This document shows, one piece after another, positions 1 through 64,000 of a stretch of 64,000 bases of DNA. Position 1 is the first letter of the stretch. Each line of letters opens with the position of its first letter. This stretch comes from an uncultured virus (IMG/VR IMGVR_UViG_3300049255_000202) (Duplodnaviria; Heunggongvirae; Uroviricota; Caudoviricetes), in IMG/VR virus record IMGVR_UViG_3300049255_000202. The stretch is one strand, 5' to 3'. A program made the translations under genes and the position numbers. The notes under the pieces were generated by a model. It saw only the letters and a list, made by a program, of their open reading frames with translations, did not search any database and was not told where the DNA came from.

Positions 1-1678
1 TGACGTAGTAGGCAAAGACCTCCGCGAACGCCTCGTCGATGTTCGAGCCGCCGTACTCCGTGACCGGCAACACGGGGCGCTCGTCCTTGGGATCGAACTC
101 CCGCTTCGTCACCTCTTGCACCTTGTTGAGGTACTTCTGCGCGCCCTCGCCCATCTCTTTCACGTAGATGCGGGCGTCGTGGAGCCACATGCGGAACCCC
201 TCGCCCCAGTTCCCGTTCGCGTCGTAGTACTCCTTGAGGTCCTTGAGGATGGTGCGACTCAAGAGGAAGCGGCGTAGCTTGACCTCGGGCGAGTTCTCCG
301 TCCCCGTGTAGAACTCGGCCATCGCTTTTTGCAGCTCGGGGTAGTCGTACTCGGAGACGGTGCTCGTCAGAGCGTCGTAGACGGGGTCCTTCTCGGTCAC
401 GAGCTTCTCGAGCATGGGCGCCCACTTGTCGATGCACGCCTTCTCGTCGGCATCCGTGTCTTTCCAGACGAACTCCTTCTCGAACTCGTCGAGAGCGTCT
501 TGGAGTTTGTGGACGCGCTCCCACACGACCTCGCGGGCGTCTTGGATCTTCTTTGCCGGCGGGCGCTTGCCATTCTGCGGGTAGGTCTTGACCAGCGCCT
601 CGAACTTGCCGCGCTGGGTCTCGGACATGAACTTGAACCAGAAGCGATGGCCGAGTTCGTGCGCGAGCAGCTCGACGATGAAATCGCTCGGGCGGGAGTA
701 GACGTTCACGACGTCGGGGCCGATGGGGTAGTCCCCGCCGGTCCCGCCCCCGGTGTGCGGGTTGGCTCCGCCGCACTCCTTGCACCGGATGAAGAGGGTG
801 CCGTACCAGATCTTCGTGAGGCCCTTCGCGCGGAGCCGCTCGTAGGTCTCGTCGAAGTAGTGGACGTAGCGCTTGATGTCCATGGCATCGACGGTCGAGT
901 CGTCGACGACCACCTTCATGCCGTAGAGGTCGAACTCCGTGAACTCCTCCGGCCCTTCGCCGTAGACGGTGGCGAACACCTCTTGGAGGAAATCGATCCA
1001 CTTGAGCGGGTCGAGCTTCGAGTGCTTCGTGTCGACCGTGATGAGGCGCTTGGCGAGAAGGTCGAGCTTCTGCGTGCCAAACCACCGCCACTTGATGTCC
1101 GTGACGTGATCGGGGGCGTAGCCGAGCGCCTGGTCGTACTTGACCTCTTCCTCCAGGGCCGCGAGGACCTCGGGTGGCGCCCTCTTGACGAGCCGCTGGG
1201 CGAGCGAGACGACGAGACGCGCGTCCGAGTGCCACTTGCCCTTGAGGGCGTCGCGCAGGGTCTTGATCTTCTCCTCGAAGACGGATGTCATGCGCGACGT
1301 GATGGCCGAGATCACTTCGTCCTCGGCGGTCTTGGCCGGGTAGCGGCCCGTCGTCGCGATGTCGAACGTCGTGTAGCTTGTCGCGAACTCCTCGACCTGC
1401 TTCTTGATCGCCTCGATCCGGTCTTGAACGCTCTGCTCGACGAAGCGGTTCATCCCGAAGCCGAGGAGCTGTTTGTGGAACTGCTCGAAGAACGGGAGGA
1501 GCTTGTCGCGAAGCTGGTAGGACACGCCGCTGGGCGTGCGGTCGCGCAGTTCTTCGAGCAGCATCTTGCGGAGGGTCGCCTTCGACTCCCGCCAGAACTT
1601 GTCGGGGATGAAGCCGGCCTCGCGCACAAATCTGTGGGCTACTCGCTCCGACTGATCGGGTATTTCTGCGGTGTCCAT
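1..1678 (-). CDS. Large zincin-like metallopeptidase-domain protein (runs off window start)
   Basis: Manually translated minus-strand frame (absent from ORF track because no stop in window): MDTAEIPDQSERVAHRFVREAG..., HExxH motif LAHELGHRF, and distal VTEYGGSNIDEAFAEVFAYYV third-ligand-type motif. The + ORF 329..1723 is its antisense shadow. Confidence 0.75.
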   Translation of the reverse strand, partial: MDTAEIPDQSERVAHRFVREAGFIPDKFWRESKATLRKMLLEELRDRTPSGVSYQLRDKLLPFFEQFHKQLLGFGMNRFVEQSVQDRIEAIKKQVEEFATSYTTFDIATTGRYPAKTAEDEVISAITSRMTSVFEEKIKTLRDALKGKWHSDARLVVSLAQRLVKRAPPEVLAALEEEVKYDQALGYAPDHVTDIKWRWFGTQKLDLLAKRLITVDTKHSKLDPLKWIDFLQEVFATVYGEGPEEFTEFDLYGMKVVVDDSTVDAMDIKRYVHYFDETYERLRAKGLTKIWYGTLFIRCKECGGANPHTGGGTGGDYPIGPDVVNVYSRPSDFIVELLAHELGHRFWFKFMSETQRGKFEALVKTYPQNGKRPPAKKIQDAREVVWERVHKLQDALDEFEKEFVWKDTDADEKACIDKWAPMLEKLVTEKDPVYDALTSTVSEYDYPELQKAMAEFYTGTENSPEVKLRRFLLSRTILKDLKEYYDANGNWGEGFRMWLHDARIYVKEMGEGAQKYLNKVQEVTKREFDPKDERPVLPVTEYGGSNIDEAFAEVFAYYV

Positions 1679-1719
1679 CCAAGGACGTCCTCCTATCAAA
1701 CGCTTACCGCCGGTGGGGC

Positions 1720-2411
1720 GTGACACCCGGCGCACACGTCGTCGTTTTGTCCGATCGGGCCACGGTCGGGGTCGAGGGGCGTCTTCGGCCGGGTCCGACC
1801 TCGGGGTTCGCGTTCCTCTTCAGGGCTCCGCAGACCGTGGCGGCCCAGGTCCTCGCCACCGGGACCGGCGCCATCAACGTCGACGGGTGCCGCATTCCGA
1901 GCGGCGGCGAGCACTTCCGCTCGACCGTGAAGGGCCGTAGTGGCGGCACGCTCAGCGGACGACCCGCGCGAAGGCGCCTCGCTCGGGATGTTCCAGGCGG
2001 ACAAGGCGTTCGAGCCCACGAACCACCCAGGCGGGCGGTGGCCCCCGAACGTGCTTCTCGTCCACGCTCCCGGCTGTACGCGCGTGGGAACGAGGCAGGT
2101 CCAAGGGGACCGGCCACTGGCCGAGCGCCCGCGGCGTTGGCGGGCTAGGGACCACCGGGCACTCAGGGCAGCTCGGGCTCGAGGAGCGCTACGCCGAAGA
2201 GACCGTCTCCGTGTGGGAGTGTGAGACCTCGTGCCCCGTGAAGATCCTCGACGGCCTCTCGGGTGAACTTCACTCGGCCATCGGCAAGCCGAGCGTCCAG
2301 AAGTCCGTCATGGCAAACGTGAACTTCAACGGCAAAGCCTTCAGCATCCCCGGCCAGAACCAATGGGGGGACTCGGGCGGAACCTCACGGTTCTACCCGC
2401 AGTTCGAGTGA
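1720..2411 (+). pseudogene. Frameshifted fragment of phage-type N6/N4 DNA methyltransferase (middle region only)
   Basis: Segments typical of phage DNA methylases in different frames: TGTGAINVDGCRIP, GRWPPNVLLVH, WGDSGGTSRFYPQF. No catalytic DPPY or SAM-binding motif seen. Confidence 0.55.
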
Positions 2412-2450
2412 CCACCTGGTCGAGTGGCTCCGCCGGCTCATGGGCGGCGG

Positions 2451-2765
2451 CTACCTCTTTCGCGACGGGCGTGCGACGGGCGGAGGCCGTGAGAGCGTCT
2501 TCTGGACGAAGGCGTTGAGCTTCTCCAACTGGGCGGCGTTGATGGTGATGCCCGAGCTGCTTTCGGGGTGCGTGCCGAGGAAGATCGTGGTCGGCTCCCC
2601 CGTCGACTCGACTACCACGACGTCGAGGGTCTCTTCGTGCGGCGGTTTGCCCTCGATGAGGGTTGAGCTTCGGCGGCGTTTCTTCTTCGGACGCTCGGCC
2701 ATGCGGTCGAGCTGGTCCGCGTGCTGGAGCATCCGGTTGAGGCTCGTGATCCTACGAACGGCCAT
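2451..2765 (-). CDS. Hypothetical protein
   Basis: ORF in a tightly packed minus-strand run. Confidence 0.5.
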   Translation of the reverse strand: MAVRRITSLNRMLQHADQLDRMAERPKKKRRRSSTLIEGKPPHEETLDVVVVESTGEPTTIFLGTHPESSSGITINAAQLEKLNAFVQKTLSRPPPVARPSRKR

Positions 2766-2909
2766 TGCGCTTCGGTGTCTTTCGGGGCTCGCGGATGTCG
2801 AACGTGACGAGTCGGCCGTCGGATAGACGTTTCTCTACGTGCTCTTTGTCCGAGATGATGGATCGGAGCATCGCGCGAAGCTCGCGCTTGGCCTTGGCCG
2901 TCTTGTCGG

Positions 2910-3146
2910 TCACGGGGTCGCCTCCAGGTACTCGTGCGCGCACTCGTTGGTCGCGCTCGCCGGGTTCTTCGGGTGAAGGTTGCACTTCACGCAGCGGTTC
3001 TTGTCGGGCTTCTTCTCTTGCTTCACCGGCTTGGCCGCCTCGGGATACTCGTGCGCGAAACCGTAGGTACAGCCCTGGCCGGGGTTGTCGTTCACCCAGG
3101 GGACCGCATCGCCCTCGTGACGGAGACAGAAGATGCAGAGCCTCAC
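2910..3146 (-). CDS. Small Cys/His-rich hypothetical protein
   Basis: CxxC pairs with repeated CxxCxxH...HEY pattern; start/stop overlaps with neighbours. Confidence 0.6.
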   Translation of the reverse strand: MRLCIFCLRHEGDAVPWVNDNPGQGCTYGFAHEYPEAAKPVKQEKKPDKNRCVKCNLHPKNPASATNECAHEYLEATP

Positions 3147-3331
3147 GACTTCACCTTGGCTTTGCCGGAGAGCACGCCCGCGAGTTTCACGACGGCGTCG
3201 AGCGCTTCTTCCTCGGTCATCTCGCCGCGCTCGACCCGCTTCTGAACGTTCGTGAGCATGTTCTTCGCGTCCTCGACCACCGCGATGACTTTCGGGAGGA
3301 CCGGACCGGGTCTGCGTTTCTTCGCCGCCAT
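3143..3331 (-). CDS. Small hypothetical protein (MAAKKRRPG...)
   Basis: ATG 10 nt downstream of CGGTGTA (3342-3348, minus strand). Confidence 0.6.
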   Translation of the reverse strand: MAAKKRRPGPVLPKVIAVVEDAKNMLTNVQKRVERGEMTEEEALDAVVKLAGVLSGKAKVKS

Positions 3332-3853
3332 ACAGGGAAGGTACACCGATCGCGAATCTTGACAGGCAAGCCTACAGTGTCCTACATTGGAGCCATGAGC
3401 GGACCGGGAGCTGGGCCACCTGCTCTGCGATTGGGCGATGCTCGAGCGGCGGATGGCGTCCGAGAGAAGGCGCTCCCAGGCGGTCCGGCGGACCCGTGTG
3501 TCGGTCGGACCGACATACCCGCAGTGGAGGCACCGGAACTGGCCCGGCGTGTTGAAGTAGCCCCGGCGCGCGGGAGCGCTCGCACTGCGGGCAGTTGAAC
3601 AGGATCGGGTCAGGGGCGGTTGTGAACGAGCTGTACACTCAGTCCCTCTCCGGCGACTCGTCTTTGCACCACAAGATGGCCGGCGGACCCTCAGGGTCAA
3701 GAGGGACAACATCGATGCGCTTCGGGTCGCGGGGCGGCCAGTCCATCCCCGCGGGCGAGTTTCATGGCGGCGTCCCGGTCGGCCGCTCGCACCACGTTGA
3801 TCGAGTAGCCCCACCGTTCGTGGTCGTAGACGAGCCAAAGCATCGGGCGCACC

Positions 3854-3869
3854 TACACCGGGCGGTGTA
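3854..3869. promoter_or_regulatory. Back-to-back pair of CGGTGTA motifs (putative divergent promoters)
   Basis: TACACCG-gg-CGGTGTA, with an ATG 10 nt away on each side (3843 minus, 3880 plus). Confidence 0.7.
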
Positions 3870-3879
3870 CTTTCAGCTC

Positions 3880-4131
3880 ATGTGGGGCGAGTCCAAGGAC
3901 GTCGACGGCGAGTGCAACGCCCGCCTGGAGATCGGGGACGACTTCGGGGACAACCACGCGACCATGCGGTGTCAGCGCGAGCCCGGACACGAGGGCAGGC
4001 ACCGCGAGGTCTACAAGTCCTCTCGCTCGGGCGAAGTCATCGTCGGGCTCGTCCGGTTCGAGCCGGACGTCGCGCTCCCACTCGAGGACCTGTTCGAACC
4101 CGTCGAGGATGACGATGCGGACGAAAACTGA
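3880..4131 (+). CDS. Hypothetical protein
   Basis: ATG 10 nt after CGGTGTA; C...C...GHxGxH metal-binding-like pattern. Confidence 0.55.
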   Translation: MWGESKDVDGECNARLEIGDDFGDNHATMRCQREPGHEGRHREVYKSSRSGEVIVGLVRFEPDVALPLEDLFEPVEDDDADEN

Positions 4132-4262
4132 CTACAACGAGAGGGCTCGCCAGACGGTGCCGTGCGGCTACTGCGGCGCGAAACGGGGCAGCCCGTGCCG
4201 AGGGGCCTTCGGCGACGTCCGGTACACGCACTCCGTGCGGAGGCGTGACACGATCCTCAAGC

Positions 4263-4544
4263 TCAGAGGCTCACCTTGTGGAACTTCGCCGCGAAGTCCG
4301 TGAGCGCCCACGAGGCCTGATCGACCTTCTCGCTCGCCTCTTCGAGCATGCGCATCGGCTTGATGAGCTTCGCCATGCCCCCGAACTCGCCGCCCATCTG
4401 GCGCTCGATTTCGGCCTGAATCGCGTTGGCCCGCGTGATGAGCGCCTTGAGGTTCGCGGCGGCGGCCGTGACGTCGGACGCGAGCTGATCGACCTCGGCA
4501 GCCGAGGCGACCTTCCATCGGGGATCGTTGGCGGGAATGGTCAC
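4263..4544 (-). CDS. Small helical/coiled-coil hypothetical protein
   Basis: GTG start overlaps the upstream TGA; MTIPANDPRWKVASAAEVDQL... Confidence 0.6.
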   Translation of the reverse strand: MTIPANDPRWKVASAAEVDQLASDVTAAAANLKALITRANAIQAEIERQMGGEFGGMAKLIKPMRMLEEASEKVDQASWALTDFAAKFHKVSL

Positions 4545-5416
4545 TTGAGCCAGTCTTTCACGTCCGTGAACAGGTTCCACACGAACCACTTGTTCGCGGC
4601 CTGACGAATCGTGTCCGCCATCGTCCCATCCTCGGTGTGGTACCCGACGTTGAGCCGGCTGAGGTACTTCTCGACGTTCTCGGCGGCGGCCTTGCACGCC
4701 TCCTCGGTCTTGAGGAACGCGGCCTTGTCCTTGGTCTCGACGAAGTGCTTGCACGCCTTGAGGATGGTCTCGACGTCCCCCTTGATCTTCGGGAGCCAGG
4801 GGATGTCGTCCTCGTCAGCCTTGAGCACGTTCTCGTAGACGGCGATGATCTCGTTCGCCCACTTGACGTACTTCCCGACGTCGAGGTCCTTGTAGTCGGC
4901 CTTCCACGGGAGCGCGTACCCGAAGGACTCGGTGAACTTGCCCTTCTGCCCGCGCTCGACGACGCGCATCGGGTCCTTGAGGCACTCCTCGTACTCGGCC
5001 TTGCCGAGCCCGATGATGTGGCAGAGGAGATCGGAGAAGCTGTCGTCGCCCACGTCCGCCGAGACGTGGTTGTCCTTCTCGAACTTCGTGACGACGTGAT
5101 AGAGCTTGCCCTTGAGCTGGTCGAACGTCGCACGCATCTCGTTCGCCTGCTCGGGCGTGAGCTTGGACATCAGGTCCTTTTTGATGGCCTTGTAGTCCCT
5201 GGTCTTCGTTCCCCAGCCGTAGGGCTCCGTGAGGTTCCAGAACTCCTGCACGCTCATGGAGGCTACTACGCCCCGAGGACCGTGGAGATCAACGCCGTCC
5301 GCCACCTCTCGGAGCAAGTGCGCGATTCTCTTACGTTCCGGACGGCCGGTCAGGACCGCGAACGCGACGCGCATGAGGACACGGCTCAAGTCCTGGGGCG
5401 AGGCGATCCGGCGCAT
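4541..5416 (-). CDS. DUF4240-like protein with N-terminal extension
   Basis: MSVQEFWNL... and DDSFSDLLCHIIGLGKAEYE resemble DUF4240 motifs, preceded by a ~53 aa leader. Confidence 0.55.
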   Translation of the reverse strand: MRRIASPQDLSRVLMRVAFAVLTGRPERKRIAHLLREVADGVDLHGPRGVVASMSVQEFWNLTEPYGWGTKTRDYKAIKKDLMSKLTPEQANEMRATFDQLKGKLYHVVTKFEKDNHVSADVGDDSFSDLLCHIIGLGKAEYEECLKDPMRVVERGQKGKFTESFGYALPWKADYKDLDVGKYVKWANEIIAVYENVLKADEDDIPWLPKIKGDVETILKACKHFVETKDKAAFLKTEEACKAAAENVEKYLSRLNVGYHTEDGTMADTIRQAANKWFVWNLFTDVKDWLK

Positions 5417-5669
5417 CCTGTCCCCAGCGCCTTACAAGAACTTTCGGCGGGTTAGCACACGGTCGGGAGCGCCGTGACGCCGCGCTCGGCGATCCACGAG
5501 GGCACGTCGGGGCGGACCGAGGTCCCCCGGCCTTGCTTGTAGCGGCGGCTGTCGTGTAGGAGGCAGCACTGAATCCAGTCGGGCACGATGTCCCGCACCA
5601 CCACGACGAGAGCCCCGTCCTCGCGCCCAAGCATCCGTTTGCGTTCACGGAGCCACCGCTCGAACCGGC

Positions 5670-5848
5670 GCGAGGAGTGCGGGTCGGTCATCGATCGCGA
5701 CCTGAACGCTTCGCTCAACCTGAAAATGTTGGCCGGGAGTTCCCCGGTGTCAGCCTGTCGCCCTGAGAGCGCTGGTTCGCGTCGTAAGACGAGGACGAAA
5801 CTCTTGGTTGGGCAGGAACCGAGAAGGTCAGAGGAAGCCTATGGCTGA
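5670..5848 (+). mobile_element. tnpB: 3' remnant of IS200/IS605/IS607 tnpB, interrupting a minus-strand gene
   Basis: ECGSVIDRDLNASLNLKMLAGSSPVSACRPES is the TnpB C-terminal zinc-finger/RuvC-III signature. Confidence 0.8.
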
Positions 5849-5998
5849 TTCTGACCACTTCGGAGAACGGCTCTTTGCGATAGACGGGGTTGCTCTGGCG
5901 GACCCACCCCTTGCGCGGGACCCACACGTGGACGGTGCGGCTCTTGGCCGCGTGCGAGATCGGTAGCTCGCCCCACTGGAGAAAGTCGTAGACGACCC

Positions 5999-6217
5999 TC
6001 ATACGACCGGAAGGATCAAGACGTCAGGCTCGCCGTCGCGCCGCATGCGAAGCTCGTAGCCCGCCGCGAGTTTCGAGGTCACGAGGTCGTAGAGCGTGAT
6101 GGCCTTGCGGACGACGGCGGCCTTGCTCGGAGCGTCGGTGGCCTCGACGAGCTTCTCCAGGCGTTCGTAGAACTGCGTAGGTAGGTCGAGCGTGATGCGG
6201 ACCTTCTCGTCGCTCAT
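5999..6217 (-). CDS. Ribbon-helix-helix (CopG-like) DNA-binding protein
   Basis: VRITLDLP...LEKL......SKAAVVRKAI pattern. Confidence 0.7.
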   Translation of the reverse strand: MSDEKVRITLDLPTQFYERLEKLVEATDAPSKAAVVRKAITLYDLVTSKLAAGYELRMRRDGEPDVLILPVV

Positions 6218-6675
6218 GCCTGGGCCTCCCACAGCTTGTCGAGGCGCTTCACTTCGGCGCGGACGAGCGGAAGCATTTTGTCGACCTCAGGGCGCGTGTG
6301 CTTGACCTTCACGGCCTCGCGTTTCTCCATCCACGTCTCGTACCCCGCCCTGTCTTTGTTGTAGTCGGGACGAGCCCCGAGTTTGGCCCAGTCCTTCGAC
6401 ATCTTCTCGTAGAGCTTCGGGTCGAAGAACGCTTCCTCCGCGAAATGCGTGAGGATGTGGTTGACCTCCGGCGCGACGTAGACGCCGTACTTGTCCGTGG
6501 CGCACCATCGGTTCTTCTTCGGGAGCCGCATGGCCGCCTTGACGCTCGGGACGATGAGGATCGGCCAGGACTCGTAGCCGTCATAGACCATGAACGGCAC
6601 GGGCTCCTTGAAGACGTTGGGTTCCACGTCGTCTTTGGAGAACCGTGTTTTGCGCTCCCCGACCTTGATCGCCAT
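6214..6675 (-). CDS. Hypothetical protein
   Basis: Protein-like composition from MAIKVGERK; stop overlaps next start. Confidence 0.55.
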   Translation of the reverse strand: MAIKVGERKTRFSKDDVEPNVFKEPVPFMVYDGYESWPILIVPSVKAAMRLPKKNRWCATDKYGVYVAPEVNHILTHFAEEAFFDPKLYEKMSKDWAKLGARPDYNKDRAGYETWMEKREAVKVKHTRPEVDKMLPLVRAEVKRLDKLWEAQA

Positions 6676-7045
6676 CCACCGCGTGAGCGAATAGATGTGA
6701 CACGACTCCCAGCCGTGGCAGTGCGATGCGTAGTTGAATCCCGCCAGGACGCCTTGGAAGATGATCGCCGTCGAGCCGCCCGTTCGCATTCGCATCGAAG
6801 CGGCTCTCCCGTGCAACCGCAAGACGCTCGTGCGGTTCGTCACGAAAGCGGGGGCGACGAACATCCGGCACGGCCACAACGCCCGTGTCTTCTACTGCGA
6901 GGTGTCGAGCATCGATGTCGCGTCGAAGATCCTGCTCGACCTCAAGTACGAGTTCGCGAGCCTACTACCAAGGCTGGACCGAACCCGTGAAATGACGGAG
7001 GCAACATGGCAGGAAAGAAACGATCGATCGGTGAGCGAGCCATCA

Positions 7046-8089
7046 TCACTCGGGCTCCTTGAGGGCGATGGGGCGCGAGAGGATCGGTGCATCGAGAGGA
7101 CCTCTCCAGTAGGGTTCGACCCACACGGGGTAGCCCATGCGCTCGGAGAGCTTGGGCTTCCAGTGGCCGCGCACGAGGGTCTGGACCGTGGGGCTCGCGC
7201 CCTTGCGCTTGCCACGGTCGTGAATGAAGTCGTCGAGAGCCTGGCGGCAATCGACCACGATCTCCTTGCCGAGTTTGAACGTGCGCGCCTTGGGCTCCTT
7301 GCCCCGGCGGCCGACACTGCCGACGCTGCCGACGCTGCCGTGGCTCGGGTGCGCTTTGACGTTCGACGGGTCGCTCATGGCGAGGCACACGGCGGCGATG
7401 AGCTTGCCGACGAGCTGGTTCGTCCGGCCGTCTACGCCTTGGTCGAGAGGGATGGCGAACGTGCATCCCTCCCATGTGCCGGTCCCGGTCAGCTCCGAGA
7501 GGGCGAGTTCCTTGGTGTCGATACCGTGGCGCCAGATGGTCGTGGCGCCGTCCGTCATGGCGAGGAACTGCCAGGTCTCGCCACGCTCCTCGGTCCGGAC
7601 GTGGTGAACGAGCACGCGCCGGATGGTGATCTCCTGCCCGTTCTCGGCCACGATGGGGAGCATGGCGTCCGGCACTTCGACCATGAACGCGGGCCACGGT
7701 GGGCGGACCTGCGGCAGCACCTCGGTCGGGATGTGGGTCGCCATGAGGGCCGCCGCGTAGCGGTGCCCCACGACGATCTGAGGGAACCCGCAGTCGGCCC
7801 ACCGGGCTCCGCCGAGGGCGAGGATCTGGTCGAAAGGGAGCGCGAGCGAGTCCGCCAGCTCCGGGCTTTGGGCCGCGAACCACGTCTCGGCCAGGTCGTA
7901 GGCCGTCCGGTCGTCCTGGGTGTGGGCATACGTCACCCGCCAAAGAACCGACCCCATTTCCATGATTTGCGCCTTGGTGGGCGCGAGGAGCCTCTGCTCA
8001 GCCGGGGTCATCTGCCGGCGCAGAACCTCGCGGCGCTGGTGGAGGGCCTCGGCAACTTCCTGGCGGGACTGGGGGCGCGTGAAGACCAC
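7046..8089 (-). CDS. Phage-type hypothetical protein with C-terminal VRGHW...WVEPYWRGP motif
   Basis: 347 aa ORF; this C-terminal motif recurs in phage proteins of unknown function; CGGTGTA upstream at 8105-8111. Confidence 0.7.
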   Translation of the reverse strand: MVFTRPQSRQEVAEALHQRREVLRRQMTPAEQRLLAPTKAQIMEMGSVLWRVTYAHTQDDRTAYDLAETWFAAQSPELADSLALPFDQILALGGARWADCGFPQIVVGHRYAAALMATHIPTEVLPQVRPPWPAFMVEVPDAMLPIVAENGQEITIRRVLVHHVRTEERGETWQFLAMTDGATTIWRHGIDTKELALSELTGTGTWEGCTFAIPLDQGVDGRTNQLVGKLIAAVCLAMSDPSNVKAHPSHGSVGSVGSVGRRGKEPKARTFKLGKEIVVDCRQALDDFIHDRGKRKGASPTVQTLVRGHWKPKLSERMGYPVWVEPYWRGPLDAPILSRPIALKEPE

Positions 8090-8231
8090 GGCTTCAGAGT
8101 CTAGTACACCGGCCGGTGAAGTCTTTATCGAACGCGCCGTTAGGGTTCACTCATGCGTGCTACGCTCGTGGTGATGGTGACGGGAAAGGAGTTCGCCGGG
8201 CTCTAGGGTCTCCAAAAGGAGGGACCCGGCC

Positions 8232-8447
8232 ATGCGTACTCCCCTCCCGAGCGTGCAGCACTCGATCAAGCGCGCCTACCGTCACATCTACAAGGACGCC
8301 AAGACGGCCCGGTGGCAGAAGGCACACGCCAACCGTCGCCACCGCCGCTACTTGAACCGCGTCACGCGCACCTTCGTGCGTGACCCCGAGATGTTCTACC
8401 GCGAGGACTTCGGTGCCCCGAGCCTTTCGGGCTGGGACATCGACTAG
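8232..8447 (+). CDS. Small basic hypothetical protein
   Basis: AGGAGG SD upstream; Arg/Lys/His rich. Confidence 0.6.
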   Translation: MRTPLPSVQHSIKRAYRHIYKDAKTARWQKAHANRRHRRYLNRVTRTFVRDPEMFYREDFGAPSLSGWDID

Positions 8448-8878
8448 GCGTCGTCCTCGAACATCGAGAGCACGTGGCGGATCGCCTCGACCCGCCACGT
8501 TGCCATTTTCTCGGGCCGATTCTTCCACCATCCGTCTTCGATGTGACGGAGGTTCCAGGCGAGCCGTGCCTTCGCGCCGCCCCACTGGGCAACGGTCAGC
8601 TCCGTGTTGACGCCTTCGAGGATCATCACGGCGTGCTCGACCTCTTCGTAGCTTCCGTCGCACACGCTCGTTCCGCTCCTCATCGGATGATCCTCGCACG
8701 GGAACTTGCGAAGGGCGTAGACCAGGGAGCCCCGAGCCCCTTCGGTCCTCGGGTCGCGGATGGCGTCGACGAGCGCTTGTTTCGCTCCCGGTTCGCCCGA
8801 CTCCGACAACTCCCAGGCGAGCCGGTTGCGCTCTTGCGGCTCCGTGGCCGCGCGGAAGCGTTCGACGAGGCTAGCCAT
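8444..8878 (-). CDS. HEAT-repeat-like protein
   Basis: RNRLAWELSE...AKQALVDAIRDPRT...RGSLVYAL pattern. Confidence 0.5.
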   Translation of the reverse strand: MASLVERFRAATEPQERNRLAWELSESGEPGAKQALVDAIRDPRTEGARGSLVYALRKFPCEDHPMRSGTSVCDGSYEEVEHAVMILEGVNTELTVAQWGGAKARLAWNLRHIEDGWWKNRPEKMATWRVEAIRHVLSMFEDDA

Positions 8879-9816
8879 ACATGACCATGAGGCGGAGCGC
8901 TGCCTCGACGAACGGCTTGGTCCCCGCGGCCTTGGCCTCGCCTGTCCTCTTGCAGATCAGCTCGAACCGGGTCTCGCCCACCTGTTCGATCTTCCAGCCC
9001 TCGGTGGAGGAGGGGACCTTCAGGTTCGTGTTCAGCTCCCAGGCAATAGCGGCATGTTACTTGATCTCCTTCACGTCGAGGCACTTCCCCTCGTGCGCGA
9101 ACCACGTGCCGCCCTTGAGGCGGCAGTCTTCCCGCTGCTCGTAGTTCACGTAACAAATCAACCCGAAGACGAAGATGAGCACCATGGCTCCGAGGACGCC
9201 GAAGACCCACTTGCTCGCGAGCACCATGGCCTCCCTGCGGCTCGAGGCGCGCATCTCGCGAAGCAAGTCCTCCGTCTCGTCGTAGTCGGGCGGAGGCGGC
9301 GCGGGACGTAGGGTTTGGGCGCGGGGCGGCGGAAGGATGAGGCGTTCACGGTTTGATGTCTCCCGAGGGCAAGCGGAGCGGGTGCTGCTGGAACTTCGTT
9401 CGCGACGGACCGCAGTGCCCTTTCTCGTTCGTCGCATGGCGGATGTAGATCCCGAACGTCCCCGCGTCAGGGTGTCCGCAAATGAAGTTCATGTCGTCGG
9501 GCTCCATGTAGCAGTGGGCACAAGCCCGGCAGTTGTGGTTGTCCATCACGAGCCCTTTCCGAGGCTGTCCCCGCTCGCCCAGGCGTCACCGCGGTCGACG
9601 CACGCGAGGCACATGGGGTCCGAGTCGCCCGCGGGTTTCCCGAAGGGAACTTTCGCACCACATGCCGGCGTCTTGTCGAGGACCTCGTCGATGTAGCCGA
9701 AGAGATGAACGAGCCCGTCGTTGCACGTAGCCGGGATCACTTTTGTCCCGCCCGCGGGTCGCGTGACGACCTCATACCCTTCACGCTCCGCTCTCTACAC
9801 CGTGCTACTGTTGAGC

Positions 9817-10092
9817 GTGTTCGAAGACGACCACCTGACGAAGCTCAAGGCCCAGATCGCGGAGCGGGATGTCCAGTTCCGCGTCGAGGGCGTGGACAAG
9901 AGCGGCAAGGTGCTTCGGTGGGCCGAGCTGACGGCCAAACCCTCGAGTGATGGGACGTGGGGCATCACCATCAAGCTCGGGGACGGCACGTCATTCAGCA
10001 AGAGCCATCCCGACGAGGGCATCGAGGACGAGCTGACAGAGCTGATGCTCTGGATTAGAGGCGCGTTCCTCAAAGACGGTAAGTCCAACTGA
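9817..10092 (+). CDS. Hypothetical protein
   Basis: Protein-like composition from GTG at 9817. Confidence 0.5.
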   Translation: MFEDDHLTKLKAQIAERDVQFRVEGVDKSGKVLRWAELTAKPSSDGTWGITIKLGDGTSFSKSHPDEGIEDELTELMLWIRGAFLKDGKSN

Positions 10093-10304
10093 ACACGCGC
10101 ACCCCGGGCAAAGAACTTCCGGTCTTGTCGAGCGACCCTCGAAGTCGCACGCTCGGGGACATGAACCGCAAGATGAAGCGAGCCCGCAAGGCCGCCCTTC
10201 GCCGCCACCGACTCCCCGAGAACGCCCCGGTCGCCTTCGATTACAAGGGGCCGAACGATAGCGTAGACAACTCGTTCGTGCGCGAGGCTGGGAAGAGATA
10301 GGCG

Positions 10305-10607
10305 TCATCCCTCGCTACGCTTCGTGTGGCGGGCCTTGCCGCCGAGTCGGCCGGCGCGGCGAGCCTCCTCGCTCGTGAACTCGTGCGCGGTCCCGGCGTC
10401 GTGGGCAGCCTTGCCGCCCTTGCGAGCGATCTCGACGACGCGAGCCCGGTCCATGGCGGCGAAGCCGTGCGGCTTCTTCAGCTTCGCGATCTTCTCGTCG
10501 GTCATGGCCTTGACCTCTTCGAGTTCTCCCGTTTCGGTGAGAAACTCGTCGAGCGTTCCGCCCGTGTGAGGGTTCGTTGCAACTGCGCTCGCGCTCTTCT
10601 TCGACAT
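10305..10607 (-). CDS. KGG-repeat (GsiB/YciG-like) stress protein with N-terminal NPHxGxxLDEFL segment
   Basis: GFAAMDRARVVEIARKGGKAAHDAGTAHEFTSEEARRAGRLGG is the KGG stress-induced repeat; CGGTGTA at 10631-10637. Confidence 0.8.
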   Translation of the reverse strand: MSKKSASAVATNPHTGGTLDEFLTETGELEEVKAMTDEKIAKLKKPHGFAAMDRARVVEIARKGGKAAHDAGTAHEFTSEEARRAGRLGGKARHTKRSEG

Positions 10608-11013
10608 GGGTTCCCTCTCCGCGGGGCTTCTACACCGACTCAGCTCTTTTTCGAGAACCACTTGAGCGGGGCGACCGGGCGGCGATTCACGCCGTCGTCG
10701 AGGGCGAGCGTGTCGAGTTTCTCCCACGAGGTCTTGCGCGGAAGCGAGAGGCCCAACCATTTGAGTTTTTTGTGGAGGCCGCATTTGCGGCATTCGGCGC
10801 CGTCCCAGTCGTGCTCGACGGGCTTCACAGGATGCCCCGCACAACCTTCTTCCATGCGGTCGGCGAGAGGACGCCGACGAGCGACGAGATACGGATCGCC
10901 GAGCTTCCGTCGGGTGAGGATCATGCCTGCCGTTATGCCGGCGGATACGCCGGCAGCCGTCGACGTAGCAAAGTTCAGGCAGCACCGGATCGGGCATCGT
11001 GGCCGCCCACTCC

Positions 11014-11709
11014 TTAAGAGGAGAACTCGGAAACGTCGGCCTGACCGCTGAGAACAGCGGGCAAAATCGCGTCGCGAAGATGCCGCAGCCGCCGCGTCTG
11101 CTCGTGGATGGCGTGCATTCGCGAAAGGTCGGTCGTCGTTTGCTCCAACGGTAGGCCCAATAATGCCACAAACTCGAGGGAGGCCAGGAACTCCACGATT
11201 CGATCCTGCTCCTCGAGGTCCGGTGCCGCGATCTCGAACTCGAAGAGATCACCCTTATACAGCTCCGGATACGTGGAGCCGTTCGCAACCAGGTCGAGAT
11301 ACGGCCGGTTGGCGATGAACCAGTACGCCAGATAGAGCGGTCGCAGACGAGGTCCGCAGCTGAAGTTGAGGAAGCCCTGGTTCGTGGCCATCGGCTCCGC
11401 AGCCACGGCAACCGCACCCACCGGCGCCCGCTTGCTCAGCATGACCGTTCCTGGCGGCAGTAGCTTCGCTCCGGACGATTGGAGCCCGATGGTTGTGATC
11501 GTGCGCTCTGTTTGCGTCACGTAGAGGCCGCGCCCATTGCGCGCGATCTCCTTGGGCGTGAGCCACAACACATCCCCGTCCCAGTACTCCTCCACCGTCG
11601 TCGGCGGCGTACCGCCCGTATCGACACGGTCGATCAGCCCGACAAGCGGATTTGGCTCCAGGGTGCCGCGGCGCCACGAGCGGGGGCACTGCAGGAAGGG
11701 CTCAGCCAC
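11014..11709 (-). CDS. hsdS: Type I RM specificity subunit, half-size (single TRD)
   Basis: TGGTPP...YWDGDVLWLTPKE...LLPPGTVMLSKRAPVG...TNQGF...GSTYPEL...PDLEEQDRIV; overlaps hsdM end. Confidence 0.85.
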   Translation of the reverse strand: MAEPFLQCPRSWRRGTLEPNPLVGLIDRVDTGGTPPTTVEEYWDGDVLWLTPKEIARNGRGLYVTQTERTITTIGLQSSGAKLLPPGTVMLSKRAPVGAVAVAAEPMATNQGFLNFSCGPRLRPLYLAYWFIANRPYLDLVANGSTYPELYKGDLFEFEIAAPDLEEQDRIVEFLASLEFVALLGLPLEQTTTDLSRMHAIHEQTRRLRHLRDAILPAVLSGQADVSEFSS

Positions 11710-13261
11710 GGGTGAGCGCCTCCAACGCCGCAAGGAATTTGGTCGAAGCAGCTTCGATTTCCGCCAGGCGAGAGCGGACCTCCGCGATTTCCGCAGAGAG
11801 CATCGCCGCATCTACCTTGAGCGCTCGGTCTCGAGCGAACCCCACATACCGGCCTGGCACGAGCGCATATTTATGGTGCCGGATTTCGTCGATCGACGCC
11901 GACTTCGCAAACCCAGGGGTATCTACAAAGCGACGCTTCGCCGTACTCGTTCGCCATCGATGGTACGTCTCGGCGATCTCGGCGACCTCGTCCCGCGTCA
12001 ATTCCGCGTGAACGCGATCGACCAACTGGCCGCGCGACCTCGCATCAATGAACAAGGTTTGCCCCGCGATGGCTTCCGCCCCACGTCGCGTCTTCTTCGG
12101 CGACATGAACCAGAGGCACGCCGGGATCTGCGTGCCGTAAAAGAGCTGGCTCGGCAAGGTGACGATGCACTCGACAACGTCCGCATCGACCATGCGTTGT
12201 CGAAGCTGCGCTTCGCCGCCTTGATCCGAGGATAGCGAGCCGTTCGACAGGACGAAGCCCGCTAGCCCGTCAGGCTTCAGGTGCGAAAAAATGTGTTGGA
12301 TCCAAGCGTAGTTGGCGCTGCTCTTCGGCGGCGTACCGAACCGCCATCGTGCATCTGTCGTGAGACGCTCTGCGCCCCAGTCCCGGGCGTTGAAAGGGGG
12401 GTTCGCGAGGATGAAGTCCGCCTTGAGCGATGGATGTAGGTCGGACCTGAAGGTATCTCCGTTCCGTTCACCGAGGTCCGCTTGGATGCCCCGTAGGGCG
12501 AGGTTCATCTTCGCAAGGCGCCACGTCGTCGGGCTGGACTCCTGCCCGAAGATCGAGACGTCATCGCGCCTTCCGCCGTGCTCGACCAAGAAGCGCTCGC
12601 TCTGCACGAACATCCCAGCGGTCCCGCAGCACGGGTCATAGATTGTGCCCGCAAACGGCTGCACCATCTCGACCAGGAGCTGAACGACGGATCGCGGCGT
12701 GTAGTACTCGCCGCCGCTGCGCCCCTCGGACGATGCGAACTTGGCCAGAAAGTACTCGTAGACGCGTCCGAGCACGTCGCGCGACCCGGCCTCAGTCGTG
12801 TCCAGTGTGATGTTGCCAAGAGCCGCCATCAGGTCGGCGAGGCGCTCGCCATCCAGCCTGCTGACGTCCACATGCAGTTGACCACGAAGCGAGGCGTTTG
12901 CCTTCTCGATGGAGCTAATCGCCTCGGACAACGCGGCCGCCCCTCGACCCTTCTGCGCCGCTTCCAGTAACGCTGTCCACGTCGCGGAGCGGGGTACTAC
13001 GAATCCGGAGGTGCGCTTGTTCTTCTCAGCCGGCGCCCCGGTGTCCACGAGGTATTTGAGGAAGAGCAGACCAAGCACGATGTGCTTGTACTCCGCCGGC
13101 TCCACGTGCCCTCGTAAGCTCTCCGCGGCCTTCCATAGCTTCTCCTCGAAGCCCAGCGTGGCTCCTCCATTGCTTCCACGGGCCGAGGGCTTCCTTCGCG
13201 ACGGCGGCGGCGGAATCTGCGAAACCGCGGCGTTCGGGACTGCCGCTTGCGGCTGGCTCAT
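11702..13261 (-). CDS. hsdM: Type I RM N6-adenine methyltransferase subunit
   Basis: LWKAAESLRG, DVLGRVYEYFL, GEYYTPRSVV, YDPCCGTAGMF, ANPPFN motifs. Confidence 0.95.
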   Translation of the reverse strand: MSQPQAAVPNAAVSQIPPPPSRRKPSARGSNGGATLGFEEKLWKAAESLRGHVEPAEYKHIVLGLLFLKYLVDTGAPAEKNKRTSGFVVPRSATWTALLEAAQKGRGAAALSEAISSIEKANASLRGQLHVDVSRLDGERLADLMAALGNITLDTTEAGSRDVLGRVYEYFLAKFASSEGRSGGEYYTPRSVVQLLVEMVQPFAGTIYDPCCGTAGMFVQSERFLVEHGGRRDDVSIFGQESSPTTWRLAKMNLALRGIQADLGERNGDTFRSDLHPSLKADFILANPPFNARDWGAERLTTDARWRFGTPPKSSANYAWIQHIFSHLKPDGLAGFVLSNGSLSSDQGGEAQLRQRMVDADVVECIVTLPSQLFYGTQIPACLWFMSPKKTRRGAEAIAGQTLFIDARSRGQLVDRVHAELTRDEVAEIAETYHRWRTSTAKRRFVDTPGFAKSASIDEIRHHKYALVPGRYVGFARDRALKVDAAMLSAEIAEVRSRLAEIEAASTKFLAALEALTRG

Positions 13262-13291
13262 TGGCTGGGTCCTGATTGGAGGTGAACTTGG

Positions 13292-13588
13292 CTAAAACCT
13301 GTTGAGGCGCTCCCACGAGGTCGGGCAATACGGCCGAGGCTGGAGCGCGAGCTTCACGACGGATCGGAGCACACGGATCTTGGCCGCCGGGGTCTTGGCC
13401 TGGAGAACTTTCGGGAGCATGACGACGGTCTCAGCGGGCGCGACCCATTGCGTCCACGGTGCGTTGCACTCGCGGCACTGGAAGCCTGCGAGCCCGATCT
13501 CCTCGTACATGCGGATGTCCTGGTGGCCGCTCGCGTTCACGTGTGAAGCCACGGCCTTGAGCACGTCCCCAAATGTCGCGAGGCGCAT
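13292..13588 (-). CDS. Hypothetical protein with C-terminal W-motif (PTSWERLNRF*)
   Basis: TGATG coupling to the upstream gene; CxxC. Confidence 0.65.
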   Translation of the reverse strand: MRLATFGDVLKAVASHVNASGHQDIRMYEEIGLAGFQCRECNAPWTQWVAPAETVVMLPKVLQAKTPAAKIRVLRSVVKLALQPRPYCPTSWERLNRF

Positions 13589-13977
13589 CACGACGCAGGC
13601 TTCTCCTCGTCGGGCTCCCAAGTGATGTCGTTGGTCTCCCCGACCTTCACGATGGTGGCCCAGCAGGCGCGCTTGTCCTTGTCGAAGATGTAGCCGGGCG
13701 CATTGGTCGCCTCGGTGTGGAGATTGCGCCACCACTCCCACTGGCCGCCGGCCGCGACCATCTCCATGTGCGTCGGCCCTTTGCATCCGCCGATGAGGTA
13801 GCTGTTGTTGAGGCCGAGAATGCGCGCCTTGCTCTGGTCCTTGGCGCGGACTCGCACCGTACCCTTTTGCGGGTCGAGCCAGCGGGCTTCGACAGTGCCG
13901 CAGCGGCACGATGTCCATTGTCCGGTCGGCTCGAGGGCGCGGATGTCGATGCAGTTCGTGCAAACGAGGGCCTTCAT
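13588..13977 (-). CDS. Zinc-binding hypothetical phage protein
   Basis: MKALVCTNCIDI...SCRCG pattern; SD AAGGAG upstream. Confidence 0.65.
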   Translation of the reverse strand: MKALVCTNCIDIRALEPTGQWTSCRCGTVEARWLDPQKGTVRVRAKDQSKARILGLNNSYLIGGCKGPTHMEMVAAGGQWEWWRNLHTEATNAPGYIFDKDKRACWATIVKVGETNDITWEPDEEKPAS

Positions 13978-14279
13978 GGCGCGGGCTCCTTTCGTTTGAC
14001 CGGGACGTGCCAGCCGAAAGCGTGGTAGCCCCCAAGCGCGCGGGCGTGCTCTTGAGGATCGACGCCCGCGGGGATGCTGTGGAGCTTGGCGTTGCCTGGG
14101 ACAGGAGCGTCCCAGATCGGCATCTCCATCGCGCGGCACCCGGTCACAACGACGTGGACGATATGGAGATCCCCACTCCACGTCGTGAGGTACGCCTTGC
14201 CCTCTCGGTCGTACCACGCGAGGAGATACGTGTTGTCCCAGCTCGGCCCCTGGTCCTCGATGAACTCGCTCTCACTCAT
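13974..14279 (-). CDS. Hypothetical protein
   Basis: Coupled ORF; GAGGTG SD upstream. Confidence 0.55.
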   Translation of the reverse strand: MSESEFIEDQGPSWDNTYLLAWYDREGKAYLTTWSGDLHIVHVVVTGCRAMEMPIWDAPVPGNAKLHSIPAGVDPQEHARALGGYHAFGWHVPVKRKEPAP

Positions 14280-15034
14280 TTATTCACCTCGTACACGTGC
14301 CCGTGGTGCTGGGCCAAGTGTTTGACGGGCCGAATTCTAGGTACTTTCGCGAACTCGAACTGATCTTCTTGGGCGAAACGGGCTACTCCAGAAACGACCG
14401 CAGCTCGTCCTCCAGAGCCTGCACGAGCCATGCGGCAACCTTCTCCGTTCCCTCGGGCACGGGCATCTCCGCGATGGGGATCGTGGCGAGCATGAGGACG
14501 CTGATCTTCTTCCCCATCTCGTGCTTGCCGTGCTTCTCCAAGGCCGCCGAGAGGGACGCGAGAGACAACACGACCTCCATGCCGGCCGCCATCGGGTCCG
14601 GCTTGAACCGCTCCAGCAGCGGGAGGTAGGCCGTCGCGATCTCGGCCAGCGTCATGTCGCGAGAGGGCGACGTCACGGAGGCCCTGCGCAGTTGCCGCAG
14701 TGCGGGCACTTGCCGTCCACCATCGGGCATCCGAGGCATCCGTGACGCTCCTGCATGGGTGGCAGGCCGATGTGCGACTCGATGGCTCGGATGAGATCAG
14801 GCGTCGGCACGCCCGTGTGCGTGAAGTGACTCTGCATCCAATCCCTCGTCCACCACCACGCCACCTCGCCCGTAGCCCAGCGCTGGTGGTGCCATGCCTC
14901 TTTCCACGAGTCCCGGTCGGCTTTCACGGCCGCGAGCTGCGCGCGGAGGCACGTGGTCTCCGTGTGGTTCTCGTCGATGGGATGGCGGCAGCCGGTGCAG
15001 ATGTTCAAAACGCTTATGAACCATCTACACCGGG

Positions 15035-15400
15035 ATGGACGCCTGGGAGAAGCGTCAAGCTGCGGGCCGGCGGCGCCGGGAGCTTCGAGAGCGGGCTGTC
15101 CGTTACCTCGGCGGCAAGTGCGCGATCTGCGGCTACGACAAGAGCACCATGGGGTTCGATTTCCACCACGTGAGGGTCTGGGAAAAAGATTTCACGATCT
15201 CGGCCAAGATGACCTCGTGGGAGAAGATCGAGCCCGAGCTGAAGAAGTGCGTGCTCCTGTGCTGTCGGTGTCACCGGGAAGTCCACGACGGTCTCCACCC
15301 TGGCTACCTCGAATATGAGGAGAGCAACCGGGGCGGGGATGACCGCCAGCTCGACATGTTCGACGACGACCTAGAGGTCGATGTCCAAGGGGTCTGCTGA
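15035..15400 (+). CDS. HNH endonuclease
   Basis: YLGGKCAICGY...FDFHH...ELKKCVLLCCRCHREVH. Confidence 0.85.
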   Translation: MDAWEKRQAAGRRRRELRERAVRYLGGKCAICGYDKSTMGFDFHHVRVWEKDFTISAKMTSWEKIEPELKKCVLLCCRCHREVHDGLHPGYLEYEESNRGGDDRQLDMFDDDLEVDVQGVC

Positions 15401-15688
15401 GCGGACCTCGCGGAGCCACGCCTTCACGAGGCGCTTGCCAGCGATGCGCTCGACGACGCACGGGTGGTAGCCGCCGCCGTGGCAGAGGGAGCCCGCGATC
15501 TTCGGGGAGAGGCCGCGCTGAACGCGACGGCATCCGCACCCGAGGCTCTTGCCCTTGGCGAACTTCCACGCGCTGAACTCACACACGCAATCAACGACCC
15601 CGGTGGGATGAACCCAACGGAGGTGAACCTTGCGGGTGCGTTCACCGTACCGAATGGTGCGGTCTCGACGATCCTCTCGCTTCTCCAT
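15371..15688 (-). CDS. Basic Cys-rich hypothetical protein
   Basis: GAGGAGG SD upstream; Cys clusters. Confidence 0.55.
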   Translation of the reverse strand: MEKREDRRDRTIRYGERTRKVHLRWVHPTGVVDCVCEFSAWKFAKGKSLGCGCRRVQRGLSPKIAGSLCHGGGYHPCVVERIAGKRLVKAWLREVRSADPLDIDL

Positions 15689-15763
15689 GACGACCTCCTC
15701 GGTCCGTCGCCCCCGTCAGGGGCGCGGACGTCGGTGGCGTCACGCGGAGGAAGAGGAACGTCG

Positions 15764-16123
15764 TCACGGGTCGTAGTCTAGCACGGGCTTGTCCTTGTGC
15801 CGGATGCGACGCTGGCGCTCGTAGAACGCCTCCTTGCGGCATTCCGTCGAACAATAACGCTGGCCCTTTTTCTTCGGCCGGAACTGCCGGTCGCAGAACT
15901 TGCATTTGGGGAGCGTCGACGTCGCATCCACAGCGCCGGGCAGCTCGTCCTCGTCGTCGTGGAGGACCCGTTCGAGCCCCGTCATGCGCTTGCGCGCGTT
16001 GTCCCACTGGGCGAGGAGCCGACGCCCGATGGAGCGCGTCGTGTGACGCAGCTCCGAGTGCGGGCTGTAGATGAGCTTCCGCAGGTACGCGGCGAGATCT
16101 TGAGCGGCCTGGTCAGCGGTCAT
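15764..16123 (-). CDS. Hypothetical protein with C-terminal zinc finger
   Basis: CKFCDRQF......YCSTECRK. Confidence 0.6.
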   Translation of the reverse strand: MTADQAAQDLAAYLRKLIYSPHSELRHTTRSIGRRLLAQWDNARKRMTGLERVLHDDEDELPGAVDATSTLPKCKFCDRQFRPKKKGQRYCSTECRKEAFYERQRRIRHKDKPVLDYDP

Positions 16124-16389
16124 TATCGGCTCGGACTACTCGGGGAATTGTGGTGACAAGCACCAGCCACACCCTCCGAAAAGTGCCATTTGCAGACGCG
16201 AGACGCCAACGAAATCAACGGAATGAGAAGTCGGTAACTTCGAAAGCGTCTGGAGGTGGAGATTCCTCATAAATGCGAGTTCAAGCCCCGTTGAGGAGCG
16301 GAATGAAGCCCAACCATGCTGTCCGCGAACGCCTCGTACTCGTCCGCCTGGGCGACCATCTCGCTCATCCGCATCCCGCAACGGCTGGA

Positions 16390-16545
16390 GATGTCTTCAA
16401 TGCGATAGCGATGTCTTCAATGCGATAGCGACGCTGACGGCCTGGGGTACGGGGGCGCCCACTCGGTGAGCGCGTCGTGATGATCTTCGATCCGTGGCAC
16501 TTGTAGCGCCAGATGCTCATGTAGCGCCAGATGCTCATGTAGCGC
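16390..16545. repeat. Two perfect short tandem duplications
   Basis: GATGTCTTCAATGCGATAGC x2 (16390-16429); TGTAGCGCCAGATGCTCA x2 plus a partial copy (16502-16545). Confidence 0.9.
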
Positions 16546-16709
16546 AGGCCGTAGGTCTCCTCGTGGAAGCGGTATACGAACGCCGGATGCTCCCGCATGC
16601 CGTAGATGTCACGGCGCAGGTCCACGTCGTCCACGAGCACTTTCGCACTCGGGATCGCCTTGAGGGTATCCCACTCCGAACCGAGATCGTCGTCGACCAC
16701 GCAGAGAGA

Positions 16710-16724
16710 TACACCGCCGGTGTA
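16710..16724. promoter_or_regulatory. Palindromic TACACCG-C-CGGTGTA (putative divergent promoters)
   Basis: Identical 15-mer also at 19514-19528; sits between divergent ORFs. Confidence 0.7.
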
Positions 16725-16737
16725 CCTTCCTAGAGGG

Positions 16738-17139
16738 ATGCGCTGGCGAGCGGCCCTAGTCACCTACGAGTGGCCCGGCACCACGGTCGGCTTGTTCGAG
16801 GCCCCGGACCGCGCCACGGCCGACCGGCTCGGGCGGGACCTCTTCAAGGCGCTGGACCCGCCGCCCCGGCCAACTTCGTGGGGCGAGACGGTCATGTTGG
16901 TCCACGAGGTCCCGCCATGCGAGCGGTGCGGGACAACCGAGGGCGTCGACGTCCGCTCCAGTCGCACCATGTACCCGGCACCTCGCCTGAGTTCGTGGGA
17001 ACGGATGCTCCTCGATGACGAGGGGCTCGGTGAGCCGCCGGACCCGAACGCGCCGCCGTGGCTGTGTCCCGAGTGCGCCAAAGAACACGACGAGTACTGG
17101 GACGAGATGTGGAGCGACTACTACCGGAGCTGCTACTAG
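16738..17139 (+). CDS. Hypothetical zinc-finger protein with W-motif loop
   Basis: CERC ... LCPEC pair separated by a loop containing SSWERMLLDD. Confidence 0.65.
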   Translation: MRWRAALVTYEWPGTTVGLFEAPDRATADRLGRDLFKALDPPPRPTSWGETVMLVHEVPPCERCGTTEGVDVRSSRTMYPAPRLSSWERMLLDDEGLGEPPDPNAPPWLCPECAKEHDEYWDEMWSDYYRSCY

Positions 17140-17472
17140 ACCGGGGCATGAAGAACGTCCACGCAGCCCCCGTCAAGGTGAGCCACGCGGGCCTGGAACT
17201 CGTGGATGCCGAACAAAGCCCGTTCCGTGCTCGATGCCCCGTGTGCAACACGGGGCATCCTCCTCGTCATGCGGGACCAGGCGTCGTTCTCGCTCATCAA
17301 CATGGACCGATGCACGAGCTGCGGGCAGACCGTGATCTACACGGACCCATTCATCGGCGGCGAGCGCGTCGTCGACGCTAGCTCTCGTCCTCCCACCGAC
17401 CTTTGATCTTCGCGAGGGCCTTGAGGAAGGCACGGTGCCCCTTCCAAGGCCGAGCGGTCGCACCCTCGGAGC

Positions 17473-17816
17473 TTACTCTTCCTCTTCGTCGCGCTCCAGG
17501 TGCTCCCACGCGGTCGGCGGTTGAACAGGGACATCGGCGTAGGTCTCGCCTTTCGCCGGGCGATTGCCGTGCCACCTGTTGACCTCGTATGCCTTGCGGT
17601 AGCGCGTTGAGGGGCACGGGGCTTTTTGGGGGGTCGTCTTCGTTCGTGAAGTTGATTGCCCACACTTGGCGGAGCGCTTGCCACTCGGGGTTGGGCGTCG
17701 CAGTACTCACAAATTGACGGAGCGTGAAGCACGTTCGGGTCGCAGTGGGGGAACTGCCCGAGAGTTTGGAACGCCTCCGCAGGGGCTTGGTAGCGATCGG
17801 GTTTCTTGTCAGGCAT
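17473..17816 (-). pseudogene. Frameshifted hypothetical gene ending ...PPTAWEHLERDEEEE*
   Basis: Manual translation across frames: FPHCDPNVLHAPSICEYCD / EWQALRQVWAINFT / NRWHGNRP...PPTAWEHL; shifts lie at homopolymer runs. Confidence 0.6.
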
Positions 17817-18380
17817 CGAGCTTCCTCCGACCGGCGGCGACGGCGCGTTCGTGCGTGCGGACCGAATGGCAGTTCGCGCAAACAAGTTGACACTTGGTCC
17901 ACGAGTTGTGGGAACGGGCAGCCTTGCTCGCGTCAAACTCGAGATGCGAGGGTCACATCGCCCTTGCGCGTGCGACCCTCGAGATGGTCGAACTCCATCA
18001 CGTACCACGGGAATAGTTTCCCGCAGTCGGTGCATGGGTTCTCCTCGCGGTAGCGTCGGACAAACCGGGTACACTCGCGAACGGCTTCCCGCTGTCGGGC
18101 GTTCAGCTCAGCGCGGTGCTTCCCCGCCCATTCACGATTTCGCTTCCGTTGACAGTTGGGGCACACCCGCTTAGTGATCTCGGTCCCGCAGTGACGGCAC
18201 AATCGCGGCGGGAGTTCTCCGCGCAGCCCGGATTGAACCCGCACGTTCAGGCAGGTCGAGCACCCGCCGTTGGACGTGAACCTCGGCGCCATGTGCCCTT
18301 GCGGGCAAGGCTTTCCAGTGAGGTAGTACGTGGACCCAGCCGTGATGGCTCGGGTCGGCGGGTATGTGACCTCTTCCACG
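17809..18380 (-). pseudogene. HNH endonuclease (frameshifted)
   Basis: YYLTGKPCPQGH, PCTDCG..FPWYVMEFDH, and in another frame KCQLVCANCHSVRT. Confidence 0.75.
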
Positions 18381-18582
18381 CCTCTTGACGGTGTACAAAT
18401 AAATGCGATGCCCCACGTTCGCGAACATGCCATGCCCCGGCCGATGTTCTCCTGCGTCGGGCGCCACATGTCGAGGATGGCCTGGCCGTCAGCCTGCTCT
18501 TGAACGACAGCCGTCCCGAGGTATGTCCGCGCGACGAACGTCCACAGCTTGCCGTCACGCTTCTCTTTCTTCCACGAGAGCA

Positions 18583-19503
18583 TCAGTCGTCCTCGTCTCC
18601 CGAGGAGATGGGCGTGGTCGTCCACTCACGTTTCTGGACGGCCGCCCGTGGGACGGCCGGAGTGGTCGGCGGGTCGAACTTGTCGGGCTCCGGCTGTGCG
18701 GCGGTCTCCTCACCGATCTCGGTCTCGCCGGCCAGAACGCGCTCGTAGGCGTTCTTGTACGGCCGGTTAGCCAGGAACTTCTCCGCTTGCTCGCGGGCCT
18801 CCCGCGGGGTTGCACCGCCCACGTTCACGGCCCCCTTGTCGGGGTAGCGCACGATGCCCACAGCGGGGCCCGTCGGATCGTCGAACACGACGGCGAACCC
18901 GTTGGAGTTCACGAGCACGCCGAACCGCTCGTGCTCCTCCCACGCCGGTAGCCCTTCTCGCGCGGCCACCTCGGCGTCATCGAGGTCGATGGTCGCTCGG
19001 ACAGGCGCGTTCGGGTCACGCGGTGGCGCCTCGGGCTCGCCAGACGTCACGCGACCGCCCCAAGATGGGAAGTCCTCGCCCGTGTCGTCGCCGTCGTCGG
19101 GGTCTCCCCCGTCGAGACGTCCCTCGTCCCGCTCGGCCATCGCCCGGTCGAATTCGGCGACCCTCGGGTCCTCGGGGTGCTCGATGTAGCCATCCACGCC
19201 GAACGTTGCCTGCGCGGTCCACCCGGTGTACTCGTCCATGTCGGCGTCCCACACCCACCACATGTCGGGGTTGGGCTGACGTGGGCGATTCTCTCCGAGA
19301 CGAATGGCGGTCCGGGCGAGGTACGGACGGGCCACGATGTAGTCGAACCCGCCGTGCAGCCCGGTGTGGACGATGCTGAAGTGGATGTTCGCTCGGTCGA
19401 GCCCGGTCTGCTCCTCTACGCCGGGGAGCGCATTGTTGACGAACTCCTCGTCGCGCTCCATTTCGGTGCGCGTCATCGGCCGTTCGCCGGGGAGCATCGG
19501 CAT
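18583..19503 (-). CDS. Acidic hypothetical protein
   Basis: ATG 10 nt from CGGTGTA; contains NAYERVL variant motif. Confidence 0.7.
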   Translation of the reverse strand: MPMLPGERPMTRTEMERDEEFVNNALPGVEEQTGLDRANIHFSIVHTGLHGGFDYIVARPYLARTAIRLGENRPRQPNPDMWWVWDADMDEYTGWTAQATFGVDGYIEHPEDPRVAEFDRAMAERDEGRLDGGDPDDGDDTGEDFPSWGGRVTSGEPEAPPRDPNAPVRATIDLDDAEVAAREGLPAWEEHERFGVLVNSNGFAVVFDDPTGPAVGIVRYPDKGAVNVGGATPREAREQAEKFLANRPYKNAYERVLAGETEIGEETAAQPEPDKFDPPTTPAVPRAAVQKREWTTTPISSGDEDD

Positions 19504-19513
19504 ACTCTGAGAG

Positions 19514-19528
19514 TACACCGCCGGTGTA
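19514..19528. promoter_or_regulatory. Palindromic TACACCG-C-CGGTGTA (putative divergent promoters)
   Basis: Start codons 10 nt away on both sides (ATG 19503 minus; GTG 19539 plus). Confidence 0.75.
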
Positions 19529-19538
19529 CCGTTGCCCC

Positions 19539-19766
19539 GTGAGGTTCAAGAACTTCGCCCGAGAGGTGATTGCGGTCCCGGTCGTCATTTGGACCCACCC
19601 CAAAGGCGGCCAGATCGTGGAGAACCTACTCGTAGAGCCCGGCGAAATATCTCAGGAATTCGACGAGTCCGACCCTATCGTCCAACGGATGCTCAAAGTC
19701 CATCCGGAACTTCGCCCCGTGGTCCTCGCGACAGCGTGGCAGCGAATTCTGGACGGGGTCCTCTAG
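19539..19766 (+). CDS. Small protein with C-terminal W-motif (TAWQRILDGVL*)
   Basis: GTG 10 nt after CGGTGTA. Confidence 0.65.
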   Translation: MRFKNFAREVIAVPVVIWTHPKGGQIVENLLVEPGEISQEFDESDPIVQRMLKVHPELRPVVLATAWQRILDGVL

Positions 19767-20039
19767 TCGTCGATGACGATCTTGCCGCTTTCGTTTCGTC
19801 GGGCCTTCCACCCTCCGGCGCGTAGCAGCTCGGTCATCTGTTCGTTCGACATGACCCCGCGCTCGTAAGCCTCTGCCACGTCGGGGCGCAGGTCTTCACG
19901 GGGAATCCAGCGGGCGCGGTTCTGCGGCTCTCGTCGTCTCAGCCGATGCCGGAGAGAGAACACGACGGCCCCGCAGCTCGCACTCACGCGGCGGTACCAC
20001 CATCCGCGGAGTTTCACCTTCCAGTTCGGATGGTGGCGC

Positions 20040-20560
20040 GTCCATGGCTCGCCGGGGAGCGCCTCCACGGCTGCCCGTTCTTCCACGTAGGCAACGACGA
20101 CCTCGCGTTCAAGGCCCCGCCACTTCGGGTCCACGAAGTCGAGCGGGTCCGGGAGGTTCGGGTTGTCGCGAGCCTTCCAGTAGCCGAGGAACTTGAGCCC
20201 CATCTCCCGGCCGATGTCGGGGTGCTTCGGAAGGATCACGTGTGACCCTCTTGAACTACGCGGGCGAGCCACGTGGCGTAGACGTGGCGAACGAACTCCT
20301 CGGGCGGCCTCACGCCGTGAGCCTCGACGTAGTGGGCGAAGCCCTGCGGCCACCCGTAGGTGCCGTCCGTGAGGCACATACTCCCCATGCGGCGCTCCCC
20401 GCATTGGAACCGGCACCACGACATGCCGCGCCACTGAATCAGCTCTCGACCTGCCTTGAGGTACGCGACGACGCGGGCGCGCACGGCCGGGTCCCACGAC
20501 TCGTCGACGAAGTCGCGCGGGTCGGGCAGCCCCTCGTTATCGGGGTCGCGGAAGTCGGAC
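20040..20560 (-). pseudogene. Two tandem paralogous, truncated hypothetical genes
   Basis: LPDPRDFVDESW...VVAYL followed by LPDPLDFVDPKW...VVAYV; first lacks a clear 5' end, second drifts into unrelated sequence. Confidence 0.55.
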
Positions 20561-21280
20561 GACGACGTCCCCCGAGTCGAGGATGATCTTGGGGTTCGTG
20601 GGGACCGGGAGGATGAGGTCAAGGCCGAGCGCGCGAGGCTCAAGGAGGTCGTGGACATCACCATGGCCGACGCCCGAGCCGGCAAGATCCCAGCCGGGTT
20701 CGAGGGGCACGCTGGGGCCTACGACATGCGCGACGACAAGGAGCCCATGGGCGACTTCTTCGGCTCCGGCGGCGGTGGCGGGGGAAAGGACTTCTGGTCG
20801 TGACGCTGACGCCGGCCGAAACGGACCGGGAACTCGACGAATTCGAGCGTTTCGCGCGGGCGAATCCGAACGCCCAGATCTACGTCAAGCGATGGCAGAG
20901 GACGACGCGCGACTACGAATTCGGGCTTGTGCTCGTCACGAACGGCCGCATCGAACCACGAACGGCCGCATCGAACCCACGGTCTACGTGAAGCTCGAGA
21001 ACGGCCAGCATTCCAAGCTCAGCGAGATGGTGACCGCCGGTTGGATTGGGGACTAGGTATATCCGGCACGAGGGGCGGCGGCGGGATCTCGGTCGTCCTC
21101 TCCCTTTCGGGTGGAGGAGGGGGGTGACGTTCCACCCTTCGGGCACGCTGAAGTGCATCTCGGTCGAGGGCTTGAGTTTCGTGACCACCACTGTAGCGGC
21201 CGTACCGGCATCACCGCACTTGTCACACGTGATCCATGCCGAGAACTCGAGCCCCACGCTTCCCGTGGTCGAGAAGAAGA

Positions 21281-21952
21281 CTATTCGCGGCCGAACAAGT
21301 CCTCGGCGAACAAGTCCTCGGCCAGCACCCGGCGAATACCCGGTCGGCGCTCGCGGAGGGCTTGTGCGAGAAGCTCGATCCATTCGCGGTGTCGGGCTAG
21401 TTTGGCGTCCAGCTCTCGCTCCCTCTCGACCAGATCGGGGAAGCAGTAGGCCGCCCATTCGGAGCCCAGCTCTTTGCGGACGGCCATGAGAGCCTTCGCG
21501 TCGTCCCCGGCAAGGGCTTGCGCGGTGTCGTAGAGCCGCACGAGGAAGTCCTTGGGCAACACCTGGTTGAACGTCATCATCCTTCCGCAGCCCTTTTGCA
21601 CCCGATGCTTTTCTTCGATGCGAACCCAGATGTGCCCCCACGGCCATCCGTCCGGCAAGTTCGTCGTGAACCCGCACAGCGGCATGCCGTGATGGAGAAT
21701 GTGGATCTCCCTGATAGCTCCGACATTGCGGAGGAAGCATTCGAAGTGGACGGGTCGCTCCTCGACCCTTGGCGCCTCGGGTGTCCCATCCACGTGCGGC
21801 ATCACGAACCCTCGGCTGCCTTGTGTGATCGGCTCCTCGCAGAAACCGCAGTCGCCCTCGGGGGTAAGCACCTGCGGGGTCGTCCGGCACACGGGCGCAC
21901 CCCAGTCGGGTCCGAACCACTTCACGCGGAGCCCCCTTGGCTGACGAGCCAA
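21281..21952 (-). CDS. Hypothetical protein (possibly chimeric)
   Basis: Protein-like ORF with Cys/His motifs. Confidence 0.45.
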   Translation of the reverse strand: MARQPRGLRVKWFGPDWGAPVCRTTPQVLTPEGDCGFCEEPITQGSRGFVMPHVDGTPEAPRVEERPVHFECFLRNVGAIREIHILHHGMPLCGFTTNLPDGWPWGHIWVRIEEKHRVQKGCGRMMTFNQVLPKDFLVRLYDTAQALAGDDAKALMAVRKELGSEWAAYCFPDLVERERELDAKLARHREWIELLAQALRERRPGIRRVLAEDLFAEDLFGRE

Positions 21953-22290
21953 GGGGCCTCGCCCCCATTCACGAGCCGCATGATGGCTGATTCACCTTCG
22001 CCGTGGACAACCACCCAGATGGCGCTAGCCCTCGGCATCGTCTCGCCGCCCGCCGGCTTGAGCATCCTGTCCCAGGTGGAACCGCCCACCCACCGGCCTG
22101 AATCCCGCATGAACTCCACGAAGTCCCTTCGGGTAGCGATGCTCAGTGCTACGTGCTCGGTCCCGTCCCCGTGGGGTTCGATGATGGCCACGAGGTCGTC
22201 TTCTTCGGGGTGCTCCTCGCGCATCTTCTCCCAGTACTCGAAGATTTGGGAGCTGATCCGCTCGACGAGTTCGAGCCCAGGCGGCTTCAC
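21922..22290 (-). CDS. Hypothetical protein
   Basis: GTG 10 nt from CGGTGTA (22301-22307); contains STWDRML. Confidence 0.6.
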   Translation of the reverse strand: MKPPGLELVERISSQIFEYWEKMREEHPEEDDLVAIIEPHGDGTEHVALSIATRRDFVEFMRDSGRWVGGSTWDRMLKPAGGETMPRASAIWVVVHGEGESAIMRLVNGGEAPWLVSQGGSA

Positions 22291-22339
22291 ATGAGAACTA
22301 TACACCGATGGAAACCTTGTACCCCAACAGGAGAGGGAG

Positions 22340-22783
22340 ATGGGCGAACCCGAACGTGATCTGCGGGACCAACCACAACCAGCACCATTCTCACGCAACG
22401 ATTTCGAGGTGATGTACTGGGCTTTGCTCGACTTCTTGACGTTGCCCGACCAGCCGAATCCAAAGCGCCGCGCCGAGCTTCGGGAACTCGTGGTCCGTCT
22501 TTCGGAGCACATCCGCAACCTCCGCACAGCGGCAGGCCGAAGCGGCGTGCGCAAGCGCGTTGACGTCCGAGAGGTCGTGCGGGCGCGGCTGCTGGCTGCG
22601 CGGCCGGACCCGAAGCAGGAGTCCGTGTGGAGCATCTTCGGGGAAGAGCCCGACGAGCATGGCGATCTCATCCTGCTGACGGTTGTGGGTGGTCCCTACG
22701 AAGCCGTCGTCGAGCGGGCGCTCGACATGCCGGAGTTCATCACGAAGGGCATGGGTGGTCAGATCGACCGACTCGGGGAGTAG
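22340..22783 (+). CDS. Hypothetical protein
   Basis: GGAG SD upstream; protein-like composition. Confidence 0.6.
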   Translation: MGEPERDLRDQPQPAPFSRNDFEVMYWALLDFLTLPDQPNPKRRAELRELVVRLSEHIRNLRTAAGRSGVRKRVDVREVVRARLLAARPDPKQESVWSIFGEEPDEHGDLILLTVVGGPYEAVVERALDMPEFITKGMGGQIDRLGE

Positions 22784-23623
22784 TCATGTGGCAGTTCCGA
22801 CCGGCGCAGTTGGCCTTCATCCGTGCAATGGTGATCCCGGTCGGAATCGCTCTCGGCTTCGGTTGGGGGGCGTACCAGGACCACGAATGGTGGGGCCAGT
22901 ATGCCCTCGGGCTCGGAATCTTCGGCGCGATCCTGCTCCTGCCGTTCATCGCGCCGCGTGGTAAGGTTTAGCCATGTCTCGCTCGAGCAAGAGCTACCCC
23001 GAGGTCGAGCGCTCCTGGCTGGAGCCAGAGCCTTGCGACCAGCCGGGGACCGAGAAGGCGGGTGCTCGGCGACGGGCGGAGATTCGACCCCGAAGCCCGC
23101 GACAAGGATGGCTACTCGCCCAGCGCCGGCGGTACGGGTCGACGGAGAAGATCCTTCACCGCAAGACGTGGACGCGGCTCGTCGCGAAGGAAGGGCGCCG
23201 GCTCGACAAGGCAGCGGTGCAGGAGGGTATGGAGTCGTGAGCGAGCAGACGTGCCTCAACTGCGGCGAACGGCCCGCCGTCACGCCCAAAGACGGCAAGA
23301 CGGTCCCCCTTTGCTCCGAGTGCGCCGCGAAGGCCGGCAGCTCCAGGGGCGTGAAGATGACGCCCCCAGAGCGCGAGCCCAAGACCGCGAGCGCCTAGAC
23401 CTTCACGGGCTTCGGGGTTCTCGGCGTACCACCGCGCCGTCTTGTCGGCCGGGTCCCACTTGCCCGTGGCCGGATCGATGTTGATGGGATTCTTCGAGAG
23501 CTTCTCCATGAGCTGGAAGAACGCATCCGAAGGCATGCCCGTTTCACTCTCGATGACGACGGCGGTGAGCATGATGCCCGCCGCGGCGTAGGAATCGGTC
23601 GAGATCATCCCGAGAACCGTTCC

Positions 23624-24537
23624 TCAAAACCTACTAGAACTTCCAGCAAGCATCGAGTTCGAGGCTATGCCGGTGCCGAGCCCTGAGCCCGATCTCCCGG
23701 TAGTAAGCCTCCTGCCCAACGGTATGGGCGAGGATGACGGTTGGCTAATCCGCCCGAATCCAGAGGAACTGGTCTTCCGCTTTGCGGAGAATCGTTCTCT
23801 CAGCAATCGTTTCACAACCCGAGGATGATCTCCACGAGCGACATCTTTGTCCCCAGAACGTCTGAGGATGCCACTCGCTCCCACCCAATCGGCGTGAGCC
23901 ATTCGTCCGCAACAACGGCAGACGAATCTTGTTCCTGACCTGTTGCCCCGATGGATGTAGCCACAAGAAGGACATTCCTTCTCGGTCGGAGCTTTCCTTT
24001 CTTGTGAGGTGTACGCCGGATTCACCAAGTTGGTTTGCAAAGCCCGGTAAGCAAATCGCTTCTGCCCACGACAGCCACGGAGATCCAGATCCTCCACCAC
24101 GAACACCGTCTCAGGGCGCTTCTTAACCAGCGTCAGGGCTTGAAGGACAACAGCCCAAAACTAGACCGTCTGGAATCCCGCCTTAGCGGACTAGTCAAGA
24201 CCGAGACTGGCAAGATCGTCAACACGCCCGTGACCACGCCTTCACGTCGCAGGTTGGTAATGGTGGGCTTGATATTGCGGGCGTAGACGCCCTTTGCCCA
24301 GGCGGACACGATGTCAATGGCGTGATCTCGGGCGTTCTTCTCGATCTGCGATGTGAGGCTAGTTGCAGGTGGGAAGAACACCTGCTTGGCGGACTTCGGG
24401 AGGTTGTAAACCCGCTGGTCAAGCATCACTTGTACACAAGTGCGAACATACGCAACGTACTCAGCGTGCAGGGCTTCCAGCCGGGCAACTTTGGACGAGT
24501 TCGTGTCCTTGTGGAGCATGAGGATACGGCACTTCAT
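23624..24537 (-). mobile_element. tnpB: Degraded TnpB-family nuclease gene with internal deletion and inversion
   Basis: VVEDLDL (RuvC-II), VNPAYTSQ..CPSCG...NR....FVCRCCG...HADWVGA (ZnF/RuvC-III); N-terminal part 24230-24537; segment ~24120-24227 reads on the opposite strand; no RuvC-I seen. Confidence 0.8.
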
Positions 24538-24937
24538 GAGGCTCCGCGAGGCGTCGGAGCTGCGCGCGAAAAAACGAGCAGCTCGAGCAGCAGGTTTGCC
24601 TCCTGCTCCTTCTTCTTGCGGCGGTTTTCCGCACTCCTTTCAACCACCGCGTCGCGGAGGTCGTCCCGATCCGGCGGTTCATCGGACGCCGGGGCGGTTG
24701 GTTCATCGCGGACATCCGCGTGACCGATAACTGAGGGCCGCTGGCACTGGGCTCCCGGTGGAGGATGCGTGTGCAAGCCGTACAGCCGGGAGGACATCTT
24801 GGACGGCCCTCGGCATTTCGCTGCGAACGAGACGTTCGAGCCCGAGGACCGCGCCCACTGGCAAGCCATCCTCGACGCCGAAATGACGGAGGCCCCCAGG
24901 CTTTCGCCCGAGGGCCTCTACATTGGACCCCCGCGGG

Positions 24938-25495
24938 TCACTTCAGGTGGTACGCCTTCTTGATGCTCGCGAGACCCGACTGAGCGTCGGAGAACGCCGA
25001 GGAAGGCGGAGCGAGCTTCGCACCAGCGGCCGGAGCAGCACCGCCGTCCGTCGCCGGAGCCGGGGCCGGAGCACCACCGTCCGCGACCGGGGCCGGGGTC
25101 GGCTGCGTGTACTCATGCACGATGGCGAGGACCTGCGCGATGGCGTCCGTCACAGCCGACATGAGCGCCGAGAAGTTCGGGTTGGACTGCTGTGCCTCGA
25201 CAGCCGCTTGCACGCCGTCGTTGAGGGCCACGAGCGCGTGGTTGACCGCCGCGACGGCGTTCTGGAACTGCTGGTTGATCTGCGCGGCGTTCGCAGCCGG
25301 GAGGAACGGCTGGACGAGGGTCCACGCCACCTGAGCGTCGCTCAGGACGACCTGCGCGCTCTGCTCGAAGGTCTGAACCTGCTGCACCGGGTCGCTCTGG
25401 AAATTCTGCCACCACGTGCTGTTGCACGCGACGAGCGAACCCCCGGCGAGGGGCAGGGCGACTGCGATGGCGGCGGCGATGATAGTCTTTCGCAT
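24938..25495 (-). CDS. Putative lipoprotein
   Basis: Signal peptide MRKTIIAAAIAVALPLAGGSLVA-C (lipobox); AAGGAG SD; CGGTGTA at 25523-25529. Confidence 0.7.
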   Translation of the reverse strand: MRKTIIAAAIAVALPLAGGSLVACNSTWWQNFQSDPVQQVQTFEQSAQVVLSDAQVAWTLVQPFLPAANAAQINQQFQNAVAAVNHALVALNDGVQAAVEAQQSNPNFSALMSAVTDAIAQVLAIVHEYTQPTPAPVADGGAPAPAPATDGGAAPAAGAKLAPPSSAFSDAQSGLASIKKAYHLK

Positions 25496-25839
25496 GAGAG
25501 TCTCCTTCTAGAGCGGCGTTTCTACACCGCCGCCCTCCAGACTCTCACAAGAAGACTAGGCGTCCGACCGCAGGAACAGGACTTTGAACCAAGCCTCACG
25601 GCCGAGGGACACGAAAATTTCCCGGTCCCTTTCCTCGTGCGTGTAGAGCTTCGCGAGGGCATCCCATGCCCGAGCTGCCTCGGCCCACGCCCGGCGCGAG
25701 CCGTCCTCCTGGGCACGGAACTGGGACCCTACCGCATGGCCCCACGCCTCAAGGCGCAGGGGCTCGATGAACGTGTAGAAGGTCATGGCCGTACTAGGCC
25801 GGCGACCATAGCCGATCAATCACGGTGTAGGTGAGCCGT

Positions 25840-26121
25840 ATGCCCGACCTTGCCCGAGCCGCTCGTGTTGCCGAGGGCGCCCGCATGATGTTGACCGAAT
25901 GCGAGGGGGAGGACTTCGAGGTTCGCCGCCGTTTCGCCGTGATGATCCTCATCCTACGCGGGCACAAGATCACCCCCACGGACTTGAACGAGCAGCCCTA
26001 CGGGCTCGTCGGTCAGTGCCAGATCTGCGACCAAATCGTCCGCGTCGCTCGAGCGGGGACAGGCATCCAAGGGCGAGCCGTCGAGAACGACTGTCCGGCG
26101 GCCGAGTGGCGACAACCCTAG
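25840..26121 (+). CDS. Hypothetical protein
   Basis: ATG 10 nt after CGGTGTA (25823-25829). Confidence 0.6.
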   Translation: MPDLARAARVAEGARMMLTECEGEDFEVRRRFAVMILILRGHKITPTDLNEQPYGLVGQCQICDQIVRVARAGTGIQGRAVENDCPAAEWRQP

Positions 26122-26324
26122 AGACCGTTCACCTCGAGGACGCGCTTCCAAGATGTCCGGTTCTTCCGGCGTTTGGGACGGTGGGGTTTGCACCGCGTGT
26201 GACCACAAACGACGCACGCCGTCCGGACTTCGGAGTTATCCCGTTGCACTTGCAGCAGAACCAGAACGCCGCTGCCGGACTCCCCTTGCACCGCCTCCGC
26301 TTTTTCTTCGAGCGGGGCACAGGG

Positions 26325-26681
26325 CTACTCGTCGCTTTTGATGCGGTCCCAAGACGTCGGGCAAGTCGGACGATTCTCGGGTTCGAGCTGGTCCGTCTTT
26401 TCTCTCAAGTAGCCGACGACCTCTTGGGCTTCGTCGCGGTTGAAGGACATGCGGCGGACGCCGCCATCATCAGCCACGTCGAGCGCGCAGTTTGGCTTGC
26501 CCTGGGGCGACTCGTTGATGTTGTAGCGGCAGTCCAGCCATGGGCAAGGGCACGCTGCGTTAACCCCGCCTTCGAGGCAGTCTCCGCGCACGCGAGGCTT
26601 CTGCCGGGTCTCGGTGAGGACCGGCAAGTGAAGGACTCCGTTTGACCCGCTCCCGTTAGAGCCGTGCTCCCCATCACCCAT
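26325..26681 (-). CDS. Cys-rich hypothetical protein (possibly fused fragments) ending PTSWDRIKSDE*
   Basis: PRVRGDC...PCPWLDCRY...CALDVA pattern; C-terminal W-motif. Confidence 0.55.
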   Translation of the reverse strand: MGDGEHGSNGSGSNGVLHLPVLTETRQKPRVRGDCLEGGVNAACPCPWLDCRYNINESPQGKPNCALDVADDGGVRRMSFNRDEAQEVVGYLREKTDQLEPENRPTCPTSWDRIKSDE

Positions 26682-26755
26682 CGTTCGGGTTCGCTTCCGC
26701 CCGCCAAAATTGCCCGGTGTAGAACCGGAGTACAATCTCGCTCGAGGAGTTCCCC

Positions 26756-27007
26756 ATGAACTGGCAAACCGTAGGGCACATAATCGTCGGCATCGTCATC
26801 GGCGGCTCGCAGGCCGTCGCGCTGGCGTTCCCGGTGGACACCACGCTCGTCGCCGCGTGCCACATCATCGCCCTCATGGCTGCGCAAATCGGCGCGGGCC
26901 TGGCCGTCGCCCAGCGACGCCTCATCGCACTCACCCCGTGCGGCCACTGCGGCAAGGCCCCGGACTCTCCGGCTCCGGCGCCCGTCCCCAAGGCCGAAGC
27001 GGCTTGA
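26756..27007 (+). CDS. Small membrane protein
   Basis: Two hydrophobic stretches; GAGGAG SD. Confidence 0.6.
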   Translation: MNWQTVGHIIVGIVIGGSQAVALAFPVDTTLVAACHIIALMAAQIGAGLAVAQRRLIALTPCGHCGKAPDSPAPAPVPKAEAA

Positions 27008-27024
27008 CGGTGTACTCTCCCTGA

Positions 27025-27372
27025 ATGGGAGAGGAAGGCCGACCGATTTTTGAGGTCACGTTCGAGGGGGACTACGTCGCCCCGAGGGTGCGAACCTTCA
27101 GCGGGTACGAGCGTCCAGGCTTCTCGACCGCGCTCACCGACTGCTCGTGGGAACACCATGTATGCGGTGGGGCCATGGACTTGCAGCCCACGACCGCCAA
27201 GGTGCAGACGCTCCACTGTCGCAAGTGCGGCCTCAGGGTGTCGTTCCCGGTCAACATCGCGACCTACGGGGAGATGCGCCGTCACTTTCTCGAAAAACTC
27301 GGCGGCATTGTCGAGGACGAGAAGACCCAAGGGTCGTACCTCGACCGCGTGAACGACGCGATGGACGACTGA
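27025..27372 (+). CDS. Zinc-ribbon hypothetical protein
   Basis: ATG 10 nt after CGGTGTA; HVCGG...CRKCG. Confidence 0.6.
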   Translation: MGEEGRPIFEVTFEGDYVAPRVRTFSGYERPGFSTALTDCSWEHHVCGGAMDLQPTTAKVQTLHCRKCGLRVSFPVNIATYGEMRRHFLEKLGGIVEDEKTQGSYLDRVNDAMDD

Positions 27373-27829
27373 CGGTGTAGAACCTTGTCCGTGAACGACC
27401 TGACCGAGGCATGGTCGGACCTGAACGTCCCTCAGGTACATGATGCGAGGGGCCAACCTTGGCGTCAAGTGTCAACTTAGCCGTTCTCTGGTGAACAGCG
27501 TGGAACTCACTGAAATCATTGGTAAACAAAAAGTTCGCGGGAGCGCATAAATAGCATGGCAAGCGAACGCTCGACGCTTTCCGGACGTACAGGCCGCGGG
27601 TGGCGCCGTCACGGCCCTTCCGCTCAATCGTGCGCTGGAAACCAACTCCGATAGTGATTCCGAGCGTTTCTGACCCCCTTCCCGAGAAGCCTCGGAGACC
27701 CCAAAAACGCCTCGCCAGCACGAAATTCGTCGGTGCGGGGTCCATGAAACGTCGGTGGCGGTGAGAGCCACAACGGTGCGGTGTACTAACAGGGTAACGG
27801 AGAACGTACCCTCAAGAGGCAAGGCAAGC

Positions 27830-28786
27830 ATGGGTGGTGGAAGCTACAGCAGGGATTACTACGAGGAGCGCGAGCGGATTCGTGCCGAGACGAACGCGCC
27901 CGTCTTTACTCACGACGCGGACATTGCATCGGGCAAGGTGACGGCGGGCGTTCACGAGCTGCTCGACCCGAAGAACTTCCGCAACGGCGTCCGCGAGGCC
28001 CGCGACAGTGCGGAGCACCCGAACAGCGTACCGATCATCTTCGGACTCGACGTCACCGGCTCGATGCGTCGCGTGCCGGGCATCGTTCACGCGAACATGC
28101 CGAAGCTGATGACGACGATCCTCACCGGAGGGTTTCTCGCGGACCCGCAGGTGTGCTTCGCGGCGATCGGCGACTCGCACACGGACCAAGGCCCGCTCCA
28201 GGTCGGTCAGTTCGAGTCCGGCAACGTCATGGAGGACGACCTCGGGCGCTTCTGGCTCGAAGGCGGCGGAGGCGGCACCTACGAGGAGGGCTACGAGATG
28301 CTCCTCTACTACGCCGTGCGCCACACGGCGACCGACGCCTGGGAGAAGCGCAAGCGCAAGGGCTACATCTTCATGACGGGCGACGAGAAGGCGTACTCCA
28401 CGTGCTCGCCCGCGATCATCCACCGCATCTTCGGCGGCGAGCGCCCGAGTGAGGGCGTCTCGCTCCAGGCGATCGTGAAGGAAGCGCAGGAGCGCTACCA
28501 CGTCTTCTTCATCATCCCGAGCGGGACCAACCACGCGAGCGACCCCGAGCTGTTCGAGTACTGGGCGAACCTCCTCGGGCGAGACCACGTGCTCCGCCTG
28601 GAGGACGTGAATCAAATCTGCGACCTCGTGGCGATCACCATCGGCATCACCGAGGGCACCGCGAAAACGGCCGCCCTGGAGACCCTCAACCCGGCAGTCA
28701 AGGCCGCCATCGATCCCGTCCTCGCTTCGACCAAGGAAGCGGTGGCGAAGACGAAGAAGGCCGGCGGCAAGACCGCCCGACTCTAG
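27830..28786 (+). CDS. von Willebrand factor A (vWA) domain protein
   Basis: MGGGSYS N-terminus, MIDAS-type LDVTGSM, LQVGQFES, EGGGGG, FMTGDE. Confidence 0.9.
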   Translation: MGGGSYSRDYYEERERIRAETNAPVFTHDADIASGKVTAGVHELLDPKNFRNGVREARDSAEHPNSVPIIFGLDVTGSMRRVPGIVHANMPKLMTTILTGGFLADPQVCFAAIGDSHTDQGPLQVGQFESGNVMEDDLGRFWLEGGGGGTYEEGYEMLLYYAVRHTATDAWEKRKRKGYIFMTGDEKAYSTCSPAIIHRIFGGERPSEGVSLQAIVKEAQERYHVFFIIPSGTNHASDPELFEYWANLLGRDHVLRLEDVNQICDLVAITIGITEGTAKTAALETLNPAVKAAIDPVLASTKEAVAKTKKAGGKTARL

Positions 28787-28829
28787 GCTCGACGTCCGAT
28801 AGGTAATCCTCTTGTCACAACCGCTAGGT

Positions 28830-29590
28830 ATGGCGGTTGTAGATCTGGTCGGACAGAAATCGGTCGATGGTCCGTTCTCGCTCGTGCGGGGACGGACCAT
28901 CACGGCAATGCCCTGTGGGCATGCGTCTGTGCGTGCGGAAACCACGCGACCGTCATCACGTCTCGGCTTGTGCGAGGCACGTCTGCGAGTTGCGGACGAT
29001 GCCGAGACCGTCGAGAGGCGGTCGTCGGGCGGACATTCGGCTTTCTCACGGTCGTAGAGGTTCTCGGAAAAGCGGAGGATTTCGGTTTCGCAGGACGGGG
29101 GCAGTGGGTTCGTGCGGTATGCACTTGCGGTGGTGAATGGCGTGGACGAGTAGATGCTCTCAAAAGGGGCAACACCAAAAGCTGTGGGTGCATGCCTCAC
29201 GGCCGAAAGCCCAGCCCTGACCGCGAGGCAGTCGCGCGTAACCGTCTGCTCAAGAACTACCGCCGTCACGCAACCCGTCGCTCGCTTGTGTGGGAACTCT
29301 CCGATGAAGCCTTCGTGGCGCTCCTTCGTGGGGAATGTTTCTACTGCGGGATGCCTCCACGTCAGGTGTGGCGCGTCACGCCAAACAAACATCGCAAAAC
29401 TGGGGCCTCCCTCACGTACAACGGCATCGACCGCAAAGACAACGCCGTCGGATACACCCCGGACAACGCCGTGACTTGTTGCTCGACCTGTAACTACGCG
29501 AAGCGTGACCTTACATCCGAAGCGTTCCTCAACCACGTGCGGACGATTTATGTTCGCCATTTTGGCGGTGTACTCTCCAATGGTGGCTAA
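28830..29590 (+). CDS. HNH-type homing endonuclease (5' part frameshifted)
   Basis: DLVGQK.GRW.V, CxCG repeats, KSCGC, YNGIDRKDNAVGYTPDNAVTCCSTCNYAK. Confidence 0.8.
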
Positions 29591-30857
29591 AGTTTTTGCG
29601 GTGGTAGGTCTGGGGTTCGGCGATGAAGGCAAGGGCGGGATTTGTGATTTCCTGACCCGTCAACACAAGTCGCCCCTGACCGTGAGATTTAACGGCGGTG
29701 GGCAGTGTGGACATAACGTCGTAACGGACGATGGCCGTCACCACACGTTCGCTCAGTTCGGCTCCGGCACGTTCGCCGGAGCCCGGACTTTCCTCTCTCG
29801 CTACATGCTCTTCAACCCCGTGGCCTTCGTGCCCGAGGCGCGGCACCTCATCGAGCTGGGCGTCCCCGACCCCTACAGCTTGGTCACGCTGGACCAGGCG
29901 GCGTACCTCACGACCCCTTTCCACATGGCGGCCAACCGCATCCGCGAGATTGCCCGTAACAACGGGGCGCATGGCTCGTGCGGCATGGGGATCGGCGAGA
30001 CGGTGGCCTACGCATGGGCGTGCGGCGACGGCAAGTGGGAGGACTCCGCCAAGACGTCCATTCCCAACTCCCAGACGTTTCCGCACCTCGAAACGCCGTT
30101 CGTCAACGACCTCAAGTACCCGAAGATCCTCCGCGAGAAGCTCGCGCTCCTCTGCAAGCGGCTTCGCAACGACGTGGCCCCCCTCTACGAGCCCGGTCGG
30201 CCAGCGATGTCCCCCGAGTGGGAGGTCCTCAACGACTTCGAGGGTTCCATGGCGGCCTTCGAGCCGTATGTGGAGCGCATCGTGAAGAACGTCGAGATTG
30301 TCCACTCCGACTGGCTCGACGGGCAGCTACGTCGAGACCAGACCATCGTGTTCGAGGGCGCGCAGGGCGTTCTCCTCGACGAGAACCACGGCTTCCACCC
30401 GCACACGACGTGGAGCACGACCACGTTCGAGAACGCACGCAGGCTCGCCCGCAGTGTGAAAGGCGTCAACGTGAAGCGGGTCGGCGTGCTCCGTGGGTAC
30501 ATGACCCGGCACGGGTACGGTCCTTTCGTGACCGAGGACAAGTCCGTCCCGGTCCCCGAGAGTGAGCACAACAAGCTCGGACGGTGGCAGGCGGACTTCC
30601 GCATGGGCCACTTCGATGCCGTCATGGCGCGCTACGCGCTCGAAGTCTGTGGGGGCGTCGACGAACTCGCCCTCACGTGCCTCGACCATCTCCGGGGGCC
30701 CGTGAAGGCCGCGTGGGAGTACCAGAACACGGCAATGGGCGAGGCTGGGCCGCGCTACACGCGGCTCCCGGTCTACCGGCCGGAGCAGGTCATGCCTGGC
30801 CCCCGATCGAAAACCCTCTCGTTCGGCCCCAAGGCGTCGGACAAGAAAGCTCGATAG
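29583..30857 (+). CDS. purA: Adenylosuccinate synthetase family protein (divergent PurA-like)
   Basis: GLGFGDEGKG, VRFNGGGQCGH, GSCGMGIGET, FEGAQGVLLD, TRHGYGPF, FRMGHFD, LTCLDHL, SFGP; C-terminus looks shortened. Confidence 0.9.
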   Translation: MAKVFAVVGLGFGDEGKGGICDFLTRQHKSPLTVRFNGGGQCGHNVVTDDGRHHTFAQFGSGTFAGARTFLSRYMLFNPVAFVPEARHLIELGVPDPYSLVTLDQAAYLTTPFHMAANRIREIARNNGAHGSCGMGIGETVAYAWACGDGKWEDSAKTSIPNSQTFPHLETPFVNDLKYPKILREKLALLCKRLRNDVAPLYEPGRPAMSPEWEVLNDFEGSMAAFEPYVERIVKNVEIVHSDWLDGQLRRDQTIVFEGAQGVLLDENHGFHPHTTWSTTTFENARRLARSVKGVNVKRVGVLRGYMTRHGYGPFVTEDKSVPVPESEHNKLGRWQADFRMGHFDAVMARYALEVCGGVDELALTCLDHLRGPVKAAWEYQNTAMGEAGPRYTRLPVYRPEQVMPGPRSKTLSFGPKASDKKAR

Positions 30858-31106
30858 GCATGCTACGCAGCGTGAAGATGCTCCGGCGTCGTCTTTGGGA
30901 GAGCATGGTGGGTGCGACTGCCCGCCGCTCGCCCCGAAAGAGGACCGATGCACAGCCTCCCCGATTCGGTGCCGAGGCCGCATGGACGCCGTGATAGCCA
31001 ACTTCAAGAAATACGGGCTCGCCTACGGTATTGGTTCGACCGAGGGGGACGGGCTCGACCCCAAAGCGTCGAAAGCCGCGGTCAAGAGGAGAGAGGCGGT
31101 CCTTCA

Positions 31107-32177
31107 ATGACGGAGTTTCACCCGAACGCGGTCATCGAGGGGCCGACCCGGCGCTACCTCGTCAAGGGCGTCCGGTGCCAGGGCGACCTCACGATCCTCT
31201 ACGACGGGACCTACGCGAACGGCGGCGGGGACAACCACGTCGTCATCAAGGTCTCGCGCGACACGGACGACAACGATCTCGTGTGGAACGAGGCGGGCAT
31301 CCTCGGCGCCATCTACCCGCCGGACCAGCCCGAGGGGAAGCTCGACAAATACCTCCCGCGCCTGCTCGACGCCTTCGAGGCCAAGGACGGGCATCGGGTG
31401 AACGTGCTCGCCCGCATTCAAGACTACGTGAGCTTCGAGCAGATCCTGACGGCGTACCCCAAGGGCCTCAACTGGCTCGACGTCGTGTGGATGTACAAGC
31501 GCCTCCTCATCGGGCTCGGGTACGCCCACACCAAGGGCATCATCCACGGCGCCATCATCCCGCCGCACGTGATGGTCCACCCGGTGGAGCACGGCGCCAA
31601 GCTCATCGACTGGAGCTACGCCCTGAACTTCGCTGCACGACTCGCCCCCAAAGCCGTCGAGTGCTGCCACGGGACTCCGGGGTGCAAGGGTGTGGGCGAC
31701 AAGCACTGGTGTGTCGCGGACCCGACGGCGGCCAAGGCTCCCGCCGCATCCAAGCCCCACAAGGCCGCGAACGCCTGGGAGAAGCTCTTGGAGGACGCGG
31801 ACTACGATCCCGATCCCGCGGTGAAGCTCCCGAAGCCGCCGCCCGTGGACCCGAACCGGATGTACGTCCGCGCCATGAGCGTCGATTGGGAGCATTTCTA
31901 CGCCCCCGAGATCCTCGCGAAGGTGCAACCGACACCGGCCACGGACCTCTACATGGCGGCCAAGTGCGTCGTCGCCCTCCTCGGCGGGAACGTGGAGACC
32001 AACCAGATGCCCGACGCGGTTCCGGTGCAGGTCAAGGCGTTCCTCCAGTCGAGTCTCATGCCCGCCATGCGCGCGAGGGCGTTCGATGCGTGGGAGCTGC
32101 ACGACGCCTTCGAGAAGCTCGTCGACACGCTCACCCCGCGCAAGTACCGGCCGTTCACGATGCCGGCGAAGAGCTAG
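31107..32177 (+). CDS. Protein-kinase-fold protein, probably a pseudokinase
   Basis: VVIK, NE, IIHGAIIPPHVM (HGA in place of HxD), LIDWSYA, YAPE, TDLYM; ~80 aa insert after DWSYA. Confidence 0.8.
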   Translation: MTEFHPNAVIEGPTRRYLVKGVRCQGDLTILYDGTYANGGGDNHVVIKVSRDTDDNDLVWNEAGILGAIYPPDQPEGKLDKYLPRLLDAFEAKDGHRVNVLARIQDYVSFEQILTAYPKGLNWLDVVWMYKRLLIGLGYAHTKGIIHGAIIPPHVMVHPVEHGAKLIDWSYALNFAARLAPKAVECCHGTPGCKGVGDKHWCVADPTAAKAPAASKPHKAANAWEKLLEDADYDPDPAVKLPKPPPVDPNRMYVRAMSVDWEHFYAPEILAKVQPTPATDLYMAAKCVVALLGGNVETNQMPDAVPVQVKAFLQSSLMPAMRARAFDAWELHDAFEKLVDTLTPRKYRPFTMPAKS

Positions 32178-32549
32178 CCGTGCCGCTCGACGACGTCGAC
32201 GTCCTCGAAGCCATCGCGAAGGGGTCCTTTCTGGCTGAAGCTGAAGAAGCTCCGCGCCCTCGGGTTCATCGAGGGCCGTATGCCGCCGAAGCTCACGGTC
32301 ACGCCCGACGGGATGGAAGAGATCGAGCGCCGGAAAAAGGCCCTCGGGCCTTCGGCGGTGTAGATCGATACAGTGCCAGACAAGTCGCTGCCCGAGGACA
32401 AGACGAAGAGGAAGGGGTCCGCCACTGTTGCGGTGACCGGGATTCTCGTCGCCTTCGGCTTCCTCTTGATGGAAGACTCTCAAAACGCTTTCATCGCGGC
32501 CATCGCGACCGCAATCTACATCCTGCTCCGGTGCTGACCGGTGTAGAGG

Positions 32550-32831
32550 ATGCGCGCCATGCCCGATTGGAAGGAAGAATTCGAGCGCCAGAAGGACCAG
32601 TTCTCGGACCTCGTGAGGAAGGCGAGCAACGAGGAGCTGATCAACACGCTCAAATTCGGCCAGCTCACGATGAGCAACTGGAAGAACCAAGGCATCGTGC
32701 AGACGCAGGGCGTCGGCAACCTGCTTCCGCCGCAAGTCATGGCGGCGGTTGCTCCCGTGCTCGGGGACGTCGAGATGCCCCAGCCTCCCAAGACGGCGTG
32801 GGACCGTGTGCTAGAGGACGAAGAGGATTAG
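32550..32831 (+). CDS. Small protein with C-terminal W-motif (PKTAWDRVLEDEED*)
   Basis: CGGTGTA at 32539-32545. Confidence 0.65.
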   Translation: MRAMPDWKEEFERQKDQFSDLVRKASNEELINTLKFGQLTMSNWKNQGIVQTQGVGNLLPPQVMAAVAPVLGDVEMPQPPKTAWDRVLEDEED

Positions 32832-32835
32832 CCCC

Positions 32836-33366
32836 GTGGCCTGCATCTGGCACATGACCGTGAATTGCCCGAGCGAGGCGACGGCCCATGCGTTCGCGGA
32901 CCACTTCGACCGTCGCGAGTTCGCCGTCCCGAACGCGGGCGCGGTCGAGCTGTTGGTTGCTGTGGAGCACGTCGAATCCGGCTGGGAGTGCCCCATCATC
33001 CCCTACGTCTGGGAGACGCACGGGGGCGTGCCTCGCAAGGTGCTCCTCAACAAAGAGACCGAGGACATCGACGCTTGCGCGAAGGTGCTCTACGAGCGCC
33101 TCGGGCGCCTCTACAACTACCGCTTCGCCCTCACCGGCTTCGAGGTCGGGGACTGGCGGTCCGCGGGCGCGCTCGTCGACGACCTATCGCCGGGTGGGCT
33201 CTACGAGGAGCAACACATCAAGCAGAAGCTCAAGAACTGGAACGGCCTCGTGATCTCCGAAGCCCTCTGGGAGACCGCCAACATGCCCGATGGGTTCGTC
33301 CCGTTTGGCGCTCAGGCGAGCGGGTACTTCTGGGTCCCGTACACGACCATCGAGGACAGCCGATGA
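32836..33366 (+). CDS. Hypothetical protein
   Basis: Protein-like ORF in a plus-strand run. Confidence 0.6.
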   Translation: MACIWHMTVNCPSEATAHAFADHFDRREFAVPNAGAVELLVAVEHVESGWECPIIPYVWETHGGVPRKVLLNKETEDIDACAKVLYERLGRLYNYRFALTGFEVGDWRSAGALVDDLSPGGLYEEQHIKQKLKNWNGLVISEALWETANMPDGFVPFGAQASGYFWVPYTTIEDSR

Positions 33367-33978
33367 AGCCTCGGGTCTTTCCGATCTTCAACGACAAGCT
33401 CTTGAAGCTCGTCATGCAGTCGCTGGCGAAGGCCGCGCGTGAGAACCAGCTCGAAGAGATGGGCCACTACTCGAAGTCCCTCGCCGAAGCGGAAGCGCGC
33501 TACATGCCGAAGGCCAAGGAGCTGCTATCATCTCCGTCACGGCGAGCATCGACGCCTTCGAGGAACCGAAATGCTGGCACCTCTCGATGTGCCTCATCGA
33601 CGGACCCCCGCCGCCGAAGCGGGCGCCTGACCACCTCGCCCACCGGATCTGCAAGGCGTTCTTCCAAGGGGAGTACACGGAGGGGCCTCCCGAGGGCCTC
33701 TTCACGGACGTGCGTCATTTCCGGGCGCCATGGAGGCCGTCGTGAGCGAAGCCCGCGTTCTGGAACTGCGGAATTATGAGTTCGTTCCGGACCAGTGCCG
33801 GCGCCTCCTGGCAGGGCTCAAAAAGACCTTTCCAAACGCGACCTTCCGCATCGATCTCGAACGCGAAAAGTGCGTCTACGCCCGAGGCGCAGGCGACCCG
33901 ACCAACATCGATCGGATCAGGTACTTTTGCGATGGGTTCCGCGCGGGAACCTAGCGCTTTCGGTGTATGTTCTTCACC

Positions 33979-34494
33979 ATGACCGAGAAGAACCAACTCA
34001 CCGAAATGCTCGTCGCCGCCGCAACTCTTCTGGGGATCGACCGGGCCATCCAGATCCTCGAATCCGAGCGGAGCGTCGTGAAGTCGGCCCTCCATGGGGT
34101 GCGCGGCGCCGTCCAGAGGATGACCGTGGGCGACTTGGCTCATGCCGTCCGTGAGCCCGTGACGGAAAGAGCGAAGCCCGTCCGTCGCCGTCGTCCCTCG
34201 CACCGGGTCAAGCGTGCTCCGGCCGTTCACGCGAACCGCGTGACGAACGGGGTCAACGGGTCAAGGCATGCGGACAAGGTTCGCGACGCGCTCCGGCTCC
34301 GCAACGCGCTCAAGAGCGAGCTGGCTCACGGCCCGCGGCCCATCGGCAAGCTCGTCGCCGGTCTCAAGCGCGCCGGGCTCGTCAAGGACGTCACGCCCGA
34401 GGTTCGCGCCGAGGTGAAGAAGTTCCTCTCGACCGACAAGACGTTCTCCATCCGCGCGACTGGGATCTACGCGCTCCGTTCGCGCTCGGTGTAG
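33979..34494 (+). CDS. Basic hypothetical protein (possibly nucleic-acid binding)
   Basis: ATG 11 nt after CGGTGTA; its stop lies within the next CGGTGTAG. Confidence 0.6.
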   Translation: MTEKNQLTEMLVAAATLLGIDRAIQILESERSVVKSALHGVRGAVQRMTVGDLAHAVREPVTERAKPVRRRRPSHRVKRAPAVHANRVTNGVNGSRHADKVRDALRLRNALKSELAHGPRPIGKLVAGLKRAGLVKDVTPEVRAEVKKFLSTDKTFSIRATGIYALRSRSV

Positions 34495-34503
34495 GACGCC
34501 CTC

Positions 34504-35024
34504 ATGGTGTCGAGATCGAACGGCGGTTCCGCGTCAACGTCGAACGCCTCTCCCCGAACGGGGAGGACGGCAAGCATTTGCCGCAGGGGAAGTACATCGA
34601 GCAGGCGTACCTCTCGAAGGACCCGAGCATTCGCGTCCGGCGCACGGCTCGCGACGAGCATCCGAACTTCCTCTACTACGCGCACGCCGAGATGACGGTC
34701 AAAAAAAGCGACGGGACGCTCGTGCGAGACGAGATCAACATCCCGCTCGACCTCGACAAGGCGTCGGACCTGGTGAAGCTCGCCAAACTCGGGACCATCC
34801 GCAAGGTCCGCTACGTCCTCTTGGTTCACGGCGACAAGTGGGAAGTGGACAAGTTCATGGGGGCTCACGAGGGCCTGTGGCTCGCGGAGCACGAACTCGC
34901 GGGTCCGGATGAGTCGTTCTCACGTCCTCCGTGGCTCGGTCGCGAGGTCACGGAAGACAAGCGCTACTCGAACCTATCGCTCGCGTGCAACTCCGAGCGC
35001 CTCTGGGAGAGCGAGCCGGTGTAG
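34504..35024 (+). CDS. CYTH-domain (triphosphate tunnel) protein, apparent 1-nt deletion just after ATG
   Basis: EIERRF, IEQAYL, SIRVR, IRKVRY, WEVDKFMGAHEGLWLAEHEL, PPWLGREVTEDKRYSN. The ATG at 34504 is one base out of frame with EIERRF. Confidence 0.85.
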
Positions 35025-35318
35025 TTCATCCTTCGTGCCCTCGTTCACGATCGAGATGCTGGTGGGACTGCCGCGTATGCGGGCAGCACCTCAACCGCGG
35101 GCTCCAGAGGCATTGTCGAAACTGAGGGCATCCAAAGGACGACGGTGACGCCGAGTACATGCCCGACAACGTGTCGGTGCGCGACGCCCTCGACGCCGAG
35201 AAAGATTCCCTTCCCCGACGAGGGTGGCGGTCCTTCCGAACCGCCGCTAGGCCCCGGCAAAGACGTGCTTCGTCCTCACGGGGACGAGCCCGAGGAACGA
35301 TGAACAGGAGAAGACCAA

Positions 35319-35540
35319 ATGGGATTCACAGCAGAGAAGCCGGACGTGAAGTGCATGCTGCCGAAGGGCGACGCGACGAAGCTCGTCGAGACGCTCACGA
35401 AGAACCGCGACGCCGTGGCGAAGGCCCAAGTCGATTTCCTCGACCAGACCATCGCCGTCGTCCAGAGCGCGCTGAAGGCGGCGTCCGAGGCCGAGAACGG
35501 CACGAGCAAGCCGGCCGAGACCACGACCGCGACGACCTGA
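35319..35540 (+). CDS. Small hypothetical protein
   Basis: AGGAG SD; protein-like codons. Confidence 0.6.
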   Translation: MGFTAEKPDVKCMLPKGDATKLVETLTKNRDAVAKAQVDFLDQTIAVVQSALKAASEAENGTSKPAETTTATT

Positions 35541-35999
35541 GCTTCGGGGGGACGACAGCCGGATAGGCGGGCGACCCTTTCAGCCCCGAAGCGGGTCGCT
35601 CGTAACCCGGTGCGGGTTCTAACTCTTGCCGGCCGGAGGCCCCCGGAGAGACCGGCGCTTACTTCTTCGCCTTCTTTTTGGCCTTCGCCTTCTTCGTCTT
35701 CGGGGGCGCTGCGGCTAGCAGCCCGACCGGGTAAGGCTCGACCTCGATAGGCGTCGACTCGACCGGCCCGCCGGGCGGGTACTCCACCTTATGGTCGCTG
35801 ACGAAGGCGTTCTCGTACACGGTGTCGCCCGGCTGGGCGAGTTTCTGCCCCTCCCCGGCGGACACCCACAGCATCATGTAGTTTCGCCCGTTCTCGTGCC
35901 GGACGACCGAAAAGGCAAACTTGTCCTCGGTCTCGTAGTGACCGGGCTCGAGCGGTGTCGGACGAAGAATGAGGTCGCGGAAACCCGTTTCCACGTTGC

Positions 36000-36644
36000 T
36001 CACCGCTTGACGCGAACGCCGACGACGGGACCGTGGACCATGATGCCGACGTGGCTCTCGACAGCTCCGGGCCACGGGACGAGGTTGCCGCTCTCGTCCT
36101 CCATCATCATCACGGGACCAGGGCGCTTGCGCTGGTCGACCACGACGTGCCCGACGTACTTCGGCTCCGACACGCCGAAGAGAACGTCGTCGGGCATGGC
36201 CCCGTGGCCGTAGTCGTAGACGACCTCGTGGATGTACTGCTTGAGGCTCTCGGCGGTCTTCTTGTTCGCGATCAGGGCGCGCAGAGGCTTGCGGCCGAGG
36301 CGCTCGCCGAGGAACGGAATGACCTGGTTGGGCGAGACCTGGCGATGGCCGGCTTCGTTCGCGTGATTGGCGGCGGCTTCGAGGACCGCATGGAACCGGT
36401 CCTGAATCGCCCCTTCGATGTGCTCGGGTGCCCCCGCGTACCGAGCGACGCGGGAGGGCTTCTGAACGGCGATGTTCTCACCCTCGTCCCCGATCACAAA
36501 CACGATTTGGTCCGGGGCTTTCTTGAAGACGCAGAGAGTGGCCGAGTCCATCTCGACGGTGCCTTCCTCGAGCGCCGCTGATTCGTCGGCGGACGTGAAG
36601 TTCGAGTGAACGAAGAGTTCGCGCAGGTTTTTGCGGATGTCCAT
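36000..36644 (-). CDS. Hypothetical protein
   Basis: GAGG SD; divergent CGGTGTA pair at 36666-36682. Confidence 0.65.
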   Translation of the reverse strand: MDIRKNLRELFVHSNFTSADESAALEEGTVEMDSATLCVFKKAPDQIVFVIGDEGENIAVQKPSRVARYAGAPEHIEGAIQDRFHAVLEAAANHANEAGHRQVSPNQVIPFLGERLGRKPLRALIANKKTAESLKQYIHEVVYDYGHGAMPDDVLFGVSEPKYVGHVVVDQRKRPGPVMMMEDESGNLVPWPGAVESHVGIMVHGPVVGVRVKR

Positions 36645-36881
36645 GACCACCTCTCGGCCCAAGCATACACCGCGACGGTGTACGGCTTGAGGTATGGCTC
36701 GGGCGATGCGTTGTGGGACGTGCGGACGGTTCGGGCACTCGGGAACTTGCCCATGGTGCGGCCGCGGCCGGTGGAACGACGGCGTAGTGCTTCTCCGTGT
36801 CCCCTTCCAGCCAAACTACAAGCTCATTCGTGAATCTTTGGCCCGAGCCGACGCCCGAGGATCTGGTGTAGAAACTGGCCC

Positions 36882-37249
36882 ATGGACAACGAAGGCCCTA
36901 CGGCCGACGCCCAAGAGGCGGCGGTCGAAGCGGAAGCGCGTGCCCTCGAAGCCGTCACGCCGTCACGGACCTCATCGTCTTCACCCTGAAAGAAGGGAAA
37001 GCCGGGCGGTTTCCCGAGGCCAAGCGGCTTTGCGAGGTCGCTCAGTCCCTCTTGAAAGCTCGGTCGCGACGGGCCGGGGACTTCCAAGAGGAACCGGAAC
37101 TGGGGCCCGTCGACCGGAACTACTACGTGCGGGCGGTCCAGCAGGCGCTCAACGCGACCAACACCTTCACGGTCACGACCGCGGGCACGGGGACCGCCAT
37201 CACGGCGAACCCCATCATCTACACGACTGGCACCGGGAACATCATCTGA
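36882..37249 (+). pseudogene. Frameshifted paralog of downstream gene
   Basis: 8-nt duplication GCCGTCAC (36951-36966) shifts the frame; RFPEAKRLCEVAQSLL matches RFEEAKKLCDIAQNIL in the next gene. Confidence 0.55.
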
Positions 37250-37251
37250 CC

Positions 37252-38052
37252 ATGGAAGCTCAAGACCCCGTTCTGGAGTCCTTCGACAACGCCCTCGCAG
37301 CCATGACGTCCGTCATCGTCGCGACCGTGCGGGGCACGAACTCCAATCGCTTCGAGGAAGCGAAGAAGCTGTGCGACATCGCCCAGAACATCCTCCAGGC
37401 CAAGGGCCGGGCGACGGTACCGCCGAAGAATGCACCCGCCCCGGTCGCGGTCCAAGAGCATCAGGACCAGATGGCGAACCCCGTCGTGAACGGGATCGTC
37501 GCGAACGCCAACGTCTACCAGCCGGTGAACATGAACATGGTGGATACGCCGGATGGGCGACGGGTGAACGTGGCCCATCCCCCGCCGGGCGGCCTTCTCT
37601 TCGACGCCCAAGGGCGGCTCGTCGACGAGCACGGCCTGGTCTTCACCGGGCCTCTCGACACCAACGCCCTCATGCGCCACATGCTCATGGCGTTCGGACC
37701 GCACGCGCAGACGGGGGCGGAGGCCAACCGGGCTCGCGTCGCGGTGGACGAAGCCGTGGAGCTTCAGGCACTCCAGAACATCATCGAGCGCGCCGAGCCG
37801 GCGACCCGCCAGGTGCTCGAACGCCGCATCGCCCAGCTCACGACCAACATGGAGAGAAGATCGAATGCAAACGGCACGAAAGCCCTTCCAGTGGTTCCTC
37901 CCGACGATCAACGGGGACATCCGCCTGACGCGGGTGGAGCCGAAGCTGACGATGCTGCACGCCTACGAGCTGACGCCTTCGGAAACGCAGGCGATGGCGA
38001 ACCTCCGCGAGCGCGCCCTGTCGAGCAAGTGGGGGCGGACGCCGTGGTGTGA
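37252..38052 (+). CDS. Hypothetical protein
   Basis: Starts MEAQDPV; 3' end overlaps the next ORF. Confidence 0.6.
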   Translation: MEAQDPVLESFDNALAAMTSVIVATVRGTNSNRFEEAKKLCDIAQNILQAKGRATVPPKNAPAPVAVQEHQDQMANPVVNGIVANANVYQPVNMNMVDTPDGRRVNVAHPPPGGLLFDAQGRLVDEHGLVFTGPLDTNALMRHMLMAFGPHAQTGAEANRARVAVDEAVELQALQNIIERAEPATRQVLERRIAQLTTNMERRSNANGTKALPVVPPDDQRGHPPDAGGAEADDAARLRADAFGNAGDGEPPRARPVEQVGADAVV

Positions 38053-38692
38053 GGAGGCGGCCTTCCTGCCGATCACCCACGCGACCTACCGCACGGCAGA
38101 GGGCATCGTCCTTCACCTCCGCGCCTCGATCGAGGACGTTCAGGAGTGCCTCGCCAAGGCGCTCAAGCCGAGGCGGTCTCTCGTCACCGGGGTCCGCTTC
38201 TCGAACGGGCACATCGAGGAGGCCATCGGCACGAATCCCTCGGATTCGCGCGTCTCGATCCCGCCCGACGAGCCCGTGGACGCGGCGTGGGACGACGTGC
38301 ATCCGGCTCGCGTGGCCGAGGCCGCGGCGACCGTGGCGGCCCCCGTGGTGGGATGCCCCATGCCCGAGTTCCAAGCCGCCGAGGTTCGCGCCTCCTACGT
38401 CTTGGAGCAGTTCCTCACGCCCGACCAGGTCGAGGACTACCGCCGTTACGGGTGCTTCGTCACCGTGGGGCACGACACGGGCCGCCGCTACATGGTCATT
38501 CACCGCGAGCGTCCGGACATGCTCCGCAAGTACAAGGGCCGGCAGCTCTACGACCTCGAAGCAAACCACGCCTTGTGCGTCCACGACTGGGAGGTACCCC
38601 CTCCCGAGGAAATGCTCGCCCTCCACCTGTGCGTGAGCCTCCCCGGCCGCGAGAACTACATCCGCCACCTCCCTGAGACATGGCATGGATGA
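37865..38692 (+). CDS. Hypothetical protein
   Basis: 275 aa ORF with protein-like composition. Confidence 0.65.
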   Translation: MQTARKPFQWFLPTINGDIRLTRVEPKLTMLHAYELTPSETQAMANLRERALSSKWGRTPWCEEAAFLPITHATYRTAEGIVLHLRASIEDVQECLAKALKPRRSLVTGVRFSNGHIEEAIGTNPSDSRVSIPPDEPVDAAWDDVHPARVAEAAATVAAPVVGCPMPEFQAAEVRASYVLEQFLTPDQVEDYRRYGCFVTVGHDTGRRYMVIHRERPDMLRKYKGRQLYDLEANHALCVHDWEVPPPEEMLALHLCVSLPGRENYIRHLPETWHG

Positions 38693-38977
38693 GGGTTCAT
38701 CTATGTCCACTGAGGATGTGGGCCACTACTGCAAAGAGTACGACGACAACTGTGAGGGTTGTCAGCCCGCGATCATGGACCCTCGCACGGGGCGACGTCT
38801 TCCATCCGACAGCCCCGAAATGATCATGGTGCGGGCCTTCTGGAAGAACGTGCCTCTCGTCCAGAAGCAGGCGTGTCACCGCGTGTGGTGCTTCAACAGC
38901 CGGGACCCTCGCGACCTCGCCGTCATGTCCGAAGTCGCCGAGGGCATCGGCGACGCACTTCAGCGCGCATCGAACTG

Positions 38978-39385
38978 ATGCACACAAGCACGGGCATCCT
39001 CCGCTACAGCGTTGAGGAGCGGGTCGGTCACAAACTCATCGTCGAGATCGATCCCGGCATCGCGGAGACCTATAGGGCGCTCGTCCCGAAATACGTGAGG
39101 CTCCAGCGGCCGAGGTTCGCGCCGCACATCAGCGTCATCCGCAAGGAGCGCATCCCCGAGGACAAGCTCCACCTATGGGGAGCCCACGATGGCAAGCCGG
39201 TCGAGTTCTCCTACGACCCGACCATCTACAACGACGAACTGTACTACTGGCTCAGGGTCTACAGCGCCGCCCTCAAAGCGGTCCGCAAAGAGCTGGGCCT
39301 CGACGAACTCTCGGAGCTTGCACGGCCGCCCGATCTGCACGACTGTTTTCACACGACGATCGGCAATACGAAAGGGACACCATGA
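38978..39385 (+). CDS. 2H phosphoesterase family protein
   Basis: Two HxS/T motifs, PHISVI and FHTTIG; TGATG coupling. Confidence 0.7.
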   Translation: MHTSTGILRYSVEERVGHKLIVEIDPGIAETYRALVPKYVRLQRPRFAPHISVIRKERIPEDKLHLWGAHDGKPVEFSYDPTIYNDELYYWLRVYSAALKAVRKELGLDELSELARPPDLHDCFHTTIGNTKGTP

Positions 39386-40257
39386 TCCGAGCGGTGGCGA
39401 CGAAGGCGGACGGGACGAAGCTGCTCATCTTGGGCGTCGACGACGAGAACGTGAAGCGGCTCACTTCGGGACAGCCCATCCACGTCGAGGGTGCCGACGT
39501 CGGGATTCCCGGTGTCGACGTGGTCGTCATGCACGGGCACACGATGCAGGCCTTTTCGCTCCGTGGACCGAGGGCCGCCCTGAGGGGTGGAGGTGCGACG
39601 ATCGCACGAGAGAACTTGTGACCTTGGGTATTTGGTTGCGCGAGCAACTGACCGCGCACGGGGTACCCGACCAAGACCGCAGGCAGACCGAATGGGCGTT
39701 CAACCGAAAAAGCCGGGCCGAGGACAACCTGTACGCGCTCGTCTCCAGGCTGTTGACGGACGCGCTGGCCGGCAAGATCGACACGTACCGCGGGCGTTGG
39801 TCATCGAAGCCTCTTGCTCTCATCCCGAGGGAGCTTCTCCCAGAGGCGCTCGGAGCGTCAGCGTGAAGGTCTCGTCGCATGTCGCGCAGCGGATGCACAG
39901 CTCTCTCCACGGCGGACCGTTGCTCCACACGATGTCCCCGTGGCCCGTGCGGATCGCGTGGTCGACGATCTGTCGCAACCACACGTGGGACGTCTGGCAG
40001 TTGATCTCGGGCACGTCAGCCCTCGACGCGCGGACTCAGCCCGTGGAACGCCTCTTCGAGGTACTCTTTGACGAGCCTCTCTTCGTGGCTGTTGAGATCG
40101 CGGCCGTCCACGCGAACGTCGAGCAGGAACCCACCGCCGGGTCCAATCCGCACCTGGCACTCGACGCGATGCGGATCGACGCTCAGCCGCTGCGAGATTC
40201 CGATGAGGTACTCGTTGCTGTACGGGTTCGCGTTCCCCTTGTAGTTGCGGTGACCTC

Positions 40258-40602
40258 TCATGCTTCGATCAGGACGGAGTCGGTTCCGGCCTCTCCCTCA
40301 ATGTCGGCGTCGAAGTTCTCGGCTTCGCGATGATAGTAGCCCGGCGTGACGTTGTGCGCCTCGCGGAAGGCGTACTTGCCCGAGTGGACGATGACGCGCG
40401 AGTTTGGATCGCAGTTCGCGAGAATTTCCACGATGGTATGATTTGGCCCGACCTGCTGGTAGCTCGTCACCGGCTTGCAGTCGCAGAGGCGTTGGATGAT
40501 GACGCCCGGCGGCTTGAGCGGGTGCTGGATGTTCCGGTACTCCGCGCCGCACGCCGAACAGTGAGTCGGCGGCGGTTCGATGTGGATCGTCACGTCAGCC
40601 AC
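40258..40602 (-). CDS. Hypothetical protein
   Basis: GTG 10 nt from CGGTGTA (40613-40619). Confidence 0.5.
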   Translation of the reverse strand: MADVTIHIEPPPTHCSACGAEYRNIQHPLKPPGVIIQRLCDCKPVTSYQQVGPNHTIVEILANCDPNSRVIVHSGKYAFREAHNVTPGYYHREAENFDADIEGEAGTDSVLIEA

Positions 40603-40611
40603 GGCCGTAGC

Positions 40612-40848
40612 CTACACCGGGAGAGGGAGATGCTCCCAGAACGTCGGCTTCGGCTCGATCTTGCCGCACTCGGAGCACGGCTCGCCGGCCTTCACGTTGA
40701 CGGGGCCTCCGACGCGCCAGCATCGGATGGAGCACGGAATCTCTCGCGTCATCAGAAACTGCTGAGCCTTCGTCAGCGAGTCCCACTCGATCCCGTGACG
40801 CTCCAGAAAGGAGCCCAGCCATTCACGAGCTTTGAGATCGTCGGCCAT
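40612..40848 (-). CDS. Small zinc-finger protein ending KPTFWEHLPLPV*
   Basis: Cys pairs; C-terminal W-motif; stop embedded in CGGTGTAG. Confidence 0.6.
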   Translation of the reverse strand: MADDLKAREWLGSFLERHGIEWDSLTKAQQFLMTREIPCSIRCWRVGGPVNVKAGEPCSECGKIEPKPTFWEHLPLPV

Positions 40849-41275
40849 CGGGTCCCGAGGAACTTGCCCACGATGACGAGGCAGTTGTGCCGTCGGGCAC
40901 GTAGGCGAGAAGCTCGCGTCGGACCATCACCTCGAACAGACGCGGCGTCCCACACATGCTCCCGTCCGTGTTCTTTCCGAGGTACGCGACGATGCCCGCG
41001 GTGGTCACGAGCGGGAACAGGTTGACGTCGTGGTTGATCGGCCACGAGAGAAACGCGATGTCGAGGCGACGATTGATGTTCGCGAAGTAGTCCTGCTTGT
41101 AGTGCAGGTGCTTCGGCCACGGACGGGGCTTCGGCCTCGGCTCCTTGTCGATCGCGTAGACCTCTCGGGCTCCGAGGATGAGCAGTTCACGCGAAAGCTC
41201 CAGGTCCCCGGCCCCGAGGTCGTGGACGATCTTGCCCTTCACGACGTTGGCGAGGGCCTTGCGCGTCCATACCAC
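40823..41275 (-). CDS. SAM-dependent methyltransferase-like protein
   Basis: VHDLGAG motif I, VYAID motif II, FLSWP. Confidence 0.65.
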   Translation of the reverse strand: MVWTRKALANVVKGKIVHDLGAGDLELSRELLILGAREVYAIDKEPRPKPRPWPKHLHYKQDYFANINRRLDIAFLSWPINHDVNLFPLVTTAGIVAYLGKNTDGSMCGTPRLFEVMVRRELLAYVPDGTTASSSWASSSGPDGRRSQSS

Positions 41276-41645
41276 ACAAATAGGAGTACACCGTCCGGCC
41301 TGGTGTAGCTTGTCCACGTGGACGAAGCCCAAGCCGTGGAGAAGATCCGAGCGTTCCTCGAAGACAAACCTCAATGGGAACGTGCGCGTGCAGCCGGGGA
41401 GAGGCTCGCCAAGGCCCAGGACCAGCTCAACGAGTCCTTCGAGATCCTCGAAGACGCCCTCTACGGACGTCGGGCGATTCCCGTATCGGTCCCGATGCCG
41501 GACGGTGAGGCCCTCGTGTGGGACGGTGAGTACCTCTTCGTCCACTGTGGCGCAAGGATGAACTCGTGCGCACGAAGCTCCTGAACGCGAGCCGGCAGCG
41601 GCGACTGATCGCCGCTGACCTCGTCCCGGCGCTCTTGGCGAAGCT

Positions 41646-42821
41646 CTAGCCCTCTTCGGGGAGAAGCTCGTCGCGGAAGTGGTTGCGCGGGCGCTCCGGG
41701 GCCTTGGGCGGCGGGTTCCAGCCGTAGTGGCGGGCCGCGTAGTAGACCTGCGCGAGCGACACCTTCTTGTTGGCCGAGATGTTCTTGCCCGTGAGACGCT
41801 TGAGGATGGCGGTCGCGTGCGCGGGCTCCAGCTCGTTGACGCTGAGGTACGAGCAGAGGCGGCCGGCGCGGCGAGTCGCCGGGTCCATGTCGAGCTTCGA
41901 GGCGTTCGTCGTCGCGAGGATGCGCGCGTCGATGACACCGCCGAGGATGCCGTCCCCGAGGTTGAGGAGCGAGCTGATCGCCGCCATGTCCCCGGCCTCG
42001 CGGTTGACGAGCACCTTGTCCGCGTCTTCGAGGACGAGAACGATAGGGCCGTCCGAACCGTAGTTCTTCGCGGAGACGAGGGCCGGGACGAGTTCGGGCG
42101 ACCCGAGGTCCTTCACGAGGTGGGGCGGGACGACGACGAAGGCCGCGTTCGGGACGTCCGCCAGGAGGGCGCGGGCGATGAACGTCTTGCCGCCGCCGGG
42201 GATGCCCGACATGATGACGAGCCGTCCGCACGGACTCTCGGCCTTGAGGTCCGCGACGACGTGATCGTACTGCTTGAGGACGTCCGGCGTGTAGTTGCCA
42301 CGCTCGAGCGATGTGCCCGCCGCTCCGATACGAGAGAGGCTGTAGCCGCCCATCCCCGCCGTGAGGGCGAAGACGTAGCCCTTCTTCGGGTCGTCCGGCT
42401 GGAGGATGCCGCGGGCGAGCTTCGCCAGCGTCGTGATGCGGTCCTCCTTGACCGTGGCGACCTGGAGGAACGCCCTCGGAGCCTCGGGGTTCTCGATGTC
42501 GAGCGACATGAGCGTGTCGGTCGAGCCGAGGATCGTCGTCTGCCCGTGGCTCCCGTGAACGTACCGGACCGGCTTCACGCCGTAGGCGTTCACGAGGTGG
42601 CGCATGAGCCTCTCGGGACGGACGACGAGGTTGCCGCCCCAGTTGCCCGAGTGAAGCGGAGGACCGCCGGCAAGTGCCTTGCGGAACATCGAGGCGCCGA
42701 TCCACGAATCGAGGTCGAAACGAACGCCCGCTCCCAAGTTGGGAACCTTCGCGTCCTCCCACCACGAAACCTGCCCCGCCTCCGCCGCCTTCCACAGCTT
42801 GGAACGATGGTCGATGCTCAC
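41646..42821 (-). CDS. AAA+ ATPase (single classical AAA domain)
   Basis: Walker A GIPGGGKT, Walker B LVLEDAD, LLNLGDG, ATTN, DPATRRAGR (Arg finger). Confidence 0.9.
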   Translation of the reverse strand: MSIDHRSKLWKAAEAGQVSWWEDAKVPNLGAGVRFDLDSWIGASMFRKALAGGPPLHSGNWGGNLVVRPERLMRHLVNAYGVKPVRYVHGSHGQTTILGSTDTLMSLDIENPEAPRAFLQVATVKEDRITTLAKLARGILQPDDPKKGYVFALTAGMGGYSLSRIGAAGTSLERGNYTPDVLKQYDHVVADLKAESPCGRLVIMSGIPGGGKTFIARALLADVPNAAFVVVPPHLVKDLGSPELVPALVSAKNYGSDGPIVLVLEDADKVLVNREAGDMAAISSLLNLGDGILGGVIDARILATTNASKLDMDPATRRAGRLCSYLSVNELEPAHATAILKRLTGKNISANKKVSLAQVYYAARHYGWNPPPKAPERPRNHFRDELLPEEG

Positions 42822-42900
42822 GCCTGAGGCGGCTCTATCGAAGGACTAGGCGGGGCCGCAGTCAATTCCTGGGGTTGACAACAGAGGCATGTAGTATAGA

Positions 42901-43526
42901 ATGGGTATTACCCGTAAGAAGCTGTCAACCTGGGCCGAGGAGAAGGGCGTCCACTACCGGACGGCGCTTTCCTGGGTACGCGACGGGCTGATGCCGTTGC
43001 CGGTCGAGAGGACACCGGGCGGACATATTCGCGTGATCGAAGGCGAAAAGACCACCACGCGCACTGTGCTCTATGCCCGGGTGTCCTCCTCCGATCAGAA
43101 GGCGGATCTTGAACGGCAAGTTGACCGTCTCCGCATCTTCGCGGCGGCCAAGGGCTACGAGGGCGTCGAGGTCGTGTCCGAGATTGGCTCTGGCTTGAAT
43201 GGACATCGACGGCGACTCCTCGCTCTGCTGTCGGACACGGCGGTCGGACGGATCGTCGTAGAGCATCGAGACCGGCTTGCCCGCTTCGGTGTCGAGTACA
43301 TCGAGGCCGCTCTGGTGGCGCAAGGTCGCGAGGTCGTCGTGGTTGAAAGTGGAGAACACAAGCTCGATCTCGTACAGGACTTCGTGGATGTCGTGACCTG
43401 CTTGAAGTACGAGCGCATGTGGGCCAAGCGGGCGCTTGCCGCAGCCGCCGAGGATGAGCCGTGAGGCTCGCCCGCAAGGTCGAGATCCAGCCGACGCCGA
43501 CGCAGCGGCAGGCACTCTTACAGCAC
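42901..43526 (+). mobile_element. tnpA: IS607-family element: tnpA serine transposase plus 5' stub of tnpB
   Basis: MerR-like HTH, LYARVSS, EIGSG, HRDRLARFG; tnpB start VRLARKVEIQPTPTQRQALLQH then truncated; TTGACA...TAGAAT-like promoter upstream. Confidence 0.9.
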
Positions 43527-43633
43527 GTAAGGACTTCCCGTTCGCCCTGAGCGTCGAGCCCGCGCGCATCGGCGCCGAGGTCGGCAAGTGGATCAAGACC
43601 CTGGAGCCCATCGCCCCGCCCGAGTCGTGAACG

Positions 43634-44053
43634 TTAATTACGCGCGACCGACTGGCTCTTGACCCAGGTCGCGACGCCTTCGCGGGCGTTCGGGACGTTC
43701 GAGAAGTACGCGGACGAGGCTCCGCCCTCTCCGTTCTCGAAGAGGAAGAGGGCCATGTGGGCACGGTCCGCAATCATCTTGCCGATCTCGGCGCACTTGC
43801 GCTCCAAGCCGAGCCGCTCATCCACCTCATCGCTCGTTTCGGTGCGGCCGGGCGCCTTCACGAGGCTGCGGCCGGTGAGGTAAAGCCACTCGGTCAGCCC
43901 CGCGATAATGTCTTTGCGGGGGCAGTTCGAGACGTAGTGCCATGCGTTGTGGGCCTGGACGAAGAGGGCAAAGCCCACGTCAGGGCCCGCGGCATCCTCG
44001 ACGAGCTGACACAGTTCTTCGAGCTTCTCACGAACGGCGGCCGGATCGCTCAC
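43634..44053 (-). CDS. Hypothetical protein with internal duplication
   Basis: GTG 10 nt from CGGTGTA; FALFV...YVSN and MALFL...YFSN repeat. Confidence 0.6.
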   Translation of the reverse strand: MSDPAAVREKLEELCQLVEDAAGPDVGFALFVQAHNAWHYVSNCPRKDIIAGLTEWLYLTGRSLVKAPGRTETSDEVDERLGLERKCAEIGKMIADRAHMALFLFENGEGGASSAYFSNVPNAREGVATWVKSQSVARN

Positions 44054-44457
44054 GGGCCTAATCTACACCGTCACGATCACCTTCGGCAGCCGATCCGTAG
44101 CCGGGAGCCGGATCATGGGGTTCGTCGGCTCGTCATCGTCGAGCAAGTCGTCCTCCATGATCGGGATCTCTTCGCTGCGCCACCCCTCGGTGACGATCTC
44201 CTCGACCCGGTGGCTGATGGGGTCGTAGAGACGCGGCGGCGGGGTCGAGATTCGGCGAAGTTCCTCTTTCAGGAAGTTCACGTCTTTCTCGAGCGCCTTG
44301 TGCGACGTCTTCTTCGATCCGTACCAGAGCGCTGCCGCTCCGAGCCAGAGCACGACGGAGCCCATGTAGAAAGCCACTTGGGACGGGGCCATAACTTCAC
44401 CTCGCCTTGGGGACGCTCTAGCGATTCGAGAACAAGAAGATTTATGCGCCCGCTTGG

Positions 44458-44955
44458 GTGATGCGAGAGTTCACACAATCGAACACGGACCCCGGCAACT
44501 GCTGGCAGACCGCCGTCGCGTGCATCCTCGAAGAGGACCCCGCCCGACTCCCCGACCAGGTAGACCTCGAAGCCCGAGGCAAGAACTACCACAACGCCCT
44601 CAACGCTTACCTCGAAGTCCACCACGGTCTCATCTACGCGGAGGTCGAGGACTTCGTGTGGTGCGGGATCTGGGCGCGCGATCCTGGGTGGCACGTGATG
44701 ATCGGCCCCACGGTGCGGACGTGCGAGCCGAAGAACATCCACCACGTCATCGTCGCCCGGCACGGGGCGCCCATGTGGGACCCGCATCCGAGCCGCGCGG
44801 GCCTGCTCGAAATTCGACGGTGGGGTCTACTCAACCCGCTCCCCGAGCGCATCCGGCTATGGCGCCGGGAGGTCTCCGCGAAAAGCCCGAGCGCATGGGA
44901 GTTCGGCTGCGTGTGCCCCGAGTGCGCTAAGCCAGCAAGTCCCCCAACCACATGA
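44458..44955 (+). CDS. Hypothetical phage protein (possible thiol-protease-like fold)
   Basis: GNCWQTAVACIL ... HHVIV ... WDPHPS pattern. Confidence 0.5.
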   Translation: MMREFTQSNTDPGNCWQTAVACILEEDPARLPDQVDLEARGKNYHNALNAYLEVHHGLIYAEVEDFVWCGIWARDPGWHVMIGPTVRTCEPKNIHHVIVARHGAPMWDPHPSRAGLLEIRRWGLLNPLPERIRLWRREVSAKSPSAWEFGCVCPECAKPASPPTT

Positions 44956-45258
44956 GGAACGCACCGAGGACTGCCCCGGTGAGCTTCAAGGCCCACAGGA
45001 CGAAGTCGAACAGCAACTCCGCGGACGCCTCGGCGGACATGCGCGCCCTCCTACTGGTGTAGGAATAGACCAGATGAAAACCGGCGTTTACGCGAACCGG
45101 ATCATCCTCGGGCCTGGAGAGGAGCGTCCCGAACCCGGTTCGCAGGTTCGCATTGTCGTGGGCGACCTTGCCCTCTGCCCGCGTCACCCGAGCGAGCCCG
45201 CCGCGTGTAGAGCCCGCAAGGTTTCGTGGACGCTCCTCGGCTGCGTCCCGATGGTCTT

Positions 45259-45669
45259 CTCCTCCAGATTCCGCGCGAGGTCATGGAGGAGCAGGCCGTT
45301 GCGAAGGGTGACGTCGTGTTCTTCGAGCTGGCCTATCTCGTGTGCGAGATCGCGACACCAAAGAAGCTGACCGCCCAAGTCAGGCTCACGAACTTCGTCA
45401 TCCCGAACACCGACCTCATCCCGGAGGACGTGCGGGCCAAGGTGAAGAAGTGGTCGGACTACATCGACTACTGGGCGGTCGACTGGGACTTCCAGAACGA
45501 CACGTTCATGCAAGGCTGGGTGAGCTACCGCACGCGGCAAGACCGCTCCCTCGCTCTCCTTTCGGAACCGCATGTGTATCCAAAGGCTGGTGCTCACCGC
45601 GTGCTGGTGAAGGTCGTCGACATCTTCGGGAATGACACGTCGCAGGCGTTCGACGTGGGGGTGCGCTAG
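45259..45669 (+). pseudogene. 3' fragment of type III RM Mod-like methyltransferase
   Basis: DYIDYWAVDWDF...VKVVDIFGND C-terminal signature; N-terminus absent. Confidence 0.75.
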
Positions 45670-45671
45670 TC

Positions 45672-46830
45672 ATGGCGAAAAGCGTAATCGTTTACGACAA
45701 GGAGCTGCCGGAGATCCCGAGCCGCCAGGCGTGGCTTAAGCCGGACTGCTTCCTCTTGAAAGACAAGGCCAGCCCCGACGGGTGGCGCATAGACACCTCG
45801 GGCCGTCGCCCGAGCCGGCTCCTCTTGATCGAGAGGCTGCGAGTGGCGGTGGACCGGTGGCGTGACGAGGGGTACCCCGGCGCATCGGACGTGAGCCGTC
45901 GACTCTTCGAGTACTGGTTCGAGGAAGAGCACGAGGTGACACTCGTCTATCTCGTCGAGGTGGCGGGCATCTCGGACGTGAAGCCCCTGATCGACTCGTT
46001 CGCGAAGGTGTACCAGAAGGACCTGCTGTCGAAGAACATCGAGTTCTTGACCCGCCTGGAGAACGGGAAGGCAATCCGCCAGCTTCGCCGCTACGTGGCG
46101 GAACTGGATCGTGACGGGATTCAGGATCTGCCTCCCGAGCAGGTACTTGTGGATCGCATCCGCGAAGACGTTCTTCTCCGCCATGATGAAGAGGACAGGC
46201 TTCGTCCCGAGCTTCGTCCTGGTCCTTCGGCGTCGCCGAGAAGTCCAGCCAGAGGCGTAGGCCACGTGGGAGGCTGCGGTGGATGCTCAGCAGCGTGCGC
46301 GACCACGCAAGCTCCTCATCATGCACGTGGTGGGCCTCGTCGTTGAGCACGACGAGATCGTTCAACCCCTTCAACCGGTCCAGCATGGTGGGCTGGCTCG
46401 CCGAAACGTCCTTCGCAGGCTTCCGACCAAGCAGGGCGTCGACGGCGTTCTCGGGTGTCCATCCACCTTCCCGAGGCTCTTGGATCTGATCGATGTTCGT
46501 GATGAACACGTTCCCGCTAGGATCGGGCTCGACCCCCTCGCCGCGTAGAATCACCTTCGGCGTCCACGGCCTCCACTCGGGCGGTACCAGTGGGATCTCA
46601 TTGAAAAGCCGGTTCCCGCCGAAGTCTTTCTCCAGGCGCTGATAGACGATGATACCAGGGGCGACGAGCAGGAAATTCGTCGACAGAGTTGAGCCAGGCA
46701 CTCGCTTCTTGTGAAAGAACGACCAGACGATGGCCATCGCCATCACCCAGGTCTTTCCGGACCCGGTCGCCATCTTCAGCGCGTACCGAGACACTCCCTC
46801 GACACGAAGGAATTTCGGCTGAAGGGAGCC
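45672..46830. pseudogene. Scrambled type III RM Res-like helicase gene
   Basis: N-terminus on + (LRVAVDRWRDEGYPGAS..S.RLFEYWF); helicase motifs on - (KMATGSGKT, VLNDEAHH, DFSATP). Confidence 0.8.
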
Positions 46831-48926
46831 GAGGTCCTCAAGATCCATACGGACTCGAACGGGGAGGTAACCAAGTCGGACCTCAAGGCGGCACGGGAGG
46901 CACGCGAGACGCCGGGCAGCCGGCGATCGTGGCGGTCCCCATGCCGTTCCAGTTCCCGACCGATGGCGCCGACTACGAGATCGAGCGCGCCGCGGCCAAC
47001 GCCAAGAGCTACACGAAGAGCTACGCCGAGACGCACTGGCCGCCCGTTCACGAAGGGCTAAGAGCAGGGGTGCTCCTCGAACCGCGACTACGAGGAGTTG
47101 AAGGCCGAGAACGCCCGCCTCAAGGAGCGCTCCGGTACGCGAGCGGAGGCAACGGGGTGATGCCGCTCATCCCAGGCTTCCGCATGCACCCGTTCTACGG
47201 GGGATGATCGATGCTCACGCGCGACGAGATCTTGTTCCTGCTCAACCTCCTCGCCCAGGAGACGGTGGTCGAGCCCTCCAAGGGGTTCCCGTACCGCGTG
47301 ACCCGCGAGGGCCACGGCTACTCCAAGGACCCCAAAGTCGGCCCGCTCCAGGCCAAGCTCTCCATCATGCTGGAAGCGGCGGGTCGTCGCTGATGGGGCT
47401 CGACACCACGCACGACTGCTGGCACGGGGCGTACTCCGCGTTCATGCGGTGGCGCCGCAAGCTCGCGGAGGTTGCGGGCTATCCGCCGCTCGACCACACG
47501 CGAGCGTTAGTGGCAATCGCCGTCAAACAGCGGCGATTGCCATAAGAATCCTTCCCGAGGTGGAAAGATTCTTCTCCTAGCTCGACCTCTTGCGCGCTCG
47601 GCCGATGAACAGGTCGAACAACGGCCGGTGCTCGCGGCACAGGGCGAGGAAGCCCTCGTCGTAAGCCTCAAAAAGGGCGAGTCAATCACGCTGGAGTACA
47701 ACAACGGGTGGCAAGTCATCGACCGCAAGCCGGACGCGGATTCGGTGCCCCGACGAACGTCCTGTAGATTCCTCGGCCATGCCCCCGCCCGATCCCGTTC
47801 GGAGGTCAGGAGATCAACGCCATCATCTACGCCGGCAAGGGTCCGCAGCTCCGGTACATCCTCTCGGAGAAGCAGCGGGCTTACGCAGAGGCCAAGATGC
47901 TCGTGCTTCTCCAGGTGGCATACGAAACCTTCTGCCAGGAGAGAGAAATTTCCTGGGGTCGCGTGTGCCGCATCGTCGAGGAGTTGGAGCTTGCGGCGTA
48001 GGTCACTCCTCGTCCGCGAGGAGCCTTTGCCAAGATTCGCGGGGTTGCCTGAGGATCGCCCTCGGATTTCGGGCCCGGGACCGAAGTTTGTCGGGCCTGG
48101 AACTCGTTCAAGATGCTCGCGAAGCGCAAGAATCAAGAGCGGTATCGGTGCGTCGTGGACTTCCTCTTCTGCACCTAAGCTCTCGAGCATCAACCCTCAA
48201 GACGAGTATCGGAAACGCGATATTTCTATCGCAATCTCGATAAACCCTCGTCGAAGGGCTGGGTCGCGTCCTCGATGGCTGAGGTTCACGACGAACGGCT
48301 CGTGCGTCACCGGAGCCGTCACCATGCCCGGCGGGATCTCCCCAGGCGGATGATGTGCGCAACCTGCGCACGCAAGGAACACGAACCCCATCGCGGCGAG
48401 CCCGAGGTGCTGCATCGGACGCCCTCCACCCCAAGGCGTTTCAGGCAAGAACTAACGAGCCCGTCAAGGGCTCGTCCTCCTCGACTGCACCGTGCGCCTG
48501 CCGGTCGCCGAGCTGAAGAAACTCACGGTTGACGAAGTTGCCGAGACCCTCCGGCTGACGCTCGCGCTCTGTCCTTCGCACGGGGAGCGGTTCGTCGAAG
48601 CCGTGCTCATGGATCTCCAGTCGTGGCCGCAGTTCGGCGAGATGCTCGACAAGAACGCCTGGCTCGCGAAGCTCTACGGCTGACGGTGGAGGCGCTCTAC
48701 TTCTGCGGCCGGTGCTCGGCCGTCACGCACGACGCCGAGTACGTGGGCCACGCCCGGTGCTCGGCAGGCAGCCGTTTTTCGCTCGCGCTCCGGAGGGCAG
48801 AACCCTATGTTCCGCGTGCCGGGGCCGCCGGTGCGCCCGATGCCAGGGATGGGGTCTCGAGCCAGCCGCCAGAGGAATCGCCGAGGACCATTGTGCCGCG
48901 GGCTATAAACGGTGTATGAATGGGGT

Positions 48927-49244
48927 ATGGCACGGAAGACAAGATCAAATCGCCGGAAGTATCTCATCCTCGGTCGCGACGTGAGGCGCATCACGGGCCT
49001 CAAGTGGACCACCATCCAGTGGTGGATCTGGCGCTCGGGTTTCAAGTGGGACAAGACGGGCAAGGTGAAGAAGGGCATCGTCCGCAAGGGCCGCCTGATG
49101 CCGAAGAAGGGCAAGCGCTACTCCCAGGAAGCGATCTGGGACGTCAACGACTTCCTCCGGTACCACCCGACCGTGTTCCGCAAGCTCGCGACCCAGAACG
49201 CCTGGACGCGGCTTCACTACGACCTCAACGACTTCGAGGACTGA
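48927..49244 (+). CDS. Basic hypothetical protein ending NAWTRLHYDLNDFED*
   Basis: ATG 10 nt after CGGTGTA (48910-48916). Confidence 0.65.
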   Translation: MARKTRSNRRKYLILGRDVRRITGLKWTTIQWWIWRSGFKWDKTGKVKKGIVRKGRLMPKKGKRYSQEAIWDVNDFLRYHPTVFRKLATQNAWTRLHYDLNDFED

Positions 49245-49336
49245 CGGCTTCGGGCTCCCGGTGTACTCTCACCGTGTGAGCCCGAAGCGTTACGAGCGCC
49301 TCGTCGACCGCCGAGCCACATCATGCGCGGGGGCAA

Positions 49337-49521
49337 AAGCTCGATCTCGTACAGGACTTCGTGGATGTCGTGAACAGCATGTGTGCGAGGATCTACGGGC
49401 AGCGTGCCGCGAAGAACCGGGCCAAGCGGGCGCTTGCCGCAGCCGCCGAGGATGAGCCGTGAGGCTCGCCCGCAAGGTCGAGATCCAGCCGACGCCGACG
49501 CAGCGGCAGGCACTCTTACAG
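49337..49521 (+). mobile_element. Second IS607 fragment (tnpA 3' end / tnpB 5' end)
   Basis: Near-identical to 43361-43523; retains the canonical SMCARIYGQR that is replaced in the other copy. Confidence 0.9.
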
Positions 49522-49727
49522 AGCGGTACACCGAGGAAGCATTTGTCGCCCCGCACAGGGTGCCATGCAGTTCCGCGCCGTTCAGGGGCTCACGATCGCC
49601 ACCATCCTCGGCTGGTGGGCCGTCCGAGCCCTCACCCACCCCGGCTTCCACCCGATGATGCTCGTCATGGCGGCGCTCGCGCTCGGGATCTCCGAGCTGA
49701 GCTACCGCGCCGGCAAGGCCAAGGGGA

Positions 49728-50123
49728 CTAGCTCTTGGGCGCGTCGAGAACCTTGATCTCGACCTTGCGCGGCTTGGCAGCCTCCCGCTTCGGGATGCGC
49801 ACGGTGAGGATGCCGTCCGCGAGTTCGGCGGTGAGCTTCTCCTCGTCGAGCGTCGTGTCGAGCGTGAACGCCTCCGCGAACGAGCGAGCGGAACGGACGC
49901 CGTTTCCCTTGCGCGTCCCCTTGAGGGTGAGCACGTGGTTCTCGAGCGTGATGTCGATGTCCTCTCGCTTCATGCCGGGGACTTCCGCGACGAACACGAC
50001 GTCTTCCACGGTCTGGTGAACCTCGACGTTGCGGAACGGCCTCGAGAGGCCGAACGAACTTCCCAGCATGTCGTCGAAGAGGCGATCCATGACGGTGAAC
50101 GTGTCTTGACGGCGGCTCAGCAT
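49728..50123 (-). CDS. Small heat-shock protein (Hsp20/alpha-crystallin)
   Basis: AEVPGMKREDIDITLENHVLTLKG...AELADGILTVRIPK. Confidence 0.92.
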   Translation of the reverse strand: MLSRRQDTFTVMDRLFDDMLGSSFGLSRPFRNVEVHQTVEDVVFVAEVPGMKREDIDITLENHVLTLKGTRKGNGVRSARSFAEAFTLDTTLDEEKLTAELADGILTVRIPKREAAKPRKVEIKVLDAPKS

Positions 50124-50164
50124 GCGCCGAACCTAAATCTCCGATCGTGACCGTCAAGAGCGCG

Positions 50165-50545
50165 CTAGTTGAGGAGCGCGTCCTCGCCACCGCCACTCTG
50201 GATGAGCTTCACGGGTCCGTGGCCGATCATGTTGGCGAACGGCACGGCGTCGACGACGGGGTGAAAGACGATGTGGAGGCAAACCTCCTGCTCTTGGAAC
50301 TTCCCCACGATGTCGAGACCGTCTACGTCGACCATGGAGTCGTCCGCGACCTCCTCGAAGATGTCGAGGAGGTCGGAGTAGCGGATCGTCAGCCCGTCAA
50401 GCCACACCTCCCCATCGAGAACCGTGGACTTGGGGTACACGAGGATGTGCCACGCCTCGTCGTCCACGAGGGCGAACTCGACGACCCCTTTCGTCGGTTC
50501 CAGACACGCGGCGACCTTGGTCAGGAAGGGGATGTAGTCCATCAT
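50165..50545 (-). CDS. Acidic hypothetical protein
   Basis: AGGAG SD; protein-like composition. Confidence 0.6.
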   Translation of the reverse strand: MMDYIPFLTKVAACLEPTKGVVEFALVDDEAWHILVYPKSTVLDGEVWLDGLTIRYSDLLDIFEEVADDSMVDVDGLDIVGKFQEQEVCLHIVFHPVVDAVPFANMIGHGPVKLIQSGGGEDALLN

Positions 50546-51162
50546 CGGGCTTCTCCTAGTCGTTGGCCTTTTCGCCGGAGATGTTCACGGGGTGCATGTG
50601 CGAGCGGAGAACGTCCAACTTTCGATCATGCCACCACCCGAGGACGAACGCGATGGGTACCGTGAAGGCGACGGCCACCCATCCGGCCGCCCCCAAGCTC
50701 GAAGCGAAGCTCCGCGAGGCCGAGGAGATTTTCCGGCGCGACACGTACAACCGGGACAAGCCGAAGCGCTCGGAACTCGCGTGGGCGAAAAGATCCCCGG
50801 CGTACAAGCTCGGCGACCGAGTGCTCGCGTACAAGGACGACGAGCCGGGCACGATCCTATGCGCGGACACGCGCACCCCGGCCACTGGTTCGTCCTCATG
50901 GACAAGCCGACCGGAATGACCCGGCGCGATTTCGAGTCGATCGCGTGGGACAACCTCGTGAGGGAGACATGACGAACGAAGACCGCGCGACCAAGTACGC
51001 CGCCGACATCAAGACGGCGCTCAGGAAGTTCGGCGAGTACAACTTCTTCGACAAAGGACCACGCGAGGTCATGAGCCGGCTGGACGCCGACCTGAAGGTC
51101 CTCGTCGTCACGTCGAGTCACGACTGGACGAAGATGCGCGCGGAGAACCTCGGAGGTGCCCT

Positions 51163-51558
51163 ATGAAGCTCGGCCTCATTTTCTCGGGGCTCGTCCTCAT
51201 CGGGTGCGCCCACTCGACCCCGCCGCCGGAGGCCAAGGAGCCGGAGCGTCCGCACGCCCTCCATGTCCCGGCCGAGCAGAAGGCCCAGATGTGTACGAGC
51301 CTCATCGAGGCTGGGATCAACCTCTTCGCGGACGCTTGGGCCAACCAGGAGGCGATCCCGAAGGACAAGTTCGTCCGCGACATCATCCGCGAGCAGTATC
51401 GAGAGCAGCTCTTCAAGCAAGGCGGCCCTCAGCGGCAGTACGCATGGTGCCTCGCGAAGGTCACGGCCCTCGAAGATTTCGAGTGCGCCCTGGCCGCGAA
51501 GTCCCCCGAGGACTACATGCGATGCCTCCCCGCGAGGCACAAGAGCGACACGGAGTGA
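51163..51558 (+). CDS. Putative lipoprotein
   Basis: MKLGLIFSGLVLIG-C lipobox; GGAGG SD; spaced Cys. Confidence 0.7.
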   Translation: MKLGLIFSGLVLIGCAHSTPPPEAKEPERPHALHVPAEQKAQMCTSLIEAGINLFADAWANQEAIPKDKFVRDIIREQYREQLFKQGGPQRQYAWCLAKVTALEDFECALAAKSPEDYMRCLPARHKSDTE

Positions 51559-52965
51559 TCGGGGAGGCCCATGTCGCGTCGAGCGCACTTCCGGCTCCGC
51601 GTCATCGGCCTCGTCGTCATCCTCGCGGCCGAGTTCGGCCCTCGAGCGTGGAGCGCCCTCACCACGGCGTGCGGACCGTCACCTGGATGGTCAGGCCAAC
51701 CTCGCCTGGGTCAGCCGCAGGGCGCACCCCTACGTGAAGGTCGGGCGTCTCCACAAGGCGCCACGCCTGCGGGTCCGGTGGCTCGGGCGGAGTGATCCTC
51801 CACATGAGAGCCCAAACTGCTGCTCGCACGATGGGGAGGATGGTCACGCCTACTTCCCCGCGGGAAAAGTAGGCGGTTGAAGATCACGTCGGCGGCGCGT
51901 GCCCAGCGCACAAGACGACTACGATGTAGCGAGTGCGATGCCACACAGCCCCACGCTTCGCACACTGGCGCCCGTCACCCAGTTGAAGTTCGCAACGAAA
52001 CCGTGACGGGTGGTCGTTTTGAGGGTGTTTTGAGAGTCTTCTTGGTTCTCCTCATGGGGGCGCTTAGACATGGGGCGGTTGCTCTCTGCGATGCAGTTGG
52101 TCGTTTTGGGAGTCGTTCTCTCGGCCGGATGTGGCGGCCGGGTTCTCCAGGCCGAGTGCCAGGACCCCGGCTATCACTACTGCGGCTCCGTGCAGGACGT
52201 GTGTTGCCCTGGCGGGTGGTCTTGCGGGACCGGCGACAACGGGTGCCCGGCGAAGTCATGCTGCCCCGGTGATGGCCCGCCGGAAGCGGGCACCGACGCC
52301 GAGGACAACCCGGCCGGGGTACGACCCTTCGTACAACCCGAACCCTGGCGGGTACGGCGGGGGCACGACGCCGAAGCAGCCGCCGGTACGCGAATAGCTA
52401 CGCACCCGGCCGGTCCGGATGCGCGCTTAACCCTAGCCCGCCGAGCAGCGCGGCTAGCCGTGCCTCAATGGAGGCTCGGTCTCCCGAAAGCTGCCCGGCG
52501 GGCTTTCTTATCGTCTCGTGAATGACCCTGCCCTGGGCGTCGAGCACCGGCTTGGCCTTCGCGTTGGGGCTGTAGAGCGTCTTGCACGCTGGGCATCGGC
52601 CGGTCGCCATGTCCGAGCTTTTGGCGCCGCAGTTCGTGCAGGTGAACTCCCGCTTCGTGACGACGTGCGTCCACTCGGGGGAGAGAAGCCGGGCGAGCGT
52701 GAGAGCAGCCATGGCCGTTGCCCGGCGCTCGGGATCGGGGAGGCTAGGCTCCGGGCCGGAGGCGGGACCCCGGCAGTGGGCCCCGCGATGAACGGGCCAC
52801 GTGGGGTGCCGAGGAGGGCACACGGGGTGCCGTGGCAGATCAAGCAGGTCTCGCTCAGAGAAGCGAGGCCCGATGTGTCGGCCACGAGCCGGTCGAGCCG
52901 TTCCGCAAGCTCCGCGTAGTCGATGGGCTCCGGCATGGCGTTCCCCATAACAGGAGAGTACACCG

Positions 52966-54573
52966 CTACTCGTCGGTCATGGCGGCGCGGAAGATGGCGC
53001 GCTCCTCGGCCCGAGTCATCGCCGGCCCGATCCGCTCCTCGATGAGGGCCTTGTACCCCTCGTTCAGCTCGATGCCGAGAAAGTCGCGGTCGAGATCCTT
53101 GGCGACCTCCAAGGTCGTGCCGCTTCCCGCAAAGGGGTCGAGCACGAGGTCCCCGACCTTTGAGCCGGCTTTCACGCACACCTCGGCCAGCTCGGGCGGC
53201 ATCGTGGCGAAGTGCGCGCCCTTGTACGGCTTGGGGTTGATGTTCCAGACCGAGCGCTTGTTCCGACCGAGCGGGTTGATGAAGTCCCCCATGCGCTCCG
53301 AGTTCCCGAGGCCGTGCAGAGCCCGAGCTTGGAGCGAGCCCTCGATGGCGTTCGGGTCCGCCTTCAGCTTCAGCCCGTACTCGTACCGGGCGAGGCTCTC
53401 CGGCTTGTGCGGCTCGCGGATCGAGTCGGCGTCGTAGAAGTAGCTCGAGGACTTCGCCAAGTGGAACACGTACTCATGACTTCGCGTCGTCCTGTCGTTG
53501 ACCGGCTCGGGCATGCACGAGCCTTTCGCCCAGATGTTGTCGCCGCGCAGGTACCACCCAGGCTCGAATACGTCGGGCGGTTCCTCTACCCAGTCGGGGA
53601 GAGTCACATCGCTGCCAGCATTCAGGGCTCGGACCATTTCCGCGATCTCACGACGGCGAGCCACAACATCCTCGGGCGTCCGAGCGTGTCCGTTTCGGTG
53701 CCGGAGTGTCGTGTACAGCGTCCAAATGAGGGCCGCTTGGCGCCGCTTCGTCCGCAGATACGGGTACAACTCTCGGAGAAGTAGCGCGGAATCGTGAGTG
53801 CCCATCTGCCATCGGTAACACACACGCGATCCGAGGCGGTTGTCTCGAGTGCCGTCATCGTGGACGTACACATGACCGGCGGTCTTGCCCGCGAAATAGT
53901 CCAGAGGGCCTCGGTCGCAGTTCGTGAGGAAAACGCGAACGTCATGGGTAGATGTGTGGTTCTCGCCGCGATCCAGCTCGACAAACGAGATCGTGCCTTC
54001 CCCGTCGAGGAACCCCGCCAGCCAAGCCCTCTCTGCCTCCGGGCGGATTCGGCCCGTGTAATACGGCTGCTGTAGGGCTCTCGCTACGAGCCACGGAATC
54101 CCGATGAGGTCCTTCTCTTTGAGGCCGTCGTCGGTGATGGGCATGCGCACACCGCCCTTGGCGGCGCGGTCGGCCCAGTTGTCGTCCGTGTCTCGGCGTA
54201 CCGAGCCATCTGCGTTGGGGCCGAGCGTGAAGTTGTTGAGGGCCGGCTGGTGGCTCGACGTGCGGACCTTCGTTCGGTTGTTGTAGCTGTCCCCGAGGTT
54301 GAGCCAGAGGGTCCCGTCGTCTCGCATGACACGGCGGACCTCTCGGAACACCTCGACGAGGTTGGCGACGTACTCCCGCGGGGAGCCCTCGAGCCCGATC
54401 TCGTCTCCCTTGTTCGCGTGTCCCTCGGGCAGGTACGCCCGAAGGCCGAAATACGGAGGACTCGTCACGCACGTCTGGACGATCTTGTCGGGCACCTCGC
54501 GAAGTCGCTCGAGGCAATCACCGAAGAGAACCGTGTTGCGCCATGCGTGATGCACGTAGAGCACGTCGGCCAT
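52966..54573 (-). CDS. N4-C/N6-A DNA methyltransferase (beta class) with in-frame LAGLIDADG insert
   Basis: VTSPPY, LWLNLGDSY, KDLIGIPW, GWYLRGDNIWAK, HFATMP, VLDPFAGSGTT; insert carries WLAGFLDGEG. Confidence 0.9.
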   Translation of the reverse strand: MADVLYVHHAWRNTVLFGDCLERLREVPDKIVQTCVTSPPYFGLRAYLPEGHANKGDEIGLEGSPREYVANLVEVFREVRRVMRDDGTLWLNLGDSYNNRTKVRTSSHQPALNNFTLGPNADGSVRRDTDDNWADRAAKGGVRMPITDDGLKEKDLIGIPWLVARALQQPYYTGRIRPEAERAWLAGFLDGEGTISFVELDRGENHTSTHDVRVFLTNCDRGPLDYFAGKTAGHVYVHDDGTRDNRLGSRVCYRWQMGTHDSALLLRELYPYLRTKRRQAALIWTLYTTLRHRNGHARTPEDVVARRREIAEMVRALNAGSDVTLPDWVEEPPDVFEPGWYLRGDNIWAKGSCMPEPVNDRTTRSHEYVFHLAKSSSYFYDADSIREPHKPESLARYEYGLKLKADPNAIEGSLQARALHGLGNSERMGDFINPLGRNKRSVWNINPKPYKGAHFATMPPELAEVCVKAGSKVGDLVLDPFAGSGTTLEVAKDLDRDFLGIELNEGYKALIEERIGPAMTRAEERAIFRAAMTDE

Positions 54574-54574
54574 C

Positions 54575-54590
54575 TACACCACCCGGTGTA
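54575..54590. promoter_or_regulatory. Back-to-back YGGTGTA pair (putative divergent promoters)
   Basis: TACACCA-cc-CGGTGTA; GTG 54564 (minus) and ATG 54601 (plus), each 10 nt away. Confidence 0.7.
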
Positions 54591-54600
54591 TCACAGGCCC

Positions 54601-54873
54601 ATGAGTGACGAGAGCCCCGAGGAGAGACGGATCACGAGACTCGCGCGTCTATGGCACAACAAGATGTTCTACTCGTCGAAGCCCCGCACAGCGCTGGAGC
54701 AGATCGCGAAAGGGACGTCCGACGCCGCCGAGGTCGCACGCAAAGCCCTCGAAGCCCCGCGTCCCCCGAGCCCGTACAAGGGTTGGGGCGAGAACGGGAT
54801 GTTCTTCACGGGGCACATGTACCCCGAGTATTACGAACTGCCGATGCGGGACTACCTCGACCCCGACGCCTGA
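54601..54873 (+). CDS. Hypothetical protein
   Basis: ATG 10 nt after CGGTGTA. Confidence 0.6.
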   Translation: MSDESPEERRITRLARLWHNKMFYSSKPRTALEQIAKGTSDAAEVARKALEAPRPPSPYKGWGENGMFFTGHMYPEYYELPMRDYLDPDA

Positions 54874-55804
54874 ATGCGAACGGCCATCCGAGCGCTGAGC
54901 GCTTGGTCAAGGGCGGCGAAACCCCGGCGCACCGCTGGAGGATGAGAGCGCGCGATTCGAGGGAGAGGCCCCCGTTGGCCTTCGCCTGACGAACGGTGTC
55001 TCGGAGCGCATCGACGAGTTCCGTGTGCAGCTCGCGCATGGGCGAGGGCTTCTGGTCGCTCGGGAGCTGGTCGGGCCTCATCGGAGGATCGATACCACGC
55101 CCATGTCGAACGCGGTCGGGATGCCCCACTTCGCCTTGAGCTTGTCCGCGATCCCGCCCGGAGCGAGCACGAGTTTGTACCAGTCGGCCGGGTAGCCCCC
55201 GCCGTGGGCCTGCTTGATGACGAGAGTGGCGCGATCCCAGGCGTCGGGTCCGTCGCACGCTTCGAGCATCCTGACTTCGGCCTCTGAGAGATTCGACATA
55301 GTGCGGCCTCATACACCGCACTGCGTCTCGCTCGTCCCCCAAATCGTGCTAGGATGGGGCTCCGTGAGTGCCGGAGTCGTCTACGAAAGGGTCGAGCGCA
55401 ACGCCGCTTCAATGGTCGGCCCGCTCCCGTCTACCCAGTCGGTGCGGCACCGCGATTGGTGCTGCGGCATCCACGGCGCGGCCCGACACCGCAAGGGCAT
55501 CAAGCGCGGGACGAGCGCAGCCCGCCGCCGGTTCGAGAAGGTCGTCATCCAGCGAGAGCTGGCCGACCTCTAGCCGATCGCGCGGTAGCGACCGTCGTCG
55601 CCGGCCTTGATGAAGATGCCGTTCGCGGCGCGGAAGACGTCCTCGAACGGGACGCCCCACCCGAGCGCCTTGTACTCGGCTTGGATCTCGTCCTTCGTCA
55701 GCGGCTTCTCGCGACACACGGCCCGCATGTCGAGGATAGGGTCTCCGAGGCTCTTCATGGCTCGGCCTCTACACCAAGGATCTACTTCTAGGGCCGGCAG
55801 GGTG

Positions 55805-56110
55805 ATGGGCTACTCCTACGACCGCACGGCCGCCGAGAAACTCGGACCCGAGGAGAAGAAGGGCCTCGACTGGCTTTTCCACGAGCGAGCGAAGGCGATC
55901 GAGTCGGCCATGAGCGGCCTCGGGAAGAAGCTCAAAGAACTCGACAAGGAGTTCGACGACAAGTTCAAGCACGTCAACCGCGCCCTGGTCCATGCGACCC
56001 TGGCCGAGGTGGACGCGAAGAACGACCACGGGTTCTGGCGGCAGGTCGAGCCGTACTACTCGGACGAGGAGGACGTCTACTGGGTGTCCGAGACCTCGGA
56101 CCACTTCTAG
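55805..56110 (+). CDS. Hypothetical protein (MGYSYDRTAA...)
   Basis: Protein-like codons; helical composition. Confidence 0.6.
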   Translation: MGYSYDRTAAEKLGPEEKKGLDWLFHERAKAIESAMSGLGKKLKELDKEFDDKFKHVNRALVHATLAEVDAKNDHGFWRQVEPYYSDEEDVYWVSETSDHF

Positions 56111-56694
56111 GGGCCGGCGTCGCCCATCCGCTGCTCGAACCGCTCGACGGCCTGCCCAAATTCCTCGACGGACCGATGGAGGCTCGCGGCGGCCGGAGCG
56201 AGCTTCGGTAGCCCCGTGACCTCTTCGTTGAGCCGGTGAACACGCTCGGCGAGGATGAGGGCGCCAACCGCTTCCGCACCCCACAACGATGAGGGCGATG
56301 GTGCGGAGAGTGGCTTGGCTCGGCCAACGCATGGGAGTATGCCCTACATCACGCAGTTGCTCCGGCCTCGTGCGGTGGGACCGCGCGATGGGCGTCTTCG
56401 TCTTCAACGTCTATCTTGCCGACGCGAATTGATCGCGACGTCGGCCGGGGCCTAGTAGAGCCATGAACGCACTCCCCCACTCTCTCCGCAAAGCCTTGGC
56501 CGAGTACGAGGACGGACTCGTGAAGCTCGGCTTCACGAAGGACGAGGCGTGGCTTGCGTCCAACGGTGGGCCGAGCTTCGTCGGTCGCCTCGCGGCCAAG
56601 CGTGGCACGGTGCGGATCATCGTGGCTGACGAGCGCGTGTCCGTGATCGCCTTCGAGGGGGCCGTCGGGCGGGGCGCCGTCGAGTGGGAGGCGC

Positions 56695-57075
56695 GTCTAC
56701 ATCGATCCGCCGTTCATGGTGAACAACGACTTCATGGCGGACAACGCCATCGACATCGAGCTGGACGACGATGAGGACGTTCAGGCCAAGAAGGAGCCGT
56801 CGCTCGTCGAGATCCTCGCGTACAAAGACACGTGGCGGCAGGGGCTCGACTCGTTCCTCTCGATGCTCCGAGAGCGCCTCGTTCTCTTGAAGGATCTGCT
56901 CGCGCCAAGAGGCAGCATCTACGTCCACCTCGATTGGCACGCGGTTCACTACGTGAAGGTCTTGATGGACGACATCTTCGGGTACGAGCGCTTCTCGAAC
57001 GAGATCATCTGGAAGCGGCGCACCGGCTACATGGGTACCTTCAACAAGCTCGGGTCGGTCACCGACACGCTCTTG
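56695..57075 (+). pseudogene. Internal fragment of type III Mod-like adenine methyltransferase
   Basis: YIDPPF, AYKDTW, GSIYVHLDWH, NEIIWKR; abrupt junctions on both sides. Confidence 0.8.
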
Positions 57076-57199
57076 GACGCGCAAGAGACTCATCCAACTC
57101 CATGGCCAGCCGAAGCCGCCGCTGAAACCACAGTTCGACTTCGTTGAGTGCCCAAAGTGCAAGAACATCGAGCGCAAGGAGAAGGCGCAGAAGAGCCGG

Positions 57200-58131
57200 G
57201 AGACCTTCAATGTTCGCCCCTTCACGGTCGAGAACATGGGCGTGTATCAGCGCGCCGAGCAGTGGCAGGACTTTCAGACCCGGCGGAGCCGCTACCGCGA
57301 CGAGATGATCAAGGTGTTCGGCGGCGAGGTCGTGAACCACTCGCACCTGCTTCACGGTCGGAAGGGCCACTCGTGGGTGCATATCGGCCCGCTCGACGGG
57401 CCCGTGTCGGTCGCGCAGGTCTGGTCGATCGCGCGCGAGGCGCAACGCACCGACATGAAGGCGGTGACGGTCCTCTCGGCCGACTTCGACACACTCTCGG
57501 GTTCGGAGAAGGACGATCAAGGGGGCGACCGGCGTCGCGGTCACGATCCGAGTGATCCCCAAGAACGCCATCGACGAGGTGAAGCGCCGCTTGGAGATGC
57601 TGCGCGCCAAACCCCGACGCGCCCGTCGAGTCGATGGCGATCCCGGCGTTCTATGCGCCGCTGGCGATCCGGCTCGGCAGCCGCGTCTCGGGTCGCATGG
57701 TGCGGCTCACCCTCGAGCGGTGCGAGGTCGACATCGAGTCGTTCATCGCGAGCCAGCGTCCCGTGCTCAAGGCCGTTGCGCCGGGAATGTCCGCCGCCGC
57801 GAAGAAGAAGGCGCAGGCGGAGATCGACAAGTGGGAGACGCGCAAGCGCGAGCTGGAGAAGTGGCTCGCCAAGGCGAACACCTGGCAGAAATTCGTGGAC
57901 TTCTGGGCCGTCGACTGGGACTACCGCAGCCGTCCCGACGTTGACGATCGCCCGATCTTCGAGACCGACTGGCAGTCGTTCCGCGTGCGCAAGGGCAAGG
58001 GCGAGGTGGAGCCGCTCGTGCTCACCGCCGAGTACAAGTACGAGCAGCCGGGGCAGTACCAGGTCGCCGCGCGCGTGACGGACGTCTTCGGCAACGACGG
58101 CATCGCCACCGTCACCGCAGAGGTGAAGTGA
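57200..58131 (+). pseudogene. Frameshifted 3' part of a second Mod-like gene
   Basis: PFTVENMGVYQR...VDFWAVDWDY...VTDVFGND. Confidence 0.7.
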
Positions 58132-58358
58132 TGGCTCCGTCATCTGCGCCGCCGCCGCCCTTCCCCTTTGTGCGCGTTCACCATGAAGCTCGAACCGAAC
58201 AGGACCTCCACTAGGCGGCCCGACAAACCGGAGAGTACATGTGCTCGACGAGACACTTGGCGCAGATGCGCGGGCGGACTTCGACGTCCGCTGGCCACTC
58301 GTCCCGCGGGAGGATCTTGCCGTCGACGACCGGGAGAGCCCAGGTCTCGCCGTGCTTC

Positions 58359-58754
58359 TCACACTGAACCGTGAGCTTCTTCAAGCAGGAGCAACCTTTC
58401 CCAGGACGTGCGGCCATGGCCCACGATCGGTGGCCCTGGCTCGAATGGCCTGGCGGTGGACCCATCGATGTACACCAGGTGCCCGCCGTAGCGCTGGATG
58501 AGGCCGAGTGCGGCATCGAGTCCGGCGACCCATGCGTAGCGGAAACGGCCCTCGACATCGAACACGTGAACGCGGTCGGGGGAGCTTTGGTACCACTGGG
58601 CTGCGGCCGGGAATAGGCCCCACGCGATGACCGTGTGCTCCGGCCCGCTCTGCCCCGAGCCCGAAGGCCTGAAGCCGCTGATGTGAAGGTAGAGCCCCTC
58701 CTCGTCGCGGATGACGTAGTAGTTCTGCCTGTCTACGGCCGTGCCGCGGATCAC
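58359..58754 (-). CDS. Hypothetical protein with C-terminal W-motif (RTSWERLLLLEE)
   Basis: GTGA coupling with the upstream ORF. Confidence 0.65.
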   Translation of the reverse strand: MIRGTAVDRQNYYVIRDEEGLYLHISGFRPSGSGQSGPEHTVIAWGLFPAAAQWYQSSPDRVHVFDVEGRFRYAWVAGLDAALGLIQRYGGHLVYIDGSTARPFEPGPPIVGHGRTSWERLLLLEEAHGSV

Positions 58755-59194
58755 GAGAGGGTGCTCCCTTCACGGCGCGTCTCGATCGCCATCGAGACGC
58801 ACGTCTCGACCCACTCGGGGTTCACCGAAGTGCCGTCCGGACCGATAGCGAGGTCGGGTTTCGGCTCCATCATCACGATGAACTCCGGCGAGTTCGACTT
58901 GTACATGAACCATGCGAGGCACGTATCACCGTCACCCCACGGAAAAGGGAAGGTCTCCATGTGCTCGCGGTCGAGGAGTCGCCCGACGCCGTACCGCACC
59001 TTGTGGAGCGCCACGGTCTCGATGCGGCCCGTGGGGAAGATCTCAGCCCACCGGGCACGCAGAGCTTCCGTCGCACGCCAGGACTGGCTGTCGACGGGAA
59101 GCGTCCACGCTTCATCGTGGTCAAGAGGCGCCGACACGACCTTGCCCTCCATCGGCGTGCCGTCGACGACGATCTCTACGGTGCCGCCGATCAT
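58751..59194 (-). CDS. Hypothetical protein
   Basis: Protein-like ORF. Confidence 0.55.
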   Translation of the reverse strand: MIGGTVEIVVDGTPMEGKVVSAPLDHDEAWTLPVDSQSWRATEALRARWAEIFPTGRIETVALHKVRYGVGRLLDREHMETFPFPWGDGDTCLAWFMYKSNSPEFIVMMEPKPDLAIGPDGTSVNPEWVETCVSMAIETRREGSTLS

Positions 59195-59632
59195 CCACGT
59201 GCCCGTGCGACACCTTCCACCGCGGGTCTTTCGGAGCGACGCTCATCGATGCCTCCATGCTAGCCCGAGAACGGGACTTCGTCCTCGTACTGCGGTTGCG
59301 GGCGCCTCTCGTACTCTTTGATCATCATCTCGAGCTTGGCATCCGCCTCGTCTTGAAGGGCGCCCATCTCCTCGCCCCCGTGCTGCTCGGCGTACTCGAG
59401 GAACTGCTCTAGCCGGCGCTCGGGTGTCCCCTTGAACTGGTGCTTCGTCTTGCGCCACAGGGCCTGGAGGTGCGGCGGGAGGTTGACGATGACGGCCTCT
59501 TCACGCTCGCGGCGATGTTCCCATCCGCCGGGCGTGCCGTAGCCCTCACGTTCGAGGAAACGGGCCAGAACTCGGGGTGTGAGGGCGTCCACGCCCATGC
59601 CGGCCCATCGAAAGATCGGTGTAGGCTCGACC

Positions 59633-59980
59633 GTGGCCGATCGACCTCTCCCCTCTTGGGCCGTCCAGGGAACGAAGATCATGCCCGCCTCCGACCGGGG
59701 CCGCGAGAAGTTCGCATGGTTCTCGAAAGAGAACGAGATCAGCTACGGCCTCGTGAACTCGGTCGAACCGCCGGGCGGCTACGAAGGCGGCATCGCGATC
59801 CACGTGGTGATGTACGACGTCCACGGCAACCCCAAGAAAGTCGGCGCGGTCGGCGCGATCCCGTGCTTCACGATCCTCAAGCGCGAGGACGGGGTGATGA
59901 CCCTCGTCGCCCCGCCGACCGCGTGGGAACGGCTTCTGGGATTCCCGACCGTGTGGTCCCACGTGCTCGGCGACGACTAA
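59633..59980 (+). CDS. Hypothetical protein with two tandem C-terminal W-motifs
   Basis: GTG 9 nt after CGGTGTA; ends PTAWERLLGFPTVWSHVLGDD*. Confidence 0.65.
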   Translation: MADRPLPSWAVQGTKIMPASDRGREKFAWFSKENEISYGLVNSVEPPGGYEGGIAIHVVMYDVHGNPKKVGAVGAIPCFTILKREDGVMTLVAPPTAWERLLGFPTVWSHVLGDD

Positions 59981-61398
59981 AAACGGCGGCTCTTCGTGCG
60001 CGTCGAGGCGAGCCACTCGCCGTAGGGCTGCCAGTCCTCGTCGTCCCAGTCCTTCCCGCGGTGCTTGTACCAGAAGTTCATCCCACCCTAGATGCGAGCG
60101 TTCTCGTGGATCGTCTGCCGAGACGGCACGGCCGAAGCGTCATTCCCCCACGGCCGAGGTCGCGCAAGCGTACATCCGCTCGGTGCTCCAAGGGTTCGAG
60201 TACGGCTCGACGACGTGGTGGGTTCACCACCGGCCTGGTTGGCACCGTGAGGCAACGCCCCACGGAGCGAGTCAGCCCCTGAACCGTGCGTTGCGGAAGG
60301 GTTGGCGAGCTTCGTGGGCCTCACGGTAGACGCCGGTTGATCGCCCGCGCATAGGAGCCTAGTACGACCATGAGCAACGGACTCCATACCGTCGAAGTTC
60401 GCCGTGGGAACCTCAAGGCCGTTGCGCACGGCTCGCACGATGTGAGCGTGTACGACTTGGAGGACGACGACCGCGAGGTCTACCACTGTGGCGAGCTGGA
60501 CGAGGCCGTCGCGTGGATGGAGCGGGTGAACGCCTCGACCGAACCGGCTCCCGCCGAGCCCCCGTGCGGCCCGGCGTGCCCCGTTTGCGGAGGCGAGGGG
60601 AAGCCGCTCGGGCGACTCGGCCGCCGCGTCCACTTCCGCTGCCGCGATTGCGGCTCGGACTTTTCCGAGGCCGTCTGATGCCCTCCCGCCACTACAAGCC
60701 GGCGGGAGGGCCGAATCGACTACAAGCCCGATTCGGCCCGCACGTGGCGCGGCAAGAGCTTCCGCAAGGGCGGGGAGCCCGTCCGCGACCTTCCCGTCGA
60801 GGCGGCCCGCCTGGGGCTCTCCCGAGGGACCTCGCGGCCCGTAATGTGCTCGTTGGCCGGGAGCGTGAACCGGACGCAGAGCGCGTTGTCCTCCGTGTTG
60901 CCGATCTCGATGCACGATGGGCCGCTCACTTGGAGCATTTGTGGCTGCTCGGGTTCGTTGGCTCGCTCGGCAAGAACGACGGGTACCGCGAGGGGACGAG
61001 GGACGGGCTTGGACGCGGGACATCGTGAGGGACGCGAGGAGGCGATCTACGAGCACGCGGGCGACCGTCACGAGCATGGCGGCGAAGAGGCATCCAAGAC
61101 CGAGCCAAAGGCTCATCGGAACATCTCGTTGTCGCCGGACCATAACATGCGCGTGTCCGCGGGGAAGATGCAGTAGTAGTCGATGTCCGCGAACTTCGTC
61201 TTCTCCGTCCCGTTGTGCGTGCGCTCGGCCCAGTGCGTGAGCACGTGGAGCTTGTCGCCCGTCACGCAGTCGCACCAGCACCCGTCCATCCCGTCCCAAA
61301 CACGGAGCGTGAACTTCGTGTTCGCCGTGAAGAGGTCCGGCGCGGGACGCATCACCTTCGTGTAGAGCGCTTCGAGGTCCGCGACTCGCATTTGCCCC

Positions 61399-61779
61399 TC
61401 AGAGTAGGCTAAGGCGCTCCGGCGCCTTCTTGGGTGCGCGTTGAGCGGCCGGGCGCTCGGTCTTCGTCTCGACGGGCTCCGGCTCGGGCTCGTCCGGCTC
61501 GACGACGGCCGGGGCTGCCGACGGCTTCCAGTCCGAGGGCGGGTGCTTAAGCTTCACCTTTTTGCCGCACTCGCACTTGTCGGGGATCTCGTTGAACCAC
61601 GCCTTGCGCTGGGAGCCGAACGTCCCGTCCCGGTGCAGGTGGACGTCCGGCTGCTGGCCCTTGGGAATCACGAACACGTTGATCCCGTACTCGTCCTGCT
61701 CGCGCCATGTCTCCCCTCCTTGGTCGCGCGCCTCGTTGACCATCGTGTTGTAGTCGCACAGGTGACAGAGGTCGCTCAT
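61399..61779 (-). CDS. Hypothetical protein
   Basis: AAGGA SD; CGGTGTA at 61798-61804. Confidence 0.6.
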   Translation of the reverse strand: MSDLCHLCDYNTMVNEARDQGGETWREQDEYGINVFVIPKGQQPDVHLHRDGTFGSQRKAWFNEIPDKCECGKKVKLKHPPSDWKPSAAPAVVEPDEPEPEPVETKTERPAAQRAPKKAPERLSLL

Positions 61780-61786
61780 TCGTCCT

Positions 61787-62413
61787 TTACTGACTCCTAC
61801 ACCGATTGCGGATGAGAGGGCGATCTCGCCAGTGGTCGCTCAGGACTTTCGTGTAGCCCTCCCGGTGCGCCTTCATGCGTCCGACGATGCCCGAGCCGTC
61901 CTCGACTCGCACGTAGACGCCCTCCATCCAGTCCGAGTCATCCGTCTCTGGCATGATGGCCGCGAGCGGGACCCTCAAGAGGGCGATGGACTCCGCGAGA
62001 GCCTCGCGCCACCGACTCGTCTTGTACCGGCTCGGCCCCGTGAACGATCCGAACGCGGGCGCCTTGCCGAACTGGCCCGACCACAAGCGAGCCACGATCG
62101 AAACGTTCGCCCGAGTGAGCACCTCGTCACGCGCACGCACTCCGAGGAACCGCTCGCTCGGCCTGTCGAGCACGTCGTAGCCGATGAACCAGTCAGGCAG
62201 GGCGTCGTAGAACGCCTTGTGCTTGGCGAAGCACCATTCACCGTAGAGCACGTAGCGATCCCCAAGAGCGTCACGTAGCGCATCCATGCGTGAGGCGGCC
62301 CACCCGTGGAAGGGCGCGAACTGTCGCTCGCCGGCTCCGCCCCGTAGGACGTGGCCTCGCGATTGTAGACGAAGCTCTCCGTCCTCGAACCAGATGCCGG
62401 AAGCTAGGCTCAC
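61787..62413 (-). pseudogene. ATP-dependent RNA ligase family protein, N-terminally truncated
   Basis: LQSRGH, LYGEW..AKH..FYD.LP..F..YDVLD, MEGVYVR, RMK; the adenylation motif KxDG is missing. Confidence 0.75.
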
Positions 62414-62582
62414 CGCGCCCCCGATTTCGTTTCCGCGCTCTCGGCTAAGCGCTCGGATTTCTTCTCATTTGCGTCATGACGTGATACCTCCGAGCGCACG
62501 GCAGATTTGCATTCGGCGGCGCGTGCGCTAGCCTCACGTCGTCCCTCGTTAGGACCGCGTGAGGCTCACCGCCGAACGTGAT

Positions 62583-62615
62583 GAAACCCCCGTCCTACCG
62601 GGGGTTTCGTCGTTT
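62583..62615 (+). terminator. Intrinsic terminator-like hairpin
   Basis: GAAACCCCCG-tcctac-CGGGGGTTTC followed by GTCGTTT. Confidence 0.6.
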
Positions 62616-64000
62616 AACGGCTTCTACGGCGCCGCGTGCGTCCCTCCATTGGCGAGGACGTAGACCCCGCTGCCGTGAACGAGCCCCTGGTGTGCCCGCA
62701 TCTACCGGCGAGCACGGAGCCCACGTGCCATCACCGCCTCGAAAGCAGCCATGAGGAAAGGCTGAGCCCGGCCCGTTTCGCGGCCTTGTCCATCAAGGTC
62801 TTCTGGGCCGGTGTGCACCGAAGCCGGATGCTGTCTGTCTTTCCACGCCTTGACGACGCGGACGCTTGTTGCTGTGGCAACAAACGGCCTGCGCTTGACA
62901 CGTACAAGTGTCCCTACATGGCCGCGAAGAAGCCCAAAAGGCAACTTGTTGCTACAAATGTCCTCATGGGCATGGACGACGCACTCCTCAAGGCGACTCG
63001 GGAGCAACGTGCTGCGCTGGCGCTTGCTCGCCATCTCGCCCGAGAGGGTCGAGCTTAAGATCGTGCCCCACGTCTCGAAACGGCTGGCCCTCGCGAGGGA
63101 CACCATCGAGGTAGTCGTGCGCCGCCTATCGGCGTTGATGCCGTCGCCCGAGGTCGAGGAGCTTTGGCGCCGCGTCGAGGACTGCCGCCAGCAGGTTGAT
63201 GGGTGGGCGCACAAGCCCCCGAGCGTCGAGGAGCGTGAAACTGTCATGAAGCGCGTCCTCGGGCTGCACACCGCCGTCGCAAGCTCGAACGCAAGGACGG
63301 CTAGGGTTTGCCGCAGAACTCCTCGACGATGCCCGCAGGAGCCGGTGTGCCCCCATGTGCCAACTTGGCATGGCCCGAGCACACGACCACCGGCAACGTC
63401 GCCAGCCGTTGCGATTCGCCAAGCACGGCCAGGAACTCAGCGCCGGACATCTCGGCAAACGAGCCTGTCTCGCGGGGTCACGCCAGGGCGAGACTGCACG
63501 AGCGATTCGGTCCAGTGGGCCACGGGCTCGGAGCAATCGGGGTAGAAACAACGCTCACCCGTCGTCATCGAGCGTGTCCGCGAGTTTGAGGGCCTTGTGG
63601 ACCGGGTGCATGCAAGGGGGCGGAGGAGGCTTTCTCCGGCACTCGCGAAGGACGTCGTAGGTGACGGCCCGCCCCACGTGAACGTTGTCGATGCGCTTGG
63701 CAATCTCGTTGAGGGCATAGTCCATCCCCGGCGACTCCAGCGAAAGGACCGCGAGGGCCAGTAGAACGAGCTGCCGGTCCGATTCGTCGAGGTCGAGATC
63801 GTGCTCGCTCACGTGGGGCGCCCACCGGAGGCCCGCTCGCACGGAACGTACATCCCGTGCTTCAACGCCCCCTCTAGCTCGCGCGACCCCTGCTCGAACT
63901 CCCGAAGCTCGAAGAAGGACGGCATCCCGCCGCAGAGCTTGCACTCGGGACGGCCAAGGCCCTCACGCTCACGAGGGAGCGTCTTGGCGTAGGTCTGACG

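What the first reader, a model, noticed from the sequence alone, without database searches (positions are those of the whole stretch)
3464..59968. Shared short peptide tag (T-[AS]-W-[ED]-R-L-L-like) on ~15 unrelated proteins: candidate protein addressing/docking system
Seen in sequence, 16 copies: TAWERLL 3464-3484(-), TSWEKLD 10712-10732(-), TSWERLN 13301-13321(-), SSWERML 16990-17010(+), TAWEHL 17497-17514(-), NAYERVL 18733-18753(-), TAWQRIL 19731-19751(+), STWDRML 22060-22080(-), TSWDRIK 26337-26357(-), NAWEKLL 31770-31790(+), TAWDRVL 32793-32813(+), TFWEHL 40627-40644(-), NAWTRL 49197-49214(+), TSWERLL 58389-58409(-), TAWERLL 59918-59938(+), TVWSHVL 59948-59968(+). In nine proteins it lies within ~20 residues of the stop. 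It is usually preceded by Pro/Lys/Arg linker residues and often followed by acidic residues. Codons differ between copies (acc-gcc-tgg-gag-cgc-ctt, aca-gcg-tgg-cag-cga-att, acg-tcc-tgg-gaa-agg-ttg), so conservation is at the protein level rather than a DNA repeat. The carrier proteins share no other visible similarity. Inference: an N-capped amphipathic helix acting as a short linear motif read by one hub, for example sorting to a phage compartment or virion, membrane/scaffold docking, or a degron. I know no described phage motif with this consensus.
Basis: partly seen in the sequence, partly recalled or inferred. Interest (0 to 1): 0.92.

Follow-up and report, generated by a model that had tools for sequence, protein, structure and literature searches.

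The report
Portable address tag on phage proteins
About one in ten proteins of this large bacterial virus, and dozens of proteins in its giant relatives, carry the same short helical peptide, usually at their tail end, which behaves like an address label read by one still unidentified partner.

Summary
All 16 copies are at the stated coordinates. The strict core T-[AS]-W-[EDQ]-[RKH]-[LIVM] occurs 10 times in six frames, against a mean of 0.085 in 200 simulations. Ten of 15 placeable cores lie within 20 residues of a stop, against 2.9 expected (P=7e-5).

The window is a large phage distantly related to Bixzunavirus mycobacteriophages.

The tag is portable. It sits in lineage-specific insertions of a kinase and a zinc-ribbon protein whose outside homologues lack it. 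Kinase orthologues carry it in two different loops.

The same tag marks 8 ORFs of a 10-kb metagenome relative and 2-5% of the proteins called in the three huge-phage records censused.

Each sublineage has its own dialect: T-A-W-E-R-L, T/N-L-W-D-H-L or T/S-R-F-D-R-I. Dozens of unrelated carriers therefore change in concert, which points to one co-evolving reader.

A ClpX-type unfoldase is my best candidate (about 0.35). The neighbouring Bcs1-like AAA ATPase is unlikely, because one complete tag-bearing genome lacks it. My four literature searches found no description of the tag.

The parts
3464..3484 (-). Tag copy TAWERLL, after a CxxC knuckle. The gene context is uncertain: the zinc-ribbon halves lie in different frames, and there is no stop before the next gene.
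10640..10924 (-). Small carrier ORF. Tag TSWEKLD at 10712-10732, 24 residues before the stop, after a CxxC.
13292..13588 (-). 98-aa carrier. C-terminal tag PRPYCPTSWERLNRF-stop (13301-13321). The L003 orthologue ends PKPYRPTSWERVLRA-stop.
15944..15982 (-). Degenerate tag TGLERVLHDDEDE inside 15764-16123(-), with Leu at the Trp position. The L003 orthologue has TGFERVMDDDGDE.
16738..17139 (+). Zinc-ribbon protein. Tag SSWERMLLDDE (16990-17010) lies in a ~15-residue insertion between the two CxxC pairs. The insertion is present in the L003 orthologue (NAWTRLLLDDE) and absent from Caulobacter phage homologues.
17473..17706 (-). Short carrier frame ending PPTAWEHLERDEEEE-stop (17497-17514). The start is unclear. 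The L003 orthologue keeps PPTAWEHV.
18583..19503 (-). 306-aa acidic protein with variant NAYERVL (18733-18753), 50 residues before the stop. The L003 orthologue has TAMERVL.
19524..19766 (+). 80-aa carrier ending ATAWQRILDGVL-stop (19731-19751). The L003 orthologue ends PTWFEKLLREPPF-stop.
21922..22290 (-). Carrier with STWDRML (22060-22080), 46 residues before the stop.
26118..26291 (-). Tentative 57-codon carrier ending NRTSWKRVLEVNGL-stop (26139-26156), after CxxC.
26325..26681 (-). Carrier ending NRPTCPTSWDRIKSDE-stop (26337-26357).
27334..27369 (+). Possible degenerate tag SYLDRVNDAMDD at the end of 27025-27372(+).
31107..32177 (+). Ser/Thr-kinase homologue. Tag NAWEKLLEDAD (31770-31790) lies in a ~71-residue insertion between the DWS (DFG-like) and APE motifs. 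Rizal gp250 lacks this insertion.
32550..32831 (+). 93-aa carrier ending PQPPKTAWDRVLEDEED-stop (32793-32813).
40612..40848 (-). 78-aa carrier ending CSECGKIEPKPTFWEHLPLPV-stop (40627-40644).
48927..49244 (+). 105-aa carrier ending QNAWTRLHYDLNDFED-stop (49197-49214).
58359..58754 (-). 131-aa carrier ending GRTSWERLLLLEEAHGSV-stop (58389-58409).
59597..59980 (+). 127-aa carrier with two tandem tags: PPTAWERLLGFPTVWSHVLGDD-stop (59918-59938 and 59948-59968).

Best explanation
**What it is.** The peptide [T/S/N]-x-[W/F]-[D/E]-[R/H]-[L/I/V] is a portable docking tag. It is usually preceded by Pro/Lys/Arg and followed by Leu and acidic residues. I read it as one short N-capped amphipathic helix that presents Trp and Leu on one face. 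The helix itself is inferred from the sequence pattern, not modelled.

**Where it occurs.** A clade of large to huge phages attaches it to the C-terminus, or to an exposed loop, of many unrelated proteins. These are mostly small proteins of unknown function, plus a Ser/Thr kinase and, in one relative, a radical-SAM enzyme. The clade comprises this window, the L003 contig, and IMG/VR records G001, G002, G012, G013, G014 and G016.

**How it works in general (about 0.85).** Within each genome all carriers share one dialect, and the dialect differs between sublineages. One reader per phage-host system therefore binds the tag and co-evolves with it. Shown: enrichment, terminal bias, portability and concerted dialects. 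Inferred: that binding to a single reader is what maintains these.

**Reader I commit to (about 0.35; the confidence figure of this field refers to this full statement).** A ClpX-type AAA+ unfoldase reads the tag through its zinc-binding N-domain, as E. coli ClpX tethers the C-terminal tail of SspB. This ClpX is encoded by the huge relatives themselves. For this window it may be the host's.

**Consequence (open).** Tagged proteins would be handed to an unfoldase, either for timed removal together with a host ClpP or for remodelling or translocation.
For: **Tag real and terminal.**

**Portable.**
- The kinase tag lies in an insertion absent from Rizal gp250.
- Kinase orthologues carry it in the activation-segment insertion (window, G002, G014, G010) or in an N-lobe loop (G001, G016).
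- The zinc-ribbon tag lies in an insertion absent from Caulobacter phage homologues.
- Five of five aligned window/L003 orthologue pairs keep a motif at the same place, with Met or Phe replacing the aromatic residue in two. Overall identity is 35-53%. A sixth carrier and its L003 orthologue both hold the motif.

**Spread.**
- L003: 8 tagged ORFs in 10.1 kb.
- DNA pattern for T-[AS]-W-[DE]-R: G001 11 and G002 7, against 0 for the backwards control.
- Census of cores within 20 residues of the C-terminus: G001 27 of 586 called proteins, G002 9 of 371, G014 29 of 565. Shuffled tails give 0.5-0.8.

**Dialects.**
- G001: T22 S5 N1 / A10 V6 C5 / W24 / E19 D8 / R27 / L18 I8.
- G014: T14 N11 S4 / L27 / W25 / D26 / H28 / L25.
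- G012: TLWDHL type, 44 pattern hits against 4 control; 5 of 5 sites inspected are C-terminal.
- G016: [TS]RF[DE]R[IVL].
- G013: 'RFD' in 11 tails, P=3.5e-9.

**For ClpX.**
- G001 and G002 were found by the tag alone, and both encode a ClpX with the zf-C4_ClpX domain. None of the 6 tag-free large phages examined does (G003-G006, Mx1, Rizal).
- Searching IMG/VR with that ClpX then retrieved the further tag-bearing genomes G010, G012, G013, G014, G016 and G018.
- G005, a complete huge phage with the Bcs1-like AAA but no ClpX, shows no specific C-terminal motif in a de novo test that recovers the tag in G001, G013 and G014.
- Both phage ClpX sequences show [VL]-G-F in a stretch that I take, by eye and without an alignment, for the loop where E. 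coli ClpX has IGF.
- SspB tethers substrates to ClpXP (abstract of bioRxiv 10.1101/2022.11.06.515074, seen in the listing). That ClpX N-domains bind short C-terminal tethering peptides is established knowledge that I recall, not something I computed.
Against: - No binding was tested for ClpX.
- The ClpX co-occurrence rests on related genomes, effectively one clade. G010-G018 were found through ClpX, so they are not independent evidence.
- ClpX-encoding records show neither the W-type nor, where tested, the F-type tag: G015 (79% complete), and G020, G022, G024 and G025. They may have other dialects; I did not test this.
- The 64-kb window has no ClpX. Among the best 120 of 7,980 ClpX relatives in the protein database, none sits on a contig of 128,790 bp, the probable length of the window's contig. 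This is inconclusive, because only 120 were listed.
- No ClpP (PF00574) is found in G001, G002, G012, G013, G014 or G016, so degradation would need the host's ClpP.
- The phage ClpX is 55-64% identical to many database ClpX proteins. It is therefore not obviously specialised.
- The residues after the core vary, and the distance to the stop ranges from 0 to 24. The tag is thus not an ssrA-like extreme C-terminal degron.
Confidence: 0.35

Rival explanations
1. **Virion cargo label.** The tag loads proteins into the capsid, read by the inner capsid surface, scaffold, portal or a loading ATPase. Tagged proteins would then be injected with the DNA.
For: - The architecture matches C-terminal cargo-loading peptides of encapsulins: a flexible linker plus a short terminal peptide on unrelated cargo. 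This is recalled knowledge.
- Carriers include enzymes useful at the moment of injection: the kinase, and a radical-SAM protein in G001 at 77257-78243.
- Iyer et al. [quoted passage not shown]
- ClpX and ClpP were detected in phage G particles (PMC12484599, passages read).
- Earlier AI notes of this scan favour capsid loading for other tags (e1-6024620).
Against: - No virion data exist for this clade.
- Several window carriers lie next to the promoter-like element CGGTGTAY, whose timing class is unknown. In G001 most carriers called lie at 46-304 kb; I did not map the structural module.
- Every phage has a capsid, so co-occurrence cannot test this reading.
- The known phage precedent, the T4 CTS, is N-terminal and is cleaved off (recalled).
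Confidence: 0.2
2. **Host-hub mimicry.** The tag docks phage proteins on a host machine other than ClpX, for example another protease or chaperone, RNA polymerase, a clamp or a polar scaffold. The dialects would then follow the hosts.
For: - Dialect groups differ in G+C: window and L003 0.645-0.65, G002 0.595, G001 0.552, G014 0.55. This would fit different hosts.
- No phage-encoded reader could be shown.
- The window itself holds no ClpX.
- The promoter-like CGGTGTAY elements sit 10-20 nt before start codons. Together with the Bixzunavirus kinship this suggests an actinobacterial host with its own hub proteins. That is inference.
Against: - It is hard to see why 5-12% of a phage proteome, including metabolic-type enzymes, should need the same host protein.
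- Neither a host nor a host motif was identified.
- Rizal, which infects Mycobacterium, has 0 strict cores in the 100 kb read.
Confidence: 0.2
3. **Bcs1/YjoB-like AAA as reader.** The AAA ATPase encoded in the window (41646-42821) binds the tag through its N-terminal domain.
For: - It is the most conserved protein shared with L003, at 80% identity against 35-79% for the others.
- The gene upstream of it is a carrier in L003 and in G001.
- Its fold is closest to B. subtilis YjoB and to Bcs1 translocases.
- It is present in G001, G013, G014 and G016.
Against: - G012, a complete genome with direct terminal repeats and 44 tag-pattern hits, has no homologue at E<=1e-20.
- The family is present in Mx1, G003, G004 and G005. 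In these the tag patterns I tried stay near the backwards control (the F/Y pattern in G003 and G005 only).
- G005 shows no specific C-terminal motif de novo.
Confidence: 0.04
4. **Phosphorylation or kinase-docking motif.** The phage kinase phosphorylates the leading Thr or Ser, and a phospho-reader such as an FHA domain binds the modified site.
For: - Thr dominates position 0: 22 of 28 in G001.
- The kinase occurs in the window, G001, G002, G010, G014 and G016.
- Its own tag lies in the activation segment in four orthologues.
Against: - Asn, which cannot be phosphorylated, fills position 0 in 11 of 29 G014 tags and 3 of 16 window copies. This includes the window kinase's own tag.
- G012 and G013 carry tags but have no kinase hit.
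- No FHA domain is found in G001-G005.
- Rizal has the kinase without tags.
Confidence: 0.04
5. **Chance or artefact.** The pattern arises from composition, a DNA repeat, or hidden homology of the carriers.
For: - High G+C gives many spurious ORFs.
- Two carriers share a longer tail, RP[YT]CPTSW[ED]R.
Against: - Observed counts are more than 100-fold above simulations and shuffles.
- The reversed pattern occurs 0-1 times.
- Codons vary.
- blastp finds no similarity between carriers outside the tail.
- The tag recurs in five to six further genomes with backwards-pattern controls near zero.
Confidence: 0.01

Closest known systems
C-terminal ClpX-binding (XB) tail of the SspB adaptor and other peptides that tether to the ClpX zinc-binding N-domain
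   Same: Both are short peptides at the end of a flexible linker that act as a handle rather than as part of a fold. A ClpX with the zinc-finger N-domain is encoded by the tag-bearing huge relatives.
   Different: - Here the handle sits on dozens of unrelated proteins, not on one adaptor.
- The consensus looks different from the XB sequence as I recall it.
- Binding is untested.
- The window shows no ClpX.
- These phages encode no ClpP.
Cargo-loading peptides of encapsulins (C-terminal tags that dock cargo enzymes inside an HK97-fold shell)
   Same: Both are C-terminal, linker-preceded short motifs on unrelated cargo. The consensus varies with the lineage of the shell. (The comparison is recalled, not computed.)
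   Different: No shell or capsid reader is shown here. Some copies are internal, in loops. The tag covers 2-12% of a proteome rather than one to a few cargo proteins.
Capsid targeting sequence (CTS) of phage T4 internal proteins and Alt
   Same: Both are phage-encoded portable peptides that address unrelated proteins to one destination.
   Different: The CTS is N-terminal and is removed by the prohead protease (recalled). The present tag is C-terminal or in loops, with no sign of a cleavage context.
C-terminal sliding-clamp-binding tails (T4 gp43, gp55, gp33; bacterial clamp-binding motifs)
   Same: Many different proteins share one short terminal peptide read by one ring-shaped hub.
   Different: Carriers here are mostly small unknown proteins, a kinase and a radical-SAM enzyme, not DNA-transaction proteins. 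The consensus lacks the Gln-Leu-x-Leu-Phe character as I recall it. No clamp was examined.
Other lineage-specific terminal tags of huge phages noted earlier in this scan (AI notes e1-5811523, e1-5754086, e1-5692565, e1-5850658, e1-6007788, e1-5938382, e1-6024620)
   Same: Two of those notes suspect ClpX.
   Different: Their consensus sequences are hidden or different. They are unchecked notes from other genomes, not independent evidence. This case adds three dialects within one clade and the relocation of the tag within kinase orthologues.

Membership tests
Short linear docking motif (SLiM) in the general sense | Short, lies in linkers or termini rather than inside folds, and recurs on unrelated proteins | tested here: met
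   No blastp similarity between carriers outside the tail. Pro/Lys/Arg-rich flanks and terminal position.
Short linear docking motif (SLiM) in the general sense | Portable: gained or moved within orthologues, and absent from outside homologues | tested here: met
   Kinase. Zinc-ribbon protein.
Short linear docking motif (SLiM) in the general sense | A defined binding partner | not testable with these tools
ClpX N-domain tethering tail (SspB XB type) | A ClpX with zinc-binding N-domain is available to the carriers | tested here: inconclusive
   Present in G001 and G002 and in G010-G018. Absent from the 64-kb window. No sign on the window's probable contig among the 120 relatives listed. The host is unknown.
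ClpX N-domain tethering tail (SspB XB type) | The peptide binds the N-domain | not tested
See the next steps.
ssrA-type C-terminal degron | Conserved last residues with a free carboxylate at a fixed distance from the end | tested here: not met
   Residues after the core vary and the stop follows 0-24 residues later. Some copies are internal.
T4 capsid targeting sequence | N-terminal position with protease cleavage | tested here: not met
   The tag is C-terminal or in loops. Cleavage was not examined.
Encapsulin-type cargo-loading peptide | C-terminal short motif after a flexible linker on unrelated cargo | tested here: met
Encapsulin-type cargo-loading peptide | Binds the inner face of an HK97-fold shell, so that cargo is found inside particles | not testable with these tools
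   Needs proteomics or structures of particles.
Phospho-Thr motif read by FHA domains | An obligatory Thr at position 0 and an FHA reader | tested here: not met
   Asn at position 0 in 11 of 29 G014 tags and 3 of 16 window copies. PF00498 matches 0 of 5 records.
Bcs1/YjoB-like AAA ATPases (protein 41646-42821, not the tag) | Classic-clade AAA domain plus a Bcs1-type N-terminal beta-rich domain | tested here: met
   PF00004. The AAA domain aligns to p97/NVL/PAN. The best Foldseek matches of the model (pLDDT 80) are 7w42 (YjoB) and Bcs1 entries, at E about 1e-12 to 1e-13.

The most novel reading that the evidence does not exclude
A clade of large and huge phages runs its own proteome-addressing system. 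One short helical tag is written onto 2-12% of the called proteins and can be moved between loops and termini. A single reader decodes it and drifts together with it into genome-specific dialects. If so, the phage decides by a portable label which of its proteins are unfolded, removed or translocated during infection. The many different terminal tags seen in other huge phages would then be versions of one general, undescribed principle.
Probability: 0.4. Interest if true: 0.88.

Novelty: new variant of a known kind. Interest (0 to 1): 0.8.

Why it matters
Most genes of large phages are small ORFans with no handle for study. A shared tag groups dozens of them into one functional class and gives a direct experimental entry point: peptide pull-down, W-to-A mutants and dialect swaps.

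If it is the capsid, it would define the injected proteome. Either answer bears on how huge phages organise infection.

The tag could also be used to deliver chosen proteins to that destination in laboratory phage-host systems. The three dialects within one clade offer a natural specificity experiment.

Tried and rejected
**Complex prediction.** I ran the Bcs1-like AAA (alignment A2) against a 32-residue tag tail (alignment A5). The tool returned 'no answer' (score 0.00 against a mark of 0.32; controls not run). This counts neither for nor against binding. It used the only job, so ClpX could not be tried.

**Searches for close relatives.**
- Megablast of 20 kb of the window against phages found nothing; against plasmids it found one 95-bp chance-like hit.
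- An exact 50-mer of the window is not in IMG/VR.
- The search for related loci with the gp251-like protein and with the 2-sequence AAA alignment found nothing in IMG/VR or in GTDB genomes.
- No whole genome is held for the window, and there are no earlier notes on it.
- The word-index search with carrier 13292-13588 found only itself.

**PSSM.** A PSSM built from 16 copies re-finds only its seeds, which is circular.

**Palindrome.** The palindrome I thought I saw upstream of genes (ACACCGGTGTA) does not exist: 0 matches. The real element is CGGTGTAY.

**Patterns that failed.**
- The pattern for PTAWDRI found no new tag-bearing contig beyond G001.
- A too-specific pattern for the Tyr dialect found only the G014 kinase.
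- The F/Y pattern is too noisy to count tags: G016 gave 41 against 25 control. G016 sites were therefore read individually.

**Protein 7046-8089.** It co-occurs perfectly with the tag clade: window, G001, G012, G013, G014 and G016, and none of 21 other records. It looked like a reader candidate. Its model is poor (pLDDT 55). The Atlas points to AcrVA2-like proteins (PF26125, 29 of 30 hits, score 0.97). I treat it as a clade marker.

**Other rejected readings.** FHA/phospho-reader; DNA repeat.

**Limits of the counts.**
- My gene calls are a crude codon-bias caller. All 'k of n proteins' figures depend on it.
- The census regex counts only 7 of 126 for the window, because some carriers fall outside that gene set or regex.
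- G013, G014 and G005 were read for their first 400 kb only.

Full report
**1. The observation**

All 16 peptides are present at the coordinates and strands given.

The window is 64.5% G+C and has 486 ORFs of 60 codons or more in six frames. I therefore built a crude codon-bias gene list of 124 genes covering 76% of the window, and used several controls.

- The strict core T-[AS]-W-[EDQ]-[RKH]-[LIVM] occurs 10 times in six frames. The mean is 0.085 (max 1) in 200 second-order Markov simulations.
- In called proteins it occurs 8 times, against 0.02 (max 1) in 1000 within-protein shuffles. It occurs 0 times in reversed proteins.
The expectation is 2.94 and P=6.8e-5.
- Identical residues use the identical codon in only 88 of 245 comparisons, and copies lie on both strands. 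Selection therefore acts on the peptide.
- blastp of all called proteins against each other links carriers only through the tail itself (13292 against 26325, 17 residues).

Weak points:
- Copy 1 lies in a stretch where a zinc-ribbon gene appears split between frames.
- Copy 5 has no standard start codon in frame.
- Copy 6 has Tyr for Trp.

I found three more likely copies.

**2. What the window is**

There is no close DNA relative among phage or plasmid records, and no genome is held.

Pfam and PHROG hits are phage-like:
- a PurA/PurZ-type adenylosuccinate synthetase homologue;
- a Ser/Thr kinase;
- HNH endonucleases;
- several DNA methyltransferases;
- HsdM/HsdS;
- an RNA ligase;
- Hsp20;
- a resolvase;
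- an AAA ATPase.

No structural genes and no tRNAs were found.

The kinase, a gp251-like protein and the PurA-like gene match the same neighbouring genes of Bixzunavirus mycobacteriophages, such as Rizal gp250, gp251 and gp253, at 32-36% identity. An identical copy of the AAA protein is recorded on a contig of 128,790 bp. The window is thus part of a large phage genome, distantly akin to cluster C mycobacteriophages.

**3. The tag is portable**

- *Kinase.* The window kinase carries the tag in a ~71-residue insertion between its DWS and APE motifs. Rizal gp250 lacks this insertion.
- *Zinc-ribbon protein.* Protein 16738-17139 carries the tag in a ~15-residue insertion between its two CxxC pairs. 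The Caulobacter phage homologues CcrBL10 gp121c and Karma gp132 lack the insertion.
- *L003.* A 10,107-bp metagenome contig is syntenic with window 13.3-19.7 kb plus the AAA gene.
  - It holds eight tagged ORFs in 10 kb.
  - In five of five aligned orthologue pairs a motif sits at the same place, with Met or Phe replacing the aromatic residue in two. Overall identity is only 35-53%.
  - A sixth carrier and its L003 orthologue both hold the motif.

**4. The tag in huge phages, in dialects**

A back-translated pattern for P-T-[AS]-W-E-R-L found 43 IMG/VR stretches. Two of them showed the tag at a C-terminus, followed by acidic residues.
- G001 is 437,331 bp, with direct terminal repeats, and is rated complete.
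- G002 is 252,183 bp and rated 53% complete.

Across the whole records, the pattern for T-[AS]-W-[DE]-R matches 11 and 7 times, against 0 for the backwards control. Nearly all matches sit at ORF ends.

With my own gene calls, cores within 20 residues of the end occur as follows; shuffled tails give 0.5-0.8.

| Record | Proteins with a terminal core |
|---|---|
| G001 | 27 of 586 |
| G002 | 9 of 371 |
| G014 (first 400 kb) | 29 of 565 |

The consensus differs by lineage.

| Record(s) | Dialect |
|---|---|
| G001 | T22 S5 N1 / A10 V6 C5 / W24 / E19 D8 / R27 / L18 I8, then Leu and acidic residues |
| G014 | T14 N11 S4 / L27 / W25 / D26 / H28 / L25, then a basic or polar residue; stop two to three residues later |
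| G012 | TLWDHL type; 44 broad-pattern hits against 4 control; 5 of 5 sites read are terminal |
| G016 | [TS]-R-F-[DE]-R-[IVL] |
| G013 | De novo test over all three-residue patterns puts 'RFD', 'SR..L' and 'S.F.L' on top (11 tails, P=3.5e-9) |

The same de novo test recovers W.HL in G014 (27 tails, 0 body windows, P=1.7e-66) and T.W.R in G001 (P=6.6e-18).

The kinase orthologues show the portability most clearly.
- The tag sits in the activation-segment insertion in the window, G002, G014 and G010.
- It sits in an N-lobe loop in G001 and G016.
- Each time it is in the local dialect.
- It is absent in Rizal.

Dozens of unrelated carriers changing in concert within a genome is what a single co-evolving reader predicts.

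Records without the tag, for the patterns I tried:
- Rizal: 100 kb read, plus the whole record by pattern.
- Mx1.
- G003-G006.
- Most other ClpX-bearing records.

Absence of these patterns does not exclude other dialects.

**5. Who reads it?**

*(a) The Bcs1-like AAA (41646-42821).*
- It has a classic AAA domain. Its model (pLDDT 80) is closest to B. subtilis YjoB and to Bcs1.
- It is 80% identical in L003 and follows a carrier gene in L003 and G001.
- However, complete tag-bearing G012 has no homologue.
- Mx1, G003, G004 and G005 have one, yet the patterns I tried stay near the backwards control there. G005 also shows no specific terminal motif de novo.
- I rate it at about 0.04.

*(b) ClpX.*
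- G001 and G002, which were found by the tag alone, both encode a ClpX with the zinc-finger N-domain. Both show [VL]-G-F in a stretch that I take, by eye, for the IGF-loop position.
- None of the six tag-free large phages examined has the domain.
- Using this ClpX as a probe retrieved the other tag-bearing genomes.
- This is suggestive but not independent. The genomes are one clade, and several ClpX-bearing records show none of the dialects tested.
- These phages lack ClpP.
- The window has no ClpX. I saw no ClpX on a 128,790-bp contig among the 120 relatives listed of 7,980.
- The phage ClpX is 55-64% identical to very many database ClpX proteins, so a host ClpX could serve equally well.

*(c) Capsid loading* cannot be tested by co-occurrence.
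- Iyer et al. [quoted passage not shown]
- Phage G particles contain ClpX and ClpP (PMC12484599, passages read).

*(d) A phospho-motif* is unlikely.
- Asn is common at position 0.
- G012 and G013 have tags but no kinase hit.
- No FHA domain was found in G001-G005.

*(e) Protein 7046-8089* co-occurs perfectly with the clade. It looks AcrVA2-like by the Atlas, and its model is poor.

**6. Comparison with what is known**

The tag works like docking handles such as the SspB tail for ClpX, encapsulin cargo-loading peptides, the T4 capsid targeting sequence, or clamp-binding tails. It fails the defining features of an ssrA-type degron, because its end is variable, and of the T4 CTS, because it is C-terminal.

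My four literature searches found no description of such a tag in phages. Searches gave listings and abstract starts; I read passages of two papers. Supplements were not consulted, and subscription journals are not covered.

Earlier AI notes of this scan report other terminal tags in other huge phages, some suspecting ClpX. I used them as leads only.

**7. Verdict**

- The identity of the hub is open. My estimates are:
  - ClpX-type unfoldase: about 0.35;
  - capsid loading: about 0.2;
  - another host hub: about 0.2;
  - other or unknown: the rest.

Noticed in passing
window, 23 sites, e.g. 16718(+), 19520(-)/19522(+), 22307(-), 27008(+), 29566(+), 33961(+), 48910(+), 52965(-), 54584(+): The octamer CGGTGTA[CT] occurs 23 times, mostly 10-20 nt upstream of ATG or GTG starts. 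Some occur as divergent pairs between genes. It looks like an extended -10-type phage promoter giving leaderless or short-leader mRNAs. Several tag carriers have their own copy.
   Followed up: partly
window 27830-32177 (+): A gp251-like protein, a PurA/PurZ-type adenylosuccinate synthetase homologue (phrog_1211) and a Ser/Thr kinase lie together, as in Mycobacterium phage Rizal gp250-gp253 and in G001 at 133-136 kb. This is a conserved nucleotide-metabolism and kinase module of this phage group.
   Followed up: partly
window 41646-42821 (-): A soluble Bcs1/YjoB-like AAA ATPase. Its family is widespread on metagenome contigs of up to 620 kb and in Myxococcus phage Mx1. Its own conserved tail ends ...PERPRNHFRDELLPEEG, which resembles but does not match the tag.
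   Followed up: yes
window 3332-3900 (-): A zinc-ribbon gene seems split between reading frames: CPQC in one frame, and CLHC plus the tag in another. The tag frame then runs without a stop through a promoter-like element into the next gene. This could be a frameshift, decay or an assembly error.
   Followed up: partly
window 7046-8089 (-): A 347-aa protein with homologues only in the tag-bearing huge phages G001, G012, G013, G014 and G016 among 27 records. The ESM Atlas places it next to AcrVA2-like (PF26125) clusters (29 of 30 hits, score 0.97). Pfam itself gave no hit.
   Followed up: partly
window 11014-13261 (-) and 52966-54573 (-): HsdS and HsdM genes occur with no HsdR seen in the window. 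A 535-aa N6/N4 DNA methyltransferase has an HNH-endonuclease-like segment (phrog_5046, residues 179-318) inserted in it.
   Followed up: no
window 45283-45669 (+) and 57634-58131 (+): The only clear paralogue pair in the window: 32% identity over 77 residues, E=2e-12. Function unknown.
   Followed up: no
G001 (L081:2390-7470; record 102-108 kb): The 437-kb tag-bearing phage encodes type I-C CRISPR-Cas proteins (Csd1/Cas8c, Cas7 and a DEAD/ResIII helicase). It also encodes ClpX, a second AAA protein, a family A DNA polymerase, a topoisomerase IB-like protein and an ADP-ribosylglycohydrolase.
   Followed up: no
L001 (Rizal) 26699 (+): A tag-like peptide (...RPPTRSCPTQWDRVIFLL-stop) is open for 103 codons in a frame other than that of annotated gp74. 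It is the only tag-like terminal peptide seen in the 100 kb of Rizal read.
   Followed up: no
window 15212-15229 (+) and L003 5785 (-): TSWEKI lies inside the conserved HNH endonuclease (79% identical between the two). It matches the regex but is internal and part of the domain, so it is probably not a tag.
   Followed up: partly
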